This document shows, piece by piece, positions 1 to 64,000 of a stretch of 64,000 nucleotides of DNA. The translations under genes were made by a program, and so were the position numbers. Each line of letters opens with the position of its first letter. The first letter of the stretch is position 1. The stretch is from an uncultured Gemmatimonadales bacterium (GTDB lineage: Bacteria; Gemmatimonadota; Gemmatimonadetes; Longimicrobiales; RSA9). The stretch covers positions 352,001 to 416,000 of the forward strand of contig CAWCRS010000002.1 of assembly GCA_963798085.1 (NCBI GenBank). Direction: 5' to 3'. Below the pieces are notes generated by a model. It did not search any database. It saw nothing but the letters and a program-made list of their open reading frames with translations, and had not been told where the DNA came from.

Positions 1-97
1 CGTGTGATACCGCACCGAAAATCGGCAACGAGAGGCACGCCTGCAGATATCGTCTCAGAGGTTGCGGACCTGCCGCGTCCCGGCACGCTGGCTCGCG

Positions 98-412
98 CTA
101 CCTCGTTCGGCGACGTGCCTGCTTCCGCCGCGGCCTTGTCCTGGGGCGCCTGGCCGACGTCGATTCAGTGGAGATGTTGCGCTCCAGGCGCGCGATCAGG
201 CGATCCAGCTCTTTGATGTGCGCCTGAACCACCTTCCGCATCGCCGCCTGCCAACCCCGCGGCGGAGGACGATGGTCCGCACGCCTGCGATCCGCCCGAG
301 CCTGGCTCATGGCTGACCGGCTGACACCCAGTTCCTCGGCTACATCCCCGAGGGTCACCCCGTTGATGAGCTGGTCTGTCACTTCCTGAAAGGTGATCTT
401 CAAGGCTCCCAC
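98..412 (-). CDS. small protein with possible helix-turn-helix
   Basis: ORF contains VTLGDVAEELGVSRSAMSQAR, an HTH-like pattern; start and extent uncertain. Confidence 0.4.
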   Translation of the reverse strand: MGALKITFQEVTDQLINGVTLGDVAEELGVSRSAMSQARADRRRADHRPPPRGWQAAMRKVVQAHIKELDRLIARLERNISTESTSARRPRTRPRRKQARRRTR

Positions 413-756
413 CCGGTTGTGTTGCAGATGTTGGAAGTACCATGCTGCAGCACGCGCGTGACTGCCGCAAGGTCAGGCAACCTGCTCAGGCTGCCAGCGG
501 CAGACACATTGATTCGATTGACCGCTCCAATCACGATGGCGGCGTTCCTGCGCCCGCGGCCGGGACGATTCCGGCGCGGGCGAATCGCTGCAGGGTAGCA
601 GGGCCGTGCAGCGCGGACCGCCCCGTGCCCAGCAGCGCTGCCATGGCGGCGGCATAATGTTGTGTTAGATACACACTCGTCCACCAGCGGTACGCCGCAT
701 TGTCAGCCTGGTCGCCCATCGCAGGGTGACTGGATGCCGCCATGCGAGCCGTGCGG

Positions 757-1401
757 TTAACTGTGGTCGGCGAGGTGCTGCTGCCGCATCAGCTGCTCGA
801 GGAAATCGACCTGCTGGCGGAGTCGCTCCACCTCGTCTTCCAGCGATTGCATCCGCTCCTCGGTGATCGCAGTGACGACAGGCACAGGTTGGTGCGACCC
901 GGGCGGTAACGGGCTGAGGGCCGCGGCTGGCAGTGCCAGGACGTGATCGATTACGCGCCGCACCATGAGAGTGGGGCCGAATCCGGACCGTGTTTCCCGC
1001 GCGTCGGATGGCAGGCTCGAGAGTGCAGCCAACAGCTTGTGCGCTTCCCCTCTCGACACGAGAAGCCGATACCTGCGACCACCCGCCACGACCAGTACCA
1101 GCCCACGGAACGGGCCGACGCGGAGTCCGGTTCGCGCAATCTGTCCGGCATTCACTTCGAATTGCGTCCAGCTCGTTCGGCCTGCGGAGCGAAGGCACAG
1201 CAGACGCTTCTCCGTGACGACGATCAACCACGATCGCCGCAGCCAGCGCAGGCGGGCAACCTTCCCCCGCGCAATCGCAAGAATGTGCTCGTCGGCGTGA
1301 AGCACTGCGGGCAGGTCGCGCATTTCGCGCTGTTCCCACCAGCGCGAGCCTTCGCCCAGCGCGCGAAGCTGCAGATCGATGACACCGCGATCGATGGCCA
1401 T
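757..1401 (-). CDS. bacterial PH-domain protein with C-terminal coiled coil
   Basis: LHADEHILAIARG...WLIVVTEKRLL resembles bacterial PH domains; C-terminal heptads ERMQSLEDEVERLRQQVDFLE; start placed at MAIDRG inside ORF 757..1719. Confidence 0.55.
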   Translation of the reverse strand: MAIDRGVIDLQLRALGEGSRWWEQREMRDLPAVLHADEHILAIARGKVARLRWLRRSWLIVVTEKRLLCLRSAGRTSWTQFEVNAGQIARTGLRVGPFRGLVLVVAGGRRYRLLVSRGEAHKLLAALSSLPSDARETRSGFGPTLMVRRVIDHVLALPAAALSPLPPGSHQPVPVVTAITEERMQSLEDEVERLRQQVDFLEQLMRQQHLADHS

Positions 1402-1739
1402 GCTGTCGTGGGTTCGGACAGGAAGCTCTGCGAGTCTCAGGATCGTGCCCGGCATCGCGCCGCGCAAGGCACCATCAACATGGAAATGCCACTGCTCGAT
1501 TCGGGACGGGCTCGAAAATGGTTCCGGCCAGCCGGCCACCTGTTGCGCCATCGGCTCGAGGTGGCAGCGCTGCCTGCAATGCCAAACGTCTCCGGGGTCG
1601 GTCCCGCCGCTCGGATCACCACAACAAGGCGCGGATTCCACCGTTGTGTCAGGATTGCCCGCGTGCCCGGATTGCGCGAAGTGCGTGCCTGTGCGCAACG
1701 CCAACGGAGTTTTGCACAAAAGGGCTGGGTACCATGACG

Positions 1740-1764
1740 GGCGGCCGTGAATGGCGTGTTAGAT
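1740..1764. repeat. attC-like half-site remnant
   Basis: GGCGGCCGTGAATGGCGTGTTAGAT closely matches the right end of the intact repeats (CGTGAAATGGCGTGTTAG). Confidence 0.65.
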
Positions 1765-1911
1765 GAAACCCGTCCCTTGCCGCACGCGCAGCCGTACACA
1801 GTGCGACCGCAGACAGGTCCCGGTGGAACGGCTTTCCCTTCTGAGCGGTGAAGCGTCTCTCCGACAACGCGCCCTCCACCCCTGGTGCCCCTTCCTGCGG
1901 GTACTTCGGAT

Positions 1912-2526
1912 TCAATCCACGGGTTGACCACGGAGGTAAATGTGCACGCCCTGCGTGTCGTTCATCAGCAGCCGCGCCTCCGGGGCGCCGAAACGCCGCA
2001 TGAGGTCGTGCATGATGGGTTCCTCGCCACTCCACGGATACGCGAAGACAAGGTCGAAGTCGTCGAGCGGGTGCTTCAGTTCCAGATAGCCTGACCTGCC
2101 CTCCCCGATCGTCCCGATACGACTGTCACCCGTACTCGATCGCCAATGGTACCCGGTCGGGGTGAAGCTGCCCACTGCAAAGCGTGCCCGCGAACGGAAA
2201 CGGCGGGCAAGGTCACGTGCAATGTCGACAAGGTCCGGGTCGATCTCGATGCCGAACGCCTCGAAGCCCATCAGGTCGGCCATGATCGTAATGACGCCGG
2301 TCGCAGATCCCCACTCGAGGAACCGCAGCCCGGGACGTCGCAGCGTCAGCAAGGTCCGTTCTACGTTCTCGTAATCCGCCGCGACGAACGGATGCCACCG
2401 TTGCCTGCGCACCGTGGAATCGAAATGCTCCCAGATGCGCTGGCCTTCTTCACGCAACGACGCCAGCTGCGCGCGAAGCGGATCAGCCAACGCACTGGTG
2501 TCCGGCATGGCACCATTTGCGGTCAT
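1912..2526 (-). CDS. class I SAM-dependent methyltransferase
   Basis: motif I RFLEWGSATG followed by AFGIEIDPDLV. Confidence 0.75.
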   Translation of the reverse strand: MTANGAMPDTSALADPLRAQLASLREEGQRIWEHFDSTVRRQRWHPFVAADYENVERTLLTLRRPGLRFLEWGSATGVITIMADLMGFEAFGIEIDPDLVDIARDLARRFRSRARFAVGSFTPTGYHWRSSTGDSRIGTIGEGRSGYLELKHPLDDFDLVFAYPWSGEEPIMHDLMRRFGAPEARLLMNDTQGVHIYLRGQPVD

Positions 2527-2732
2527 CCGCTTCCGAATCCCCCTTCAACCGCTTCTGCTTGCCCCTCACTGCCTGACGCGACATCATCACCGGCCGGCGC
2601 CACCTCGCCTGGCTCGCCTTCCAGCGCCGTTTCCTTCCGTACCTTCTTCCTGGCCGCCTTCTCGTCTCGCTTCTGCTGGCGCTTGATTTCCTTCTGCCGT
2701 TTCTCGAAACCGTACTTCGGTCGCCTTGACAC
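2523..2732 (-). CDS. small basic hypothetical protein
   Basis: SRRPKYGFEKRQKEIKRQQKRDEK; GTG start after GAGG; 4-bp overlap with the methyltransferase start. Confidence 0.55.
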   Translation of the reverse strand: MSRRPKYGFEKRQKEIKRQQKRDEKAARKKVRKETALEGEPGEVAPAGDDVASGSEGQAEAVEGGFGSG

Positions 2733-3238
2733 ATCCGCCTCGTCAGTTGTGGCGCAACCTCGCACCACTCCCAGGGAGCCGCGCCAGGCCAGACCCGTAC
2801 ACCGAACGGTCCCGGGCGAATCCGCCCACGGGATCCTGCGGTCTACCCCGACTCCTGACTCTTGGTCCTGAGCTGCAGGGCCCGACCCTGCGTACCATCA
2901 GACGTGCCTTTCCCGGAACCACCGCGCTCGCCGCACGGTCGTGGCGGGCGACGCATGGAGTCGGGTGCCCTTCGCATTGTCGGGGCCGCGCCCGCTCACC
3001 GCTGCAGCGTGCATGTTAGTGGACAAGCTCCCGGAATTGCACAACGTTCCCCTCCGGGTCAACGCCGTCACACACCCTCCAACCGTTGAACAGCCACGCC
3101 CTTGTCGACGCCATTCATGCACCGCCGTGCGCCTCGTCAGAAGTGCGCACGGCAGGGAGACTCGGTACAAAGAACACCAGCTTGACGGCCGCGTCCGCCC
3201 CCCGGACAGCGGGCGCCGCATGGATCGCCCCAGGCTCG

Positions 3239-3628
3239 CTATCTGTGCCCGTCAAGGTCCAGCGCCGTGGCATGCTTTGGCTGATAGAGGCCGAGCGCGC
3301 CGCCGCTGGGCAACGGGATGGTCGTGGCGATGCCCCATTCCGCTTCGTCGGCAGGCGAACAACGCACGCCCTGCTGCTCCAGGGACGCCATCATCGCCTG
3401 CACATCATCGCACATCAGGTAGAGTACCGCACCCAGGAGATCGTGTCCCGCATGGCGCTCGACGACGTCGCCGTTGCTCGGGTGGACCGCTACTTCGGCA
3501 GGCGGGAGTCCGAGGATCAGCCAGCCGCCGCCAGCATCGACGCCGCGCAACCCGAGCACATCGCGCAGAAATGCGCGATCGGCATTCGCATCCCGGCTGT
3601 ACAGGAGCACGTGCGCACCGAAGATCAC
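3239..3628 (-). CDS. VOC family (glyoxalase/extradiol dioxygenase-like) protein
   Basis: GAHVLLYSRDANADRAFLRDVLGL...EWGIATTIPLPSGGALGLYQP; GTG start with GAGGTG RBS. Confidence 0.8.
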   Translation of the reverse strand: MIFGAHVLLYSRDANADRAFLRDVLGLRGVDAGGGWLILGLPPAEVAVHPSNGDVVERHAGHDLLGAVLYLMCDDVQAMMASLEQQGVRCSPADEAEWGIATTIPLPSGGALGLYQPKHATALDLDGHR

Positions 3629-4063
3629 CGGACACCTCGCCGTTGCCGGATTCTGACTCTCTCGGCATTCGCAGCCGGAGTGTCTTGATGCCTGCAAGAT
3701 AGCTCGCCCCGGGTGCCACGCCCAAGGACACTGTGCGAGTGGAATTGCATGGGCGGATCGTCTCCGCACGAAGGTCGGATGCGGCGTTGGTACGTGCGCG
3801 AGCGCGCCTTGCTGAGTCGCCGTGTTGGCCGACGCACCGCAACCCGGCGCAACGGGAAGCGCGGGCTCTCGGCTGCGTGTGATGACTGGCCCCGTGGTGT
3901 TCGCGTAGCCAGCAGTCGACAGGCCAGCACGCGTCAATCGGGTTCGCTTATGCATCGCGGCGCTAACGCCCGAGCGGAAGGCATTGTGCGAAGTCGATCG
4001 AGCCTCGATTGAGCAGCGATCCATGCGCACGCAATGCCACGCATCATCTCGTGCAGTGCCGCT

Positions 4064-4564
4064 TCACTCGGGCTGTTTCAACGCCCTGATGGTTCGATGA
4101 TGTCCAAACATCAGGCCTGCCATGGCCAGGGCTGCTCCGAGAACGATGAAACCGCCGTTTCCTGTCCTCAGAGTAAGGTCCACCTGGATGGGCGGGCGCC
4201 GAATCAGCTGGTTGACCGTCCCCAGCACGGACAACATGATGCCAGAGGTCATCGCCACCCGGGCCATCGGGAACCGGGCGTCAATTCTGGCCGGCGCGAG
4301 ACCGCTCGACCGCCCGCGCTGCAACCGTCTCCAGATGAGGGACAGCGCAAACAGCGGTGGAGCCAGGGCTGAACACGAGAGGACGGCAAGCAGCCAGTCT
4401 CCCGGCCGCGCCTGCACGCTCGAACCCGACGACGACAATGGAGGGTTGAAGTGGAAGGATGGCGTCAGGTGATGGTGACGGTAGATCTCGAGATAGAGTT
4501 CGAACCAGCTCAGGACCCACACGACGCCAGCCAGCCATTGCGCTCTCCGCATTACATCTCGCAT
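4064..4564 (-). CDS. hypothetical membrane protein
   Basis: 166-aa ORF with about 4 hydrophobic segments. Confidence 0.5.
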   Translation of the reverse strand: MRDVMRRAQWLAGVVWVLSWFELYLEIYRHHHLTPSFHFNPPLSSSGSSVQARPGDWLLAVLSCSALAPPLFALSLIWRRLQRGRSSGLAPARIDARFPMARVAMTSGIMLSVLGTVNQLIRRPPIQVDLTLRTGNGGFIVLGAALAMAGLMFGHHRTIRALKQPE

Positions 4565-4749
4565 GGGTCCTCACGTTCGTTGTGTGTGTCGGGCTTCACT
4601 CTCGAGGGCGAGGCTCCATACCCATTTGTGCCCGCGCTGATACCGATGCACGAGGGTGGGGTGGTCCGGCAACGAGCATCACTCGCTCCAACGCCGGGAA
4701 GGCTGCGCGCGGATCCCGTCGCCGGGTCGGTGGAGCGCACCCGGAACAG

Positions 4750-5175
4750 TCAGATGCGCAAGTACCAGAAGAGCGCGAGTGTCGGCCACACGCGGTACAT
4801 CGTGCGGCCGCGAATCCTGAAATAGCGCGTTTGCGCGGCCCGCCCAGGAGCATGCGCCGTCCAGCGCACAACGCCAACCGGCAGCACACGGATCGGTGAA
4901 GCGAACCAGGTGCGGTGAACGATCACGGTGTCCGTGATGATGGAATCGAGCGCCGTGCTCTCCTCGAGCCAGTGCAGCGACAACGCAGAGTCGGGCACCG
5001 TGCGGCGGGACTCCGCCAGCTCGTCCTGTTGCCAGGTGGTCATGCGCCACCGCAGATAGCCGCGAATCTGCTGATCTGCAGCGCTGGGCGACGGCCGTGG
5101 GCCGACAAGTGGCGGCAGCACGATTGCCAGGATGAGCGCCGCAAGGATGGGTTTTCCGCGCACGATGATTCGCAT
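4750..5175 (-). CDS. hypothetical protein with N-terminal signal/TM segment
   Basis: 141-aa ORF with hydrophobic N-terminus and GAGG RBS. Confidence 0.5.
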   Translation of the reverse strand: MRIIVRGKPILAALILAIVLPPLVGPRPSPSAADQQIRGYLRWRMTTWQQDELAESRRTVPDSALSLHWLEESTALDSIITDTVIVHRTWFASPIRVLPVGVVRWTAHAPGRAAQTRYFRIRGRTMYRVWPTLALFWYLRI

Positions 5176-5316
5176 GACGGCCTCAGGAGTACGGCGGCGT
5201 TCGTTCCCGCACGATCACCAGTATCGAGTGGTCACCGGAGACGACTTTAGCGCGGGCCCGCAGTCCGCCTTCCTGCGCGATCGTTTCGGCCGTGCCGCAG
5301 CGGCCGCCGCCGCTGG

Positions 5317-5336
5317 GCGTGAACTTGTTGTTAAAT
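5317..5336. repeat. degenerate attC-like right end
   Basis: GCGTGAACTTGTTGTTAAAT: L-box, 6 nt, GTTRRRY, in an intergenic position. Confidence 0.45.
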
Positions 5337-5585
5337 GCGGCCCGGTGCAGCAGCGGCTCGGGGAGCTGGCCACGGTCAGGAATTGCGTGCCGTCCACGTG
5401 AAGCTCCCGGGAGAGCGCGCAGAACGCCCGGCCCCTCGAAGGCAGGTCGCGCAACGGTCGCGGGCAACCGTGAATCATGTAACGGCGCCCTCGCGTCGGT
5501 GAAGTCGCGTGCCCCATGGATGTCGCGGGCCTTCCGCCTGCTGTTGGACAATGGTAAGATGCTCGCACACAAGGACTGAGCTATC

Positions 5586-7974
5586 ATGGTACAGAATGAC
5601 ACCTCCGCCGACAGGCACCCGGGCGCTGGCAACGACGTAACTTCCGACGTTGCTTTTCTCGAGCCGCCCGCACACGGTTGTTTCCCGTTCGTCCGGCGCC
5701 TTGATTTCACCCCCGTTCTTGAATTCTGGGAGAAGCTTGTTCGCGCCGAACACGGCATCGATGCGGATTCGGCTGCCGATATGCGCAGGCAGATGGAGTC
5801 GGTGGCGGGACTGCTGGGGCCCGTGGACGATATGGGGATCGTGTGGCAGAACATGCCGATCGTCCGCCGTTTGCTGAGTATCGTCATGCCGCCGGCTTTC
5901 TGGGACACCACCTTCACAGCGGCACTCGTGCCGTTCTCGTATCAGTCGTTTCTTGCCACGCCGCAGTTGAAGACGCTGATGCTCATCGAGCAGGGGACCG
6001 TCGAGTCTCCTTTCGGCCTCGGCACCGTAGCGGAGGAACAGAAGATCGTACGGGAAGCCTATCTGGCCGTGGCGGCGCACTTCTACGGGTTGAAGTTCGA
6101 TTTCCACGACCCGATGATTACCACCGTGCTCGACCCCACGACGGGGCTCAAGCGATATTTCCGCCTGGATAGCGACAACCGCTTCATACACCCGGTTCTG
6201 GTGGCAGAACTCCCGGTGCTCCGTGAAGAGCAGATCCGTGCGCTGCGCGAGAACATTACCAGCGTGGAACTGTGGCGACAGATGATACCGGATGGGACCT
6301 TCGAGTTCCACGGTGTCGGACTCGTGAGTGCTGTCGATATCACCGATCAGGAAATTCTTTCCCGCCTGAAACACAGCCTCATCGAAGGCAATGCAAGCAC
6401 GACTCTCGAAAGATTCATCGAGATTCAGCAGCGCGTTCGCGAACTGCTTCGACGACCCGACATTGTCATCCTCGACGACGAGGGTGTTCGGATTCTCGAT
6501 ATTCTCGAAGATCATTCGAAGTCCGATGCCGAGAGTATTTCGGGATTCGCCGAGCTGCATGAAGCGTCGGACGTCGCCGGCACGGTCGTCGATCGTGCAC
6601 TGCTCTCCGGTCGAATCCAGGTAGTAGAGGATCTGGCGACCCTGCAGGCTCCCACGGCCATGGAGCGGAGGGTTATGGCCGGGGGACTGCGAAACCTGCT
6701 GGTAGTTCCACTGTGGTACGATCGTGAGATGATCGGCACGCTCAACCTTGCATCTCCCAATCCTTCCGATCTCACCGTGCTGACCGAGGTAGCTCTCAGG
6801 GAGATAACTCCGTTGTTTGCAATGGCACTCCGGCGGAGTCGAGAGGAGATGAACAACCGGATCCAGGCGATCATACGCGAACGGTACACGGCGATCCAGC
6901 CGGCCATCGAGTGGCGGTTCCGTCGCGCCGCCAACCGGATGATGATGGAGGAATCGCGCGGCAGGTCGCCGGAAGTGGAAGAGATCATCTTCGATAATGT
7001 CTATCCCCTCTATGCGGTCTCCGATCTGTGTGGCTCCTCCCACCAGCGGAACGCCGCGATCCGCGCCGATCTTCAGGAGCATCTCCGCCTGGCGCTCGCA
7101 GTCGTGCGGGCCGCCATCACGTCGCGGCTGCGTCCAGTCCTCGAGAATATCGCATTCCGGATCGAGCGCGCAATGAAACGACTCGACGTTGGCATCGACT
7201 CCGGCGACGAGGCGACGATTCTCGATTTCCTTCGTCGCGAAATCGAGCCCCGATTCGATCATCTCGGCGAGATGAACGCTCGACGTCACGGAGCAGGTGA
7301 TCCGCTACCGTGCTGCCCTCGATCCGGAGCGCGGCATCATCTACCGGCGGCGGAAGGAGTTCGAGCAGAGTGTGGCGGCGATCAATCGGCTGATTTCGGC
7401 ATATCTGGAGGAGGAGGAGCAGAAGGCACAGGCAATGTTCCCGCATTACTTCGAGAAACACCAGACCGACGGCGTCGATTTCGGGATCTACGTCGGTGCC
7501 TCTCTCGTCGAGGACGGCCGGTTCGATCCCCTCCATCTGAAGGACCTTCGCCTGTGGCAGCTTCTGACGCTGTGCGAGATCGCGCGCCGGACCGCGGCCA
7601 TGAAGCCCGGCCTGAGCGTTCCGCTCGACATGACCCATCTCATCCTCGTGCAGAACGTTCCCCTTTCGATCCGCTTCCGGCTCGACGAGAAACAGTTCGA
7701 CGTCAATGGGGCATACAACGTTCGCTACGAGATCATGAAAAAGCGGATCGACAAGGCCCTCGTCAAAGGAACCGCCGAGCGGCTGACGCAGCCGGAGACC
7801 GTCGCCATCGTCTACTCGAATGCCAGCGAGGCGGTCGAATACGGCGAATACATCGAGTATCTGCAGTCGACCGGGTTTCTCCATCCCGAAGTCGAATCGC
7901 TCGATCTGGAGGACCTTCAGGAGCTGCAGGGGCTGAGGGCCCTGCGGGTGCGCGTAAAGACGGCGGCAGGATGA
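5586..7974 (+). pseudogene. large GAF-domain protein, frameshifted near 7280-7297
   Basis: GAF-like GLRNLLVVPLWYDREMIGTLNLAS; ERYTAIQPAIEWRF; protein-like sequence continues in ORF 7297..7974 (FPHYFEKHQTDGVDF); may be an intact gene with a sequencing indel. Confidence 0.7.
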
Positions 7975-8167
7975 ATCGAGGTAGACCGGGGACAGTGTAG
8001 CAGACTGCATTCCTCCGTGCACTTGCCATTGGTTTCGGCGCAACTCCGGTCATGCCGTCGGCCGAACAGCGTTTCCCGCGAACCGTCTTGCGTATCGGCC
8101 GAGTTCACTTCATGTTGCCAAGAACTTTGATGCCAGCACGGAGTCCCGGCCATGCGCGTTGCCACCA

Positions 8168-8451
8168 TGATGCGGAAACCGAGCGCGTTCCTCCCCGTGG
8201 CCATGTCCGCGGCCGCAGTGATCACGCTGCTGGCGGCCCTTGCCGGGTTCGGCCTCGCCGCTCTCCCCCAGGCCGATGAAGGTGCCGCGGCCCACATCTG
8301 GCAACTCCTCATGGGCGGCCAGCTCCCGATCATCGCTTTCTTCGCAATCCGATGGCTGCCGCAAGCGCCGCGGCAGGCGATGGCCGTTCTGGGCCTGCAA
8401 CTGGTTGCCGGGCTGACCGCAGCTGCGCCTGTGTTTCTGCTTCACCTCTGA
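8168..8451 (+). CDS. small 3-TM membrane protein
   Basis: KPSAFLPVAMS...DEGAAAHIWQLLMGGQLP; hydrophobic throughout. Confidence 0.6.
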
Positions 8452-8526
8452 GCGCTTATCGCTTGCGCGCCGGCGAGCCCGCGGCTTTCAGCATGTCCGC
8501 CGCCACGCCGGCGTGGCACTGCAGCC

Positions 8527-8546
8527 GCCGCAAACTCGTGTTAGGC
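8527..8546. repeat. degenerate attC-like right end
   Basis: CGCAAACTCGTGTTAGGC just downstream of the YncE gene stop; GCATGTCCGC core motif at ~8491. Confidence 0.45.
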
Positions 8547-8614
8547 AGCGTTGGAACGCACGCTGGTCCTGCGGCACGGCATGAGTCTGGTCACGAATGC
8601 CGGCAGAGCAGGGG

Positions 8615-9655
8615 TCAGGGCGCCTGATGCTGTGCCACCCGCTCGACCACCATCATCTTGAACGACCCCGGAACGATCGGCGGCCGGCGGCGGGGATTCG
8701 CTGCGGTGGAATCCGTAGGCGTCGGGCCATAGCGTGCGGCAACGATGTAGAGCCGATGCGTAGTTGGATCAAAACCCATGTTCCGGCCACCCTGCTCAGT
8801 CTGCAGGTTCTGCAGGACGTGATACTGGTCGGGTCCGTCCTGGTGAATCACTGTCAGCGTGCCGTCCGCATTCGAGGCAAAGGCATCGCCGGCTCTCGGA
8901 TCGTAGGCGGCGCCGTCGACCCCCGCACCAATCGGTGCAGTCGCAACCACGCGTCCGGCCTGGTAATCGGAAATCGCCATGACGCCACTGCGGCAACCGC
9001 TGAACAGCCGGTGGTGCGCGGTGTCGATGGCCATGGCGACAGGCTGCCGGCAGGGTGCCGTGGGCCAGCGCCGCGTAACGCTCAGTGATTTCCCGTCGAT
9101 CTCCACCACTTCGCCATTGTCGACGATGTTCACGTAGAGCTTGCCGTTACCCGCAGCGACCCCGGACTCCGGTTTCCCGGCGAGTGGAATGTTCGTGACG
9201 AGCCGGCCCGGCCCGGGGTCCACCACCGTGGAGGAGTGGGCATCGCCATTGAACGTGAACACGTGATTCGACACCGCATCAAAGACGATGGCATCGGCAT
9301 CCTCTGCTGCAGGAATGCGACCGAGCACGCGGAACGTGGAAGGATCGAACATCACCACGGAGCTGTCGTTGCCGGACGTGGCGAATCCATGATGTGCCGC
9401 TTCCACCAGCGCGACACCGTGTGCGCCGTGAATCTCGGGCACCTCCCCGAGCAGCCGACCGTCGACCACGTCCACAACCATGACCCGGTTCTGCCGCCCA
9501 ATGAAGACACGATGCCGCGGCGGATCTGGCGTGACGTAGTCCCAGCTACCGTCACCCCCGAGGACGTAGGTGTGCGTGATGCGGTACGCGGTGGGCGTTT
9601 GCGCCGCCGCGGCTTGCGCGACGGTCAATGCACAAATGAGAGCGATGCCACGCAT
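8615..9655 (-). CDS. YncE/YVTN-type beta-propeller secreted protein
   Basis: signal peptide MRGIALICAL; GGDGSWDY, HGAHGVA, IGAGVDGAAYDP blade repeats. Confidence 0.8.
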   Translation of the reverse strand: MRGIALICALTVAQAAAAQTPTAYRITHTYVLGGDGSWDYVTPDPPRHRVFIGRQNRVMVVDVVDGRLLGEVPEIHGAHGVALVEAAHHGFATSGNDSSVVMFDPSTFRVLGRIPAAEDADAIVFDAVSNHVFTFNGDAHSSTVVDPGPGRLVTNIPLAGKPESGVAAGNGKLYVNIVDNGEVVEIDGKSLSVTRRWPTAPCRQPVAMAIDTAHHRLFSGCRSGVMAISDYQAGRVVATAPIGAGVDGAAYDPRAGDAFASNADGTLTVIHQDGPDQYHVLQNLQTEQGGRNMGFDPTTHRLYIVAARYGPTPTDSTAANPRRRPPIVPGSFKMMVVERVAQHQAP

Positions 9656-9889
9656 GTTTCCCCCCGTGATTCGCACGTCAGATCGTTCACGACGCCGAGC
9701 TATAGTGGCTCCGTGCACATGACAACATGGTGACGGGCGTACGCTGCAGTGCTTCCATTGACTCGCTGCGATACCCGTCTGCGCGAGAATGCTCTCGCGT
9801 GGCCATCGGTTGCAGCGCTCGCGCCTGGCGCGGACCGGCCGTCCTGAGACCGCCGCCAGGCTCGCGGCCGGCGGCCGTCAGGTCGCGGT

Positions 9890-9909
9890 GCGCAAATTCC
9901 GTGTTAGAC
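9890..9909. repeat. degenerate attC-like right end
   Basis: GCGCAAATTCCGTGTTAGAC preceded by GGCCGGCGGCCGTCAGGTCGC, which resembles the terminal hairpin of the repeat family. Confidence 0.55.
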
Positions 9910-9961
9910 CGCGCCCTGCCCGCGGGCCATGCGACCGTCTTCCCGGCCGGACCGCCGTATC

Positions 9962-11210
9962 TCAGGTGAAATGGAACACGAGAGGCAGGACGAACGCGAC
10001 AAGCGCTGCCCAGCCGACGTAGACGGGAAGGTAGCCAGCCACTGCCTGCTGGACGCCGCCGGCGGAGCCCTTTCCCCGGATGAGGCCGATGTAGGCTCGG
10101 CACGTCCATGCGAGATGGGTCATGACGACGAGGTTGGCGCCGAGTACCACCACACGGTTTGGCGTGAGTCCGTACGAGGTGAGTCGGAAGACAATGGCCG
10201 AGAGCGCAATGACGTCGATGACCAGTGTGATGACGAGCAGTGCCACGTTGACGTAGTCCATCCATCCCACTTCGGCCTGCCCCCCACGCTCGGCAATCGA
10301 GAAGACCGTCATTCCCAGCACGACGAGCAGAAGTCCGTTGCAGGTGATGAGGAATTGACGGTCCACGAACGGGTTGTGCCCGCCAAGGAACGCGACGGCG
10401 AGGTAGGTAGCGGTCATTACCAGGAAGAGGGGGGCAAAGGCACGAGCGAGCACCGACGCAATCCCCGTGCGCCTCTTGAAGACAACGTCGTACAGGTAGG
10501 TACCCGCCACCGGCACGGCGGCCGCCCCCACCACGCCGACATTGTGCGAAGTACCAGTCGGCGGAGTTTCTTGAAATCAGATCGAATAGTGCCACCGTGA
10601 TCCCGCTGAAGACGATCCCGCCCAGGCCCACCAGGCTCGCCAGGATCAGCAACTCGCCGTTATAGCGTATGTAGCGTATCCGCGGTTCGGGATCGCGCCA
10701 GGAGGTGCCTGTGAAGACGAATCCCAGGAAAGCCCACATCAGGATCGGCAGGTGAAGCAGGGCCATCACCACGGAATCCGTGGGATGCGTACCACCAGGC
10801 AGAAGAGCGGCGTACGCGGTGACGATCGCGGCTGACGCCAGACCGGCAATCATCACTCGTCGGTTTCGATGCTCGAGCCAGAAATACGCGGCCAGCGCCA
10901 GGATGACCAATGACGGGGCGATGCGCGGGTAGTACCACGCCTCGCCGAGCCAGATCGCCGGGACCCGGACCAGCGCGCCGACGCCAAGGCCGATCGCGAT
11001 CGCCTGCCACAAGCGGCGTCTCCCGGCTCCACGCGCCGGCTCACTGTACTCGAGCCTTGCCCGCCAGACGCGTAGCGCAATCGAATCCTGCGCCGCACGG
11101 GACGCCTCATCGAGGGCGTCGCGAAAGGACTCCGGATCCTGCCGATAGAGGGCTTCGAGACCCTCGGGATCATCCAGGGACGCGAGAATCCGCTGCGCCG
11201 TCGGTTGCAT
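9962..11210 (-). pseudogene. DUF4153-like multi-pass membrane protein, frameshifted near 10540
   Basis: N-terminal part in ORF 9687..11210 (DPEGLEALYRQD, YIRYNGELLIL); C-terminal part in ORF 9962..10534 (YGLTPNRVVVLGANL). Confidence 0.65.
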
Positions 11211-11336
11211 GGGCTTGATCTCTCGTGTTCGGGGCCGGGAGTATGATAGAGTGCTCTGCCTTACAGAGTCAAACGCCGCGACGACGCGGTCACTTCCGAT
11301 TCGGCGGCAACGCCTCGTCGTGGCGCGACCCGCCGC

Positions 11337-11475
11337 CGATCACGTCGCAGCGAGTCCCGACGGGCCGGAGCCGACCGTCAGGGCGGCGGGCATTGTGCCG
11401 GCCATGTACGCTCGCCTCACTCACCGTGAACCGGGCGTGAGCCGGCAGGCCGGCGCGCGAAACGACGTGTTAAAT
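11337..11475. repeat. attC-like repeat, degenerate
   Basis: contains the core GCCGGAGCCGACCGTCAGGGCGGCG and ends CGCGAAACGACGTGTTAAAT. Confidence 0.75.
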
Positions 11476-11544
11476 GCAGACTGCTCCCGCCGGTCGGGAA
11501 CACGACCCGCACCTGCCAGCCAGAACCAGGCCGCCCTGACCAGC

Positions 11545-12186
11545 CTACTGAAACTCGCGCCTGAACTCCTCGAGGCGCGTGCGGAGTTCCGCCACTTCGG
11601 CGCGTAACGCATCGACCGCCTGTTCGAGGGCTTCGACCCGATCCGTCTCCACGGGATCGACCCGACCGGCCTCGGTCGGGACTGTCTGCGGCTCGCCTGA
11701 CAGCAGGTGCGCATACCGCGTCTCCTTCTGCCCTGGCCGCCGCGGCAGTTCGCTGACAAGCGGTGTTGCCAACGTCATCAACGCCTGCAGTGTCACATCC
11801 ACCTGGGCGAGGTCCACGAACTCGAACAGCCGCGAGGATCGAGTCCGGATCTCGCCTGCGGTCTGGGGGCCTCGCACCATGAGCACGCACATGACGGCCA
11901 TCTCGGCCGGATGCAGGTGCATCGTCTCTTCCATCAAATGGCGATAACGCTTTGCTCGGGAGTCATTGCGGTACACCTCGCGGACGAGCGACCGCCGGGC
12001 AAGCGTCTTCAGGCTCTCCGACACGGCGGCATCGTCGGCCACGAGAACCGGGTCGCGGTTCGACGTCTGGTTGCACGCCGCCACCAGCGCGTTCAGGGTG
12101 AGCGGGTAGTTGTCGGGCGTCGTGACCTGCTTCTCCATGAGCGACCCGAGCACGCGCACTGCGATGACATCCAGGGGATCGTCCAT
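11545..12186 (-). CDS. yceH: YceH (DUF480) family protein
   Basis: RVLGSLMEKQVTTPDNYPLTLNALVAACNQTSNRDPV; RGPQTAGEIRTR; RYAHLLSG. Confidence 0.9.
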   Translation of the reverse strand: MDDPLDVIAVRVLGSLMEKQVTTPDNYPLTLNALVAACNQTSNRDPVLVADDAAVSESLKTLARRSLVREVYRNDSRAKRYRHLMEETMHLHPAEMAVMCVLMVRGPQTAGEIRTRSSRLFEFVDLAQVDVTLQALMTLATPLVSELPRRPGQKETRYAHLLSGEPQTVPTEAGRVDPVETDRVEALEQAVDALRAEVAELRTRLEEFRREFQ

Positions 12187-12400
12187 CTGTCCGCAATGAA
12201 GGGGTCCGACTCACCAGCCTTTCCCTGAAGCTACCTGCCGAGGGGAGCCCGGGACAGCGGCGCGCGCTGGACCAGAATGCAGCCGGAATCCGGGCGCATG
12301 GAACCAATGGGCGGCCCATGCTCCGGTGATCCGCGACCGGCTCCGCGCGTGAGAGCCAGGCAGCGTCGATCCGAGCCGGTCAGAGGAGCGCAACCATGTG

Positions 12401-13163
12401 TTAGGAGAAGGCTGGCTCGCGCCTGTCGATTCGCGACGGGTGGATCATTTCGGGGAGGCCGGACGCCAGCTGGCGTATTCCTGGCGAGTGTCTTCCTGCG
12501 TCACGCGCTGCCGCCGGGGACCGTCGATGCGGGCAACCCAGAGGTCTGTATTCGGGGCGGAGTGTGCGCCAGTTGCGCCGGTGATCACCAGCCACGCGCC
12601 ACTCGGGGACCAGCGCGGGCGCCGTTCATCGGGTACGCCGTTCGGGATCTGTCGCAGGTTGGCGCCGCTCGCGTCGCAAATGAAATGGCATGTCATCCAG
12701 CGCATCGTTGCGGGTTATGGGATGGGGTCGCGCTCCATCCCCATCCATGATGTAGATGTCGCGGTCCCCATCACGGCTGAGACGAATGTGATGCGTCCTT
12801 CGGGACCCGCGGACGGGTTCATGTCCCGGCTCGGATGGCGCGTCAGGTTCTGCAGTGACGATCCATCCGCCTTCATGACGTACACGTCCCAGTTGCCGCC
12901 GCGGTCCGGGTAGAACAGGATTTCCTTGCCATCGCGGGTCCAGCTCGGCACATAGTCAAGGCCCGGGATGGCGCGACAATGGTTGTTCTGCCGGTGCTGA
13001 ACGCGTGGCGAGCGATTTCGAAATCGCCTGCTGCCTGCGTGACAAAGACGACTTCTCCGGTTGGTCTGCTCTCCTGCACCGGCGCGTTTGTGCAGCCCGC
13101 CAGCGCGGTTCCAAAGCAAGCCGCAACGGCAACTGGACATCGACTCCGAAGACGCTGCCGCAT
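12401..13163 (-). pseudogene. TolB-like PD40-repeat lipoprotein, multiply frameshifted
   Basis: PD40 motifs split over several frames: PSWTRDGKEILFYPDRGGNWDVYVMKADGS, PRWSPSGAWLV; lipobox ALAGC. Confidence 0.7.
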
Positions 13164-13335
13164 GACGACTCCGTCGTGGGTCGGGACCTGTTACTCCGCC
13201 TGGCCTCCCCTGCCCTTTTCAACGGGCTGTGAATTCGCCTTCAGAGCGTTCGCGTGCCAGCCAGCATGCGCCGGACGTCTCAGTTGCTCACGTGCCGGCG
13301 TCGACGGAACCGGGCGGACCCGCGTCGGGCAGGCA

Positions 13336-14310
13336 TCACTGCTTGCCGGCGGTCACCATCGCCGGACCCACATCACGCTTTACGGGCGGCACACTCTTCA
13401 GATAGCGGTAGATCGCGCGCAGATCTTCCTCGGCCAGGCGTGAGAACGCCTGCCACGGCATGGGCGAGCCCGCGATGATGCGGCCCTGCCGGAAGCGCAG
13501 GACGAACTGGTCCTCCGTCATCTTGCCCAAACGCCCTGTTTCCGGATCGCTCGTGATGTTGGGCGGCGACCATGAATGCGCCGGATCGTCGGATTCCGTG
13601 AACCCCGTGGCGCCACCGAAGCGCGGGCCGATGAGCGCGCCGGTCTGCTGACTGCGCTGCGTGTGGCAGGCCCAGCACAGCGCGACCGACTCGACCAGAT
13701 AGCGTCCTGACTCCAGTGTCGCACCGCGCGGCGCGCTGGCCGGCGGCTGCGAGGATGGGCCGACCGGCTTCGCCAGCAGTGTCGCCCGCAGCACTTTGCC
13801 GAGCAGCGTGTAGTGATGCGGCGGCACTGGATTGCGGACGGGCGGCAGTGTGCGCAGGTAGGACACGACCGCCTCGAGATCATCGTCGGAGAGACCCTGC
13901 ATCTCCATGAACGGCAGCAGCGCGCGGCCGTCATGACCCACGCCGTAGCGCAGCGCCCGCGCGATGGCGCGATCGGAAACCGCGCCCAGACCCGTGGCGC
14001 TGTCCGGCGTGAGGTTGCGTGCGTAGAACGTGCCCGGCGGAATGGCGAAGAAGAAGCCGCCGCTCAGCGGCACGTCCTCGCCTTTCATGTTGGCCTCACG
14101 CTGCGCCGGATCGCCGTGGCAGGAGGCGCAGGGAGCGACATCGCGCACAATGTAGCGCCCTCGGCCGATGATGGCGGAGTCTTTCAATGCGCTGACGTCG
14201 GGATACGGCGCATCGAACGTGAGGTGCTGGCGCGTGGCAACGAAGATCGCGCCACACACAATGACCAGAGCGAGCACGCCGCCGATCCCCAGCAGCAGCT
14301 TGCGCAGCAT
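13336..14310 (-). CDS. diheme cytochrome c
   Basis: two CxxCH motifs (CASCH, CWACH); NLTPD/NITSD repeats; N-terminal TM segment. Confidence 0.85.
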   Translation of the reverse strand: MLRKLLLGIGGVLALVIVCGAIFVATRQHLTFDAPYPDVSALKDSAIIGRGRYIVRDVAPCASCHGDPAQREANMKGEDVPLSGGFFFAIPPGTFYARNLTPDSATGLGAVSDRAIARALRYGVGHDGRALLPFMEMQGLSDDDLEAVVSYLRTLPPVRNPVPPHHYTLLGKVLRATLLAKPVGPSSQPPASAPRGATLESGRYLVESVALCWACHTQRSQQTGALIGPRFGGATGFTESDDPAHSWSPPNITSDPETGRLGKMTEDQFVLRFRQGRIIAGSPMPWQAFSRLAEEDLRAIYRYLKSVPPVKRDVGPAMVTAGKQ

Positions 14311-14807
14311 GAACCAACCTCCGCGAGAGGGGCAGGATACGACTAACGCCGGATTTCGACCGATCGGGCCGTGCCCCGGCAGGCGTGAGCCGGACGCAAT
14401 GTTACGCGGACCCGTCGGGGGCGTCAACAGCGGCGGCGCTGCTCTGACGGCGCCTCCTGAACGATCCGGTGACAAGGCGTTGGGCGACCCTGACCCGTCC
14501 CCACGATCCTTCGGGTGAACCCGGGCGCCCGCTAATCGACATTGCTGTCCGGAGAGTCGTGGATGGACTTGCTGGCGGCGCTCGGAAACGCCTGGATGCG
14601 GTAGAACGTCACGTTGGCAACACCGCCCCACTGCTGCAGATGCTTCTCGAGCGGATCGGGAATCTGATCAAGGTACGGGTACCGACCCGGACCGTCGGGG
14701 GCAGCGGTTCGTCCGTACTGACCAGGCCGATGCGGACCCCGACATCGGTTGACTCTGACCTTCGGGCGGCGGAATCTTCCGGCGCAGTGACCCGCAAGGA
14801 GAGTGCA

Positions 14808-16034
14808 ATGCATCACGGGTTGCGTTCACTGACGCGTGTGCTGGCGGCCGTTGCCAGCTTCTGGCCGTGCGCCGCGATCGCGCAGCAGACATCAGCGGAG
14901 ACGACAACCGTCATTCATGCGGCCACCGTGCTGGACGGTGTGGGCGGCTCGCTGCACAACGCCTGGCTCGTCGTGCGCGGCGGCCGTATCGAGCGGGTGG
15001 CGACATCGTCCCCTGACGCGCCCGGCGCGGCCCGCATCGAGCTCGGCAACGCCACGCTGCTGCCCGGTCTGATCGATGCACACACGCATCCGGGCTGGTA
15101 TGTGGATCGCAACGGCAAGCGAAACTCGCCGCGCAACGGCGACACGCCGGCGCAGGCCGCGCTCGCCCGTGCGGGCAACCTCTACGCTACGCTGATGGCC
15201 GGGTTCACGACGATTCAGAGCGTCGGCGGTCCGGAGGACATCGACCTGCGCAATGCGATCGCGCGTGGCGAGATCCCGGGACCACGCCTGCTCACCTCCG
15301 TCACGCAGCTGAGCGACACGCGCGTCCCGCCCGATTCCTTCCGGGTCATGGTGCGCGGGCTCGCGGCGAGCGGCGCCGATCTCATCAAGCTGTTCGCGTC
15401 CTCGGGACTCGGGGCGGGCGGCGCACGCACATTGTCCGATGCGCAGCTCAATGCCATCTGCTCGGAGGCGAAGTCGCTCGGGCTGCGCACACTCGTGCAC
15501 GCCATCAGCGCCGAGAGCGTGCGCGCCGCCACGCTGGCCGGTTGCACGCAGATCGAACACGGCACCTTCGCGACGGATGCGGAACTTCAGTTGATGGCGC
15601 AACACGGCACGATCTTCGACCCGCAGGTCTGTCTCGTCTTCCAGAACTACATCGATCATCCCGACGCGTACGGGTTCACCGACGCCACGTTGGAGCCGCT
15701 CAGGAATGCACTGCCGGTGGCGCGGGCAATGTTCGCGCGGGCACTGCACACACCCGGCCTGAAGATCGTGTTCGGTACCGATGCGGTCGCGCTTGCACAC
15801 GGGCGCAATGCGGAGGAGCTGCCATGTCGCGTGGGAGCCGGCCAGTCACCAATGCAGGCGATCGTGTCGGCGACATCCGCTGCGGCCGAAGCACTCGGTA
15901 TGGGCGACCGGCTCGGTCGCGTGGCTCCGGGCTACGCAGCAGACCTGATCGCGACCGACGGCGATCCGTCGCAGGACATTGCGGCCGTGAAACGGATCGT
16001 CTTCGTAATGCGCGGCGGCGTGCGTTTTCGCTGA
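14808..16034 (+). CDS. amidohydrolase family (imidazolonepropionase-like) secreted protein
   Basis: LLPGLIDAHTH, IKLFAS, VHA, IEHG, FGTDA, GYAADLI; AAGGAG RBS. Confidence 0.85.
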   Translation: MHHGLRSLTRVLAAVASFWPCAAIAQQTSAETTTVIHAATVLDGVGGSLHNAWLVVRGGRIERVATSSPDAPGAARIELGNATLLPGLIDAHTHPGWYVDRNGKRNSPRNGDTPAQAALARAGNLYATLMAGFTTIQSVGGPEDIDLRNAIARGEIPGPRLLTSVTQLSDTRVPPDSFRVMVRGLAASGADLIKLFASSGLGAGGARTLSDAQLNAICSEAKSLGLRTLVHAISAESVRAATLAGCTQIEHGTFATDAELQLMAQHGTIFDPQVCLVFQNYIDHPDAYGFTDATLEPLRNALPVARAMFARALHTPGLKIVFGTDAVALAHGRNAEELPCRVGAGQSPMQAIVSATSAAAEALGMGDRLGRVAPGYAADLIATDGDPSQDIAAVKRIVFVMRGGVRFR

Positions 16035-16206
16035 CGCCAGCGGCGGATCCCCCACACGCCGAAGGGGCGGCCCGTCAGGTCGCCCCGAGCGGTGACCCGC
16101 CTACCGTGCGTGTGATTCGCCCGACTCAATGCGGAGTGCGTCCGCGATGCGGTGGTTGCCCGCACGATCGTGCGGCGTACGATCCTGCAAATCCCGGGCG
16201 TCCAGG

Positions 16207-16857
16207 TCAGCGCCATGCTCGCGCAGGAGACCGAATGATCTCGAGGTCCTCCACGAGCGTGCCTGCGGTGCCGCCGGCGCCGGTCGAGCGCGCGGCGAGG
16301 TGTAGCGGTGTGGACCCGCGTGTGCGCAAGCGGAGGTCCGTCCTGGCTCCGAGCTCCACCAGCTTGCGCACCGCCGCGGTGCCACGCGCGCGCACGGCGC
16401 GATGCAGCGGTGTCGCGCCGCCACGGTCGCGGTGGTTCAACTCCGCGCCCGCCTGGACGAGTGCGTCAATGATCGCGGCCTGAGCCTCGGGGTTCCAGAC
16501 GCCGCGCGTGCGCGGCCGCGCATCGCACGCATAGTGCAGAGCCGTTGCACCGCGCCGGTTCGTGGCGTTCGCGACCGCGCCGGATTCCAGCAGGATTGCG
16601 ACCGCCTCGAGCTGCAGTGCGGCGGCGGCCAGGTGCAACGGCGAGTCCCCCGAGTACAGCCAGTGCGGGATCGACGGAATCAGCACATCGCCTGACACAC
16701 GGTTAGCTGCAGCCGCCGGAGCAGACCGCAGGACTCGGCGCACCTCGCCGGGACCGGCCAGTACGGCCTCGAAGATCGCTTCCAGTACGATTCCCACCGC
16801 TGTCGACTCGCGTTTTCTCAGAATATCGAGATGCGGCTTGCGGCGAGGCAAACGCAT
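16207..16857 (-). CDS. ankyrin repeat protein
   Basis: GDSPLHLAAA, GATALHYAC, GATPLHRAV, GSTPLHLAA; start uncertain. Confidence 0.8.
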   Translation of the reverse strand: MRLPRRKPHLDILRKRESTAVGIVLEAIFEAVLAGPGEVRRVLRSAPAAAANRVSGDVLIPSIPHWLYSGDSPLHLAAAALQLEAVAILLESGAVANATNRRGATALHYACDARPRTRGVWNPEAQAAIIDALVQAGAELNHRDRGGATPLHRAVRARGTAAVRKLVELGARTDLRLRTRGSTPLHLAARSTGAGGTAGTLVEDLEIIRSPARAWR

Positions 16858-16927
16858 CGCATGTCCGGTCTGACACGGCTCGCCGCGACGATCCCGTTGT
16901 CCGGAGCCGATCCCATCACCTGATCGC

Positions 16928-17341
16928 TTACGACTGAGGCCGTCCGGCACGACCGCCGCCCGGTTTGACCGCCGCCTCGTACTCCGCTAACAGCCGCCTG
17001 GGTGCGACGCGCCGCCAGGCTTCGACCAGCAGTTCCTGCAGCTGCTCGCGGCTGACAGCTGACAGTCGAACCAGCACCCAGGGGTAGTCGCGATAGTGAT
17101 CCGTCAGGTAGAACACAGCGGGCATGGCTCGGAGCAGGTGTTCGCGCTCGATGAAGTCGGTGCGCACCACCAGCGTGTCAATGTCTTCCCGCAGTCGCGC
17201 GATGAGTTTGCCACGCACCTTCAGCGCGGCGGTTCCATACGACCGACCCTCTTCGACGCCCGGCAGGCTCCGGCCCATTTCGCTCACCGTTGCAAAAGTG
17301 ACGGCCGCACGTGCCCGCGCGCGAGGCTTCTTCGAGGTCAT
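16928..17341 (-). CDS. MmcQ/YjbR family protein
   Basis: LPGVEEGRSYGTAALKVRGK...TDHYRDYPWVLVRL...EAWR. Confidence 0.8.
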   Translation of the reverse strand: MTSKKPRARARAAVTFATVSEMGRSLPGVEEGRSYGTAALKVRGKLIARLREDIDTLVVRTDFIEREHLLRAMPAVFYLTDHYRDYPWVLVRLSAVSREQLQELLVEAWRRVAPRRLLAEYEAAVKPGGGRAGRPQS

Positions 17342-17461
17342 CCCGGACGCCTGCAGCGCAGGTCGACATTCGAAATCAGCCTGCTCCGGGAAACCAGCAA
17401 TGCCCGGGGGCGATTGTGAACGTCAGCCGACGCGTTTCGATCAGTTCGCAAGAGCGATCAC

Positions 17462-18163
17462 TCAGTTTGCGTGCAATGTGGCGGGCTCCGCCGCCAGCTG
17501 GAAATCGCAGTACTCGAAGCGGCCGTCGCGAAGCACACGTTCGCCGCGGACCACCGCAATGCGACTCTCGAGACACGGCCCGCCGGTCAGACAGGTGTGG
17601 AATTCACCGCGTTCGCCGCACGGATCCACGGACGCGGGCAGATCCTCGAGCAATGCGCGATCGAACCGGCGCCCCGCGAACTCCGCCGACAGCTGCGTCG
17701 TGTCCACGCAGGTGAGCCATGCCTCATGACCGGCGGCCACGAAGTCCCGCGCCAGCTCAGTCGTGTCGCGACCCCAGAGCGGCAGCAACGGCGTGTAGCC
17801 CAGAGCCTTTGCCTGCAGCTCGCGATACTCGCGCACATCCTCGAGGAACAGATCGCCGTACGCGACGTGCTCGACCGGGCCCAGTTCGCGCCGCGCCCGC
17901 TCCAGCGCATCGCCCCACGCCGCGTCGTAGGCCGAATTGCTCGAAGCCGCGGCCACAACCGCCTGGAACACTGGCAACCCGAGTCTCACCGCCTGCGCCT
18001 CGAGGATCGAGCGCCGGATGCCGTGCATACTCACGCGATCGTAATCCGCCGTCACCGTCGTCAGCAGACCGACAACCTCGAAGCCCGGGTCCGCGCGCAT
18101 TGCGGCGAGCGCCATGGTGCTGTCCTTGCCGCCGCTCCAGGCCAGCAGCACGGGTATGCTCAC
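17462..18163 (-). CDS. PP-loop ATPase, diphthamide-synthase-like domain
   Basis: AWSGGKDS PP-loop; YGDLFLEDVREYRE; DPCGERGEFHT. Confidence 0.85.
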   Translation of the reverse strand: MSIPVLLAWSGGKDSTMALAAMRADPGFEVVGLLTTVTADYDRVSMHGIRRSILEAQAVRLGLPVFQAVVAAASSNSAYDAAWGDALERARRELGPVEHVAYGDLFLEDVREYRELQAKALGYTPLLPLWGRDTTELARDFVAAGHEAWLTCVDTTQLSAEFAGRRFDRALLEDLPASVDPCGERGEFHTCLTGGPCLESRIAVVRGERVLRDGRFEYCDFQLAAEPATLHAN

Positions 18164-18258
18164 TCGTCTACCATCCGCTGTGATGACTGGCTGTTAGTGC
18201 GTTGGCGCCGCCGGGAGCCGCCCGCGTGCCGATCAGCAGCGGCAGCGCTGCCGGCGAG

Positions 18259-19194
18259 TCAGGCGCGGAAGACGTCCGTGCTCACGTAGCGCAGGCCCGA
18301 GTCGACCAGGATCGTGGCGACCGTCGCGTCCGGACCGAGGCGGGCCGCGAGTCGCAGTGCGGCGACGACGTTGGCGCCGCTGGACGTGCCCGCGAATATG
18401 CCTTCCTCTCTCGCCAGCGTCCTCGCCATGTCCTTCGCTTCCCGGGTCGCGACAGTCTGGATCTCGTCGACTTCAGCCGGCTTCCAGAGTGGCGGCACGA
18501 ACCCGATGCCGATGCCCTCGATCTGGTGCGAGCCCGAGGGCTGGCCCGAGAGCACCGCGGATTCGGCCGGCTCGACCGCGACCACGTGAAGGTGCGCATT
18601 GTGTTGCCGCAGCGCATGCGCAGTGCCGTGTATGGAATGCGCCGTGCTGACCGCGTGGACGAACGCGTTCACGCGGCCGTCCGCCTGCTGCCACAGTTCC
18701 TCGCCCAGCGGTGCGTAGCCGATCTCACCGTCGCGGTTGTTCAGCTGATCGCACCACCAGTGGCCCGGTTGGCGACTGATTTCGCCGGCCGTTGTGATCA
18801 TCTGCCTGATGAGCGATTCCGTAATCTTCCTGTTATCGCTGCGCACGTCGGTGATGGTGGCGCCATACGCACGCATGGTTGCCCGCTTTTCCTCACTGAA
18901 TGCATCGGAGAACACGAAATGCGCCTTGTAGCCGAGGGCCGCGCACACGAACGCCAGCGAGATGCCCGTCGTACCCGCGGTGTATTCCACGACTGTGCCG
19001 CCCTCGGGCAGCCGGCCATCGGCGGCCGCGTGCTCGACCAGTGCACGCGCCATGCGGTCCTTCATGCTTCCTGTCGGGTTCGCCGATTCCAGCTTGGCCA
19101 CGACGCGGGCCGAGCCGCTCGGCACGACTCGCCTGAGCTCGACGAGCGGCGTGTTGCCGATCGCATTGAGAACGCCGCTGCGTGTCTGGTTCAT
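18259..19194 (-). CDS. PLP-dependent cysteine synthase family protein
   Basis: IGNTPLVEL, KLESANPTGSMKDR, HQIEGIGIGFVP, GTSSGAN, DSGLRY. Confidence 0.9.
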   Translation of the reverse strand: MNQTRSGVLNAIGNTPLVELRRVVPSGSARVVAKLESANPTGSMKDRMARALVEHAAADGRLPEGGTVVEYTAGTTGISLAFVCAALGYKAHFVFSDAFSEEKRATMRAYGATITDVRSDNRKITESLIRQMITTAGEISRQPGHWWCDQLNNRDGEIGYAPLGEELWQQADGRVNAFVHAVSTAHSIHGTAHALRQHNAHLHVVAVEPAESAVLSGQPSGSHQIEGIGIGFVPPLWKPAEVDEIQTVATREAKDMARTLAREEGIFAGTSSGANVVAALRLAARLGPDATVATILVDSGLRYVSTDVFRA

Positions 19195-19457
19195 CCTCAC
19201 CCCGCTTCCTGGATCGTCGCAGTGTACGCCCGGCAGTGCGCGCAGGATCGAGCTACGTCGTCGGCCCATCACGAAAATGGTGTTGTCGAAAGGATCGTGC
19301 AGATCGAATGTGCCGCACCCCATGGTTCGTTCCGTGGCGGCCTCAGCACTTCGACCTTGCGGCTCCACTCCTGAACGTACGCATTGGCATCGTCGACTTC
19401 CAGCGAAACGCAGCCGCGCCGGCCATGTCTGGAAGGTCCGGCTCCCCGGCGTACGGG

Positions 19458-20213
19458 CTACTTGCGTCGGACCGCGGTGATCAGGGGCACTTCGCGTCCG
19501 GGCTGCCAGTCGCTGAGCTCCCACGCCTCCGCCCTCGCCTCGAAGCCGGCGCTGTGCATGGCGGCGAGGAATTCGTCCAGCGTGAAGACGCCCTGCGGAT
19601 GGCGATCCACTTCGACCCGCAGCTCGCTGCCCTCGCGAATCAGAAACACGAACACGGACTCGAACGCATGGTCCGAGGGATCGGCATCATGGTCGAACTC
19701 GATCACCGTCACCACCCGGCCGTCCGCGGCCACATGCGTGTCGATATCCACCCGGTCCGGAGAGATCCGTGACCGCAGCTCCTCGGGCAGCGCGATCATA
19801 AGGCCGCCCACCGCCAGATGCTCCGCCGCGGTCCGATACGCTTTCTCGAGTTCCTCCATCGATTGCATGTAGCTGATCGCGTCGTGCACGAGCACCGCAT
19901 CGAAGATGCGATCAAGACGCACGTCGCGGATGTCGCCTTCCAGATACTCCACCTCGGGGTTGATGCCGCGCGCCAGAGCCAGCATCGCCGCGCTGCGATC
20001 GACGCCGGTGACGCGATACGTCTGCTTGAGATGGTAGTCGATCGAACCACCACCGGAGCCAAGGTGCAGAATGCTGCCACCCGGCCCGACGCCGTGCCGC
20101 GCGAGACGGCGGCGGAAGGTGGCCGCTTCCTCCACGTAGTTGGCGGGCGGGCTGACAAACTGCCACAGCTCGCTCAGCTCGTTGTACAGCCTGGGTTCAC
20201 CCTGCAAATCCAT
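19458..20213 (-). CDS. class I SAM-dependent methyltransferase
   Basis: ILHLGSGGG, TGVDRSAAML, FDAVLVHDAISY. Confidence 0.85.
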   Translation of the reverse strand: MDLQGEPRLYNELSELWQFVSPPANYVEEAATFRRRLARHGVGPGGSILHLGSGGGSIDYHLKQTYRVTGVDRSAAMLALARGINPEVEYLEGDIRDVRLDRIFDAVLVHDAISYMQSMEELEKAYRTAAEHLAVGGLMIALPEELRSRISPDRVDIDTHVAADGRVVTVIEFDHDADPSDHAFESVFVFLIREGSELRVEVDRHPQGVFTLDEFLAAMHSAGFEARAEAWELSDWQPGREVPLITAVRRK

Positions 20214-20332
20214 AGCTCGGATGCAAATGAAATCCCCATGCTTGACAGCCAGTTCGAGACAGCAATGGAATGATTGCAGGAAGGACCCAGGGTCAGCTGC
20301 AACGCGCGGTACGGATCAGCCAGCGTCAGCCG

Positions 20333-20713
20333 CTAGGCGGCCTCTGAGAAGCAGAGGATGTTCCCATCCGGATCCAGCACGTAGAAATCAACAGCGCCCC
20401 AGGGCCGCTTCTCGAGGGGCTTGGCTATTGTGACGCCGCGGCCGACCAGCTCGTCATGCAGCTCGCGCACGCCTGAGACATTCAGGAAGGCGTCCGAATG
20501 CTCTTCCGACTTACGGTGAGCGCGTTCGGCTTCCAGCTTGATAGCACACTTGAGGTGGATCGAGGCTCCGTCTCGCGTGATGCCGGCGTAGAAATTGTCA
20601 TAGACAAAGTCGGTGGTGAAGCCGAGGCGATCCTCGTAGAACGCGATGGCGTCTTCGAGATTGCCGACCAGGAACTGGGGAGCAGCGCTGTTGATCACGT
20701 GCATGAGATCCAC
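20333..20713 (-). CDS. VOC/bleomycin-resistance family protein
   Basis: AIAFYEDRLGF...RPWGAVDFYVLDPDGNILCF. Confidence 0.85.
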   Translation of the reverse strand: MDLMHVINSAAPQFLVGNLEDAIAFYEDRLGFTTDFVYDNFYAGITRDGASIHLKCAIKLEAERAHRKSEEHSDAFLNVSGVRELHDELVGRGVTIAKPLEKRPWGAVDFYVLDPDGNILCFSEAA

Positions 20714-20811
20714 TCCGCCGAATCCTTCGGACGAGTCCTGACCTCTCCGATCACGGACCCGGATGTATGCTCGGTCCGTGTGCGACGCCGTGCCCTCTGC
20801 CCTTGCATCGG

Positions 20812-21774
20812 CTACGGATCCCGGAAGAGCACGCTGATGCTTTCGCGAGCGTGGATCCGTCGGATCGCCTCGGCAAAAAGGGGCGCAACCGAAACAATCT
20901 CAATGCGGTCGATCAGCGGCTCCGGCTGTGTCTCGACCGAATCGGTGATCAATACGGACGCGATCCTGCTGCGGGCGAGACGACTCATGGCTCCCGTCGC
21001 GAACACGCCATGCGACAAGGCCACATGCACTTCCCGTGCTCCTCGATCCAGGAGCTTCTCCGCCACTTCACACAGCGTACCGCCCGAGATTGAAAAGTCA
21101 TCAACGACCAGGGCGGTTTTGTCCATCACATCCCCTATGATCTCGAGCACCTCGGCATGCTCGGCATGGTCAACGCGCTCCTTGTCCGCAATGGCCAACG
21201 GCGCTCCCAGGGCCGTAGCAAATCGTCGAGCCTTCTTGGCGAAGCCTGCATCCGGCGAAACCACGACAGGACTCTTGAACGATTTGGCCCGGATTGCCTC
21301 GCAGAGAACCGGGAGGGCGTAGAGATCATCCACCGGCACACGAAAGAAGCCCTGGATCTGCGGAGCGTGCAAGTCCAGGGTCACAACTCGGTCGACGCCT
21401 GCTGCTTCGATTGCGTCGGCGCACACTCGAGCCCGGATCGACACGCGAGGCTCGTCCTTCTTGTCGCCCTTCGCGTAACTGAAGTAGGGGACGATCGCCG
21501 TGACCGATTCGGCACTGGCCCGCTTGAGCGCGTCGATCCAGAAGAGGAGCTCGACAAGATTGTCATTTACCGGGAAGGCGGTGGACTGAACAATGTAGAC
21601 GTGACGACCGCGGACATTCTCGTTGACGCGGACGAACAGGTTGCCTTCGGAGAAGCGTGTGACTTCACAGTCGCCGGGCGGAACGCGGAGGTGTTCGCAG
21701 ATCGCCTTCGTCAGCCGACGACTGCCGCTGCCGCCGAAGATTATCGGGTCATCAATGCCACACACGCTTGTCAC
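20812..21774 (-). CDS. prs: ribose-phosphate pyrophosphokinase
   Basis: FSEGN..V...ENVRG, PYFSYAKGDKK, DLHAPQIQGFF, VVSPDAG, VVDDFSISGGT. Confidence 0.9.
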   Translation of the reverse strand: MTSVCGIDDPIIFGGSGSRRLTKAICEHLRVPPGDCEVTRFSEGNLFVRVNENVRGRHVYIVQSTAFPVNDNLVELLFWIDALKRASAESVTAIVPYFSYAKGDKKDEPRVSIRARVCADAIEAAGVDRVVTLDLHAPQIQGFFRVPVDDLYALPVLCEAIRAKSFKSPVVVSPDAGFAKKARRFATALGAPLAIADKERVDHAEHAEVLEIIGDVMDKTALVVDDFSISGGTLCEVAEKLLDRGAREVHVALSHGVFATGAMSRLARSRIASVLITDSVETQPEPLIDRIEIVSVAPLFAEAIRRIHARESISVLFRDP

Positions 21775-21942
21775 TTGGATCGTGGAATCATGGTGGGCAA
21801 CCGGTCTGCCGGGAAATCTGCACGCACGACCCTCACAGCGTCAACGCTCACGGTGCGCGCTGCTCCTGATTCGCGCCTGGTCTCGAACACCGCATGCCTG
21901 GACGCTGTTGGTTTCCTGTTCGATCTCATTCCGCCGACCGTT

Positions 21943-22065
21943 GTCGGAGCAGCGACAGTGGTTGGGCACCGCTCCCTCCACAGATCCGGACGTACCGCGC
22001 TACCACATCCGGCTCCAGCTCGGGTCGTGACGGCAACACGACACGGCTCAGGATGAACCCATTTT
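21943..22065 (-). mobile_element. group II intron 3' remnant (end of maturase ORF, domains V and VI)
   Basis: - strand reads GAGCCGGATGTGGTAGCGCGGTACGTCCGGATCTGTGGAGGGAG...CTGCTCCGAC; closely similar to the 3' end of the intron at 30711. Confidence 0.7.
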
Positions 22066-22095
22066 GCTCGCAGAGCCTGATCGCGCGATCGGTCT

Positions 22096-22616
22096 TCAGC
22101 TCACCGCTTTCTTCACGAGTGCGCCGATCCTGGCCTCTTCAGCGGCGGTCAACTCCTTGAGCGCGAAGCCGGTCGGCCACATGCCGCCTTCGTCGAGGTT
22201 TGCCGCGTCGTTGAAGCCGAACGTCGCGTACCTCGATTTGAACTTCTGCGCGCTTTGGAAGAAGCAGACGACCTTGCCGTCCCTGGCATACGCGGGCATC
22301 CCGTACCAGGTTTTCGGCGAGAGGGCTGGCGCGCTGGCTTTGATGACAGCATGGAGCCGCCTGGCCATGGCCTGATCCGGTCCCTTCATCTCGGCGATCT
22401 TCGCCAGCACCTCGCCTTCCCCGTCCGCCTTGTTCGCGCCCGCGCCGCCGCGCATCTCGCCTTCAGCTCTTGCGCGCGCTCCTTCATCGCATCTCGTTCC
22501 TCGTCCGTAAATCCCCTGGACTTCTTGTTGCTCGCCGTGGTGCTCCTGCGGGACGCTTGCGTTGCCTTCCCCGGGGTGCTTCTGGTGGCCTTCTGCGTCG
22601 ACTTCTTTGGACTCAT
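22096..22616 (-). pseudogene. DUF1801 (YdhG-like) protein, frameshifted near 22455
   Basis: [19 protein letters not shown] in one frame; [29 protein letters not shown] in the next. Confidence 0.75.
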
Positions 22617-23634
22617 CGAGACCTCCTCATACTGACTCGGTTGGAACCCCCGCCGCAGTTCGAATGCGAACCTGCGTTATTCTAACATGCGTCGCCTGCC
22701 AATGAGCAAACCGGATCGGGGACGCGGTTCTCGGCAGGCCAACACCCTTGTACCCCCTGCCTCGCACGAGTCGCCCGGATGCAGGTACCTAACACTGCCT
22801 CATCTGGCACGCGCCGTCCCCAGCTTGGGCCAGGATCATGCGCGTCCTTGTAACCGCTCAGCGGCCATGGCGGTCGTTGGGCCTCTGGACCGCCGACGTT
22901 TCGTGACAGGCGTCATGTTCTGTAAGTCACGCATGCCTGCGAAACCTTGCCGGAGCTCCTCTTGCGGGAGACCGAGGTTCGCAGGCGTCAGGATCCATTC
23001 TCCTCGGCGCCCTCAGGTCCACGGCGCGCTCGGGCTGAATCGTGGCCCGTTCTCGAAATCCAATGTGTACTGGGTTCCGTTGGCGTGATGGCGGTTTCGC
23101 GACGGGTTCGAGCCGCTCGTGGCGCGGGCCGGTCGGCGCACTCCCAAACTACCACCCCGGCCGCCGCGCAGTTGCCGCATCGATGCTGATGAGATCACTT
23201 GCCGCTTTGCGGTGCAGCCCAAATTGAGTCGAACCTTCACCGTGGAGCAAGAAGGGAGCGACGTCACCTTCCAACGATCGAAGCGACATCGCCATTTGAC
23301 CGTTCATGCATTCCGCACATCACTGCGGAATCTGAATCCGCTGCTACAGTACAGCGATTGGGCCACACAAATCGGTTAATGTCCTCGTGGGCGGAGATCC
23401 TATTGAGAAATGACCTCAGGATTCGGGGGATGAGCGCAATGGAGGGGGCATTAAAGGGAGCCGGGCACCCACACGCTTGACTTCCAGTCCCCTCGCCGGC
23501 AACGTTGCCGGGTGCGCCCGGGGCGCCCGCGGGTCCGCGCGAAGGACTGAGTCCACCCCCTGAATCGAGTTCATGGCACGGCTGTCTCCGTGCTGGCCGG
23601 CTTGCGGACCGCTGGCTCTCAGCATGGAGGAACT

Positions 23635-25213
23635 ATGACAGCCAGGCAGCTGCCGTCCCGCCCCAGCCTCGACCAGCTCAAGCGGCTGGCGAAGGACCTG
23701 CTCCGCGACGCTCGCGCGAAAGACCTCGGCGCCCTCAGTCGCTTCCGCACCCTTCCGGCGTACGCCGCCACATCCGATGCCGCGCTCACCCGCGCGCCGC
23801 TCGCACTGCACGACGCGCAGTCAGTGATTGCCCGCGAGCACGGCTTCACATCATGGAACGAACTGCGTGAGCATGTCGAGGCGCTGACACTCGCGTTCGA
23901 TGCCGCCGTCGTCCAGTTCATCGAGGCGGCCACCGACGGCCGCACCGAGCGCGCGGAACGACTCCTCGCGCTGCACCCCGGTATTGCGCGCGCGAGCTTT
24001 CACACAGCGCTCCTCCTCGGCGACGCGGCAACGGCCGTGGCGCAGCTCGCCACGCAGCCCACGCTCGCCACCTCCCCGGCGGGCCGCGCGCGTGGGAGCC
24101 GCTCCTCTACGTCTGCCACACTCCGCGGCGCACGACAATGAAATGCGACGCGAGGGACTCGTCGTCATCGCGCGACGCCTCATCGCCCTCGGCGCAGATC
24201 CTGACACGCGGTTTCCGTGGCTCCACCACGGCGTGCACCGCCCCGTGCTGTGGGGTGCTGCTCGCATGACGCGCGTCCTGCCACTCGTGGAGCTGCTGCT
24301 CGACGCGGGAGCGGATCCCGAACGATGGCGTCACGCTGCCGCTCCGGTGGGCGCGGGCGACATCCCCGTACTCGAGCGACTCGTCGCGCACGGCGCCGAC
24401 GTGAATCAGCCCTGGGCCACGGACGGCGCAGCGTCGCTCTATGCGGCGCTCACCTGGGCGGGCACGTCGGACGGCGCGCACTGGCTGCTGCAGCATGGCG
24501 CGGATCCCGATCCGGTCTTTGCCGCGAATGGTGAGACGCCGCTGCACGTGGTGGCGCGCAGCTGGGACGTGTCGCTTGCCGATGCCCTCGTGAGCAACGG
24601 CGCCAATGTGTCGCGCCGGTCCGCAGCCGGCCGCACGCCCTACGCGGTCGCGGAGCTGGCAGGCAATCGCGCCGTCGCCGAGTGGTTGCTCGCGCACGGC
24701 GCGTCACCCGAGTTGTCCGCCGTGGACAGGCTCGTCGCCTCGTGCAGTCGCGGCGACCGTGCGGCCGCCGAGGCAATGCTCGCCGCCCGCCCCGCGCTCC
24801 GCGACGAGATCGGCGACGAGCATTACAACGTGCTCTACCAGGCGGCGGAGCGCGGCGACACATGGCGCTCGAGGCGATGCTGGCGTGCGGTTTCGACACG
24901 AACCGCCCTGACGCGTCGATCGGCAAGACAGCGCTCCACGTGGCCGCAATGGAAGGCTGGCCGGACGCGGTTCGTGTTCTGCTCGCGCACGGAGCATCGG
25001 TGTCCGCGCGCGATCGCGAATTCCACGGCCAGCCGCTCGATATGGGCGGCCGAGGGATCACGCAACGCGCGCGAGGGTCGCGATCACGCGGCGGTCGCGC
25101 GGCTGCTGCTGGACGCGGGCTCACCGGTCGACTGGGAGACGGGAGCGGAGCCGGCGGAGGGCATCGTCGATATCATCGCTGCGTGGAGCGAAATGGAGCC
25201 CGCCGGGCTGTAA
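23635..25213 (+). pseudogene. ankyrin repeat protein with LPxRPSLxQLK N-terminal domain, several frameshifts
   Basis: LPSRPSLDQLKRLAKDLL...AQSVIAREHGFTSW; ANK motifs GETPLHVVA, GRTPYAVA, GKTALHVAA across three frames; GGAGG RBS. Confidence 0.75.
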
Positions 25214-25595
25214 GCGTGCGTTAGGTTACGCGCAACCGCAGGGCCGATCGCAGCGGAAGTGTAGTGGATGCTCGTGGCGGCGAACGGTGATGATCGCGGG
25301 TTGCGGATGCGAAGCGCTCCCGATCATCGCCGGCGCTGCTGCAAGCGCGCGTTTCGTTGCGCTCAGTGGCCCAATCCCTGTGGACGAGCAACGTCTCCGC
25401 AATGAGCGTGGTCGTACGATTGGTCGATTCGTGCACTTGTGAGCAGGTGGCGTGTTGCGAGCGATACATGACCATCGCCATCGGCAATCCCTGAATCGTC
25501 CAGTCCGTTGATCGCAGCCCGGGTCTAACGCGGGCACGCATGGCTCTGACTTGGTCAGGCAAGCCGGATACTCCACTGCGTGACGTGTATCCACA

Positions 25596-26516
25596 TCACA
25601 CATAATCCTCGGCGACAAGCGCGCGTTGAATCGAGATCGCGGCCCGTGCTCCGCTGGCAGCCGCCAGGACCACTTGCTGGGCATGCGTGGTCATGTCGCC
25701 AGCGGCATACACCCCGCGCACGGAGGTCTGTCCATCGTCGTTCACGCGGACGCTTCCGTCATCGGTGTGCTCACAAGCCAATTGTCTTGAAAGATCGCTA
25801 CCAGGACCCTGGGGCGGCCGCACGAACATCGCCCTGCGCTCGAGCACGCAACCATCGGAGAGGACAATCCACTCCAGACCGGATTCGCCCTCCAACCGGA
25901 CAATGCGCTCTTCTCTCAGGCCGATCCCATGACGACTCAGAAAGGCCCGATCGTCGTGATCGAGACCCGCTGGGCCATCCGAGCAGAGAACAAGGTCGCG
26001 GCTCCAACCGAGAAGCAGTCGGGCAAACTCAATGCTCTCCCGTCCACGGCCATAAACTGCGAACGGCGCATCGCGCACCTCCCAACCATGGCAGAAGGGA
26101 CAATGGAGGACGCCCTTCCCCCAGAGGCGATCGATACCTTCGATCGTGGGCAATTCGTCCACCACTCCCGTGGCAAGCAGAACCCGCCTTGCGGATTCAA
26201 TGCTTCCATCGTCCAGCCGCACCATGAAATTCTCGCCTGATCGCTCTATCAGCATGGCCCGTGCGGATGTCATGTGAACGCTCGTGTAGGGGCGTAGCTG
26301 ATCGCGACCGAGGACGAGCAGTTCGAGCGGCGAGGCGCCGTCGCGCGTGAAGAAGCTGTGAGCCGCTGGTGACGGCGCATTGCGCGGAGGTCCACCATCC
26401 AATACCAGGGTGCGCCGCCTCGCGCGACCAAGAACGAGGGCCGCACTCAGGCCTGCGCTGCCGGCACCTACCACAACGACATCCAGCATGACCCTCCTAT
26501 CGATTCGATTTGCCAT
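25596..26516 (-). CDS. thioredoxin-reductase-like NAD(P)/FAD oxidoreductase
   Basis: VVVGAGSAG, LLATG, HCPFCHGWE, GVYAAGD. Confidence 0.9.
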   Translation of the reverse strand: MANRIDRRVMLDVVVVGAGSAGLSAALVLGRARRRTLVLDGGPPRNAPSPAAHSFFTRDGASPLELLVLGRDQLRPYTSVHMTSARAMLIERSGENFMVRLDDGSIESARRVLLATGVVDELPTIEGIDRLWGKGVLHCPFCHGWEVRDAPFAVYGRGRESIEFARLLLGWSRDLVLCSDGPAGLDHDDRAFLSRHGIGLREERIVRLEGESGLEWIVLSDGCVLERRAMFVRPPQGPGSDLSRQLACEHTDDGSVRVNDDGQTSVRGVYAAGDMTTHAQQVVLAAASGARAAISIQRALVAEDYV

Positions 26517-26858
26517 GAAACAGCGTTACTTCCAGCAGGCATTCCGTCGACTCCGACGGCGGTGCCGGCCAGCCCTTCAGGACCGGTTTCGACCTGCCTT
26601 CCTGCGACTCGACCGAGCTATTGCAAACGCATGGAGATTGCAATACGACACGAAGAGGAGCTCGCCGCCAACGCCCAGGGCCCACGCCGTAACCGAGGTC
26701 GGCGGCAGCCGCTCGCCCCACCGCTGATGCTGGACGCACTCGACGGCGCTCGCCGTCGTTGGAATCAGCGCCAGCCCGCGGTAGATCGAGGAGTCTGTTC
26801 GCATCGACACAGGTGAGTTGGGCGATCTGACAGCGCGTCTGAACTGCGGCGTGGACCG

Positions 26859-27296
26859 TCAGCTTCCCGCGCTCGTTTGGCGCCTGCCCGCAGCGAAGAA
26901 CGCGAAGCCAAGCGAGACGGTTATCGCAACCGCCATGACCAGAGGAATGGCGAAGAAGAACTTCCACACGATCACAGCGTTCACCAGAAAACCGACGCAG
27001 AGAGACGCAATGATTGGACGCAGGGTAATAGTCTGACTCTTTGCCAGGGCCGCCAGCTGCCAGAGGACGACGGCCTGGACAAGGAGATAGCCAGTGATTG
27101 CGACGCCAAAACCGTAGTAAAAGTCCCAGTAGGTTCTCGTCACCCCGGCTGTTTCGAAGTGCTGCGACTTCATTGCCTCCAACACCGCCATCTCGCCCGC
27201 GCCCTGGGCCGGCGTCCAGGGCATGCCCGAGGTGTGACCAGCACAGTAGAGGAGCGTGAGAACCGAGGCGACGCGCAGGAAGATCGAGGGTCTCAA
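26859..27296 (-). CDS. 4-TM membrane protein
   Basis: LRVASVLTLLYCAGHT...RTYWDFYYGFG; TTG start after AGGGG; upstream part of the ORF is unlikely to be coding. Confidence 0.6.
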   Translation of the reverse strand: MRPSIFLRVASVLTLLYCAGHTSGMPWTPAQGAGEMAVLEAMKSQHFETAGVTRTYWDFYYGFGVAITGYLLVQAVVLWQLAALAKSQTITLRPIIASLCVGFLVNAVIVWKFFFAIPLVMAVAITVSLGFAFFAAGRRQTSAGS

Positions 27297-27700
27297 AGAG
27301 TTCCCCTGTTTGCCTTTGATGGTCCGCGGAAAGCTGTTCTCGGCCGCCAACACCCGTGTAACCGGCCTCATGACAGGTTGAAGGCGGCGGATGAAATGCC
27401 GCTGCCGCACTATCCTAGGCGGCCTCGCCAGCTCGTGGCAAGGGCCAACGCGGTCCCTGTATCGGCGCGCGGGGTGAGAAGCGGCAGACAACGCTGAACC
27501 CGAGACGGTGCGCGTTGGACGTGTGCCGATCATGGTGGTCGTTCACCATTGGCTGCGACCATTGGTACGTGCTTCTTTCACGGACGGGAGTTCCTGCAGT
27601 CAGGTTGCGTTCTCCTCGGAGCGTGGCCAGCGTGTATCAACCCAATGTTAGAAGCCCGGACGCTGGTTGAGAATCGCGCCATCACTGGACCGCCTGCCTG

Positions 27701-28498
27701 TCACAAGATCAAGCGGATCACCATCCAGATCAACCCGACCAGGAGCACGATGGCCAACGTCGCCAGGGAACCCAGCACGAACCCGAGGCTGATGAGCGAC
27801 AGGCGCACGAGCTTGCGGACATCGGCCTTCAGCTTTGGCGGCACACGGCGACGCTCCTTCAACAGCGGGACGACGGTGCGGAGCAGATCTTCCCGCATGC
27901 TTTCCACATGAATCGTGTGACCGGACGGGTCAGCCAAATGGGCCTGGTCGCTTGAACCAGCCACCACCACTCTGATGATCCCCAACCCCAGTTCCGTGCT
28001 GACGCGCTCCTCCCATTGCTGCCAGCTCTCCTGTGAATGATCCAGCAGGTGAAGCGGCAACCGGATGATGTTCTTGCCGAATAGCACTCGATACCAGACA
28101 CCGTACCAGAAGCCAGCCGACAGCCCGAGGCTCATGAGCAATCCGGTCATCGCGAAATCGGCTTGCTCGCGAAAACGCTGGATCATGCCTGGCCGGTCCT
28201 GGTCCGGTCGAGGCACCAGGAACAGCAACGAGTCCGACTGATTCAGACCCTTCTTGATCAGGTAATCCAGCCCATAGGCCTGCCATGGGGGAACGCGTCG
28301 GCGGCGATCGAACCAGACTTCGAGACCTTCAGCCTCGAGAACTTCGGCAATGGACTCGACGTATTCGCTGTGCTGCCGGGTCTTGTAGGAAAGGAACACC
28401 TGGTTGTGCACGAATTCCCGACGCGAATCGGTTGACACCGTTGTCCGCGTGGAGGCGTTTGCATCGGGTATCACTGGTACCATCGTCGGTTCGTTCAT
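27701..28498 (-). CDS. TIR-domain protein with transmembrane segments
   Basis: VFLSYK...LEAEGLEVWFD (TIR_2 N-terminus); SWQQWE resembles the catalytic-Glu motif; hydrophobic C-terminus. Confidence 0.7.
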   Translation of the reverse strand: MNEPTMVPVIPDANASTRTTVSTDSRREFVHNQVFLSYKTRQHSEYVESIAEVLEAEGLEVWFDRRRRVPPWQAYGLDYLIKKGLNQSDSLLFLVPRPDQDRPGMIQRFREQADFAMTGLLMSLGLSAGFWYGVWYRVLFGKNIIRLPLHLLDHSQESWQQWEERVSTELGLGIIRVVVAGSSDQAHLADPSGHTIHVESMREDLLRTVVPLLKERRRVPPKLKADVRKLVRLSLISLGFVLGSLATLAIVLLVGLIWMVIRLIL

Positions 28499-28562
28499 CC
28501 CCGTATGATGCGCTGATCCTGCTGACTGCGGGTCACTTCGGCAATGGAGTGAGCGTAGTGGC

Positions 28563-28700
28563 AGTCAGCGTGTGCGGACTCACGACGCGCAGGGCCCCGT
28601 CGCGGCGCAGGCGTGTCCGCGCCCATCACAGGCTACACGCATCGGCCGCTGCGCGGCCCGCCGCGCGAGCGCGCAGCCGGCATGAACTAGCGTGTTAGGT
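28563..28700. repeat. attC-like repeat
   Basis: GGCGCAGGCGTGTCCGCGCCC core; ends CATGAACTAGCGTGTTAGGT; left R box eroded. Confidence 0.8.
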
Positions 28701-28910
28701 GATACGGCGAACACCAGATCACCGCTATGTACGTCGGCATCTCGTGACACCACAAGCGTTCGATCAATGGTGGACCAACGTGCTTTGCAATTGGCGACTC
28801 CCGGCTCAATGTCATGCGGAAAACTGATGTGCTGCACGGGGCGGCGCCCTGCTGCGTCGGCTGGCTTCCGGATCGAACGCTATGGCCTGGAAAGAGGCGG
28901 TTCTGATGGC

Positions 28911-29054
28911 AGCGGACGTGTCGGCGGTTCACGATGTGCCGAAGGCGATCGACAGGGCGGCGCAGGCCTTTGCGCGCCCTTCCAGACCTGCCCGCCTCGG
29001 CCACTGCGCGGCCGGCGGCCGACAGGCCAACGGTCGTCAAGTGACATGTTAGCT
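28911..29054. repeat. attC-like repeat
   Basis: GTTCACGATGTGCCG...CTGCGCGGCCGGCGGCCGACAGGCC...GTTAGCT; left R box eroded. Confidence 0.8.
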
Positions 29055-29382
29055 GATGCAGACTGGGGCCCCTGGCAGTCCTGCCATCAAGCATCGGCAT
29101 GCGACGAACCTGCCGAGGTGGATGTCAACGTCCAGACCACGTGTCCACGCACCACGGATGGGCTGCGCACCCCTGCCACCATCCACCCATGTGAGTTGCG
29201 AACACCTCGCCAATACCGCTTTGCCCGGATGATCTGCTCGTCAGTGATAATGTGCAGTTAGACGGCGCCATTGCGAGCCGTACAATGGGTCCGGTGCAGT
29301 TGTCAGAGCGATCGCACGGAGCATCATCGAGTGACGCCAGGTGGACGTCGCGCTGGTCAGACGCGTGACCCCGATCATCATG

Positions 29383-29769
29383 CTACGCCTCGCCTCGGCC
29401 CGCGGCCCGCCTGGAACGATATGTCATCCACAGGCCGCGCGCGCACAGGATCATCGTGACCCAGCCCGTTGCGCTGAGCGCGAGCAAAGTCCAGACAAAG
29501 AAGAACCCGCCCGACTTGCCGATGACGATTCCCCGCGAGTGAACGATGATCATACCCGCCGAGAACAAGCCGCCGAAGAACATGATGACATAACCCCAAA
29601 CCCGACCGGAGAGCATGAGCGTTGCGTAGAGCCACAGCGCGAAGACCAGCACCGGAATAGGGTAGAGGTTCGCTCCCTCAGCTTGCCGAATCACGTCGTG
29701 GGTGAAGTGAAGCATCAGAAAAAGCAGCGACAGCAGGGACATGACGGTCAGCGTGACGTTCTGTTTCAT
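29383..29769 (-). CDS. 4-TM membrane protein
   Basis: 128-aa hydrophobic ORF; LMLHFTHDVIR. Confidence 0.6.
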   Translation of the reverse strand: MKQNVTLTVMSLLSLLFLMLHFTHDVIRQAEGANLYPIPVLVFALWLYATLMLSGRVWGYVIMFFGGLFSAGMIIVHSRGIVIGKSGGFFFVWTLLALSATGWVTMILCARGLWMTYRSRRAAGRGEA

Positions 29770-29931
29770 CGTACCGTCCGGCTGAGGTGGATCACCTGTG
29801 AGCGAGCCGTGCGAGAGGCCCGTGCCGTGGTTTCATGCTGGCGGCCGCTGCACCCGGGGATCGCTTGAACGACGGAAGCGCGTGACCCGGCTGGTGAGCT
29901 CCGATCATGCAAGCCAGCCGGTGGCCGGGGC

Positions 29932-30515
29932 TCAACAGACGAACGGGATCAAGCGTTTGCGCTTGCTCATGAACCGGCGGTAGGGTTCGCCGACAACAGC
30001 CAATAGCGCTCGCTCTTCCACGGCGATCCGGTACATGTAGACTGCGGCCAATGGAAGGGTCAGCAGTGCCGCAGACACCCAGCTGCCCAACGCCATTCCG
30101 ATCCCGGCATTCAAGATGATTCCCGCCGTGTACGAGGGGTGGCGCAATCGGGTATACGCGCCACGGCCCACAATCTCTTGTTCTGGCCGGGCTTGCACAT
30201 CCCCCGTGAATGACGAACCGAGCCTGCGCCAACAATGCCTCCGGAAAGGCTCCCCGCTATGAGCAGACCACCCCCGGCATAGAGCGCGACCACTCTGAGG
30301 CCGGTTGGGAATTGCAGGGCCGATACCCACGCGAGGGGAAACAATGCAGGGAAGGCAGGCGACTGGCCGAGCAGCATAACCTGAAGCGACTTCGCATCGG
30401 TAACGCCGTGGGCCCGGCGTGCCCGCTTTATGATGGCACGTTCAGGCCAATAAGCCCACAGGAATACGGCCCAGAACGGCAACGCGTACGGCCAAACGAA
30501 TGGGAGTGGCTTCAT
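29932..30515 (-). pseudogene. isoprenylcysteine carboxylmethyltransferase family protein, frameshifted near 30240
   Basis: LGSSFTGDV...GAYTRLRHPSYTA...RIAVEERALL...RKRLIPF; N-terminus lies in another frame. Confidence 0.75.
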
Positions 30516-30710
30516 GCCTTCCTTCATGGACCCAGCTGCGGTCATGTGCAGCTACCACCCTCGGCCGGTCAAACTTGTACATCAGCCTCAAGCCCGTCAA
30601 CGGCCGCGCGGGTTCATCTCTTGTTGGAGCGCCACGCGCGGGCGCTTGCAGCGTTGCATGACGCCTCGGGGTGCGATCCACGAATCGCGCCCATCCGCCA
30701 ACCGATCCGT

Positions 30711-31294
30711 GTCGGAGGAGAACGGAGGTCGCCCACCGCCCCCTCCACAGATCCGGACGTGCAGGATCACCGCATCCGGCGCCTGCCTCAAGTGGTAACG
30801 CCGAAGCGCACGAGCGGATACCAGGACGGATTGGGTGCCATGTCAGCCGGTTCCTCGGCCTTGTTCGGCGGCTTCTGCGGTGCTACCAGGCTGTCCGACA
30901 ACTCGTGCTCGTTCATCACCGGTGTGTGTCCTTGGACTTCCCGGTGCGGTCTGTAAGAAGCTCACTGGCAGACAAGCACGAGGTCCCGCGGTTCCCACGT
31001 GAGGTGCGTCCATGCATGCACGGGGTCTCTGACCGCGCCGGGTCCCTTCGCGTCTCGCCCAATCGACGCGTCAGGTGTGGCCTTCCGCTTTGCCCGAGAG
31101 CGTCGGCACCCGAATCGCCCGCCATAGGACGGGGAAGCCATTTTCACGGCTCAATACCTGGCCTGCCCTTCCCCTGTCAACGCTTCGCCGCCACCTCACG
31201 AGTGACAACGCATGACGCGGGGCCAATGTGGGTGGCTGCCTTTCAGCGTATGATTCTTTCATTCACAACACTCGACCGGTTTTGACCGGCGCAC
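30711..31294 (-). mobile_element. ORF-less (internally deleted) group II intron, ~584 nt
   Basis: 5' GTGCG at 31294; domain I-like GGCCCCGCGTCATGCG...GCGAAGCGTTGACAGGGG...TTGAGCCGTGAAA; DV GCGCCGGATGCGGTGATCCTGCACGTCCGGATCT (~30749-30782); 3' end ...CCGAC; only the last codons of the maturase remain (YPLVRFGVTT*). Confidence 0.85.
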
Positions 31295-31309
31295 CGTGCA
31301 CCGGCTTTC

Positions 31310-31455
31310 AGATAACGTCTCGGTTGTTCACGACGTGCCGGAGCCGACCGCCGACGCGACGACGCAGGCATGCCCGCGCCCTTCCCATGCTGCCCGCCTC
31401 GGGCAACTGCGCGGCGAGCGGCCGACGGGCCGCGCGGGGCAATTTTGTGTTAGAT
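31310..31455. repeat. attC-like repeat
   Basis: AGATAAC GTCTCGGTT GTTCACG...GTTAGAT. Confidence 0.85.
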
Positions 31456-32029
31456 CGCGTGCTGCGCCCCCGTTGCGTCGCCGCTGCACCCTTGTCAATC
31501 GACGTGACTGCCTCGCTTCTGCCGTGCATGTCAGTCAGGCGGTGAGTCGACCGCGTTGCGGGCAATGGGCCAGCGGCGCGATGTCGCGACGACTGCGAGT
31601 TGCGCCGACAGCTTCGGCCAACCGGTGTCTTGACCGGCCGGAATGCCTACACGGTAAGGGCCGTTCCCTGACAGTCACGGCGACCCCGCGGGTGATCTTG
31701 GAAACGGCTCCATGAACCTCGAGGAGGGCGTGAGGACCACTACCGAGCGTGGATCGGACGTCGGCCGGCCCGTTGGTGGAACGGATACAGCGGCATGCCC
31801 GCGAAGACGCTCCTGCTTGCCTGTGGCATTCTCCTGCCCGGCGTTCTGCCGCTCGAGCGACGTCCTCGCGTCTGAACGATATGCCGGCCAGTGCTACATC
31901 AGGCAATGAGCCAGTTCGTCGCACTCGAGCGCCAACCCGAGCCCCGCGTCGCGTTGGCGGGCAGTGGCGGGCGTGCGGCGTATGAACCTGGATTGATGGC
32001 ACTCTCATAACGCAGGAGGTGCCGACGAC

Positions 32030-32788
32030 ATGGATCGGGGGCCAGGGAGCGCATGGCCGTCTGCGTCAGTGAGGACCTCTGGACGATCGTCCTGGGTCGC
32101 AGGAGGATTCGACTTGTCACTCCGCAGGATTCTGCTCGGCTGCGGCGTGGTTTCATCGCTTCTCTACGCCGTCGCGATCAATGTTCTGGCGCCGCTGGTA
32201 CACCCGGAATACCACAGCTACACGTATCGAATGGTCAGCGAACTATTCGCCGTCCACGCCCCGACGCGTCCGCTCCTCGGTCCTCCAATGATCGTCTACA
32301 ACCTGCTTGTTCTTTCCTTCGCGATCGGCGTGTGGATGTCGGCTCGGGGAAAGCGAGTTACACGATACACAGCCGTGGCACTGGCTGCATATTTCGTCGT
32401 GAGCACAACCGCATGGTTCTTCGCTTCAATGGATGTGCGAGGCACTCCAGGTTTGACGGCGCGCAATGTCGTACATGTTGCGGCCACAGCTGTGCAGGGA
32501 ATCGCCATGCTATCGGCACTCGTGCTGGGCGGCTTCGTACACGGGCTGCGGTTCCGTCTCTATACATTCGCGACTCTTGCGACGTGCGTCGTGTTTGGTG
32601 CGTTTGCAGGCCTGCTGGCCGCCGGAAACCCATCTCCGTGGCTTGGAACCGCAGAGCGGGTATCCATCTATGCGTGGCTGCTATGGGTGGGCGCATTGGC
32701 CATCGCATTCCTGCGCGCTCCAGAGGCGAAGCGCACCTCGGCGCCGGCGGCGAGTCTGCAAGGCCCGAAGGCGGAGCGTGTCAGCTAA
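32030..32788 (+). CDS. DUF998-like membrane protein, opposite to array orientation
   Basis: YHSYTYRMVSELFAVHAP...HV...GTAERVSIYAWLLW; stop lies inside the attC R box. Confidence 0.7.
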   Translation: MDRGPGSAWPSASVRTSGRSSWVAGGFDLSLRRILLGCGVVSSLLYAVAINVLAPLVHPEYHSYTYRMVSELFAVHAPTRPLLGPPMIVYNLLVLSFAIGVWMSARGKRVTRYTAVALAAYFVVSTTAWFFASMDVRGTPGLTARNVVHVAATAVQGIAMLSALVLGGFVHGLRFRLYTFATLATCVVFGAFAGLLAAGNPSPWLGTAERVSIYAWLLWVGALAIAFLRAPEAKRTSAPAASLQGPKAERVS

Positions 32789-32923
32789 TGTCTCGGTTGT
32801 TCACGACGGGGCGGAGCGGACCGGGGCGGCCCAGGCTTGCCTGGGCCTTCACGGCGCGCGACATCATGCATCGACTGCCGGCACGGCGGCCGACAGACCG
32901 CCGTGCTGAGTGACGTGTTAAAT
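32783..32923. repeat. attC-like repeat
   Basis: AGCTAAT GTCTCGGTT GTTCACG...GACGTGTTAAAT. Confidence 0.8.
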
Positions 32924-32940
32924 GCAATGGAGTGCGGCGC

Positions 32941-34260
32941 TGGTATGGACCGGGCTGATGGGTTACAGTCAGGTCCAGGCTGATGGGTTACAGTCGGGCA
33001 CTCACAGGGGAGGTGCCCAATGCCTTGGACTCAGGCCTCGGCCACGGACATGCGCACACGCTTCATTGCCGACTTCCAGTGTCACCGCTTCCGCTTTGCC
33101 GAGCTCTGCGAGCGCTACGGCATCAGCCGCAAGACCGGCTACAAAGGGGGGCAGGGCTCTAGCGGAAGAAGGCCCGCCGGGGCTCTGCGACCGCTCCCAT
33201 CGCGTGCATACCTGCCCACACCAGATTCCCGACGCCATCGCGGCCGCCCTGCTCGCGCTGCGTCGACGACACCCACCTGGCGGGCCGGCAAGAACTTGAC
33301 GGTGCTGCAGACACGCCGACCCGATTGGCTGCTGCCGGCACGCTGCACCACCCACGATCTCCTTCGCCGCCACGGCCTCGTACGGAAGCAGCGCCGGCGC
33401 TGCCCGCATGCACACCCGGGCACCACCCCGATCGTTGCGGACTCCCCCAATGTGCTCGGGACCGCTGACTTCAAGGCCAGTTCAAACCGCAGGACGGACT
33501 CCACTGCTTCCCCCTCACCGTCGCCGATCGCTTCAGCCGCTTTCTCATCGGCTGTCACGCTCTCACTACCACTCGCGAGTTTCGCGCTCGCCCCGTCTTC
33601 GAGCGCCTCTTCCGTGCGTACGGGCTGCCCAGCGCATCCGCACCGACAACGGACCGCCCTTCGCCACCTACTCGCTCGACCCTCTCTCCACCCTATCTGC
33701 CGGGTGGATTCGCCTCGGCATTCGACCGGAGCTTATCGAGCCCGGCAAACCTCAGCATATTGGCGCCCACGAACGCATGCATCGCACGCTCAAGGCGGAA
33801 ACCACCCGACCGTCGGCCCACAGCCTGCGCGCTCAGCAGGGGCGCTTCACACCTTTCGCCACTGCTACAACCAGGAACGCCCACACCACGCGCTTCACCA
33901 GCGCACGCCTGCCTCACTCTATCGGCCTTCGTCCCACCGCTTCCCCAACAAACTGCCACGCCTCATCCGCCTCATTTCGAAGTCCGGCTCATCTCTTCCA
34001 ACCGGGGCATGCGCTGGCGCAACCGCATGCTGCACGTCAGCACGGCTCTCATCGACCACTACGTCGGCCTCGAAGAAATCGACGACGGCCTCTGGTCTCT
34101 TTACTTCGCTCACGTCGAACTCGGTCGCCTCGACAACCGCACCTTCAAGATCACGGACTTGCATGGAAGACAAGATCGCAGTACATCCGGAAAACTATGA
34201 TGACAAACTGTAACTCATCAACCCAGACTTTTCTGTAACCCATCAGCCCGGACGGTCACA
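32941..34260 (+). mobile_element. IS481-family insertion sequence with degraded transposase
   Basis: MPW...ELCERYGISRKTGYK, TADFK, IRTDNGPPF, HERMHRTLKAE over several frames; both ends carry two copies of a GCTGATGGGTTACAG-like motif in inverted orientation; right end is ...CACA. Confidence 0.85.
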
Positions 34261-34470
34261 GATCTACCCACCAATGCATGACCCGAGGACATACTTGAGT
34301 CGCGCACTCGCGTTCCACTCCACGTTGTGGCGCTGCCAAGCTCGTGCTCGCCGTCGGCGAGCCCCTCGCGCGACCGTACCATGAACATCAGCTGGCAACC
34401 GGTCCACGTTAGATCAACTGCGCGTCCCGCGTTCTATGGAAGCCCTACTCCTCTGAAGGAGGCATTGGGA

Positions 34471-34962
34471 ATGGCCCATGGCACCAGGGCACCAAGCTCC
34501 GCAGGTAAGAGGCCGCGATCCCTTGCGTATGCAACCCTCGTGGTTGCCGGACTGGACGCGCTCGATGCCGTCATCTTCTTCGGCCTGCGGGGCATCAGCC
34601 CCACACGCATCTTTCAGAGCATCGCATCCGGCCTGCTCGGCCGATCGGCGTTTCAACATGGCCTGCCCGCAGTCGCTCTCGGTATCATGTGCCACCTGCT
34701 CGTCGCGTTCGGTATCGCGGGAACCTACTGCCTCGTGAGCCGGCGCGTCGCTCGCCTGCGTCGCCAACCGTGGCTTTGGGGCCCGCTTTACGGGCTCGCG
34801 GCTTGGACGGTCATGAACTTTCTCGTCATTCCATTGTCACTGGCCAGCCGAGGCCGCTTCACATGGCCGGTCGTCCTCAACGGACTGCTGATTCACGGGC
34901 TTGCTGTGGGCCCGGCGAGTGCGTGGTTCGCTCGTGACCGAAGAACGACTCCAACAACATGA
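34471..34962 (+). CDS. membrane protein, opposite to array orientation
   Basis: GLDALDA...RIFQSIASGLLG...WTVMNFLVIPLS; AAGGAGG RBS. Confidence 0.7.
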   Translation: MAHGTRAPSSAGKRPRSLAYATLVVAGLDALDAVIFFGLRGISPTRIFQSIASGLLGRSAFQHGLPAVALGIMCHLLVAFGIAGTYCLVSRRVARLRRQPWLWGPLYGLAAWTVMNFLVIPLSLASRGRFTWPVVLNGLLIHGLAVGPASAWFARDRRTTPTT

Positions 34963-35043
34963 CCCCAACAAAACCAGGGTGGCCCTGCGTGCGCCGCATG
35001 CCTGCGTACGGAATCCGGCCAACGTGCGACAAGGATCAGTTGC

Positions 35044-35175
35044 AGCGAACATCTCAGAGGTTCATGACTGGCCGGAGCCGCTTGCGGCGCAGGCCTGTCC
35101 GCGCCCGTCACGAGCGACCCGCCTCGGCCATTGCGGCGGCCGGCAGGCCGCCGAGCGTGAAATTGCGCGTTAATG
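35044..35175. repeat. attC-like repeat
   Basis: AGCGAAC...GTTCATG...GCCGCTTGCGGC...CGTGAAATTGCGCGTTAATG. Confidence 0.85.
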
Positions 35176-35275
35176 CTGCAGAGCGCGCGCAGCGCCTGCG
35201 GCACCCTGACGCGCGGGTCTGCCACACCGCGTGGCCATTTGCCTGCAACGTCGAAACCCTTCGGGCAATTCTGCA

Positions 35276-35848
35276 TTACTGCCCTTGTCGGCGCTGCGCG
35301 TCGGCCAATAGGCCTGCAATATCGGCGTGACCCAGGGACTCCGCCAATTCACGCGCCGTTTCGCAATCGTCGATGCGGGTTCGTAGACCCGGGTCGGCGC
35401 CATACTCCAGAAGGAGCGCTACAGCATCCGAATGCCCTTCGCCAACCGCATAATGCAAGGCGGTGTAATCGTTGATGCCACGTTGATTGGGATCCGCCCC
35501 AAAGGACAGGAGCAGCCGCAGGACCTCAAGCACATCGGGCCGGCCTGGCGCACCCGGTTGGGGGCGAGAGCAGCTCAGTGTCGCAATGAGGGGCGGGAAT
35601 CCATCGTCGACCTCGAGCCTGGGGTCAGCCCCCATCTCGAGAAGCGTCCGGATAAACACTACCGGGCTGTGGTAAATCGCGTACACCAAGCAAGGGCCAA
35701 CGGCGAGCGGCATTGGCCCGTTGGGTATCGCGCTCGGCTGATCCACCGCGGCCTCGAGCGCGGCCAAATCACCGGCACGGAACGCCGCGTCGATCCTCCG
35801 GAACTGCTCATGCTCGGCGCAACGCTCCTGTTCTGACTTCATGGCCAC
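35276..35848 (-). CDS. ankyrin repeat protein
   Basis: LLEMGADP, LLSFGADPN..DYTALHYAV, LLEYGADP. Confidence 0.85.
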   Translation of the reverse strand: MAMKSEQERCAEHEQFRRIDAAFRAGDLAALEAAVDQPSAIPNGPMPLAVGPCLVYAIYHSPVVFIRTLLEMGADPRLEVDDGFPPLIATLSCSRPQPGAPGRPDVLEVLRLLLSFGADPNQRGINDYTALHYAVGEGHSDAVALLLEYGADPGLRTRIDDCETARELAESLGHADIAGLLADAQRRQGQ

Positions 35849-36057
35849 TCATTCATGATTCTGAAACTGTTCGCGCTGCCATGTACTGCAAACCAGTCTA
35901 CCTGCAGCGCCCGCTCAGGTCACAATCTCGAAGGCGATTCCATGTCTGTCGGCTCGCCGCAAGGGGCCAGACCGCACACGAATTCAGCCTGACATGGCTC
36001 ATGCCCTCACAAATCTGCGTCAGCGACCACACCAACGCGATGCGTGCGCTCTGTTGC

Positions 36058-36172
36058 ACCTAATGTAGATGAGTTCATGACGTGCTGGAGCTTACGGCAA
36101 GGGCGGCGCAGGCACGTCTGGCGCCGCCGGCAGGGCCGCGCCAGCGGCCGCAGCCTGAACTGTATGTTAGCT
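36058..36172. repeat. attC-like repeat, shortened
   Basis: ACCTAAT...GTTCATG...GGGCGGCGCAGGC...CTGAACTGTATGTTAGCT. Confidence 0.75.
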
Positions 36173-36339
36173 GATGCGAATTGCGCCCTGGATGGCCACG
36201 CCATGGTGCCTTGGCAGAGCCGATGGTCTTGCGCCGTGGCGGTGCTGCACGTCTGACAAGTTCTACGACCTGCGCATCAGCTGCAAAGGCTCGGCGGCTG
36301 GCGCACGAAGAGCGCTCCCCCATCAGCTACACGTCCTGC

Positions 36340-36804
36340 TTAGACCCCGGAAGAGAGCGTTGCCGGATCTCGCCCTTCTGCACCGGACTCGAGTGCCTTC
36401 ATGGCCTTGCGATTGCGGCGCTTCATCCATGCCATCGTGCCACCAACGAAGAGGCTGTACTGCCCCGCGGCTGCGGCCGGAAAGAACCAATAGACCCCGC
36501 CTCCATTGAGCGCTGCCCCGATGGCCGTTCCGATCACGACAGCGCTGCCCACGCAGACGGTTGCGCCGAGCGCGAACCCCATACGCCGCGCGATCTGCTC
36601 GACGCAGGGAGCGCACATGAGCTGCCCCTGGATGAGGGAGGGCCCAGTCGATGCTCCTCTCGCATAAAGAGGGCCGCTACAATGCCCGCACAACTCGACC
36701 GCATTGCGCCGCCTGGATCTACCGGCAGATACGGCGACGGAGAGTGCGCCGGCCACGGGCACCGCTCCGAGTCCAGCCACGATGATGTCGATGATGGGAA
36801 CCAT
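36340..36804 (-). CDS. membrane protein with a CxxC...CxxC motif
   Basis: CGHC and CAPC between TM segments; GGAGG RBS. Confidence 0.55.
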   Translation of the reverse strand: MVPIIDIIVAGLGAVPVAGALSVAVSAGRSRRRNAVELCGHCSGPLYARGASTGPSLIQGQLMCAPCVEQIARRMGFALGATVCVGSAVVIGTAIGAALNGGGVYWFFPAAAAGQYSLFVGGTMAWMKRRNRKAMKALESGAEGRDPATLSSGV

Positions 36805-37201
36805 GAGTTGGCCTCCCCACGGTACGATGGACGACGGTTGCCGGCCGCGGGAGTAAAGCCAGCCACTCACCGAAGTATCGGAGCCAACCCAGGCGGAGTG
36901 GAGGCCCCGCTTACTCGGCTGAAGCAACCTACGCGTTACCTGCGGCCCCGGGGTGGATCAGCTCTACTCGGCATGCCAACACGCGTGGACCGTGCGTAGT
37001 CACGGGCTGTCTGGCAGCGAAACTGCGACTGCGAAATTCTGGCGACGACATGCACACATGGCGCGGTTCCCGTTGTACCAAACTGCGGTGGTCGGATCCT
37101 GCGCCCATGATCCATCGACCGCCACTGAATCGACGAACCATCTCTGCATTACCGTCCTACCCAGTTCGCCTTCGTCTTCTGTTCCACGCGCCGCACATAG
37201 T

Positions 37202-37346
37202 ATCTAACGTGATGGGTGTTCACGACGTGCCGGAGTCGACCGCCAGGGCGGCGTAGGCATCTCCGCGCCCTTCATCGAGCTGCCCGCCTCGGCCCCTGCG
37301 CGGCTGGCGGCCGAGAGGCCGCCGTGCGGGAAATGGCGTGTTAGAA
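37202..37346. repeat. attC-like repeat
   Basis: ATCTAAC...GTTCACG...CGGGAAATGGCGTGTTAGAA. Confidence 0.9.
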
Positions 37347-37595
37347 TGATGCAAACTGGGCCCGTGGTAGCGGTGCACACCATGCATCGGTGTGCGAGAA
37401 GCCTGCCGAGGGAAGATGTCAAGTTTAGGCCGTGTGATAACGACTTGTGCTTCTGCTGTGAGGCCTTGCCGAAACGGCCGTGAAGCCAAGAACGCAAAGG
37501 TATCTCGCGGCCGCTGAGGCGCTCTGGACATGGGCAGCAGCAAGTGCCGGTCATGCTGCGAGCCGGCGCTGCTGAGCCGCGCCTTACTCCGCGCG

Positions 37596-38336
37596 TCACG
37601 GACTGATCGGCACGTCCTCGAAGGGCTCCGAGACGCCGGGGATAATAAATGTCACTCGGGAGGACGAAACCGGCGGCGCATTGAACTTCGCCCAGGTGTT
37701 CAGAATCTGGTGGGCGCCGACCTGGAGTTTGGCGGCAGCGTATCGCTGGGCCACCGCCTGGTTGCTCGCGTCCCGCAAGACCTCAAACTTGGTCCGGGTC
37801 GCTCCATCGAGGAAGTTGACCTCCTCCGCCAGGCTGTAGGTGCAGCCCATACCCACGCACCCGGCCTGCTCAAACGCTAGCGGCTCTTCGCTGCCGTTGA
37901 TGTATTGCCACCGGGCCGTCACGGTGTTACCGGCGGTGCGTTTTACTTCCAACAGCACTACCAGCACCCCGTTCGCGTCGTGCGAGTGAACGCCCAAGGC
38001 CTGGCCGGGACCTCCCAGATCGGAGGTCATGTTGCAACATGGATCCATGGGATTGCGGACTCGGCCGAGGTTGGCGGCGAATGCCATGCCCTTGTGCAGC
38101 TTCGCGAGCGGCACATCGAAGGCATCCCCCAGCTGGATGTTGGTGAACGTCGCCGGGCTGGTCACCGCAAAGGCGAAGTACTTGGCACTGGCCCGATCGA
38201 TGGCGGTGATGGTTCGTGTCGTCTCGTCCCTGGCCACGACGTTGCAGCAAGGCTCTGCGATTGACCGGCTTCCCCCAATCCAGCCGATGGCTCCCAAGCT
38301 CAGGCAGGTGAGGCGGTACCTTCGAATGGTCTTCAT
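37596..38336 (-). CDS. secreted hypothetical protein
   Basis: signal peptide; PCCN occurs twice; GGAGG RBS; fills a cassette. Confidence 0.65.
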   Translation of the reverse strand: MKTIRRYRLTCLSLGAIGWIGGSRSIAEPCCNVVARDETTRTITAIDRASAKYFAFAVTSPATFTNIQLGDAFDVPLAKLHKGMAFAANLGRVRNPMDPCCNMTSDLGGPGQALGVHSHDANGVLVVLLEVKRTAGNTVTARWQYINGSEEPLAFEQAGCVGMGCTYSLAEEVNFLDGATRTKFEVLRDASNQAVAQRYAAAKLQVGAHQILNTWAKFNAPPVSSSRVTFIIPGVSEPFEDVPISP

Positions 38337-38650
38337 GCTGGAACCCTCCTCCAATGGAAACAATGGACACGCGAAGATCGACGCTCCGCCTTACGTCGGA
38401 TATCCAGAAAGGGCCCTGAACGTCGCTGCATAACACGGATAGCCGGGTCCGCTTGAGACTCCTCTCGAGAAATCAGCGTCCGTTCTAACGTCCGAGACTC
38501 ACCAATTGCGTCAACGTTCAATTGACATCGCTGCATAATGTTGCACCGACGCCTCGGCATAGCAAGGGTCCATACGCGGTCCCGTGTAAGGGCTCACAAC
38601 CGAAGGGGTCGACCAAGCTATTTCCGTATTCGTTGGGCCCAGTTTGCGCC

Positions 38651-38785
38651 AGCTAACGTGAACAGGTTCATGACGCGCCGGAGCCGCTTGCGGCGCAGGC
38701 GTGGATGCGCCTGCTGAAGCGTAACCGCGTGAATAGCCTGCGCGGGGGGCCGCGTCAGCGGCCCTGCATGAACCAAATGTTAGCC
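38651..38785. repeat. attC-like repeat
   Basis: AGCTAAC...GTTCATG...CATGAACCAAATGTTAGCC. Confidence 0.9.
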
Positions 38786-38872
38786 GCAGTGAAATCCTAT
38801 GCCTGCCTTGCGCAGCCGTTTGGCCAGCCGACACATGGTCTGGCGATCGCCCGCACGACGGCCATCGCCGGC

Positions 38873-39199
38873 TCAGGGAGCAAACATCTCCGCCAACGTC
38901 ACCAACACCTGGTCTTGAGTCTGCTTGTCAATCCGGCCCAGTCGCTTGACCAGTCGGGCCTTATCCACCGTGCGGATCTGATCCAAGACGACTTGACCGT
39001 CCTTCTTCTCAAAACGGCAGCTCACCCGCGTCGGGTAAGAGCGGCCCTTCGTGGTCATGGGTGCGATGTTCACTGTCCCGATGTAGCGGTTCATTTCTTC
39101 CGGGCTGATAATCAGCGCGGGCCGCGTCTTCTTGATCTCTCGCCCCACGGTTGGGTCAAGATTCACCAGGTAGACATCGAACCGTTTCACCAACGCCAC
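38873..39199 (-). CDS. mazF: PemK/MazF family toxin
   Basis: KRFDVYLVNLDPTVGREIKKTRPALIISP...DQIRTVDKARL. Confidence 0.92.
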   Translation of the reverse strand: MALVKRFDVYLVNLDPTVGREIKKTRPALIISPEEMNRYIGTVNIAPMTTKGRSYPTRVSCRFEKKDGQVVLDQIRTVDKARLVKRLGRIDKQTQDQVLVTLAEMFAP

Positions 39200-39444
39200 T
39201 CCGACTCGCCCCAGCGCGGCCCCGAAAGCGTAGCCTGCGGATCCAGCAAGGCGTCATCGCCCTTCTCGGCCATCACTTGAAAGGCAATTGCCCACCCTTC
39301 GCGAGGTTTGCCGCTGCGTCGGATCACAATAGCGCCCTTCTCCACTTCGAGCTCCACCTCGTCCGTCAGACCGGATTGCTCCAGCAAGGGCTTCGGGATG
39401 CGAATCCCTTGCGAGTTGCCGATGCGGACAATGCGGGTTTTCAT
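39187..39444 (-). CDS. mazE: AbrB/MazE family antitoxin
   Basis: MKTRIVRIGNSQGIRIPKPLLEQ; overlaps the toxin start. Confidence 0.92.
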   Translation of the reverse strand: MKTRIVRIGNSQGIRIPKPLLEQSGLTDEVELEVEKGAIVIRRSGKPREGWAIAFQVMAEKGDDALLDPQATLSGPRWGESEWRW

Positions 39445-39465
39445 TGCGACCTCCTGGCTGCTTGG

Positions 39466-39484
39466 GTGGCCACAATGTAATCAC
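39466..39484. promoter_or_regulatory. imperfect palindrome upstream of mazE, possible operator
   Basis: GTGGCCACAATGTAATCAC about 20 bp upstream of the antitoxin start. Confidence 0.4.
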
Positions 39485-39577
39485 GACGCCTCACCCAAGC
39501 AATCCCTGAGGCGCAACCCTTGGCCTGGGCTGCTCCTATGTCACGACCGTTTTGGGAACAGCACGGGATTTCATTGC

Positions 39578-39696
39578 AGCTGACGTATGAGGATTGCTGA
39601 CGTGCCAGAGCCCACCGCAGGGCGGCGCAGGCAAGTCGCGCCCGTCCCGAGCTGTCCGCCGCGGCCACTGCGCGGGCGTGAAACGACGTGTTAGGT
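39578..39696. repeat. attC-like repeat lacking the terminal side hairpin
   Basis: AGCTGAC...GGGCGGCGCAGGC...CGTGAAACGACGTGTTAGGT. Confidence 0.85.
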
Positions 39697-39801
39697 GACG
39701 TGCCCTGCCGTTGCATGGGATCCGGCTATTGCATGAGATAACTAATCGCTACCGATATTCCGGGGCTGTCGCGATACCGGGATCGAGGCCGGATGTGCTC
39801 G

Positions 39802-40136
39802 CTACTCCTCGATGAGGTGTCGCACACCCCGATGAAGGCTGGGAATGTGATTCTGGACGACATCCCACACGATGGCGTAATCAACCCCCAGGTAGTCATG
39901 GATCAGCCTGTCCCGCATGCCGCAATCCGACGCCAATCAATCTGCGGATGACCTTCCCGAAATGCATCCGGGAGCTTCTTCACGGCCTCGCCAATGATCT
40001 CAATGCTGCGTACGAAAGCCCGCTGTAGCGTCCCGTTTGCCATGAACTCGTCTGCAGTCACACGGGCACTTTCGCGAATCAGGGAGTCCGCCTCCTGAAG
40101 GATGTGACGGAGGTAGTCACGCGGCTCGAAGGACAT
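39802..40136 (-). pseudogene. HepT/DUF86 (HEPN) toxin, frameshifted
   Basis: DYLRHIL...RSIEIIGEAVKKL...IDWRRIA, then RDRLIHDYLGVDYAIVWDVV in another frame. Confidence 0.85.
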
Positions 40137-40242
40137 CCTCTGCGTCGCCAGAATGCGAGGACCGATGTAGGGCGACAGGGCCTCGATGGTGATAAGCTCA
40201 ACCCGGCGCCCGAGCCGGGCTTCAAGGAGCTCCGCCAGAGAA
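40120..40242 (-). pseudogene. C-terminal fragment of an MNT nucleotidyltransferase antitoxin
   Basis: ISLAELLEARLGRRVELITIEALSPYIGPRIL; 5' part absent and fused to an attC half-site. Confidence 0.75.
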
Positions 40243-40256
40243 ATGACGTGTTAGAC
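40240..40256. repeat. truncated attC-like half-site
   Basis: GAAATGACGTGTTAGAC matches the right end of intact copies (e.g. 51629-51643). Confidence 0.75.
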
Positions 40257-40307
40257 GAAGTCCGCCGCCGTTGCTTGGAACTGGCTAATGGCCTCGGACG
40301 GGCCGGG

Positions 40308-40683
40308 CTAACTGTTGGATGCCGACCCTGGAAACCGCGGCCGAATGCGAAGACCGGTCTTCATTAGCACAGAAAACGCGCCAGGGAATTCGTGCCCACG
40401 TTGGCGCACTGCGTCTGAGAGGAGTTGCTTGCGCTCCTTCATCGGCACACCCGCCAAGCGAATCAGGAGTACACCGTGCGTTGCCAGCCGCTGGCGGAAT
40501 ACCAATTGCCCGAAGCCCTTGTCGCGCGTGATGAGAATGGCCGCGTCTCGATTGGCCATCGCCAAGACCTCTTCGTCCATGCAGTCCGCCTTGATCTCGG
40601 TCATGTACGCAACCTCATGGCCTTCATCGCGTAGGCGTTGGACCAGGGGGCCGTCGACGTCCCGCATCGCACAGGAACTTCAA
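40308..40683 (-). CDS. DUF5615 PIN-like toxin, apparent +1 frameshift near the start
   Basis: TTG-KFLCDA, then DVDGPLVQRLRDEGHEV...DEEVLAMA...ILITRDKGFG; overlaps the DUF433 stop. Confidence 0.75.
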
Positions 40684-40913
40684 GCCGCTTCATCGGGAGT
40701 CGGGTACACGAGCTCGCCGCTCAGGACTTCCGCTGCATAGGTCAAGGCGCCCTGGATCGCTTCACGGGGAAGCTGAGGGTAGGCTTCCAGCACCTCGTCA
40801 ACCGTCTCGCCCGCGCCCAGACGCTCCAGGATATTCTCAACCGTGATCCGCGTTCCCCGGATCACTGGCTTGCCCAGCATTACCTTGGGGTTTACCTCAA
40901 CAAAGGCATTCAT
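40680..40913 (-). CDS. DUF433 antitoxin
   Basis: NPKVMLGKPVIRGTRITVENILERLGAGETVDEVLEAYPQL. Confidence 0.9.
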   Translation of the reverse strand: MNAFVEVNPKVMLGKPVIRGTRITVENILERLGAGETVDEVLEAYPQLPREAIQGALTYAAEVLSGELVYPTPDEAA

Positions 40914-41242
40914 CCCAGACCTCCATGCGATTGACCGAACGACGTAAGATGACCGCCAAATGTGGGCAAATCAAGCCTCTACGTGCCGGAAGGACGGCGG
41001 CGGATTTCGGCTTTCTATGGATTGTCTGCTGTCAAGCCCCACGCTTTCAAGCGACACGATTCCGTTCAGTGCGGTTCACACTGTTCCAGCGAACGACTCG
41101 ACGTCGGCGGCTTCATGAGTTTGTGCGGCAGGCTGCGCCGTCACGCCCTTCTATCCGTGCCGGCCGCAAGGGAACCGGTCACCCTCTACTGCATGCGCGC
41201 GATCCACTCGTGCGCCCTGAAGCCGCTGTCGGGATGGGCTCC

Positions 41243-41252
41243 ATCTAACGTA
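41243..41252. repeat. lone attC-like R box abutting the IS110 3' flank
   Basis: ATCTAACGTA matches the start of repeats such as 43512 (GCTAACGTA); the rest of the repeat is missing. Confidence 0.5.
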
Positions 41253-42400
41253 CGGTTTCCTCATGGGAGAACCACCCGCCATAACGAACTCCACCTCTCG
41301 ACGTCGTCTGTCAAACAGCGGTGCTTGCTTCCGATCAGGCCGTACGCAGCTTCGCGCCTTCCGGTACCACGCCCGCATCCGCATAGCGCCAGAGCGCAAT
41401 CAGCAGCTTGCGCGCCAGTGCCACAATGCCGATCCGTCGCATGCGTTTCCCGCCATGACCGAAGCGCGCTTCGTACCAGCGGCTCAGCTGACTTCGCGGC
41501 TGGAAGCGAAGCCAGCACCAGGCAATCTCGATCGCCATCGCCCGGACCGGCCGGTTGCCCGCCTTGGTGATCCCCAGCTCGTGATCCATCTCGCCGCTCT
41601 TGTGCGGCGTACCCACCAGTCCCGCCAGCGCTCCCACCTGACGTCGATTGCGGAACTGTCGCCAACTGAAGAATTCCATGCTGAAGGTCCAGGCACTGTT
41701 CAGGCCGATCGCTTTCAATGATCCCAGGCGCCGTACCATGGTGTACGCGGGCTCACTCGACGTGCGGAGCAGTCGCCGCCGTTCCGCTTCCACTCGCCGG
41801 ATCTGCTGCTTCACCAGCAACACCCGCTCCCACTCCCGCTCCAACCGCGCCCGCAGCGCCGCCGGGAGCTTCGTCCGGTTCCAGAGCCGCGCCCGGCTCA
41901 AGCGTGCGAGAAAGTCCGTGACCAGCTCGAGCCGCAACCCCTGACTGGCCAGCAGGCCCTTGATCCGGTTCGTCAACCGCGTCGGCTCGTGCTTCAGCGT
42001 CTCCAGCTCCCGGTGCAGCTGCCGCCGGTCTTCCTCTTCCACACTCGGAACCTGCACCACACTCCAGGTGCGTACTTCTCCGCCACAGTACTCCACCAGC
42101 ATGCGCAGCAGCTTCGTCAGATCCACACGGTCCGTCTTCACGCGCCGCCGCCCTGGCCACACCTCGAAGCTCGTCGCATCCACCACCAGACTCCTCACTC
42201 CGTTCGCCTCCAGAAACCGGTGCAGCCAGAATCCCTCACGTCCCGCTTCGTAGCAGCACACCACCTTCGCATCGCTCTTCAGACTGAAGCGCCGCTTCGC
42301 ACGTCCCACTTCCTCCAGAAGCGCTTCTCGTCCCGTGCCTTTCGCATGAGCTCCTCCGGGTTGTGAGAGACTGCGGTAGGAGCTTAACAGCAGCGGCCCG
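41253..42400 (-). mobile_element. IS110-family transposase (ORF 41335..42309), N-terminally damaged; element ends approximate
   Basis: CYEAGREGFWLHR, KTDRVD, AGLVGTPHKSG, GITKAGN, IVALARKLLIALWR; ATG at 42347 is out of frame and the first acidic catalytic strand is not seen. Confidence 0.85.
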
Positions 42401-42430
42401 TCTTCTCGAATTCTGCGCGCCCTGAGTTTC

Positions 42431-42574
42431 AGCTAACGTCTCGGCTGTTCACGACGTGCCAGAGCCGACCGTCAGGGCGGCGCAGGCATGTCCGCGCCCT
42501 TCACGAGCTGCCCGCTTCGGCCACTGCGCGGCCGGCGGCCCACAGGCCGCCGAGCGTGAAATGGCGTGTTAGAT
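42431..42574. repeat. attC-like repeat, consensus type
   Basis: AGCTAAC GTCTCGGCT GTTCACG...CGTGAAA TGGCGT GTTAGAT. Confidence 0.92.
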
Positions 42575-42640
42575 GATGCGCTGCACGCCCGCTTGGCTTG
42601 CGCTACCGCATTCCGAAGACCCACGCCCAATCAGCCCTCG

Positions 42641-43084
42641 TCAGCTCGGCCATGGTGTCATGTACTGAAACTTAATGTAGTGACCAACCTCGTCGAGATC
42701 AGCCACATTCTCCGAGACGAGCGTCGCGCCCGATTCCCGGCATGAGGCTGCGAGCAGGTAGTCATTGACCAACGATTTCGGGATCGTTCGCAGGTCTCGC
42801 TTCTCCTTCCGCGCCATCCGGGCAATCGCCTCGGCCGACGCCTGCCATGCCCCATGGCTCGGGGTGATGACCCGCCCCGCGCGCAGCAGCGGGACGGCCA
42901 TGGTTTGCATGATGTGTTGATGCTTGGCCTCCGTGTTGGCACCAACCAGCAGTTCGTGCAGGACGATCGAGCTCAGATAGGTGCTGGGTGTGAAGGCAGC
43001 GTAGTAGTCGCGGAGTTGCTGGGCGCCTTTCTCGCTGCGGAATGCCCGTACGTACAGGTTCGTGTCAAGCACATACCTCTTCAC
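42641..43084 (-). CDS. vapC: VapC-like PIN-domain toxin
   Basis: YVLDTNLYV, SSIVLHELLVG, NDYLLAASC, LVSENVAD. Confidence 0.9.
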   Translation of the reverse strand: MKRYVLDTNLYVRAFRSEKGAQQLRDYYAAFTPSTYLSSIVLHELLVGANTEAKHQHIMQTMAVPLLRAGRVITPSHGAWQASAEAIARMARKEKRDLRTIPKSLVNDYLLAASCRESGATLVSENVADLDEVGHYIKFQYMTPWPS

Positions 43085-43323
43085 GGCTCTACATCACCCT
43101 CGAAGTAGTTCGTGACACCACCAGTCCCGGCGATCTTGGCCACGCCCTCCATGAGCTCATCGCGAAGCAGGAGCAGCGAGAGCGCCTGATCAATGGCTTC
43201 CGTTTCGGACTGAGCCCCCAGGATCTCACGAACCCGATCCAGTTTGGCCTGATCGATGTTCACATTCTTCCTGCGAATCCACGACCTGGTTCGCTTGGCC
43301 GTCTTCTTGGCTGGCTTGGACAC
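43081..43323 (-). CDS. VapB-like antitoxin
   Basis: RKNVNIDQAKLDRVREILGAQSETEAIDQAL (RHH-like); GTGA overlap with the PIN gene; AGGAGG RBS. Confidence 0.8.
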   Translation of the reverse strand: MSKPAKKTAKRTRSWIRRKNVNIDQAKLDRVREILGAQSETEAIDQALSLLLLRDELMEGVAKIAGTGGVTNYFEGDVEP

Positions 43324-43511
43324 CGCGAGACCTCCTTCTAATTGGGCATTTGTATCGGCTACAAGTTAACTCTGTACCGGCTTCCTGGCCAGTGTCCGGG
43401 TCGCAGGAGTCCCGCTTGGATGAGAGGGAGTGGGGCAAGTGGGGCTCGACCTGTGCGCCTGATTGCCTGTCCACCCGTGCCCGTTCAGGATTAGAAGGCG
43501 TGCAGCGTTTC

Positions 43512-43653
43512 AGCTAACGTATGAGGTTGATGACGGGCCGGAGCCGACCGTCAGGGCGGCGCAGGCATGTCCGCGCCTTTCACGAGCTACCCGCCACAGC
43601 CACTGCGCGGCCGGCGGCCGCCAGGCCGCCGAGCGTGAAATTACGTGTTAGGT
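43512..43653. repeat. attC-like repeat
   Basis: AGCTAAC...CGTGAAATTACGTGTTAGGT. Confidence 0.92.
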
Positions 43654-43727
43654 GCAGTAGCAGGCGGCGCTTGCCTCGCCGATCTGTTGACGTAAGGCGC
43701 ATGCTCTGAGGCGGCTGCCTCGCACGC

Positions 43728-44093
43728 CTACCGAAGGGCGGCGAAAAGCGCGACGCCGGCTTGGACTAGCGTCGCCAGAATGAGACTGCCGGTGAGCCAA
43801 AGAAGGCCGAGGGAGTACCTGCGTGTCGCAGCCGCCAGCTTCTCCTGCGACTGGATCGACTTCCCGACGGATTCACCGAGCGCTTCTGTCATCGACGCTG
43901 AAACGGTCTCCATCGCACGGACGAGCCCAGAAACCGCCGAAGCTGTTCTCTTGGTTACGAGATATGAAACGAGTACTCGGGTTTGATTGATTTCAGCTGT
44001 GGCCGGGGTGCCGGCAACATTCAAGAATTCGCGCTCAGCATCGGTAAGGTCGAGCTCGTCAACCAGTTTGACTCGGGCGACAGGGTACGTCAC
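43728..44093 (-). CDS. hypothetical protein with C-terminal TM helix
   Basis: removing the adjacent IS630 restores GGAGGCTAGC-GTG (RBS plus start). Confidence 0.55.
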   Translation of the reverse strand: MTYPVARVKLVDELDLTDAEREFLNVAGTPATAEINQTRVLVSYLVTKRTASAVSGLVRAMETVSASMTEALGESVGKSIQSQEKLAAATRRYSLGLLWLTGSLILATLVQAGVALFAALR

Positions 44094-44097
44094 GCTA

Positions 44098-45245
44098 GTA
44101 CTTACTTGCACAAGTCAGCGTAACGGTGCTTGAGCGGCACCGGGTGTACGACTTCCTTGCGCCATTCGAAGGGCGTGGCCCGGGGGTTGTAGACGGCGAC
44201 GAATGCATCAATGGCTTCGCGGACCTGCTCCGGTGATGTGAAGCTGGCGCCCCGAAGTGCCGCGCGCGCCATGATGCTGAACCAGAATTCCACCTGGTTC
44301 ATCCAACTGGCGTGGGTGGGAGTGTAGTGGAAGTGGACGTTCTTGTGCCGTGCGAGCCAGTGGTCGTGCCTGGGCTTGTGCGTACTCAGGTTGTCCAGGA
44401 TCACATGGATCTCCACGTCGGCCGGATAGTCCGCGACAACCTCGTTCATGAAGTGGAGGAATTCCCGGCGGCGGCGGCGCTGGTAGTGCCCGGCCCTGAT
44501 CTGACCCGTGAACACATCGAGGGCAGCGAACAACGTGGTGGTTCCGTGACGCTGGTAGTCGTGGCCGAAGCCGCTGATCGCGCGGCCATTCGGCAGCCGC
44601 AGGTAGCCCTGAGCCCGCTCCAGAGCCTGGATGTGCGGCTTTTCATCGATACTCAGCACGATCGCGTTTTCGGGTGGGTTCAGGTACAGCGCAATGATAT
44701 CGGCCGCCTTGGGACCGAACTCGGGGTCCGTGCTAATGCACCAGCTCCGGCGCCGTTGCAGTTGGATCTGGTGCTTGCGCAGTACCCGCCAGACGTGGGC
44801 CTGCGACACATCGCCCAGCGTTTCCGCCACCAACCGCCCGTTCCACTGCGCAAAACCGCGCGGCGCCGGTTCATCCAGTTGCGCCAGGATGCGCCGCTCG
44901 GTGTCCTCGTCGTAGGCGGCTGGCGCCCCCGTCCGCGCCGCGTCGTCCAGGCCCTTCACACCCTGCGCCGCGAAACGAAGCCGCCACTTGCTCACGGTCG
45001 CGGGGCGCACCTGATGCCGTCGCGCAATCGCGCTCGTGCTGTCCCCGCGCGCCGCATCGAGGATGATGCGAGCGCGCTCCACATAGCGAAACTCCATGAC
45101 CTTGCTGCGGCTCCACGCTTCCAGCGTCTGCCGCTGCTGCGCCGTCAATACGACTCGATCGCCCGGCCCATGGTGCTCGCTCCGCGAGGAGTGAATACTG
45201 TGGACCCTTATTTACATGATAACGCGATCTTGTGCAAGTTAGTAC
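44098..45245 (-). mobile_element. IS630-family element (transposase 44102..45148)
   Basis: terminal IRs GTACTTACTTGCACAAG / GTACTAACTTGCACAAG; TA duplication in a CTAG target; SIDEK, HDYQRHGTTTLFAAL, ILDNLSTH, WMNQVE. Confidence 0.93.
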
Positions 45246-45284
45246 TAGCCTCCGAATTCGTGTTGGCCCAAAGGGGCGTGCCGA

Positions 45285-46022
45285 TCACCTCGGTGAATCT
45301 TCATACGGCCGAAAGCCGTGCTCGCGCAATGACCATGATTCCCACCGGCCGACAGGCTCGAACAGAATTGCGTTCCGATAGGGCCGTCCGGCATTCGTTG
45401 CTCGAACGCCGAAGGTGACGAAGCCGTCGAAGCCGGTTCGGCGCACGATGGCGGCAAGGCTACGGCTGAACGGCCCAGCGTCGATTCGCTCTGCAATGTC
45501 AAACGCGGCGCGCACGAGCGGTGCAAGGTGTCGGCGCGCGCAATCGACGATGCGAAGCTTTGCGGCGTTCAGCGCAAAATCTTGGCAGGTAAAGCCCAAT
45601 GGGTCCTATTTCGGCCACGGCCGCGTCGACGGAGTCGCAAAGGTAGAGTACGGGTACACCTGCTGAGTTGTATCTCTGAGCCGCAGGCGAAATCGGGGGC
45701 CCCATGTCTTCCCAGCCTCGAATGGCCTGGTGATCACATCCGCGAACGAGCACCGACGGGCGGGCGCGATGGTTGGGGTTGCCTCAAGGTCGCTCTGAAA
45801 GTCTGACACGAGCGCGTGGGTAAGCAGGAGCTCCTCGTCCCCACTCGATGCCGCCCACTTGAGAGCTTCGGGATACCCGTCGCTCGCGACGTGGCGGCCA
45901 ATTCCGCGATCAATTGCCCACTGAACGTGCTCGGGTTGAGCCGCATGAATGGACTCGTTGATTGCGCTTACAATTTCAGCCATGTCACGCGCTTTCGCAT
46001 CGAACTTGAGCCAGGATGCAAC
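45285..46022 (-). pseudogene. RES-domain protein, frameshifted and 5'-truncated by IS630
   Basis: QRYNSAGVPVLYLCDSVDAAVAEI and GFDGF...YRNAILF in successive frames; reading frame runs into the IS junction. Confidence 0.7.
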
Positions 46023-46024
46023 TA

Positions 46025-47159
46025 GTGTAGTGTGGCCACAGTCTCTTTGGCTTTGGCGACTTTGGAGAGGATGCTGTTCAGCGAAGCCGTCCAGACGAAT
46101 GGCTTTGGGTCGAGGTTGCGCGTATCCAGATAAGCGGAGATCGCCGCAATCAACTGGTCGACGTTATGGACAACCAGCCGGCGGAGCTGGCGTACGGTGA
46201 GTTCACTGAAAAGGCGTTCCACAAGGTTCGCCCAGGACGACGACGTGGGCACGAAATAGAATTGGACCCGTGGGTTGCGCTCCAGCCAGGCGAGGACTTC
46301 GGGCGTCTTGTGGCTGGACGCGTTGTCGAGGATGAAATAGACGTCGAGTGGCTTGGGGACCGTGCGCACCACCTTTCGTGCGAAGCGCAGAAACTCGCTG
46401 GCGCGGTGGCGGGGCATGCATTCATGCACCACGCTGCCGGTCTTGATCTCGAGTGCGGCAAAGAGCGTGGTCGTCCCGTGACGCTTGTAGTCGTGGGTCA
46501 TTGTGCCGGCCCGTCCCTTCTTGAGCGGCAAGCCGGGCTGCGTACGATCCAGCGCCTGGATCTGACTCTTCTCATCAACCGCAAAGACCACAGCATGCTC
46601 CGGCGGATGGAGATACCGCCCCACGACCGCCCGCAGCTTCTTTACGAAGTCCGGATCCCTGGAAAGCGTGAAGGTGCGGATGCGATGGGGCTTGATCCCG
46701 TGACCGCGCCAGACGCGCGCCACCGTGGTGGGGTGCCACCCGAGTTCCCTGGCCATGATCCGCGTACTCCAGTGCGTGCCATTCGGCGGGCGCGTCTCCA
46801 GCGTCTTCTTGACCATGGCCTCTTCGTGCGCTGCCGTGATCCACTTCGGTCGGCCCGTGCGCGGTCGATCGCTCAGCAACGCCGGCAGGCCGCCCTCTTC
46901 ATACCGGTCGAGCCACAAGGTCACGGTCGGCCGCGATACGTGCACCGCCGCGCAGATCGCCTGACCCGACAGGCCCTGTGCCGAAGCCAGCACAATACGG
47001 GCGCGTTCGGCGATGCGCTGGGGGGTCGTGCGCTTGCGCATCAATTCCTCGAGACGTTTCTGATCGCCTCGGCGTAACCGGATTACTCGCGTGGGCAATG
47101 GCATGCAGCAGGATACAATATCCACGCACATTATGCAAGATACTTCTGCCACACTACAC
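46025..47159 (-). mobile_element. IS630-family element (transposase 46022..47104)
   Basis: IRs GTGTAGTGTGGC at both ends; AVDEKSQIQALDRTQP, THDYKRHGTTTLFAAL, ILDNASSH; TA present on the left flank only. Confidence 0.92.
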
Positions 47160-47189
47160 TCGTCACTCAATGCATTGTTGTCATGCACG

Positions 47190-47218
47190 TTGACGGCTTT
47201 AGAGACAGACGGCATATT
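47190..47218 (+). promoter_or_regulatory. putative sigma70 promoter
   Basis: TTGACG-17 nt-CATATT, 50 bp upstream of ORF 47269. Confidence 0.45.
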
Positions 47219-47268
47219 GCACGTGTGCACACAGTCACAATCTCACGACAAAGAGGAGGTACCCCCGT

Positions 47269-47570
47269 ATGTTTTCACGCGTTAAGCTCGCCGTCGCACT
47301 GTTCTTGGTGGCGCTCGCAGGCACCACGTCGTATCCGCGGTACGCCGGCGCCGAGGAGAGTGCTCCATGCGGCCTCTCAATGGATTACCTGGACAACGAG
47401 TATCCTCACCTTTACTGGCAGCACGGTGGCGTTTGTGTCGGGCCACCCTACGAACTGATGGGCACCGTCGAGCCCGTGAAATGCATGCCGGAATGATTAT
47501 GGGCCAGGTCACGTACGAACACACCGACTTCTGGGGTAATCCCTGGCACACGACCTGTAACGAAAACTAA
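47269..47570 (+). CDS. small secreted Cys/His-containing peptide, probable frameshift near 47475
   Basis: GAGGAGG RBS; signal peptide ending AGA; probable continuation REMHAGMIMG...PWHTTCNEN* in the adjacent frame. Confidence 0.6.
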
Positions 47571-47597
47571 CGAGTATCGAAAGAGGGAAAGCCCTGC

Positions 47598-48776
47598 ATG
47601 AATTGCCAAACAAGCATACTGTGCGCACTGACAGGGCTTATCGTGGGCTGTCCTCCCGGCGTGACGCCAGTCAGTTCAGGCGACAAGCCCATTCAGTTCA
47701 CGGACTCTCCTTTCGAACTTCGTGCGTCAGTCGAGCTGGACCTCGGTGCCGACAGCAGCAACGGTGTGCATTTCAGTGTGGTGAAGGGGATCGCGGTAGA
47801 TCACGAAGGGGTCATCTACGTAGCGGACCAATTCGAGCACAATGTCCGTGCCTTTGACAGCGCCGGCAGGCTGCTACGGCACATCGGCGGTTACGGGCGT
47901 GGTCCGGGAGAGTTAACGTTTCCTACCCGACTTGTGCTCAGCAACGACACGCTGTTCGTTGTCGATTCATCAGTTGGCAGCCTTAACATATTCCGTACCG
48001 ATGGGAGTTTTCTCAATGTCGTCCAGGTTGGGCCGGGGATTAATCGTGCGCAGAACCTCGTAGCGACACACAATGGGCTCGTTGAAGTCATGTGGGGAAC
48101 CGCCACGAAGACTCACCTTGTCTTGGATTCAATCTACGTCACCACACTCGACGTGCACTCTGGGCAGTTTGCGCCCCCGGTGCTCCAAATCGCGGTCCCA
48201 AAGATGGCGCCCATACGAGGGTCGGTTGCAGCGTCACCGCCGCTGGGTTCGGCTCCGCCCTCCGTGGACATTAGCCAGGATGGACGCATCTTCAGCACAA
48301 AGGGTTACCCGTTCGCAATTTCAGTGATGCGAGCCGACGGCAAGCTGATCGATCGCGCGAGCGCCGCTGTGCCGCGGATGCGGGTGTCTTCGGTCGATGA
48401 AGAGCGCGACTTTCAGAAGCTCGTCCAGGAGGCACAGTTCGCGCACGTGCCGCCGCCAAGACGATCAGCTTACAGGGTGAAGAAGGAGAAGTACCGGTCG
48501 CCCATCGGTGCGCTGATCCTAGACGACGCCGGGAACCTGTGGGTGAAGAGGCAGGACCTGTTGGGGGACGACGTCGTATGGGACCACCTGTCGACGAAGC
48601 CTTGGCGTTTGGACGGAAGAGTTCACCTGCCGAACCAGTTCACGCTAAGGCTCGTGCTAGGCTGCCACATTTACGGCGTCACCAAGAACGATCTGGCGGT
48701 GGAGAGCGTCACTCGTTACAGAATAACGCCCTGCCAGGGCACAACGAACGAACAGCGAAGGAAAGACGCGAGCTAA
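47598..48776 (+). CDS. 6-bladed (NHL-like) beta-propeller lipoprotein
   Basis: lipobox IVGC; GIAVDHEGVIYVAD, IGGYGRGPGEL, LDDAGNLWV. Confidence 0.8.
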   Translation: MNCQTSILCALTGLIVGCPPGVTPVSSGDKPIQFTDSPFELRASVELDLGADSSNGVHFSVVKGIAVDHEGVIYVADQFEHNVRAFDSAGRLLRHIGGYGRGPGELTFPTRLVLSNDTLFVVDSSVGSLNIFRTDGSFLNVVQVGPGINRAQNLVATHNGLVEVMWGTATKTHLVLDSIYVTTLDVHSGQFAPPVLQIAVPKMAPIRGSVAASPPLGSAPPSVDISQDGRIFSTKGYPFAISVMRADGKLIDRASAAVPRMRVSSVDEERDFQKLVQEAQFAHVPPPRRSAYRVKKEKYRSPIGALILDDAGNLWVKRQDLLGDDVVWDHLSTKPWRLDGRVHLPNQFTLRLVLGCHIYGVTKNDLAVESVTRYRITPCQGTTNEQRRKDAS

Positions 48777-49336
48777 CCAAGCAACGGACGGGAGGCCAGA
48801 TCGGCTTCCCGCCCGTTCGCATAGATATGGCGGCGGGGCGAGGCCTCACTTGCTAGTGAGGCCGGCTGTGACGGCTTCCGTTGCGCAGTTTGGTATGTTT
48901 GATAGTTCTTCGCTGTTCTGCGTGGACATGTACCCTGCCGAGATGGGTCCAGGGAAGCTTAAGCTGTCCGGGGGTGGCAAAGGCGCTGCACCGCGACGCA
49001 CAGGACCTGACGCCTCAGCGTGTTCGTCGTGACCTATGCTAGCAGGCGTGGTTGGGTGGCTTGGGTCTGGTCGACGGCTGACGCGTTACACGTTCGGCGT
49101 TTGATACCGCAACCCCGATTGCAATGGCGTACCTGCTCGCTGGCAAACTGGACTTTCACCTTTCTGCCCATGTGAAACAGCGAGGAGCCTGAATTGGAAG
49201 ACACGATCGTTTCCGCGATTCATGAGGCCATCCGGTCTGCGAGCGATCAAATACCGTCGCCGTGATAATACCGACGGCAGCCCTGAGAGAGCAGCGCTTG
49301 GTGCTGCGGCCTGTCTGGGTAGGGAGCCGCCATTGC

Positions 49337-49481
49337 AGATAACGTATGAGGGTTGCCGACGTGCCGGAGCCGACCGCAGGGCGGCGCAGGCATGTCCGCC
49401 GCCCTTCCCTCGCATAACCGCATCAGCTGCCCGCGGCGGCGGCCGTGCGCCAGCACGGCCTGCGGCAAACCGATGTTATCT
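49337..49481. repeat. attC-like repeat
   Basis: AGATAAC...GTTGCCG...CGGCAAA CCGAT GTTATCT; the L boxes covary relative to consensus. Confidence 0.9.
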
Positions 49482-49594
49482 GAAGTACCGCGTGCCGTGA
49501 CGCACCGACTCGCCACCTCAATGTGGACGGCCGAGCGTACGAGTGATCGCTCCACCGGAGCACGCTCTTGTCCGCGATGACCGTCCGATGGCTG

Positions 49595-50071
49595 CTACCG
49601 GTCATCGTGTTGGTGGGCGGAAGTCGAGTCATCGGGTTCAATCTCACCTGGTCGGTCCGGTTGGCTTGTTGACCGAGTGCGTGCGGGTATCAGAAGCTGC
49701 ACGAACGCGGCACCGGTGACCGCACCAGTTAGCGCAGCCACCGGCACCAGTGCTCGCGCCCCCGGTCCATACCACTTCGGCCATGTGAGCACCTCGACGA
49801 TCAGGATGCCCACGACGGCAAACACAGAAACAAACCAGATCGGCCGCAAATGCCGGGTTCGTCGCAGCACCAGGTATAGGGGAAGGCCCACGATCCACGT
49901 GCCCGCGTAGATCGGCACGCCGAACACGGGTGCGAAGATGTACAGAAAAATGACCGGCGCTTGCAGCCCACCGCGTGGCGGGGCGAAGACAAGGTACAAC
50001 GGCAGGCACGCGAGGAGGCCCACAAGTAACGCGAGCATGAAGGCGCGGATTGGACGACGCTCGTTCTGCAT
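49595..50071 (-). CDS. 4-TM membrane protein
   Basis: hydrophobic ORF filling a cassette; start uncertain. Confidence 0.6.
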   Translation of the reverse strand: MQNERRPIRAFMLALLVGLLACLPLYLVFAPPRGGLQAPVIFLYIFAPVFGVPIYAGTWIVGLPLYLVLRRTRHLRPIWFVSVFAVVGILIVEVLTWPKWYGPGARALVPVAALTGAVTGAAFVQLLIPARTRSTSQPDRPGEIEPDDSTSAHQHDDR

Positions 50072-50313
50072 GCCCGGAGAACTCGGGTTGATGGGTGGAC
50101 CGATTGGGCTCCGACGGCATCGATGCACCGCCGTGCTTGCAAGGACTCCTGAGACGAGCGTGTCCGCGAATCGATACAAGCAATCGCGCTCCGCCGATCA
50201 AGAGTCCCATCACTCTGCTCGTTTGACCTGGGTACGGCAACGGGCTTCCATGTCGCCCACCACAAAACGGGCCACTGCCGCCCCAATTTCGCCACTGCGT
50301 GACGCGGTATTTC

Positions 50314-50457
50314 AGATAACGTCTCGGTTGTTCACGACGTGCCGGAGCCGACCGTCAGGGCGGCGCAGGCATGTCCGCGCCCTTCAACGCTGGCCGCCTC
50401 AACAGTCGCGCGGGCCGGCGGCCGCCAGGCCGCCGTGCGTGAAAAGACGTGTTAGAT
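50314..50457. repeat. attC-like repeat
   Basis: AGATAAC...GTTCACG...CGTGAAAAGACGTGTTAGAT. Confidence 0.92.
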
Positions 50458-50534
50458 GATGCCGGTCCCCGCTGCCTGCCATGCCCGCCCGTACCGGGTC
50501 AAGCCCAAACGCCCGTGGCTTTGGAGGCGTCTCG

Positions 50535-50563
50535 TTGACATCGGGCCGACCCCATCCTATGCG
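50535..50563 (+). promoter_or_regulatory. possible promoter for the inverted cassette gene
   Basis: TTGACA-17 nt-TATGCG. Confidence 0.35.
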
Positions 50564-50637
50564 TTCTCGGACCAAGATGCGACAGCGATGTGGCGCCGGC
50601 GTCGCATGGGGACACTGCTATTGAGAAGCGCATCGGA

Positions 50638-51450
50638 ATGACCATGGACGGACACGCACGAAACGAGGGTGTGGCCGCAGCGATTTCAGACCTCTATTCG
50701 GGGCCTCTCGACAGCTTCGTGGCTCGGCGTGACGCGTTTGTGAAGGAACTGCGCGCCGCGGGTGGGCGCGAAAATGCCTTGGCGGTCAAAGGCCTGCGCA
50801 AACCTTCGCGGCTGGCCTGGGCTCTCAATGCCGCGTCGCTCGCCGACCCGGCGCGCATGGATCAGCTCGAGGCGGCAGTCGCATCGACAATCCAGGCGCA
50901 GGCCGGTGGTGGCGACCTGCGTTCCGCGCTGAGTGCGTTGCGCGAAGCCGTCCGGGGTGTGGCGGACGCGGCCGCTGGTATCGCTGCCACGGGGGGCCAC
51001 CCCATGGCACCCGAGCCTCTCGCGAACGCGATCATGGCCGTGATCGGTGCATCCGATGCATTTCGCTTGTTGCGAACCGGCCATCTCGTGGACATCCCTG
51101 AGGCCGGCGGATTCGACTTCTTCGCGTTTGCGGCACCGAGCCCAACACCCTCGAGTCCCGCCGATATTCAACCCGCACGCGACCCGTCTGCAGCGGATGA
51201 CGCCTATCGGGAGGCCGTGCGCCGAGCTGAGGCCACTTTCGCCGCTGCGCGCGAGGGATTCGCACTGGCTGAGCAAACCCTGCGCGATGCCGAAGCAAGG
51301 CTTCAAGAGGCTGAACACAGGTTGGCAATGGCTCGCCCGGACGCGGTCGCGGCAAAGGCTACCTACGATCGGGCCCAAGCGGTCATGAAAGCGGCCGAAA
51401 CCGAGCTGCGACAGGCGGAATTGTCGCGGGATCTCGCGCACCGAACCTAG
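50638..51450 (+). CDS. helical hypothetical protein with C-terminal coiled coil, opposite to array orientation
   Basis: DLYSGPLDSFVARRD...VKGLRKPSRLAWALN; Ala-rich heptads. Confidence 0.7.
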   Translation: MTMDGHARNEGVAAAISDLYSGPLDSFVARRDAFVKELRAAGGRENALAVKGLRKPSRLAWALNAASLADPARMDQLEAAVASTIQAQAGGGDLRSALSALREAVRGVADAAAGIAATGGHPMAPEPLANAIMAVIGASDAFRLLRTGHLVDIPEAGGFDFFAFAAPSPTPSSPADIQPARDPSAADDAYREAVRRAEATFAAAREGFALAEQTLRDAEARLQEAEHRLAMARPDAVAAKATYDRAQAVMKAAETELRQAELSRDLAHRT

Positions 51451-51506
51451 CAATTGCCTCAGCCTCGCAAAGGACTCGCTCTCAATCCGTTGCGGGGACC
51501 GGTTTC

Positions 51507-51644
51507 AGCTAACGTGATGGCGGTTCATGACGCGCCGCAGCCGCTTGCGGCGCAGGCGTGTCCGCGCCCATCCCAAGCTACACGCCTCGGCCGTTGCGCG
51601 GCCGGCGGCCGCCAGGCCGACGTGCGTGAAATGACGTGTTAGAT
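51507..51644. repeat. attC-like repeat
   Basis: AGCTAAC...GTTCATG...CGTGAAATGACGTGTTAGAT. Confidence 0.92.
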
Positions 51645-51860
51645 GATGGCCAGCGCACGTGCCGGGAACTGCGATTCGGTCCAGGCTCGCTCGACGTTGA
51701 GTTCGGTTCGTCACCCCGAAGCGGAGCCTGCCATCTTGGGTTTCAGGCACAGAATGTGTGGCCAAAGCCAAGGTACGAGCGGCCCCTGGAGCGCGGGACC
51801 GTCAACGCCCCACGCCGCCAGCAACCCATTCGTGAGCCGGCAACGGACCTTCTCCTTTGG

Positions 51861-52496
51861 CTAGCACTTCCGCATGACCCAAGTCGTCATGGCTCGCGCA
51901 TTCTGAATGACTGTCGTCTTCAGCGGATCGACGAGCGTTCCTCCAAGTCCCGCGCTCAGCCTCATCAGGTAACTCTCGTCCACCAGGAAACGATCACTCC
52001 CATCCGGTAGGTGATACCACCGGCCCCTTTGAGGAGTGACCAATGCTTCGATGCCGATCGTCGACGCGAGCCGTGCGAAGAAGATGCCTCCTGGCCCGAG
52101 GACGCGCCACATCTCTGCCACCATGCGCTCGCAGTCAGCCTCGTCTTCCGCGAAATGGAGGACGGCGCTGCAGATCACCGCCTCAAAATGGTCGTTCGGA
52201 AACGCCAGGTCCGACAGTCTGGCCACTACGAAGTTGTCGGCGGGGAGCCCAGGAGCGGCGATGGCGGCAACCTCCCGAATCCGCTCGATCTGCATGGGGT
52301 CACAGTCGACTCCATGCACGTTGGCACCACACCGCATGAGGTATTCAGAATTTCGGCCTCCACCGCACCCGGCGTCGAGAATGCGCATCTGAGGTGTGAT
52401 GTTACCACGGAGAATCTGGTCGAAGACGTAGATATCGATCCGACCGAACTGCGCAAGCAGTTCTTCAAATGCATGCGATGGGTCCGTTGACGTCAA
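51861..52496 (-). CDS. class I SAM-dependent methyltransferase
   Basis: FGRIDIYVFDQILRG, ILDAGCGGGRN, MWRVLGPGG; TTG start after GGGAGG. Confidence 0.85.
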   Translation of the reverse strand: MTSTDPSHAFEELLAQFGRIDIYVFDQILRGNITPQMRILDAGCGGGRNSEYLMRCGANVHGVDCDPMQIERIREVAAIAAPGLPADNFVVARLSDLAFPNDHFEAVICSAVLHFAEDEADCERMVAEMWRVLGPGGIFFARLASTIGIEALVTPQRGRWYHLPDGSDRFLVDESYLMRLSAGLGGTLVDPLKTTVIQNARAMTTWVMRKC

Positions 52497-52680
52497 CCAG
52501 CCTCCCTTTTTGCCACGCTCTCCAGCACATCGTGAACCCCACGGAGGTCCTCGCGTAATGTGCATCTGCGACTTCGAACAGGTCAAGGTTCGGGAGAGTC
52601 CGCCTCACCAGGGTTCATGGCTTCAAAGACGCGGCCAACAGGTTGTGCCCAGGTGCCAGTCGATGAGTGCGCTGGCTTTC

Positions 52681-52824
52681 AGCTAACGTTCCGTCTGTTC
52701 ACGAAGCCCCGGAGCCGAGCGAAGCACGGCGAAGGGGTTTCCGCGCCTTTCCCAATCTGACCCTTTCATGACCTGCGCGGCAAGCGGCGCGAAGCGCCGC
52801 GCTGCGTGAAATAGACTGTTAGAC
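52681..52824. repeat. attC-like repeat with divergent centre
   Basis: AGCTAAC...GTTCACG...CGTGAAATAGACTGTTAGAC. Confidence 0.9.
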
Positions 52825-52879
52825 GTAGTGACCTGCGCCTGGTTGCCCGACCTACGTGCCTCGGGATTACCTTCGCTTG

Positions 52880-54091
52880 TCAACTCATGGTCTTCTTCAA
52901 GCCGAACAGCGCGACTCGATCCAGTCCCACCTCATCTCGGAGAAAGCCAAGGACGTAATCCGGACCAATGTCCTTCACTTGCAGTCCATCTGGCAGGGTG
53001 ACGGTGGTGAGCCACCGACCAGCCTGATCGAACACGGTCCACTCCGATTCCGGCTCGGTATACACACGATAGGTCTCAACCCAGAGATTACCCTCGCGAT
53101 CGACAAGCATCGCCGAATAGGCGGGAACAAAGGCCGGGTAATCTGCCTCGTCAACGTACTTGAGAACCTGCTCGAGCTGCGCCGGCGGAAGCTGACCCGC
53201 TTCAGCTTCGACAGTCTTCGCGTACCCTTCTCGGAAGCGGGCCCTTCGCTCTGGTGTCACAGGGCTTGGGTCATGCGACTTGCGGATCAACCGGCGCATG
53301 CTACCGTCCAATGCGTATTCGCCGATTTCGAAGGACTGGCTCGTTCCCATGTAGAACCGGTCTCTTGCCAAGGCGAACTGCATGCGATGGCCAAAATGAT
53401 ACGGCCGCGGCTGGCCGCCGCCGAGGCCTCGTTGCTCGCTCAACGCGTAACGACCAATCGTGTCCACGGCCAGGCCTGGACCGCGGTACAGGACGAACCA
53501 TGTGGAATCCCAGTAGATGCCGCTGATGTCCCTTGGGCGACCACCCTCTCCCGGTGACGCCAGAAACACGAGGCTGTCGCCAAGCACCCCTTGGGCCCAG
53601 TAATTACGGCCAAAAACAACGAGCATCGATCGGCCAAATCTACCATCCGCATCGAGAATCGATACGCGCGTGAGGCTATAGTCGTAGACCATAAGCGAAT
53701 CGCCTCGGAACGGTCGAATCGTCCACATCGTGTTGAATTCCCCGGGACCTTCCCCTTGACGTCCGGTCGCTGCAATCAACCGACCTGTTGAAGAAAAGAA
53801 CTTGACCTGATTCGCGCCTTCGTCCGATACCACAATGCGGCCGTCAGCCAGGCGAATCGCGTCGCGGGGTCTGATGATATCCTCGGTCTCTTTGCTGCCA
53901 ATCACGACACTCGGCTGACTCGCGACCATCCATGCCGATTCTTCCAACTTTGGGCGCCGATTCTCGACGATGGTAATCCCAGCGCTATCCCGAACACCAA
54001 GACCGGCAGCAGGCTCGTGACGGCTATCGCACGCCGACATGATCAGGATTGTAGCGGAAAGGACTGCGTAAGTTCGAGTGTGCGCCGCCAT
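52880..54091 (-). CDS. 6-bladed beta-propeller lipoprotein
   Basis: lipobox MSAC; VRDSAGITIVEN; GRQGEGPGEF; VDREGNLWV. Confidence 0.85.
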   Translation of the reverse strand: MAAHTRTYAVLSATILIMSACDSRHEPAAGLGVRDSAGITIVENRRPKLEESAWMVASQPSVVIGSKETEDIIRPRDAIRLADGRIVVSDEGANQVKFFSSTGRLIAATGRQGEGPGEFNTMWTIRPFRGDSLMVYDYSLTRVSILDADGRFGRSMLVVFGRNYWAQGVLGDSLVFLASPGEGGRPRDISGIYWDSTWFVLYRGPGLAVDTIGRYALSEQRGLGGGQPRPYHFGHRMQFALARDRFYMGTSQSFEIGEYALDGSMRRLIRKSHDPSPVTPERRARFREGYAKTVEAEAGQLPPAQLEQVLKYVDEADYPAFVPAYSAMLVDREGNLWVETYRVYTEPESEWTVFDQAGRWLTTVTLPDGLQVKDIGPDYVLGFLRDEVGLDRVALFGLKKTMS

Positions 54092-54120
54092 TTCAACCTC
54101 ACGATAGCGCAGGTCATTTC

Positions 54121-54265
54121 GGCTAACGTGATCTGCTGTTCACGACGTGCCGGAGCCGACCGTCAAGGCGGCGTAGGCATGTCCGCGCCCTTCCTAAGCT
54201 GCCCGCCTCGGCCACTGCGCGGCCGGCGGCCGCCAGGCCGCCGAGCGTGAAATGGCGTGTTAGGC
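54121..54265. repeat. attC-like repeat
   Basis: GGCTAAC...GTTCACG...CGTGAAATGGCGTGTTAGGC. Confidence 0.92.
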
Positions 54266-55162
54266 GCTGCGTGATCCACTGCCAGGCTTAGCAAACGTGC
54301 GGGCTTCAGTTCTACTTACCGAAGCAACCGCCTTGCGGCGTTCGCCAGGGGAGATGGCTGGGTTCTCAGGACTCAGCCGCTCGTGATCTTCGATTGTCCA
54401 GATTGCGGAGAGGACGGCTTGCGCAAATGCCCATTCCGCGACGCGCTCCCTGTCAAGGTCCAGGGCTTCGGCGAATCGTGCGGTTCGGCGTCGCACCACG
54501 GCCGGATTCATGTAGAGGTCCGGCTGACCTTCCGGGTTCCTCAGCATAGCGCCGAGCTCGTACTCGATCTCGCCAATGACACCTTTGGGATCAATGGCGG
54601 TCCAGCCACGCCGCTCGTCCCACACAATATTGTGGTGCTGGAGATCCCCATGCACCAGCCGCCGGCTCCGTTGCGTTTCCGCGAGCCTCTCATAGCGGGT
54701 CTGGGCTTCTTCGACAAGGTCTCGACCCAGCTGGCCGTCGCCTAGCGCGAGGTACCGACCGAAGCTCTCTCCCCACTCTTCAACCGTAGGGACCGATTCC
54801 AACTGGGGCGCCACGCTGCACATCTCGCTGATCACGCCGGCCGCGATTCCGATGGCCTCGTCGTCGCGACCCGTGAAAACCAGTTCTGCCAGCGGCGTCG
54901 CCGGCTGGAGCCGCTCCATCAGCACGGCACCCGGAGCGTACTCGAGTGTCCGCACGACCCCGCGGCCTTCGAAGGCAGTTCCAATGCGACCGGCTTGCCA
55001 CTCATCCCCCATCGATCGCACTACTTTGAGTACAACATCTTCTCCCTGGCGCGTGCCATACCCGATCAAGGACGTGTATGAAGCTGCCACCTCGTGAACG
55101 ATGATCTGCCATTCATGGGCGAGTGCATGCAGGCGCTCGGTCGCACTACCTGTCTCGGCCAC
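54260..55162 (-). CDS. APH(6)-like aminoglycoside/hydroxyurea phosphotransferase family kinase
   Basis: VVLKV, AVLMERL, LVHGDLQHHNIV, AIDPKGVIGE, WAFAQAVLSAIW; stop lies in the attC R box. Confidence 0.85.
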   Translation of the reverse strand: MAETGSATERLHALAHEWQIIVHEVAASYTSLIGYGTRQGEDVVLKVVRSMGDEWQAGRIGTAFEGRGVVRTLEYAPGAVLMERLQPATPLAELVFTGRDDEAIGIAAGVISEMCSVAPQLESVPTVEEWGESFGRYLALGDGQLGRDLVEEAQTRYERLAETQRSRRLVHGDLQHHNIVWDERRGWTAIDPKGVIGEIEYELGAMLRNPEGQPDLYMNPAVVRRRTARFAEALDLDRERVAEWAFAQAVLSAIWTIEDHERLSPENPAISPGERRKAVASVSRTEARTFAKPGSGSRSA

Positions 55163-55192
55163 AACGGCCTTTCGCGATGTGGATCACGTTGC

Positions 55193-55332
55193 GCCTAACG
55201 TCTCAGAGGTTCATGACGCGCCGCAGCCGCTTGCGGCGCAGGCGTGTCCGCGCCCTTACCAAGCTACACGCCTCGGCCGCTGCGCGGCCAGCCGCGCGAA
55301 GGCGCGGCGCCGCATGAACTAGCGTGTTATGT
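55193..55332. repeat. attC-like repeat
   Basis: GCCTAAC...GTTCATG...CATGAACTAGCGTGTTATGT; same subtype as 28563. Confidence 0.92.
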
Positions 55333-55399
55333 GCTGTCTGATCCCTGCGTGGGATGTGCAATGTGTGTCTAGCTGTGCGCCACTAGCTGCGGTCGTTCT

Positions 55400-56410
55400 T
55401 CAACGACCGTGATGCTTGGCAATGTCAGCCTCGGTCAGCCGCAGGAATCTCGCTGCATTGTTGTACAGAATGTCCCGCTTTTGCTCCTGCGAGAGAAACG
55501 ACGCATTCTCGATTCGCGTGATTCCTCGCTCGATCGTTTCAGGCCATACCATTTGATCCGACCCAAACATAACGCGATCGCCAAACCCAGCGTCGACGAT
55601 CGTGCGAAGGTAGCGATAGAACTCGGCTTCGGGCAGCGCATACACGATGATGCCCACGTCCACGTACACTTGGGGATGTGTCCACAGCACCGCCAGTAGG
55701 TCGTCCAGCATCGGCCAGCCCGCGTGCATGATGTAAATGCGAAGCCGCGGGTGACGTACCAGTGCTTCCTCAAGGAGCAGCGGACTGTGCAGGCGAGCTC
55801 GGTAGCCCTCAAAGCCGAGGTAGGGAGCTCCCGGAGGTCCTGTACCGATATGGATGCCCACGGGTATGTCCAACGCCTCGGCAACGGTCAAATAGGGGTC
55901 GAAGATCGAATCGCTTGGGCCAATGCCCGCGTACTGGTTCGTCACCTCTCCCAGCACGGCCAAAGCGCCCGACGCATGAAGGCGGCGGATGGAGTCCGGC
56001 GTGATCTGAGTGTCGGCAATGTTGAACATCAGGCCTGGAATGATCCGGTCCGGGGCATCAGCCCTCCACCGTTGGACGAAAGCAACGGAGCCACTGGTCA
56101 CCCCGATAATGTTACGTCGCTCGAGGATCTCCAGCGTGCGCCGCTCAAGTTCTTGATCGGTCTCCGGCGACCAGGCGGGATTCGAACACGCTGGATTCTT
56201 CAACGCGGCCATGAAAACAGCCGGCCAAGGCCGGGACGCATCGAAGTGCAAACCCACAATGGGAGTGCATATCGCCAATGGTGGAGGCCCTTGGGAACTT
56301 GCCGCCACCGCGTGAAGGTGCATGTCAATTACCGGATCGGGCCGCCGTTGTCCAGCGACGGGAACAAAAAGGCCCAATGCGAGAGAAGCGACGACGACGG
56401 TTGTCCTCAT
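55400..56410 (-). CDS. amidohydrolase_2 family secreted protein
   Basis: IDMHLH, VGIHIG, MHAGWP, MFGSD, YNNAARFL. Confidence 0.88.
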   Translation of the reverse strand: MRTTVVVASLALGLFVPVAGQRRPDPVIDMHLHAVAASSQGPPPLAICTPIVGLHFDASRPWPAVFMAALKNPACSNPAWSPETDQELERRTLEILERRNIIGVTSGSVAFVQRWRADAPDRIIPGLMFNIADTQITPDSIRRLHASGALAVLGEVTNQYAGIGPSDSIFDPYLTVAEALDIPVGIHIGTGPPGAPYLGFEGYRARLHSPLLLEEALVRHPRLRIYIMHAGWPMLDDLLAVLWTHPQVYVDVGIIVYALPEAEFYRYLRTIVDAGFGDRVMFGSDQMVWPETIERGITRIENASFLSQEQKRDILYNNAARFLRLTEADIAKHHGR

Positions 56411-56574
56411 GATTCACGCTCCGGGAACAACCCTAGGATTGCAGTCCCGGCTCCCTGCTGACGTTGCCTCGAAGCAACCTCCAAGCTTCAGCGCGGCCCA
56501 TGCGATGTCAATGAGCACACGCACACTAAACATGCGCGTCAGTGGCTTTAGATCTTCCGAGGGGATCAGATTGC

Positions 56575-56718
56575 ACATAACGTCTCGGTTGTTCACGACG
56601 TGCCGGAGCCGACCGGCAGGCGGCGCAGGCATGTCCGCGCGCTTCCAAGTGCCGCCCGCCTCGGCAGTTGCGCGGCCGGCGGCCGCCAGGCCGCCGAGCG
56701 TGAAAGGACGTGTTAGCG
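56575..56718. repeat. attC-like repeat
   Basis: ACATAAC...GTTCACG...CGTGAAAGGACGTGTTAGCG. Confidence 0.92.
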
Positions 56719-56751
56719 GATGTCGAGCCGGCGCGATGCTGTTTGGCAACA

Positions 56752-58389
56752 CTATTCTGCGACCTCTTTCTGCTTCAAGAATGCTGCGGCTTCAGCCAGT
56801 TCTGGACGTCGTGATTGCTTCGCGGCCAGACGTAGCAGTTCGCGATAGTAGGTCCTCGCGAGGCTAGTGTCGCCAGCGCGTCCAGCCGATCTGGCGGCGC
56901 CAGCAAGACTGTTGAAACGCCCGGGTTCCGATTTCAGCGCTGCTTCATAGGCCTGGAGTGCGGCCGCTGGGCGGTCGAGCTCGAGCAGCAAATCACCCAG
57001 AAGCTCCGAGGCTGGCAGGATGGGCGCGGGCGTCACAGGAGGTTTGGGTGTACTGGCCTCAAGGCGCACGGCTTGCTGCATGAGCGCAAGCGCACTGTCT
57101 GTATTGGCTGCCGCCTCTGCAAGCCATGCCGCAACGCTCAGCCGCAGAATCTCGGTCTGGCGAGCGAAGAGGTCCTCTCCCATTCGCTGCGACGCATCCC
57201 TCAGAGCGCTGAGGTGCCTTTGCGCTTCTTGCGCCGCGGGTACGTTTCGGGTTCGGATTGCGCCAATGCCGCGGGCAAACCACGTGACGGCTTCTGGCCA
57301 TGGGAAAAGATCCCAGGTGAGGGTGGAATCAGGCCGCGGGGTGAGGCGGGACGCCTGCGTCCAGTCCCGTCGCTCGAGCGCGTATCGGGCCGGAATCGAC
57401 GACAGGTGAAACGCAGTCTTGAAGCTCGGCTGGAGATTGGTCGTCTGCTGCAGCCGCGCCATCGCCATCGCGGCAGCCGAATCGTCTCCAACCTGAAGTA
57501 GGGCATAGACCAGGTACTCAATCGTATGCGGGAACTCGTCCCAGACCCACTGCTGGCGGTCGCCGGCCGGAGTCTCCAACGCCGCATCCGCGGCCTGACG
57601 ATTGCCGTCAATGACAGATGCCCAATCTCCCAGCCGAACGTAGATGTGGGTCGGCATGTGCAGCGCGTGCGGATTTCGGGGCGCGATTTCCACGTAACGA
57701 CGCACGACGTCGAGGGATTCCGTCTCGCGGCCAACTGCATCATTTGCGTGGATCATGTAGTGAACCGCCCCGGGATGCATTGGTTCAACGGCAAGAATCG
57801 CCTGCAGCACCGCTGCCGCTTCATTCTGGTGCGTCAGCCCTCCCGTTGAGGGAGCTGTAGCCAGAACGGAAAGGGCAAAGAACGCCTTGGTCTCCACCTC
57901 CTGCGGGTATGCCTCGTACAGCGCGCGCGTAGCCTCGGCCCACTTGGCAATGCGTTCCCAGTAGCCATTGACCGCTGGGTCGAAGAATGCTGCGGTCGTG
58001 GCAATAAACATCGTGTCCCGGCGCGTCCCCGCCCCACTCGCCTCGGCCCGCAACACCTCTTGCCAACCGTGCTCCAGATCGTCCGCGCTCGGGCGGGTGG
58101 GCCAGAGCGGCTGAAAGTACGTCATCGCGATCCCCCAGTGGGCCATGGCGCACTCCGGATCCGCTGAGGCAATGGCGGAGAATTCGGCTCGGGCCCGCGA
58201 ATACGTCATGTGGTGGAGTAACGCCACCGCATGGTTGAACTGCGCTTGTGTGTTCTCCCTGCAGGAGATCTCGAAATGTACGACTCCGAGGTGTTCCAAT
58301 GCGGTATCGTGCTGGCCTGATGCTTCGACTGGGACGAGTGCAGTGACAGTGGCTACGACCAGCGCAACGATAACATGATGCGTTGCCAT
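56752..58389 (-). CDS. secreted TPR-repeat protein
   Basis: LGVVHFEISC, DPECAMAHWGIAM, HPGAVHYMIHAND, HALHMPTHIYVRLG. Confidence 0.8.
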   Translation of the reverse strand: MATHHVIVALVVATVTALVPVEASGQHDTALEHLGVVHFEISCRENTQAQFNHAVALLHHMTYSRARAEFSAIASADPECAMAHWGIAMTYFQPLWPTRPSADDLEHGWQEVLRAEASGAGTRRDTMFIATTAAFFDPAVNGYWERIAKWAEATRALYEAYPQEVETKAFFALSVLATAPSTGGLTHQNEAAAVLQAILAVEPMHPGAVHYMIHANDAVGRETESLDVVRRYVEIAPRNPHALHMPTHIYVRLGDWASVIDGNRQAADAALETPAGDRQQWVWDEFPHTIEYLVYALLQVGDDSAAAMAMARLQQTTNLQPSFKTAFHLSSIPARYALERRDWTQASRLTPRPDSTLTWDLFPWPEAVTWFARGIGAIRTRNVPAAQEAQRHLSALRDASQRMGEDLFARQTEILRLSVAAWLAEAAANTDSALALMQQAVRLEASTPKPPVTPAPILPASELLGDLLLELDRPAAALQAYEAALKSEPGRFNSLAGAARSAGRAGDTSLARTYYRELLRLAAKQSRRPELAEAAAFLKQKEVAE

Positions 58390-58470
58390 TTCGCGCCTCT
58401 CTGCTTTCAGTGTCCACTACATGTCCAGTGACGCCACACACATCCCAACACGGTTTTCCGGCTCGATTTC

Positions 58471-58613
58471 CGCTAACGTTTCTGGTGTTCACGACGTGCC
58501 GAAGCCGGGCGAAGCACGGCGCAGGCATGTCCGCGCCCTTCAACTGCTGCACGCTTCGGCCGTTGCGCGGCCGGCGGCCGCCAGGCCGACGTGCGTGAAA
58601 TGACGTGTTAGGC
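58471..58613. repeat. attC-like repeat
   Basis: CGCTAAC...GTTCACG...CGTGAAATGACGTGTTAGGC. Confidence 0.92.
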
Positions 58614-58639
58614 GTAGGCGGCCCCGCTGCTCGGTGATG

Positions 58640-59848
58640 CTACTTCACCAGGGTGTATTGCCGAATGAACTCGACATCAGCCTCGTTCTGCCAGACACCA
58701 AGTACATAATCCACGCCAATGTCCTGGATGTGGAATTTCGCCGGTACAGCGAGCGTGCCAAGCAGCCGGCCGTGACCGTCGAATATGATCCATGGGCCAA
58801 GGGGCTCGCCATATATCTCTGTGGGACCCAGCCAGATATTGCGCTCCGGGTCGACCAGAATCCGCTCGAAGGCGGGCTTGCGTTCCGGCAAATGCATCTT
58901 GGCCCATCCCGCTTCAGCCGTTGCCCGTGCTTCTGGCCGCATGCGGGCGAGAATTGCATTCGTGAACAGTGCTACATCGGAAGGCTTGAGCGTCAAATCC
59001 GGTGTCGGGCCACGGAGAATACGCTTGACCGCGCCGGCCGAGTCCAGAACCAGGACCTCGTAGGAGTCACCGAGTCCGACCAAGAGTTGGTTGCCGTCAG
59101 GATGAACTGCCAGCGTATGGCTGAACGGCGGCTGTGCATACGAGGGACGATCTCCGTCCATTGTGAGGCTGATCTCCTGGCCTGGAAAGGTATGCACGGT
59201 GTCTACCGTCGCGCCGTCCCGGGAGAATGCCAGGATGGGCGCAGTGATTCTGTGTAAACCCGGGCCGACCGATGGTGGAACGTCCTGTGAGCTCCACCCG
59301 ACCGTGGCGCCGAAACGGCCATCGGGGAGGGGAAACACGTTGTCTATCGGTGCAAATCCTGGCTGCTGCAGGGTTACGGAACGACCGTAACGGCCGGATT
59401 CATCAAGGATTGAGATACGCCTCAATGGCAAATCGTACACGAACAGCGAATCTCGGCGGAATCGCTGTATTGATCCAATGTACCTGTACTCACCGGGGCC
59501 ACTTCCGCTACCGCCCGTCGCGAAGAGAAAGGTGCCGCGTGAATCGAAGAACCGGATGCGGCTCGAGCCACCATCGGCGACAACGATCGTGCCATTCGGA
59601 AGGCGGACGGCGCCTCGGATCCGGAAGAACTGGTAGATCGAATCGCCATCCACGGCACCGATCTGAACCGCGGGCTGCGACGCCAGACTCCATGCAACGT
59701 CGGAGGTCCACGCGATCTGGGTCGTGGAAACGACTTCGATTCCGGAGCTGTCCTGGACAGTGTAGTGAGCACGCGAACCGCTGCCGACACAGCCTGCAAA
59801 CAGAACGGTGTTCAGCGCGATGGCTATCCCGCTCGAAGTCCGTTTCAT
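58640..59848 (-). CDS. 6-bladed beta-propeller lipoprotein
   Basis: lipobox FAGC; VQDSSGIEVV; GGSGSGPGEY; VDPERNIWL; paralog of 52880..54091. Confidence 0.85.
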   Translation of the reverse strand: MKRTSSGIAIALNTVLFAGCVGSGSRAHYTVQDSSGIEVVSTTQIAWTSDVAWSLASQPAVQIGAVDGDSIYQFFRIRGAVRLPNGTIVVADGGSSRIRFFDSRGTFLFATGGSGSGPGEYRYIGSIQRFRRDSLFVYDLPLRRISILDESGRYGRSVTLQQPGFAPIDNVFPLPDGRFGATVGWSSQDVPPSVGPGLHRITAPILAFSRDGATVDTVHTFPGQEISLTMDGDRPSYAQPPFSHTLAVHPDGNQLLVGLGDSYEVLVLDSAGAVKRILRGPTPDLTLKPSDVALFTNAILARMRPEARATAEAGWAKMHLPERKPAFERILVDPERNIWLGPTEIYGEPLGPWIIFDGHGRLLGTLAVPAKFHIQDIGVDYVLGVWQNEADVEFIRQYTLVK

Positions 59849-59886
59849 TCAGTGACCCTCCGTCGCTGGAACAAGGGGCCGCTTTC

Positions 59887-60025
59887 GCCTAACGTGATGG
59901 GTGTTCACGACGCGCCGGAGCCGCTTGCGGCGCAGGCGTGTCCGCGCCCCTCCCAGGCTACCCGCCTCGGCCATCTGCGCGGCCGGCGGCCGCCAGGCCG
60001 CCGTGCGTGAAATGCTTTGTTAGAT
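59887..60025. repeat. attC-like repeat
   Basis: GCCTAAC...GTTCACG...CGTGAAATGCTTTGTTAGAT. Confidence 0.92.
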
Positions 60026-60107
60026 GATGCACGTTGAGCCCTGCTTGCTGAGCCCATTCCCTTGCCAGATCGCGACCTCTGTAGCGCCTGATCCGCTGGA
60101 CAACCGC

Positions 60108-60476
60108 CTACGGTTCGTCTTCCGGGCTGTCAGCAATCGGGAACGCACCAGCCGCCGCCTTCAGCAGTGGCGCAACCTCCGGCAGATTCATGGTCGCGGT
60201 CCGCCACACGATTCCCAGATCCACAACGAAGTAGTCATGGATCAGCTTGTGACGAAGACCGGTGATCTCACGCCACGGGATCTCCCCGTGCGCCTTCACG
60301 AACCCGGCCGACACTCGGCCCGCAGCCTCACCGAGCACCTCCAACTCGCGGATTACCGCATCCTGAACTACCCAATCGCGGTCGAAGGTCTGCCGATCGA
60401 TCCTGGTGAGCAGCTCAGCGACCCGTCCGATCGCGGCCAGCATGTGATGGATAAACAGCGCGTCAGGCGGCCGCAT
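60108..60476 (-). CDS. hepT: HepT/DUF86 (HEPN) RNase toxin
   Basis: DAVIRELEVLGEAA; IPWREITGLRHKLIHDYF (Rx4HxY). Confidence 0.88.
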   Translation of the reverse strand: MRPPDALFIHHMLAAIGRVAELLTRIDRQTFDRDWVVQDAVIRELEVLGEAAGRVSAGFVKAHGEIPWREITGLRHKLIHDYFVVDLGIVWRTATMNLPEVAPLLKAAAGAFPIADSPEDEP

Positions 60477-60753
60477 CAAAAATGACAGACGCGCTCGAGA
60501 GAATGGATCGCCTCAAGTAGGGGCTGAGACCCGGCTCGGTCACCAAGTCTACCGGCCGGTCGAACACGGCTTGCAGCTCATCCTCCAAGCGGATTAGCTC
60601 GAAGAGCCCCTTCGGAGCGCCAAAATCCACGATGAGGTCGATATCCGAGTCCGGACGCTCCACGCCGCGTGCGGTAGAGCCAAACAGCCGGAGCCGCGTC
60701 ACGTCATTGCGCCGGCAGATCTCGGCGAGCCGCTTCTGATCGAACGTTACCAT
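60463..60753 (-). CDS. mntA: MNT nucleotidyltransferase antitoxin
   Basis: LFGSTARGVERPDSDIDLIV (GSx10DxD); overlaps the HEPN start. Confidence 0.88.
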   Translation of the reverse strand: MVTFDQKRLAEICRRNDVTRLRLFGSTARGVERPDSDIDLIVDFGAPKGLFELIRLEDELQAVFDRPVDLVTEPGLSPYLRRSILSSASVIFDAAA

Positions 60754-61066
60754 CGGGACAAGTCTACGACTTGGCTGCCGCAGGTCAAGGTGGCCAACGG
60801 GTAAGGCCTTGGACTCGGCGCTGCAATACACCCTGAAGGTAATCCGCGCTGGACGGGATAGGCCTGCTCCATACAAGGTCGCTGTGTGGATGGGCCCGCA
60901 GCACGAGAACCTGCTTCTACCCTCAATGACGGAACCATCAGACGCGGTCCACGCCCGCCGCAATCAATCCCCTCGGAACGAGCCGCATCGCAACATGCTT
61001 CTCGCTTCACGGCGAGCACGCTCTCCGCTGACCCACTTCGTTGATCCGTTGGGCTCAACGTGTTTC

Positions 61067-61210
61067 AGCTAACGTCTCGGGTGTTCACGAAGCCCCGGAG
61101 CCGACCGCCAGGGCGGCGCAGGCATGTCCGCGCCTTTCACCAACTGCCCGCCTCGGCCACTGCGCGGCCGGCGGCCGTCAGGCCGCCGAGCGTGAAATGG
61201 CGTGTTAGGC
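61067..61210. repeat. attC-like repeat
   Basis: AGCTAAC...GTTCACG...CGTGAAATGGCGTGTTAGGC. Confidence 0.92.
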
Positions 61211-61283
61211 GCAGTCAGTTGCGTGGTTGGAATTGCCGGCAGGCATCCTCCATAGCTCGAATCTGCGCCACCCGATCCTGTAG

Positions 61284-61790
61284 TTACCGGTCCTCAACAA
61301 TAACCTCGACGCCACTGTCTCTCGTCAGATTGTTCATAAAGATCACGAGGTTGTGCCCAGGGTGCCTTGCGCTTGGTACGATCAGGCCTTCGCAACTTAG
61401 CCAGTCTACCGCGTCGCCCACATGCTGTGAAGCCTGGAGGTCGTCTTCGAACAGCACATCCGCTGAGAGGCCGTGCGTATCCAACGACGTGAAATCCTGT
61501 AGGTACACTACTTTCTCGAGAGATGCACTTATGCGATACGTAACGCGTGGAGCAGTTATAGGCCGCGGTTGGCGCGAAGCAAGATAACTGATCTCTGCTA
61601 TGGCTGTCTCGAGCGATAGCGAGGTGTACAGCGCTTCGATGCCTGGTGGATTCCAGCGAGCACCACGTACGTTTGCCTTCAGCGGTTCCGTGCCGGCGAA
61701 AACCTGCCGCCAACACTCACCCGCCCATTCGGTGACGTGCTCTTCAAGCGTGTCCAAGAGCGCCGGATCGAACGGGCGGGTGAATCGCAA
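61284..61790 (-). CDS. RES-domain (NAD+-targeting) toxin
   Basis: GARWNPPGIEALYTSLSLETAIAE; GLIVPSARHPGHNLVIF. Confidence 0.88.
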   Translation of the reverse strand: MRFTRPFDPALLDTLEEHVTEWAGECWRQVFAGTEPLKANVRGARWNPPGIEALYTSLSLETAIAEISYLASRQPRPITAPRVTYRISASLEKVVYLQDFTSLDTHGLSADVLFEDDLQASQHVGDAVDWLSCEGLIVPSARHPGHNLVIFMNNLTRDSGVEVIVEDR

Positions 61791-61795
61791 TGTCG

Positions 61796-62134
61796 TCAGC
61801 TGTAGGAGGCAGACTGCAGGCGATCTATCAGCGCCAAGACCTCATTGATCCGATCATGGGCAATCAATTCGGCCGGGCGCTCGCCGCCGAGATCTCGGTG
61901 GTGGCTAAACAACCAGAGCCTAGCCTCGTCGGGGCTGTAGAACTGAGATAGTTGGTCAGCAAGCCACTCTAGCTTCAAAAGCCGATCGAGGCTGCTCGGC
62001 TGTGGAGCCGATCGACCGTTCTGCCACCGTGAAACCGTCTGCTCAGTAATCTCAAGGAGTTGCGCTACTTCGCGTGCAGATATGCCGCTGCGCGCCTTGA
62101 TATTATCCAGCTTCCGTGCTAGTGCCGTTGCCAC
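61796..62134 (-). CDS. Xre/MbcA/ParS-like antitoxin
   Basis: HTH SAREVAQLLEITEQTVSRWQNG; C-terminal ARLWLFSHHRDLGGERPAELI; GAGGGG RBS. Confidence 0.88.
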   Translation of the reverse strand: MATALARKLDNIKARSGISAREVAQLLEITEQTVSRWQNGRSAPQPSSLDRLLKLEWLADQLSQFYSPDEARLWLFSHHRDLGGERPAELIAHDRINEVLALIDRLQSASYS

Positions 62135-62160
62135 CCTGTGCCCCCCTCTCCCCGTTCATT

Positions 62161-62171
62161 TGACAATGTCA
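62161..62171. promoter_or_regulatory. palindromic putative operator upstream of the Xre gene
   Basis: TGACA-A-TGTCA in the 46-bp gap between the large ORF and the antitoxin. Confidence 0.45.
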
Positions 62172-62180
62172 CCATCTGAC

Positions 62181-63445
62181 TCATGCTCCCCATTGCTGGA
62201 TGCGACGCCCAGTCGGGATGTGGGCGATGGACGGTTCATCGCGCTTGTCGATCATCCTCTGGTCGCTAAGCGCCGTCCTCCATTCGTCGAGACGCTTACA
62301 ATGTTTCGACAGGCGCGGCAGTACCCTTGCTGCTACGCCAACTCGATCGCTTGCTGGTCGGAGCCAAGTATCTAGGTATTGATCCGGCCGAACTTGCACC
62401 GGCACACGGGACAGTTCCGCAATTTCATCTGACCGACACACAAGAAAATGGCGACGTGGGTCGCGAAGCATGTCGTGAATGCCGCGCTTGCAACATGGCC
62501 TCTGGCACCCAAAACGATTCTTGGCGCTTCGATCGGTAAACAGCTGTTCCGCTTCGTTCTGCTTGATGAAAGCGCCAATCTCCGCCAAATAGACCCTCGG
62601 AGCCGGCATGAACCCAGCCGAACCACTTGGTTCTCGCAACAGGGGTTTGACATCGAACCGTTCGCCGAACGTGACGCCTTGCTCAATTCCGCCTACCGCT
62701 CCAAAGGCCAGCAGAGCCAAACCAAGCGTACCAGTGCGCTCCGCAACCACTGGCACGCCAAGACCATGCGTGGAACGGGCAAACTCTATGTAGCGGAGCA
62801 GTGCTCGAGAACTACTCTGTGACGCACCGAATCCAGATACACGAAGCCACAACGCGTCCATGCCGTGTCCACCGATAAGTTCGCGGAGTCGTTCCATCAA
62901 GTGCTTGCGAACAGCGGTAGACTCAAAAGCCTTGGTGTTATCACGAGCGGGTAGTAGATTGAAATGGCGCGTCCGCCCGAGTCGTTCAGCGATTCGCGGA
63001 GGTCCGTGGCTAGCTCGATATCCGAACCGAACCAGCGGCTGGGTATCGAGTCGATATAGTGCGTTGGCGCGAGGACGGCCGTCGCTCTAGCCTGTACGAC
63101 GCACTTTGCAATCCGCTGAGTCAGCTTACGGCACGCGTTGCGAGGCAGTGCTTCCGGCGATTCTCTGCCAAGACCAAACCAAGGCAAGTCCTTCATTCCC
63201 GAACGACTGCGACCGGTCTGCGTAGCCAACTCTACGGACAACGGATCGAGGATCAACTCGAGTCCTTTTTCGCGCGCGACAGCTCGGAGCTCTTCTCCTC
63301 GGTCCAAATGGCGCGGATCCATTATCATTCCTGTCCCCACCTGGACTCCGGCGCTCATCAGACTCATGAGATGGGTGTAGTCTCTCGGGAACGGGCGAAC
63401 GTAGTTCGCCAAGAGGGGCGGCTGCGATCGGGCTCTGGATGCCAT
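62181..63445 (-). CDS. ~420-aa uncharacterised protein, possibly a TIM barrel with a Cys/His cluster; split by a 1-nt deletion near 62940
   Basis: ORFs 62897..63445 and 62181..62900 join if one A is added (GTG ATA AAC ACC AAG); alternating beta/alpha pattern; CQRPCC...RRHF near the C-terminus. Confidence 0.65.
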
Positions 63446-63488
63446 TCGTTGACTCCGACTTGCCGATTGCCTTACCAGAATCATGATC

Positions 63489-63517
63489 ATAATACTTAAC
63501 ATCCACCTGGCTGTCAA
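63489..63517 (-). promoter_or_regulatory. sigma70-type promoter inside the cassette
   Basis: TTGACA-17 nt-TATTAT on the - strand, ~45 bp upstream of ATG 63445. Confidence 0.7.
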
Positions 63518-63672
63518 GACGGCCCGGGGCTCCCCGGGACGTGGCCGTTGAAATGCCTCAACTGGTTGTAAATCATGCGACTTATGGCGGACTCGTTACC
63601 AAGGAATGCGACGGCAGAGGTCCGATGAGTTGCCTGTTGAGCCGCGCGTAAACGCGGGTAGCAACTGATTGC

Positions 63673-63816
63673 GCCTAACGTTCCTGGTGTTCACGACGTG
63701 CCGGAGCCGACCGCCAGGGCGGCGCAGGCATGTCCGCGCCCTTCACGGGCTACTCGCGTCGGCATCTGCGCGGCCGGCGGCCGACAGGCCGCCGAGCGTG
63801 AAATACCGTGTTAGAC
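63673..63816. repeat. attC-like repeat
   Basis: GCCTAAC...GTTCACG...CGTGAAATACCGTGTTAGAC. Confidence 0.92.
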
Positions 63817-64000
63817 GAAGTGCGCCGTACCACGCTTGCATCACGCACGACCTGTGACGGCGGGTCGCTCACCAGTACCACGACCACTCGATGCGTGTAC
63901 GAGGGAGCGCCGAATCTGCCGATCACGCTCCGGGACACGGTGGAAACGACACCCTGTTCGGTCATTGCGATAGAGCGGCGCGGCACACGTCCCCAGGTTA

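What the first reader, a model, noticed from the sequence alone, without database searches (positions are those of the whole stretch)
35169..63679. Intact cassettes are bracketed by their own ~20-bp inverted repeat extending far beyond the attC R box, with a conserved mismatch
Seen: the sequence after one repeat is the reverse complement of the sequence before the NEXT repeat, and it differs between cassettes. Pairs are given as + strand start versus reverse complement of the end. 60019/61073: GTTAGATGATGCACGTTGAGCCC vs GTTAGCTGAAACACGTTGAGCCC. 61204/63679: GTTAGGCGCAGTCAGTTGC vs GTTAGGCGCAATCAGTTGC. 56712/58477: GTTAGCGGATGTCGAGCCGG vs GTTAGCGGAAATCGAGCCGG. 55326/56581: GTTATGTGCTGTCTGATCCC vs GTTATGTGCAATCTGATCCC. 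54259/55199: GTTAGGCGCTGCGTGATCCAC vs GTTAGGCGCAACGTGATCCAC. 49475/50320: GTTATCTGAAGTACCGCGT vs GTTATCTGAAATACCGCGT. The same holds for cassettes starting at 35169, 37340, 38779, 42568, 50451, 51638, 52818 and 58607. Positions 10-11 are nearly always (T/A)G on one side and AA on the other, giving a fixed G.T mismatch in a folded + strand. Established: canonical cassettes need only the 7-bp RYYYAAC/GTTRRRY complementarity. Inference: in the excised circle the attC hairpin gains an 8-13 bp cassette-specific outer stem that is broken on integration. This could bias recombination toward integration, form an extra protein-binding site, or be a footprint of how cassettes are made. I do not know of a description of this architecture.
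Basis: partly seen in the sequence, partly recalled or inferred. Interest (0 to 1): 0.92.

Follow-up and report, generated by a model that had tools for sequence, protein, structure and literature searches.

The report
Self-pairing ends on integron-like gene cassettes
Each mobile gene cassette in this large bacterial gene-capture array begins and ends with about 20 matching bases that would zip into an extra stem, with one fixed mispair, once the cassette is cut out as a circle, and the array sits beside a recombinase that lacks the hallmark domain of integron integrases.

Summary
Confirmed. Genome-wide, 39 of 52 distinct end-pairs have a perfect run of at least 6 nt from position 12, against 9 of 2652 non-cognate pairs. 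Position 11 is G on one end and A on the other in 39 of 39. A second genus gives 31 of 43 and 31 of 31.

Corrections. The own-cassette match is already 11-12 nt, not 7, in two classical arrays examined. The recombinase beside arrays of this type, at 6 loci in 5 genomes, lacks the IntI-specific insertion.

Best reading: the split outer part of a folded single-strand recombination site. It has a 9-nt arm, a fixed G.T (folding strand) / A.C (coding strand) mispair, and a private clamp stem that forms only in the excised circle (about -10 kcal/mol).

This scan has noted the same design before on other DNA. I found no printed description.

The parts
9862..64000 (.). Cassette array. 24 repeat copies lie in the window, and the array runs off the window's right end to C2:444191. 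Copies left of 28900 are partial or degenerate (9862-9908, 11338-11481, 28580-28703).
   Evidence: nhmmer
61069..61208 (+). Example recombination site (attC-like, 140 nt): CTAAC, 9-nt spacer, GTTCACG, branched centre, CGTGAA, 7-nt spacer, GTTAG. The + strand is the proposed folding (bottom) strand.
28913..29052 (+). repeat copy (AAC end 28917, GTT start 29048)
31312..31453 (+). repeat copy (31316 / 31449)
32785..32921 (+). repeat copy (32789 / 32917), CTAAT variant
35046..35173 (+). repeat copy (35050 / 35169), CGAAC variant
36060..36170 (+). repeat copy (36064 / 36166), short and degenerate
37204..37344 (+). repeat copy (37208 / 37340)
38653..38783 (+). repeat copy (38657 / 38779)
39580..39694 (+). 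repeat copy (39584 / 39690), CTGAC variant
42433..42572 (+). repeat copy (42437 / 42568)
43514..43651 (+). repeat copy (43518 / 43647)
49339..49479 (+). repeat copy (49343 / 49475)
50316..50455 (+). repeat copy (50320 / 50451)
51509..51642 (+). repeat copy (51513 / 51638)
52683..52822 (+). repeat copy (52687 / 52818)
54123..54263 (+). repeat copy (54127 / 54259)
55195..55330 (+). repeat copy (55199 / 55326)
56577..56716 (+). repeat copy (56581 / 56712)
58473..58611 (+). repeat copy (58477 / 58607)
59889..60023 (+). repeat copy (59893 / 60019)
63675..63814 (+). repeat copy (63679 / 63810)
35169..36064 (-). cassette body with paired ends (1-nt offset); ankyrin-repeat ORF on the minus strand
   Evidence: (local score 12)
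37340..38657 (-). cassette body with paired ends (1-nt offset)
   Evidence: local score 13
38779..39584 (-). cassette body; private stem 8 nt from position 12
42568..43518 (-). cassette body; private stem 11 nt; PIN-domain ORF on the minus strand
49475..50320 (-). cassette body; private stem 8 nt
50451..51513 (-). cassette body; private stem 11 nt; a 99.9% identical copy lies at C2:424119
51638..52687 (-). cassette body; private stem 10 nt; methyltransferase ORF on the minus strand
52818..54127 (-). cassette body; private stem 10 nt; beta-propeller (DUF5128) ORF on the minus strand
54259..55199 (-). cassette body; private stem 10 nt; APH(6)-like kinase ORF on the minus strand whose open frame runs to within one base of the cassette boundary
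55326..56581 (-). cassette body; private stem 9 nt; amidohydrolase ORF on the minus strand
56712..58477 (-). cassette body; private stem 9 nt; TPR protein ORF on the minus strand
58607..59893 (-). cassette body; private stem 8 nt; beta-propeller ORF on the minus strand
60019..61073 (-). cassette body; private stem 12 nt; MNT/HepT toxin-antitoxin pair on the minus strand
61204..63679 (-). cassette body; private stem 8 nt; RES-domain ORF on the minus strand
28694..28917 (.). 224-nt interval between a degenerate and a full repeat; ends do not pair
29048..31316 (.). interval whose ends do not pair; holds a group II intron 5' fragment at its right end
31449..32789 (.). interval whose ends do not pair; DUF998 ORF on the plus strand
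32917..35050 (.). interval whose ends do not pair beyond position 11
36166..37208 (.). interval whose ends do not pair
39690..42437 (.). interval whose ends do not pair; a repeat-tail-like stretch near 40240-40283 hints at a missed degenerate site
43647..49343 (.). 5.7-kb interval whose ends do not pair; shares a 99% identical protein with the 5.7-kb cassette at C2:437142
31023..31257 (-). group II intron domains D1-D4 (RF02005, 138.8 bits). A GTGCG that could be the 5' splice site lies 22 nt inside the cassette boundary.

Best explanation
The paired ends are the two halves of the outer part of each cassette's own folded recombination site. Strand exchange falls inside the conserved GTT/AAC triplet. 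Everything outside the triplet on one arm therefore travels with the neighbouring cassette in the array and rejoins its partner only in the excised circle. In this lineage the split part has three layers: a conserved 9-nt arm (GTTAKNYGM), a fixed mispair at position 11 (often with position 10), and a 7-12-bp stem of free sequence that is private to each cassette. On the window's + strand the mispair is G.T. On the coding strand it is A.C. The + strand is therefore the one that folds better and is most likely the strand that is recombined. The array belongs to an integron-like system whose neighbouring tyrosine recombinase lacks the IntI-specific insertion. I propose that the private stem acts as a clamp. 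It holds the weakly paired arm and the mispair in a defined duplex, so that only the excised single strand presents a complete site for integration, and the G.T/A.C asymmetry helps choose the strand. Shown: the anatomy, its excess over chance, its conservation in a second genus, the polarity, the recombinase neighbourhood and the predicted energies. Inferred: single-strand folding in vivo, which recombinase acts, and the clamp and mark roles.
For: Cognate against non-cognate: 39 of 52 against 9 of 2652 in G000, and 31 of 43 against 21 of 1806 in G010, a different genus. Fixed mispair at position 11: 39 of 39 and 31 of 31. The same A/G rule appears, with the polarity expected from the recombinase gene's direction, in G013, G027 and G032, where stems are 4-8 nt, and in one metagenome cassette. 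Folding over 51 cassettes: circle -56.9 against array -46.7 kcal/mol on the + strand. The + strand is more stable than the minus strand by 3.6 (circle) and 2.1 (array) kcal/mol. The array figure equals the 2.12 kcal/mol bottom-strand bias and G:T enrichment published for 263 classical attC sites (Nivina 2016, passages read). Maintenance of pairing: the 747-bp and 744-bp paralogues in G010 differ at stem position 16 on both ends. A cross-genus pair with 76% body identity keeps an identical stem. Beta-propeller cassettes at 22-38% protein identity each keep a perfect but different stem. Polarity: the recombinase gene's 3' end lies 0.1-2.3 kb from the first cassette boundary and is co-directional at 6 loci in 5 genomes. 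The spacer asymmetry runs in the same direction as in class 1 and Gemmatirosa sites. 11 Pfam-supported ORFs lie on the minus strand against 4 ORFs, in 3 cassettes, on the plus strand. Recombinase: 220 bits against TIGR02249 (cut-off 265), in two stretches that skip profile positions 180-234. The alignment shows gaps of 31 and 10 columns where the G000 IntI, IntI1 and the Gemmatirosa IntI carry the insertion.
Against: There is no experiment and no read evidence of circles or joints. 13 of 52 end-pairs in G000 and 12 of 43 in G010 lack a run of 6 nt. Among close paralogues I saw one compensated and one uncompensated stem change; the distant families may have gained their stems independently. In G013, G027 and G032 the private stem is only 4-8 nt, so a long clamp is not essential to the system. 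Excision from the array has to work without the stem. A true IntI is also encoded in this genome (C1, 410 bits), and five repeats of this family lie 28 kb downstream of it, so which enzyme acts is not settled. Two G010 recombinase matches carry a stop codon inside the matched stretch. The polarity evidence is not unanimous: three cassettes carry Pfam-supported genes on the plus strand, and the test of which repeat travels with duplicated cassettes is mixed. No extrahelical bases could be identified or excluded.
Confidence: 0.6

Rival explanations
1. Footprint of cassette birth without present function. The hairpin, including its base, was made in one piece when the cassette arose (for example by a retroelement or template-switch event) and was then split by the first integration. 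The stems are simply young.
For: The stems have free sequence and are private. Short ORF-less cassettes of 229-271 bp with stems exist and could serve as empty carriers. A group II intron fragment lies exactly at the foot of a 22-nt arm. Cassettes without stems cluster in the part of the array farthest from the recombinase side (window 28.7-49.3 kb).
Against: An unselected footprint should decay. Yet the stems are perfect in most cassettes, while a mispair two positions away is kept fixed in 70 of 70. A cross-genus pair with 76% body identity has identical stems, and one paralogue pair shows a two-sided change. No correlation was found between stem score and repeat quality.
Confidence: 0.15
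2. The pairing acts in the integrated array. In single-stranded DNA the two ends of a cassette pair, loop out the body and bring the two flanking sites together, which favours excision.
For: 20 bp of cognate pairing is stronger than the 5-9 bp of consensus-level pairing available to a site in the array. In the one example folded and shown, the array-context minimum-energy fold does not form the R stem at all.
Against: The ends lie 0.7-2.7 kb apart. Pairing them would take away the R' half that the upstream site needs. Nothing in the data tests this.
Confidence: 0.1
3. RNA-level role. The 5' and 3' ends of each cassette transcript pair, affecting stability, processing or translation.
For: On the coding strand the stem lies just upstream of the ORF and just downstream of, or overlapping, its end.
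Against: In the sense RNA the fixed mispair would be A.C, while the pairing-competent G.T lies on the non-coding strand. Three cassettes with genes on the opposite strand keep the same end polarity. The feature follows the recombination triplet, not gene starts or stops.
Confidence: 0.08
4. Chance or an artefact of aligning conserved repeat flanks.
For: Positions 1-9 are conserved and pair in any combination.
Against: Beyond position 11, cognate pairs match (39 of 52) and non-cognate pairs do not (9 of 2652).
Confidence: 0.01

Closest known systems
Classical integron cassettes and attC sites (R''/L''/L'/R' boxes, own-cassette R-box rule, bottom-strand hairpin recombination by IntI)
   Same: Arrays of mostly one or two genes, each with one imperfect-hairpin site. 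Conserved AAC/GTT triplets are present. The sequence after GTT pairs with the cassette's own far end. The folding-energy and G:T bias favour one strand (Nivina 2016).
   Different: The own-cassette pairing runs 19-23 nt with a fixed mispair at position 11. In classical arrays read here it runs 11-12 nt (Gemmatirosa, Thermoanaerobaculia) or 5-12 nt (five class 1 cassettes). The unpaired spacer is 6-7 against 9 nt, where five to six per arm is usual. No extrahelical bases were recognised. The neighbouring recombinase lacks the IntI insertion.
Integrons with the integrase gene co-directional with the cassettes ('reverse' integrons of Treponema; recalled, not read here)
   Same: The recombinase gene is followed downstream by a co-directional array. 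I saw the same layout for true IntI genes in Gemmatirosa, L040 and L051.
   Different: In those cases the enzyme is a full IntI and the own-cassette pairing stops at about 11-12 nt.
CALIN (clusters of attC sites lacking an integron integrase, IntegronFinder's term; paper seen as a search listing only)
   Same: The window's array has no IntI gene beside it.
   Different: A related tyrosine recombinase is consistently beside arrays of this type (6 loci in 5 genomes), so the array is probably not orphaned.
Xer recombination of a folded single-stranded phage genome (CTX phage attP with XerCD; recalled, not tested)
   Same: A Xer-type enzyme without the IntI helix acts on a hairpin that mimics a two-arm site with an unpaired centre. 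The conserved arm here is about 11 nt, the length recalled for Xer arms.
   Different: Here the sites bound arrays of exchangeable cassettes, and activity is not shown.
Integron-like arrays noted earlier in this scan (Patescibacteria, Spirochaetes, Bacteroidota, archaea; AI notes)
   Same: Private terminal stems, a fixed A/C or G.T mispair (one note gives position 11), and a neighbouring recombinase without the IntI domain.
   Different: A different phylum (the best IntI relatives here are Gemmatimonadota). Those notes were not checked by me.

Membership tests
Integron (sensu stricto) | IntI tyrosine recombinase with the IntI-specific additional domain next to the array | tested here: not met
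   The array-adjacent enzyme scores 220 bits against TIGR02249 (cut-off 265) and skips profile positions 180-234. The alignment shows the insertion missing in G000 C12, G010 C35 and G032. A full IntI exists elsewhere in the genome (C1, 410 bits).
Integron (sensu stricto) | attC-type sites: R''/L''/L'/R' boxes with AAC and GTT triplets that fold as an imperfect hairpin | tested here: met
   Alignment of 21 copies; fold of the circle-context site.
Integron (sensu stricto) | Extrahelical bases near L'' on the recombined strand | tested here: inconclusive
   None is obvious in the minimum-energy fold. The spacer is asymmetric (9 against 6-7 nt) instead.
Integron (sensu stricto) | Own-cassette rule: the bases after GTT pair with the inverse core of the same cassette | tested here: met
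   Positions 5-9 co-vary between the two ends.
Integron (sensu stricto) | attI site and array start beside the recombinase gene | tested here: inconclusive
   In C12 the outermost cassette boundary lies 355 bp from the recombinase gene's 3' end, followed by non-repeat DNA. No attI function was tested.
Integron (sensu stricto) | Excision and integration of cassettes by the recombinase | not testable with these tools
   Only short metagenome contigs were available and no joints were seen. Duplicated cassettes in different neighbourhoods are indirect signs of movement.
Xer-type tyrosine recombinase | Catalytic core without the IntI insertion; similarity to XerC/XerD/XerA models | tested here: met
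   NF040815 scores 201-226 bits (cut-off 220, passed by the G032 protein only). XerC and XerD models score 168-207 bits, below their cut-offs.
Group IIC-attC intron target | Intron inserted at the foot of a recombination-site hairpin | tested here: inconclusive
   A single 5' fragment, with the putative 5' end 22 nt from the boundary. No other copy in 5 genomes. The intron class was not determined.

The most novel reading that the evidence does not exclude
This is a sister system of integrons. A Xer-like recombinase without the IntI helix reads a hairpin whose identity mark is not extrahelical bases but a fixed mispair at the outer edge of an 11-nt arm, held in place by a cassette-private clamp stem. 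Because the clamp exists only in the excised circle, the site is complete for integration but incomplete in the array. This would give built-in directionality and would explain very large, stable arrays. It would also mean that single-strand cassette recombination does not require the IntI-specific domain.
Probability: 0.3. Interest if true: 0.85.

Novelty: new variant of a known kind. Interest (0 to 1): 0.72.

Why it matters
Integron biology holds that the IntI-specific helix was the innovation that allowed recombination of folded single strands (abstracts of Escudero 2016 and 2020, seen in the listing). It also holds that only 7 bp of the R box are cassette-specific. This array has a classical cassette logic, but with a recombinase that lacks that helix and a site that carries an extra private stem and a fixed mispair. 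If the stem and mispair are functional, they offer a simple and testable handle on three questions: how a recombinase tells an excised cassette from an integrated one, how it chooses the strand, and how cassette systems evolved from Xer-like ancestors. A further observation matters for how attC sites are modelled, annotated and cloned for assays: own-cassette pairing is about 11-12 nt even in two classical arrays.

Tried and rejected
1. The covariance model R1 of the repeat found nothing in 10 Gemmatimonadota IntI loci or in Gemmatirosa; their sites belong to other families.

2. A self-similarity survey of 61 IntI loci of at least 7 kb gave usable repeat families in only 8, so it could not serve as a broad census.

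3. I ran a scan for GTT...AAC terminal inverted repeats (score at least 13) over the IntI loci of at least 5 kb. It found at most two genuine pairs per locus, with arms of 13-15 nt; the L023 hits are simple repeats. The same scan found 12 pairs in window 28-64 kb and 39 in G010 C35. Treponema loci L059 and L073 gave nothing convincing.

4. Stem score showed no significant correlation with repeat score or cassette length (Spearman p 0.05-0.30).

5. No alternative partners were found for the seven unpaired window intervals.

6. The metagenome scan with a repeat motif was mostly chance hits. 128 stretches were reported and 76 loci were scanned with the repeat profile. Only 6 held the repeat family, and only one cassette was examined before the script failed.

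7. Sequencing runs: only short contigs of one soil sample were available, with a 0.26 share of words. They showed no joints, and the loose ends are explained by other copies of the repeat. This says nothing for or against cassette movement.

8. No further group II intron copies were found in G000, G010, G013, G027 or G032.

9. Literature: searches returned no description of cassette-private stems beyond the R box, nor of such arrays with a recombinase lacking the IntI domain. In Larouche and Roy 2011, a term search for complementar/extend/flanking/beyond found nothing. Subscription papers and supplements were not seen.

10. I compared class 1, Gemmatirosa, Thermoanaerobaculia, a Lysobacterales locus and a few others instead.

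Full report
**What is there.** The window's right half is part of a very large array of direct repeats of about 130-145 nt. A profile built from nine copies finds 24 copies on the + strand between 9862 and 63822 and 64 in the whole genome: 45 on contig C2, 9 on C3, 5 on C1 and 5 on C12, several of them at contig ends. The window is C2:352001-416000. Each repeat has the anatomy of an integron attC site. It reads YTAAC, an unpaired spacer, GTTCACG, a GC-rich branched centre, CGTGAA, a spacer, then GTTAG. The intervals between repeats are 0.2-5.7 kb and mostly hold one or two genes.

**Check of the observation.** I took the 30 nt from the G of each GTTAG and the reverse complement of the 30 nt ending at the C of the next YTAAC.
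Twelve match ungapped, and two (35169/36064 and 37340/38657) match with a 1-nt offset.
- Seven of the 21 window intervals do not match (starts 28694, 29048, 31449, 32917, 36166, 39690, 43647). I found no other partner for them.
In the window, non-cognate pairs have a mean extension score of 1.4 and a maximum of 7 (441 pairs), while 12 cognate pairs score 7-11.
- Genome-wide, 36 of 54 cognate pairs reach a local score of 8, against 36 of 2862 non-cognate pairs.
- Counting distinct end-pairs, 39 of 52 have a perfect run of at least 6 nt from position 12, against 9 of 2652.
- The pattern has three layers. Positions 1-9 are conserved (GTTAKNYGM) and pair in almost any combination. Position 11 is G on the side after the repeat and A on the other side in 39 of 39, and position 10 matches in 22 of 39. 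From position 12 a perfect, cassette-specific stretch of 6-12 nt follows.

**Independent replication.** A covariance model of the repeat found the family in 8 of 60 relatives (9 of 61 genomes counting G000). Chief among them is G010, a different genus of the same family, with at least 52 copies.
- In G010, 31 of 43 distinct end-pairs have a run of at least 6 nt, against 21 of 1806 non-cognate pairs. Position 11 is G/A in 31 of 31.
- G013, G027 and G032 carry more divergent sites with the same position-11 rule but private stems of only 4-8 nt.
- One metagenome cassette shows the same pattern.
- G015 and G019, which are unpublished, enter only the tally.

**Polarity.** Four lines of evidence say it is the reverse.
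- First, recombinase position. A tyrosine recombinase gene lies just beyond one end of arrays of this type, with its 3' end towards the array and co-directional with the window's minus strand. The gaps are 355 bp in G000 C12; 112 and 128 nt in G013 and G032 and 239 nt in G027; and at most 1.15 kb and 2.3 kb in G010 C35 and C30. True integrons of Gemmatirosa, L040 and L051 have the same layout, with the array downstream of and co-directional with intI.
- Second, spacer asymmetry. In class 1 sites read in gene orientation, the spacer between AAC and GTT is 5 nt on the 5' arm and 6 nt on the 3' arm. The same holds in Gemmatirosa. The window's repeat has the shorter spacer first only when read on the minus strand (6-7 then 9 nt).
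- Third, gene direction. Pfam-supported genes lie on the minus strand for 11 ORFs. They include an APH(6)-like kinase, an amidohydrolase, a methyltransferase, two beta-propellers, a TPR protein, MNT and HepT, PIN, RES and an ankyrin protein. Four ORFs in three cassettes lie on the plus strand: DUF998, one beta-propeller, and Fic with MazE.
- Fourth, duplicated cassettes. In near-identical duplicates with unrelated neighbours, the repeat on the left tends to travel with the cassette: 5 of 7 informative pairs. Other pairs are mixed, and the G010 background is high.

The crossover should lie in the triplet at the left edge of each repeat. The + strand, which carries G.T at position 11, is then the bottom strand. 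That agrees with its lower folding energy (next paragraph) and with the published bottom-strand bias of classical attC sites. [quoted passage not shown]

**Folding.** I joined each cassette's own end to its own repeat in silico and folded it with DNA parameters, for 51 cassettes.
- The circle-context site has a mean energy of -56.9 kcal/mol on the + strand, against -46.7 in the array context. The median difference is -10.4.
- On average 18.5 pairs form between the two 28-nt flanks in the circle, against 5.8 in the array.
- The + strand is more stable than the minus strand by 3.6 kcal/mol in the circle and 2.1 in the array.
- In the example shown, the array-context fold does not form the R stem at all.

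**What is normal.**
- Own-cassette perfect complementarity from position 1 has a median of 11 nt in the Gemmatirosa integron (33 cassettes; non-cognate median 5, 95th percentile 7). It has a median of 12 nt in a Thermoanaerobaculia integron (16 cassettes; non-cognate median 5, 95th percentile 9).
- In class 1 cassettes it is 11 (blaVIM-27), 12 (aac(6')-Il), 7 (dfrA1), 8 (dfrB3) and 5 (a DUF1010 cassette).
- None of these shows a fixed mispair or pairing beyond about 14 nt.
- About eleven paired bases is the arm length I recall for Xer-type sites. This is a recollection, not a test.
- The unusual features here are therefore the fixed mispair at the edge of the arm and the private stem beyond it.

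**The recombinase.** The genome encodes a full IntI on C1 (410 bits against TIGR02249, cut-off 265).
- One Gemmatirosa-type 93-nt attC lies 4.6 kb downstream of it, and five repeats of the window's family lie 28 kb downstream.
- The gene beside the array on C12 is different. It scores 220 bits, in two stretches that skip profile positions 180-234.
- In an alignment with the C1 IntI, IntI1 and the Gemmatirosa IntI, this protein and its G010 and G032 homologues have gaps of 31 and 10 columns exactly where the three IntI proteins carry their specific insertion.
- Homologues at 50-60% identity occur in many relatives (the G015 and G016 rows are unpublished and carry no claim).
- This is an association, not proof of which enzyme acts. 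Two G010 matches also contain a stop codon inside the matched stretch.

**Is the pairing maintained?** Close homologues are few.
- The 747-bp and 744-bp paralogues of G010 differ at stem position 16 on both ends. One copy has an uncompensated change at position 17.
- A G000/G010 pair with 76% body identity has identical stems and two-sided changes in the arm.
- Beta-propeller cassettes at 22-38% protein identity each have a perfect but different stem. This fits maintenance, but it could also reflect independent origins.
- Stem quality does not correlate with repeat quality.
- The unpaired intervals cluster at the end of the array far from the recombinase side.

**Mechanism proposed.** The paired ends are the split outer part of each cassette's folded site. 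Because exchange occurs in the triplet, the outer arm is cognate only in the circle. I propose that the free-sequence stem clamps the short, AT-rich arm and the mispair into a defined duplex next to a large asymmetric internal loop. The excised single strand would then present a complete site. The G.T/A.C asymmetry would favour the bottom strand, as argued for classical sites. Whether the mispair is itself a protein mark that stands in for extrahelical bases is speculation, and I give it as the novel case. The rivals are a birth footprint, synapsis within the array, and an RNA role. I list them with their evidence; none is excluded by experiment.

**Comparison and novelty.**
- The logic is that of integrons: a cassette array, a hairpin site, the own-cassette rule and a strand bias.
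- Membership in the strict sense fails on the defining integrase domain and is inconclusive on extrahelical bases.
- Seven literature searches and passages of two papers gave no description of private stems beyond the R box, nor of such arrays with a recombinase lacking the IntI insertion. Subscription papers and supplements were not seen.
- Earlier AI notes of this scan report the same design on other DNA. Examples are private stems, a fixed mispair (one note says position 11) and a recombinase without the IntI domain, in Patescibacteria, Spirochaetes, Bacteroidota, archaea and a phage.
- I did not check those notes. I reached the position-11 rule and the recombinase finding from my own calls before reading the second set.
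- I rate this a new variant of a known kind.

Noticed in passing
window 31023-31257 (-), with flanks to about 31294: Group II intron domains D1-D4 (RF02005, 138.8 bits). A GTGCG that could be the 5' splice site lies 22 nt inside the cassette boundary, exactly where a private stem would end. Only a short ORF follows, so the intron looks truncated. It is the only copy in G000, and none was found in G010, G013, G027 or G032.
   Followed up: partly
G000 C12:7885-8916 (-) (L002, L132): The array-adjacent tyrosine recombinase lacks the IntI-specific insertion. It sits at the C-terminal end of a very long open frame rich in proline and alanine (745 aa from a GTG; stop-to-stop 1053 aa).
   Followed up: partly
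G000 C1:447332-448432 (+) and C1:453005-453097 (+): A full integron integrase (410 bits) has one 93-nt attC of the Gemmatirosa type 4.6 kb downstream on the same strand. This looks like a second, small, classical integron in the same genome.
   Followed up: partly
L130 (Gemmatirosa kalamazoonensis plasmid 1), L040, L051: In these true integrons the array lies downstream of, and co-directional with, intI. In Gemmatirosa the gap is about 660 bp and at least 34 sites follow. Gemmatirosa cassettes share a conserved CAC...CATC motif soon after the start.
   Followed up: partly
L130 and L040; L128 and L129 (class 1): Own-cassette perfect complementarity is about 11-12 nt in two classical chromosomal or plasmid arrays and 5-12 nt in five class 1 cassettes. 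This exceeds the 7-bp core usually quoted.
   Followed up: yes
window 54260-55162 (-): A cassette encodes an APH(6)/hydroxyurea-kinase family protein (PF04655, E 1e-40), a resistance-like gene in what appears to be a soil bacterium.
   Followed up: no
window 60108-60963 (-), 42641-43084 (-), 61284-61790 (-); C2:433461-434147 (+): Toxin-antitoxin type cassettes: HepT with MNT, PIN, RES, and Fic with MazE. The Fic/MazE pair lies on the opposite strand to most cassette genes.
   Followed up: no
window 52880-54091 (-), 58640-59848 (-); C2:417042-418295 (+): Beta-propeller (DUF5128) paralogues occupy several cassettes. One sits in the opposite orientation relative to its recombination site while keeping the standard end polarity.
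   Followed up: no
C2:426449-426677, C12:6917-7168 and 7300-7530; G010 C35:8935-9205 and 33921-34190: ORF-less cassettes of 229-271 bp carry a private stem. One of them is the cassette nearest the recombinase gene on C12.
   Followed up: partly
window 43647-49343 and C2:437142-442854: Two 5.7-kb intervals share a 99% identical protein of about 400 aa. This may be a mobile element inserted into cassettes. Only the second interval keeps paired ends.
   Followed up: no
window + strand, just inside the paired ends: After the private stem on the left side of many cassettes there is a recurring YTGSYTGS motif (for example CTGGTTGCC). Before the stem on the right side, about eight cassettes share ATCCGTTG. 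The meaning is unknown.
   Followed up: no
several cassettes, e.g. C2:415810, G010 C35:4216, L161: In one class of cassettes the stem continues after a single extra G on one arm (CC-G-TACC against CC-TACC), giving a one-base bulge.
   Followed up: no
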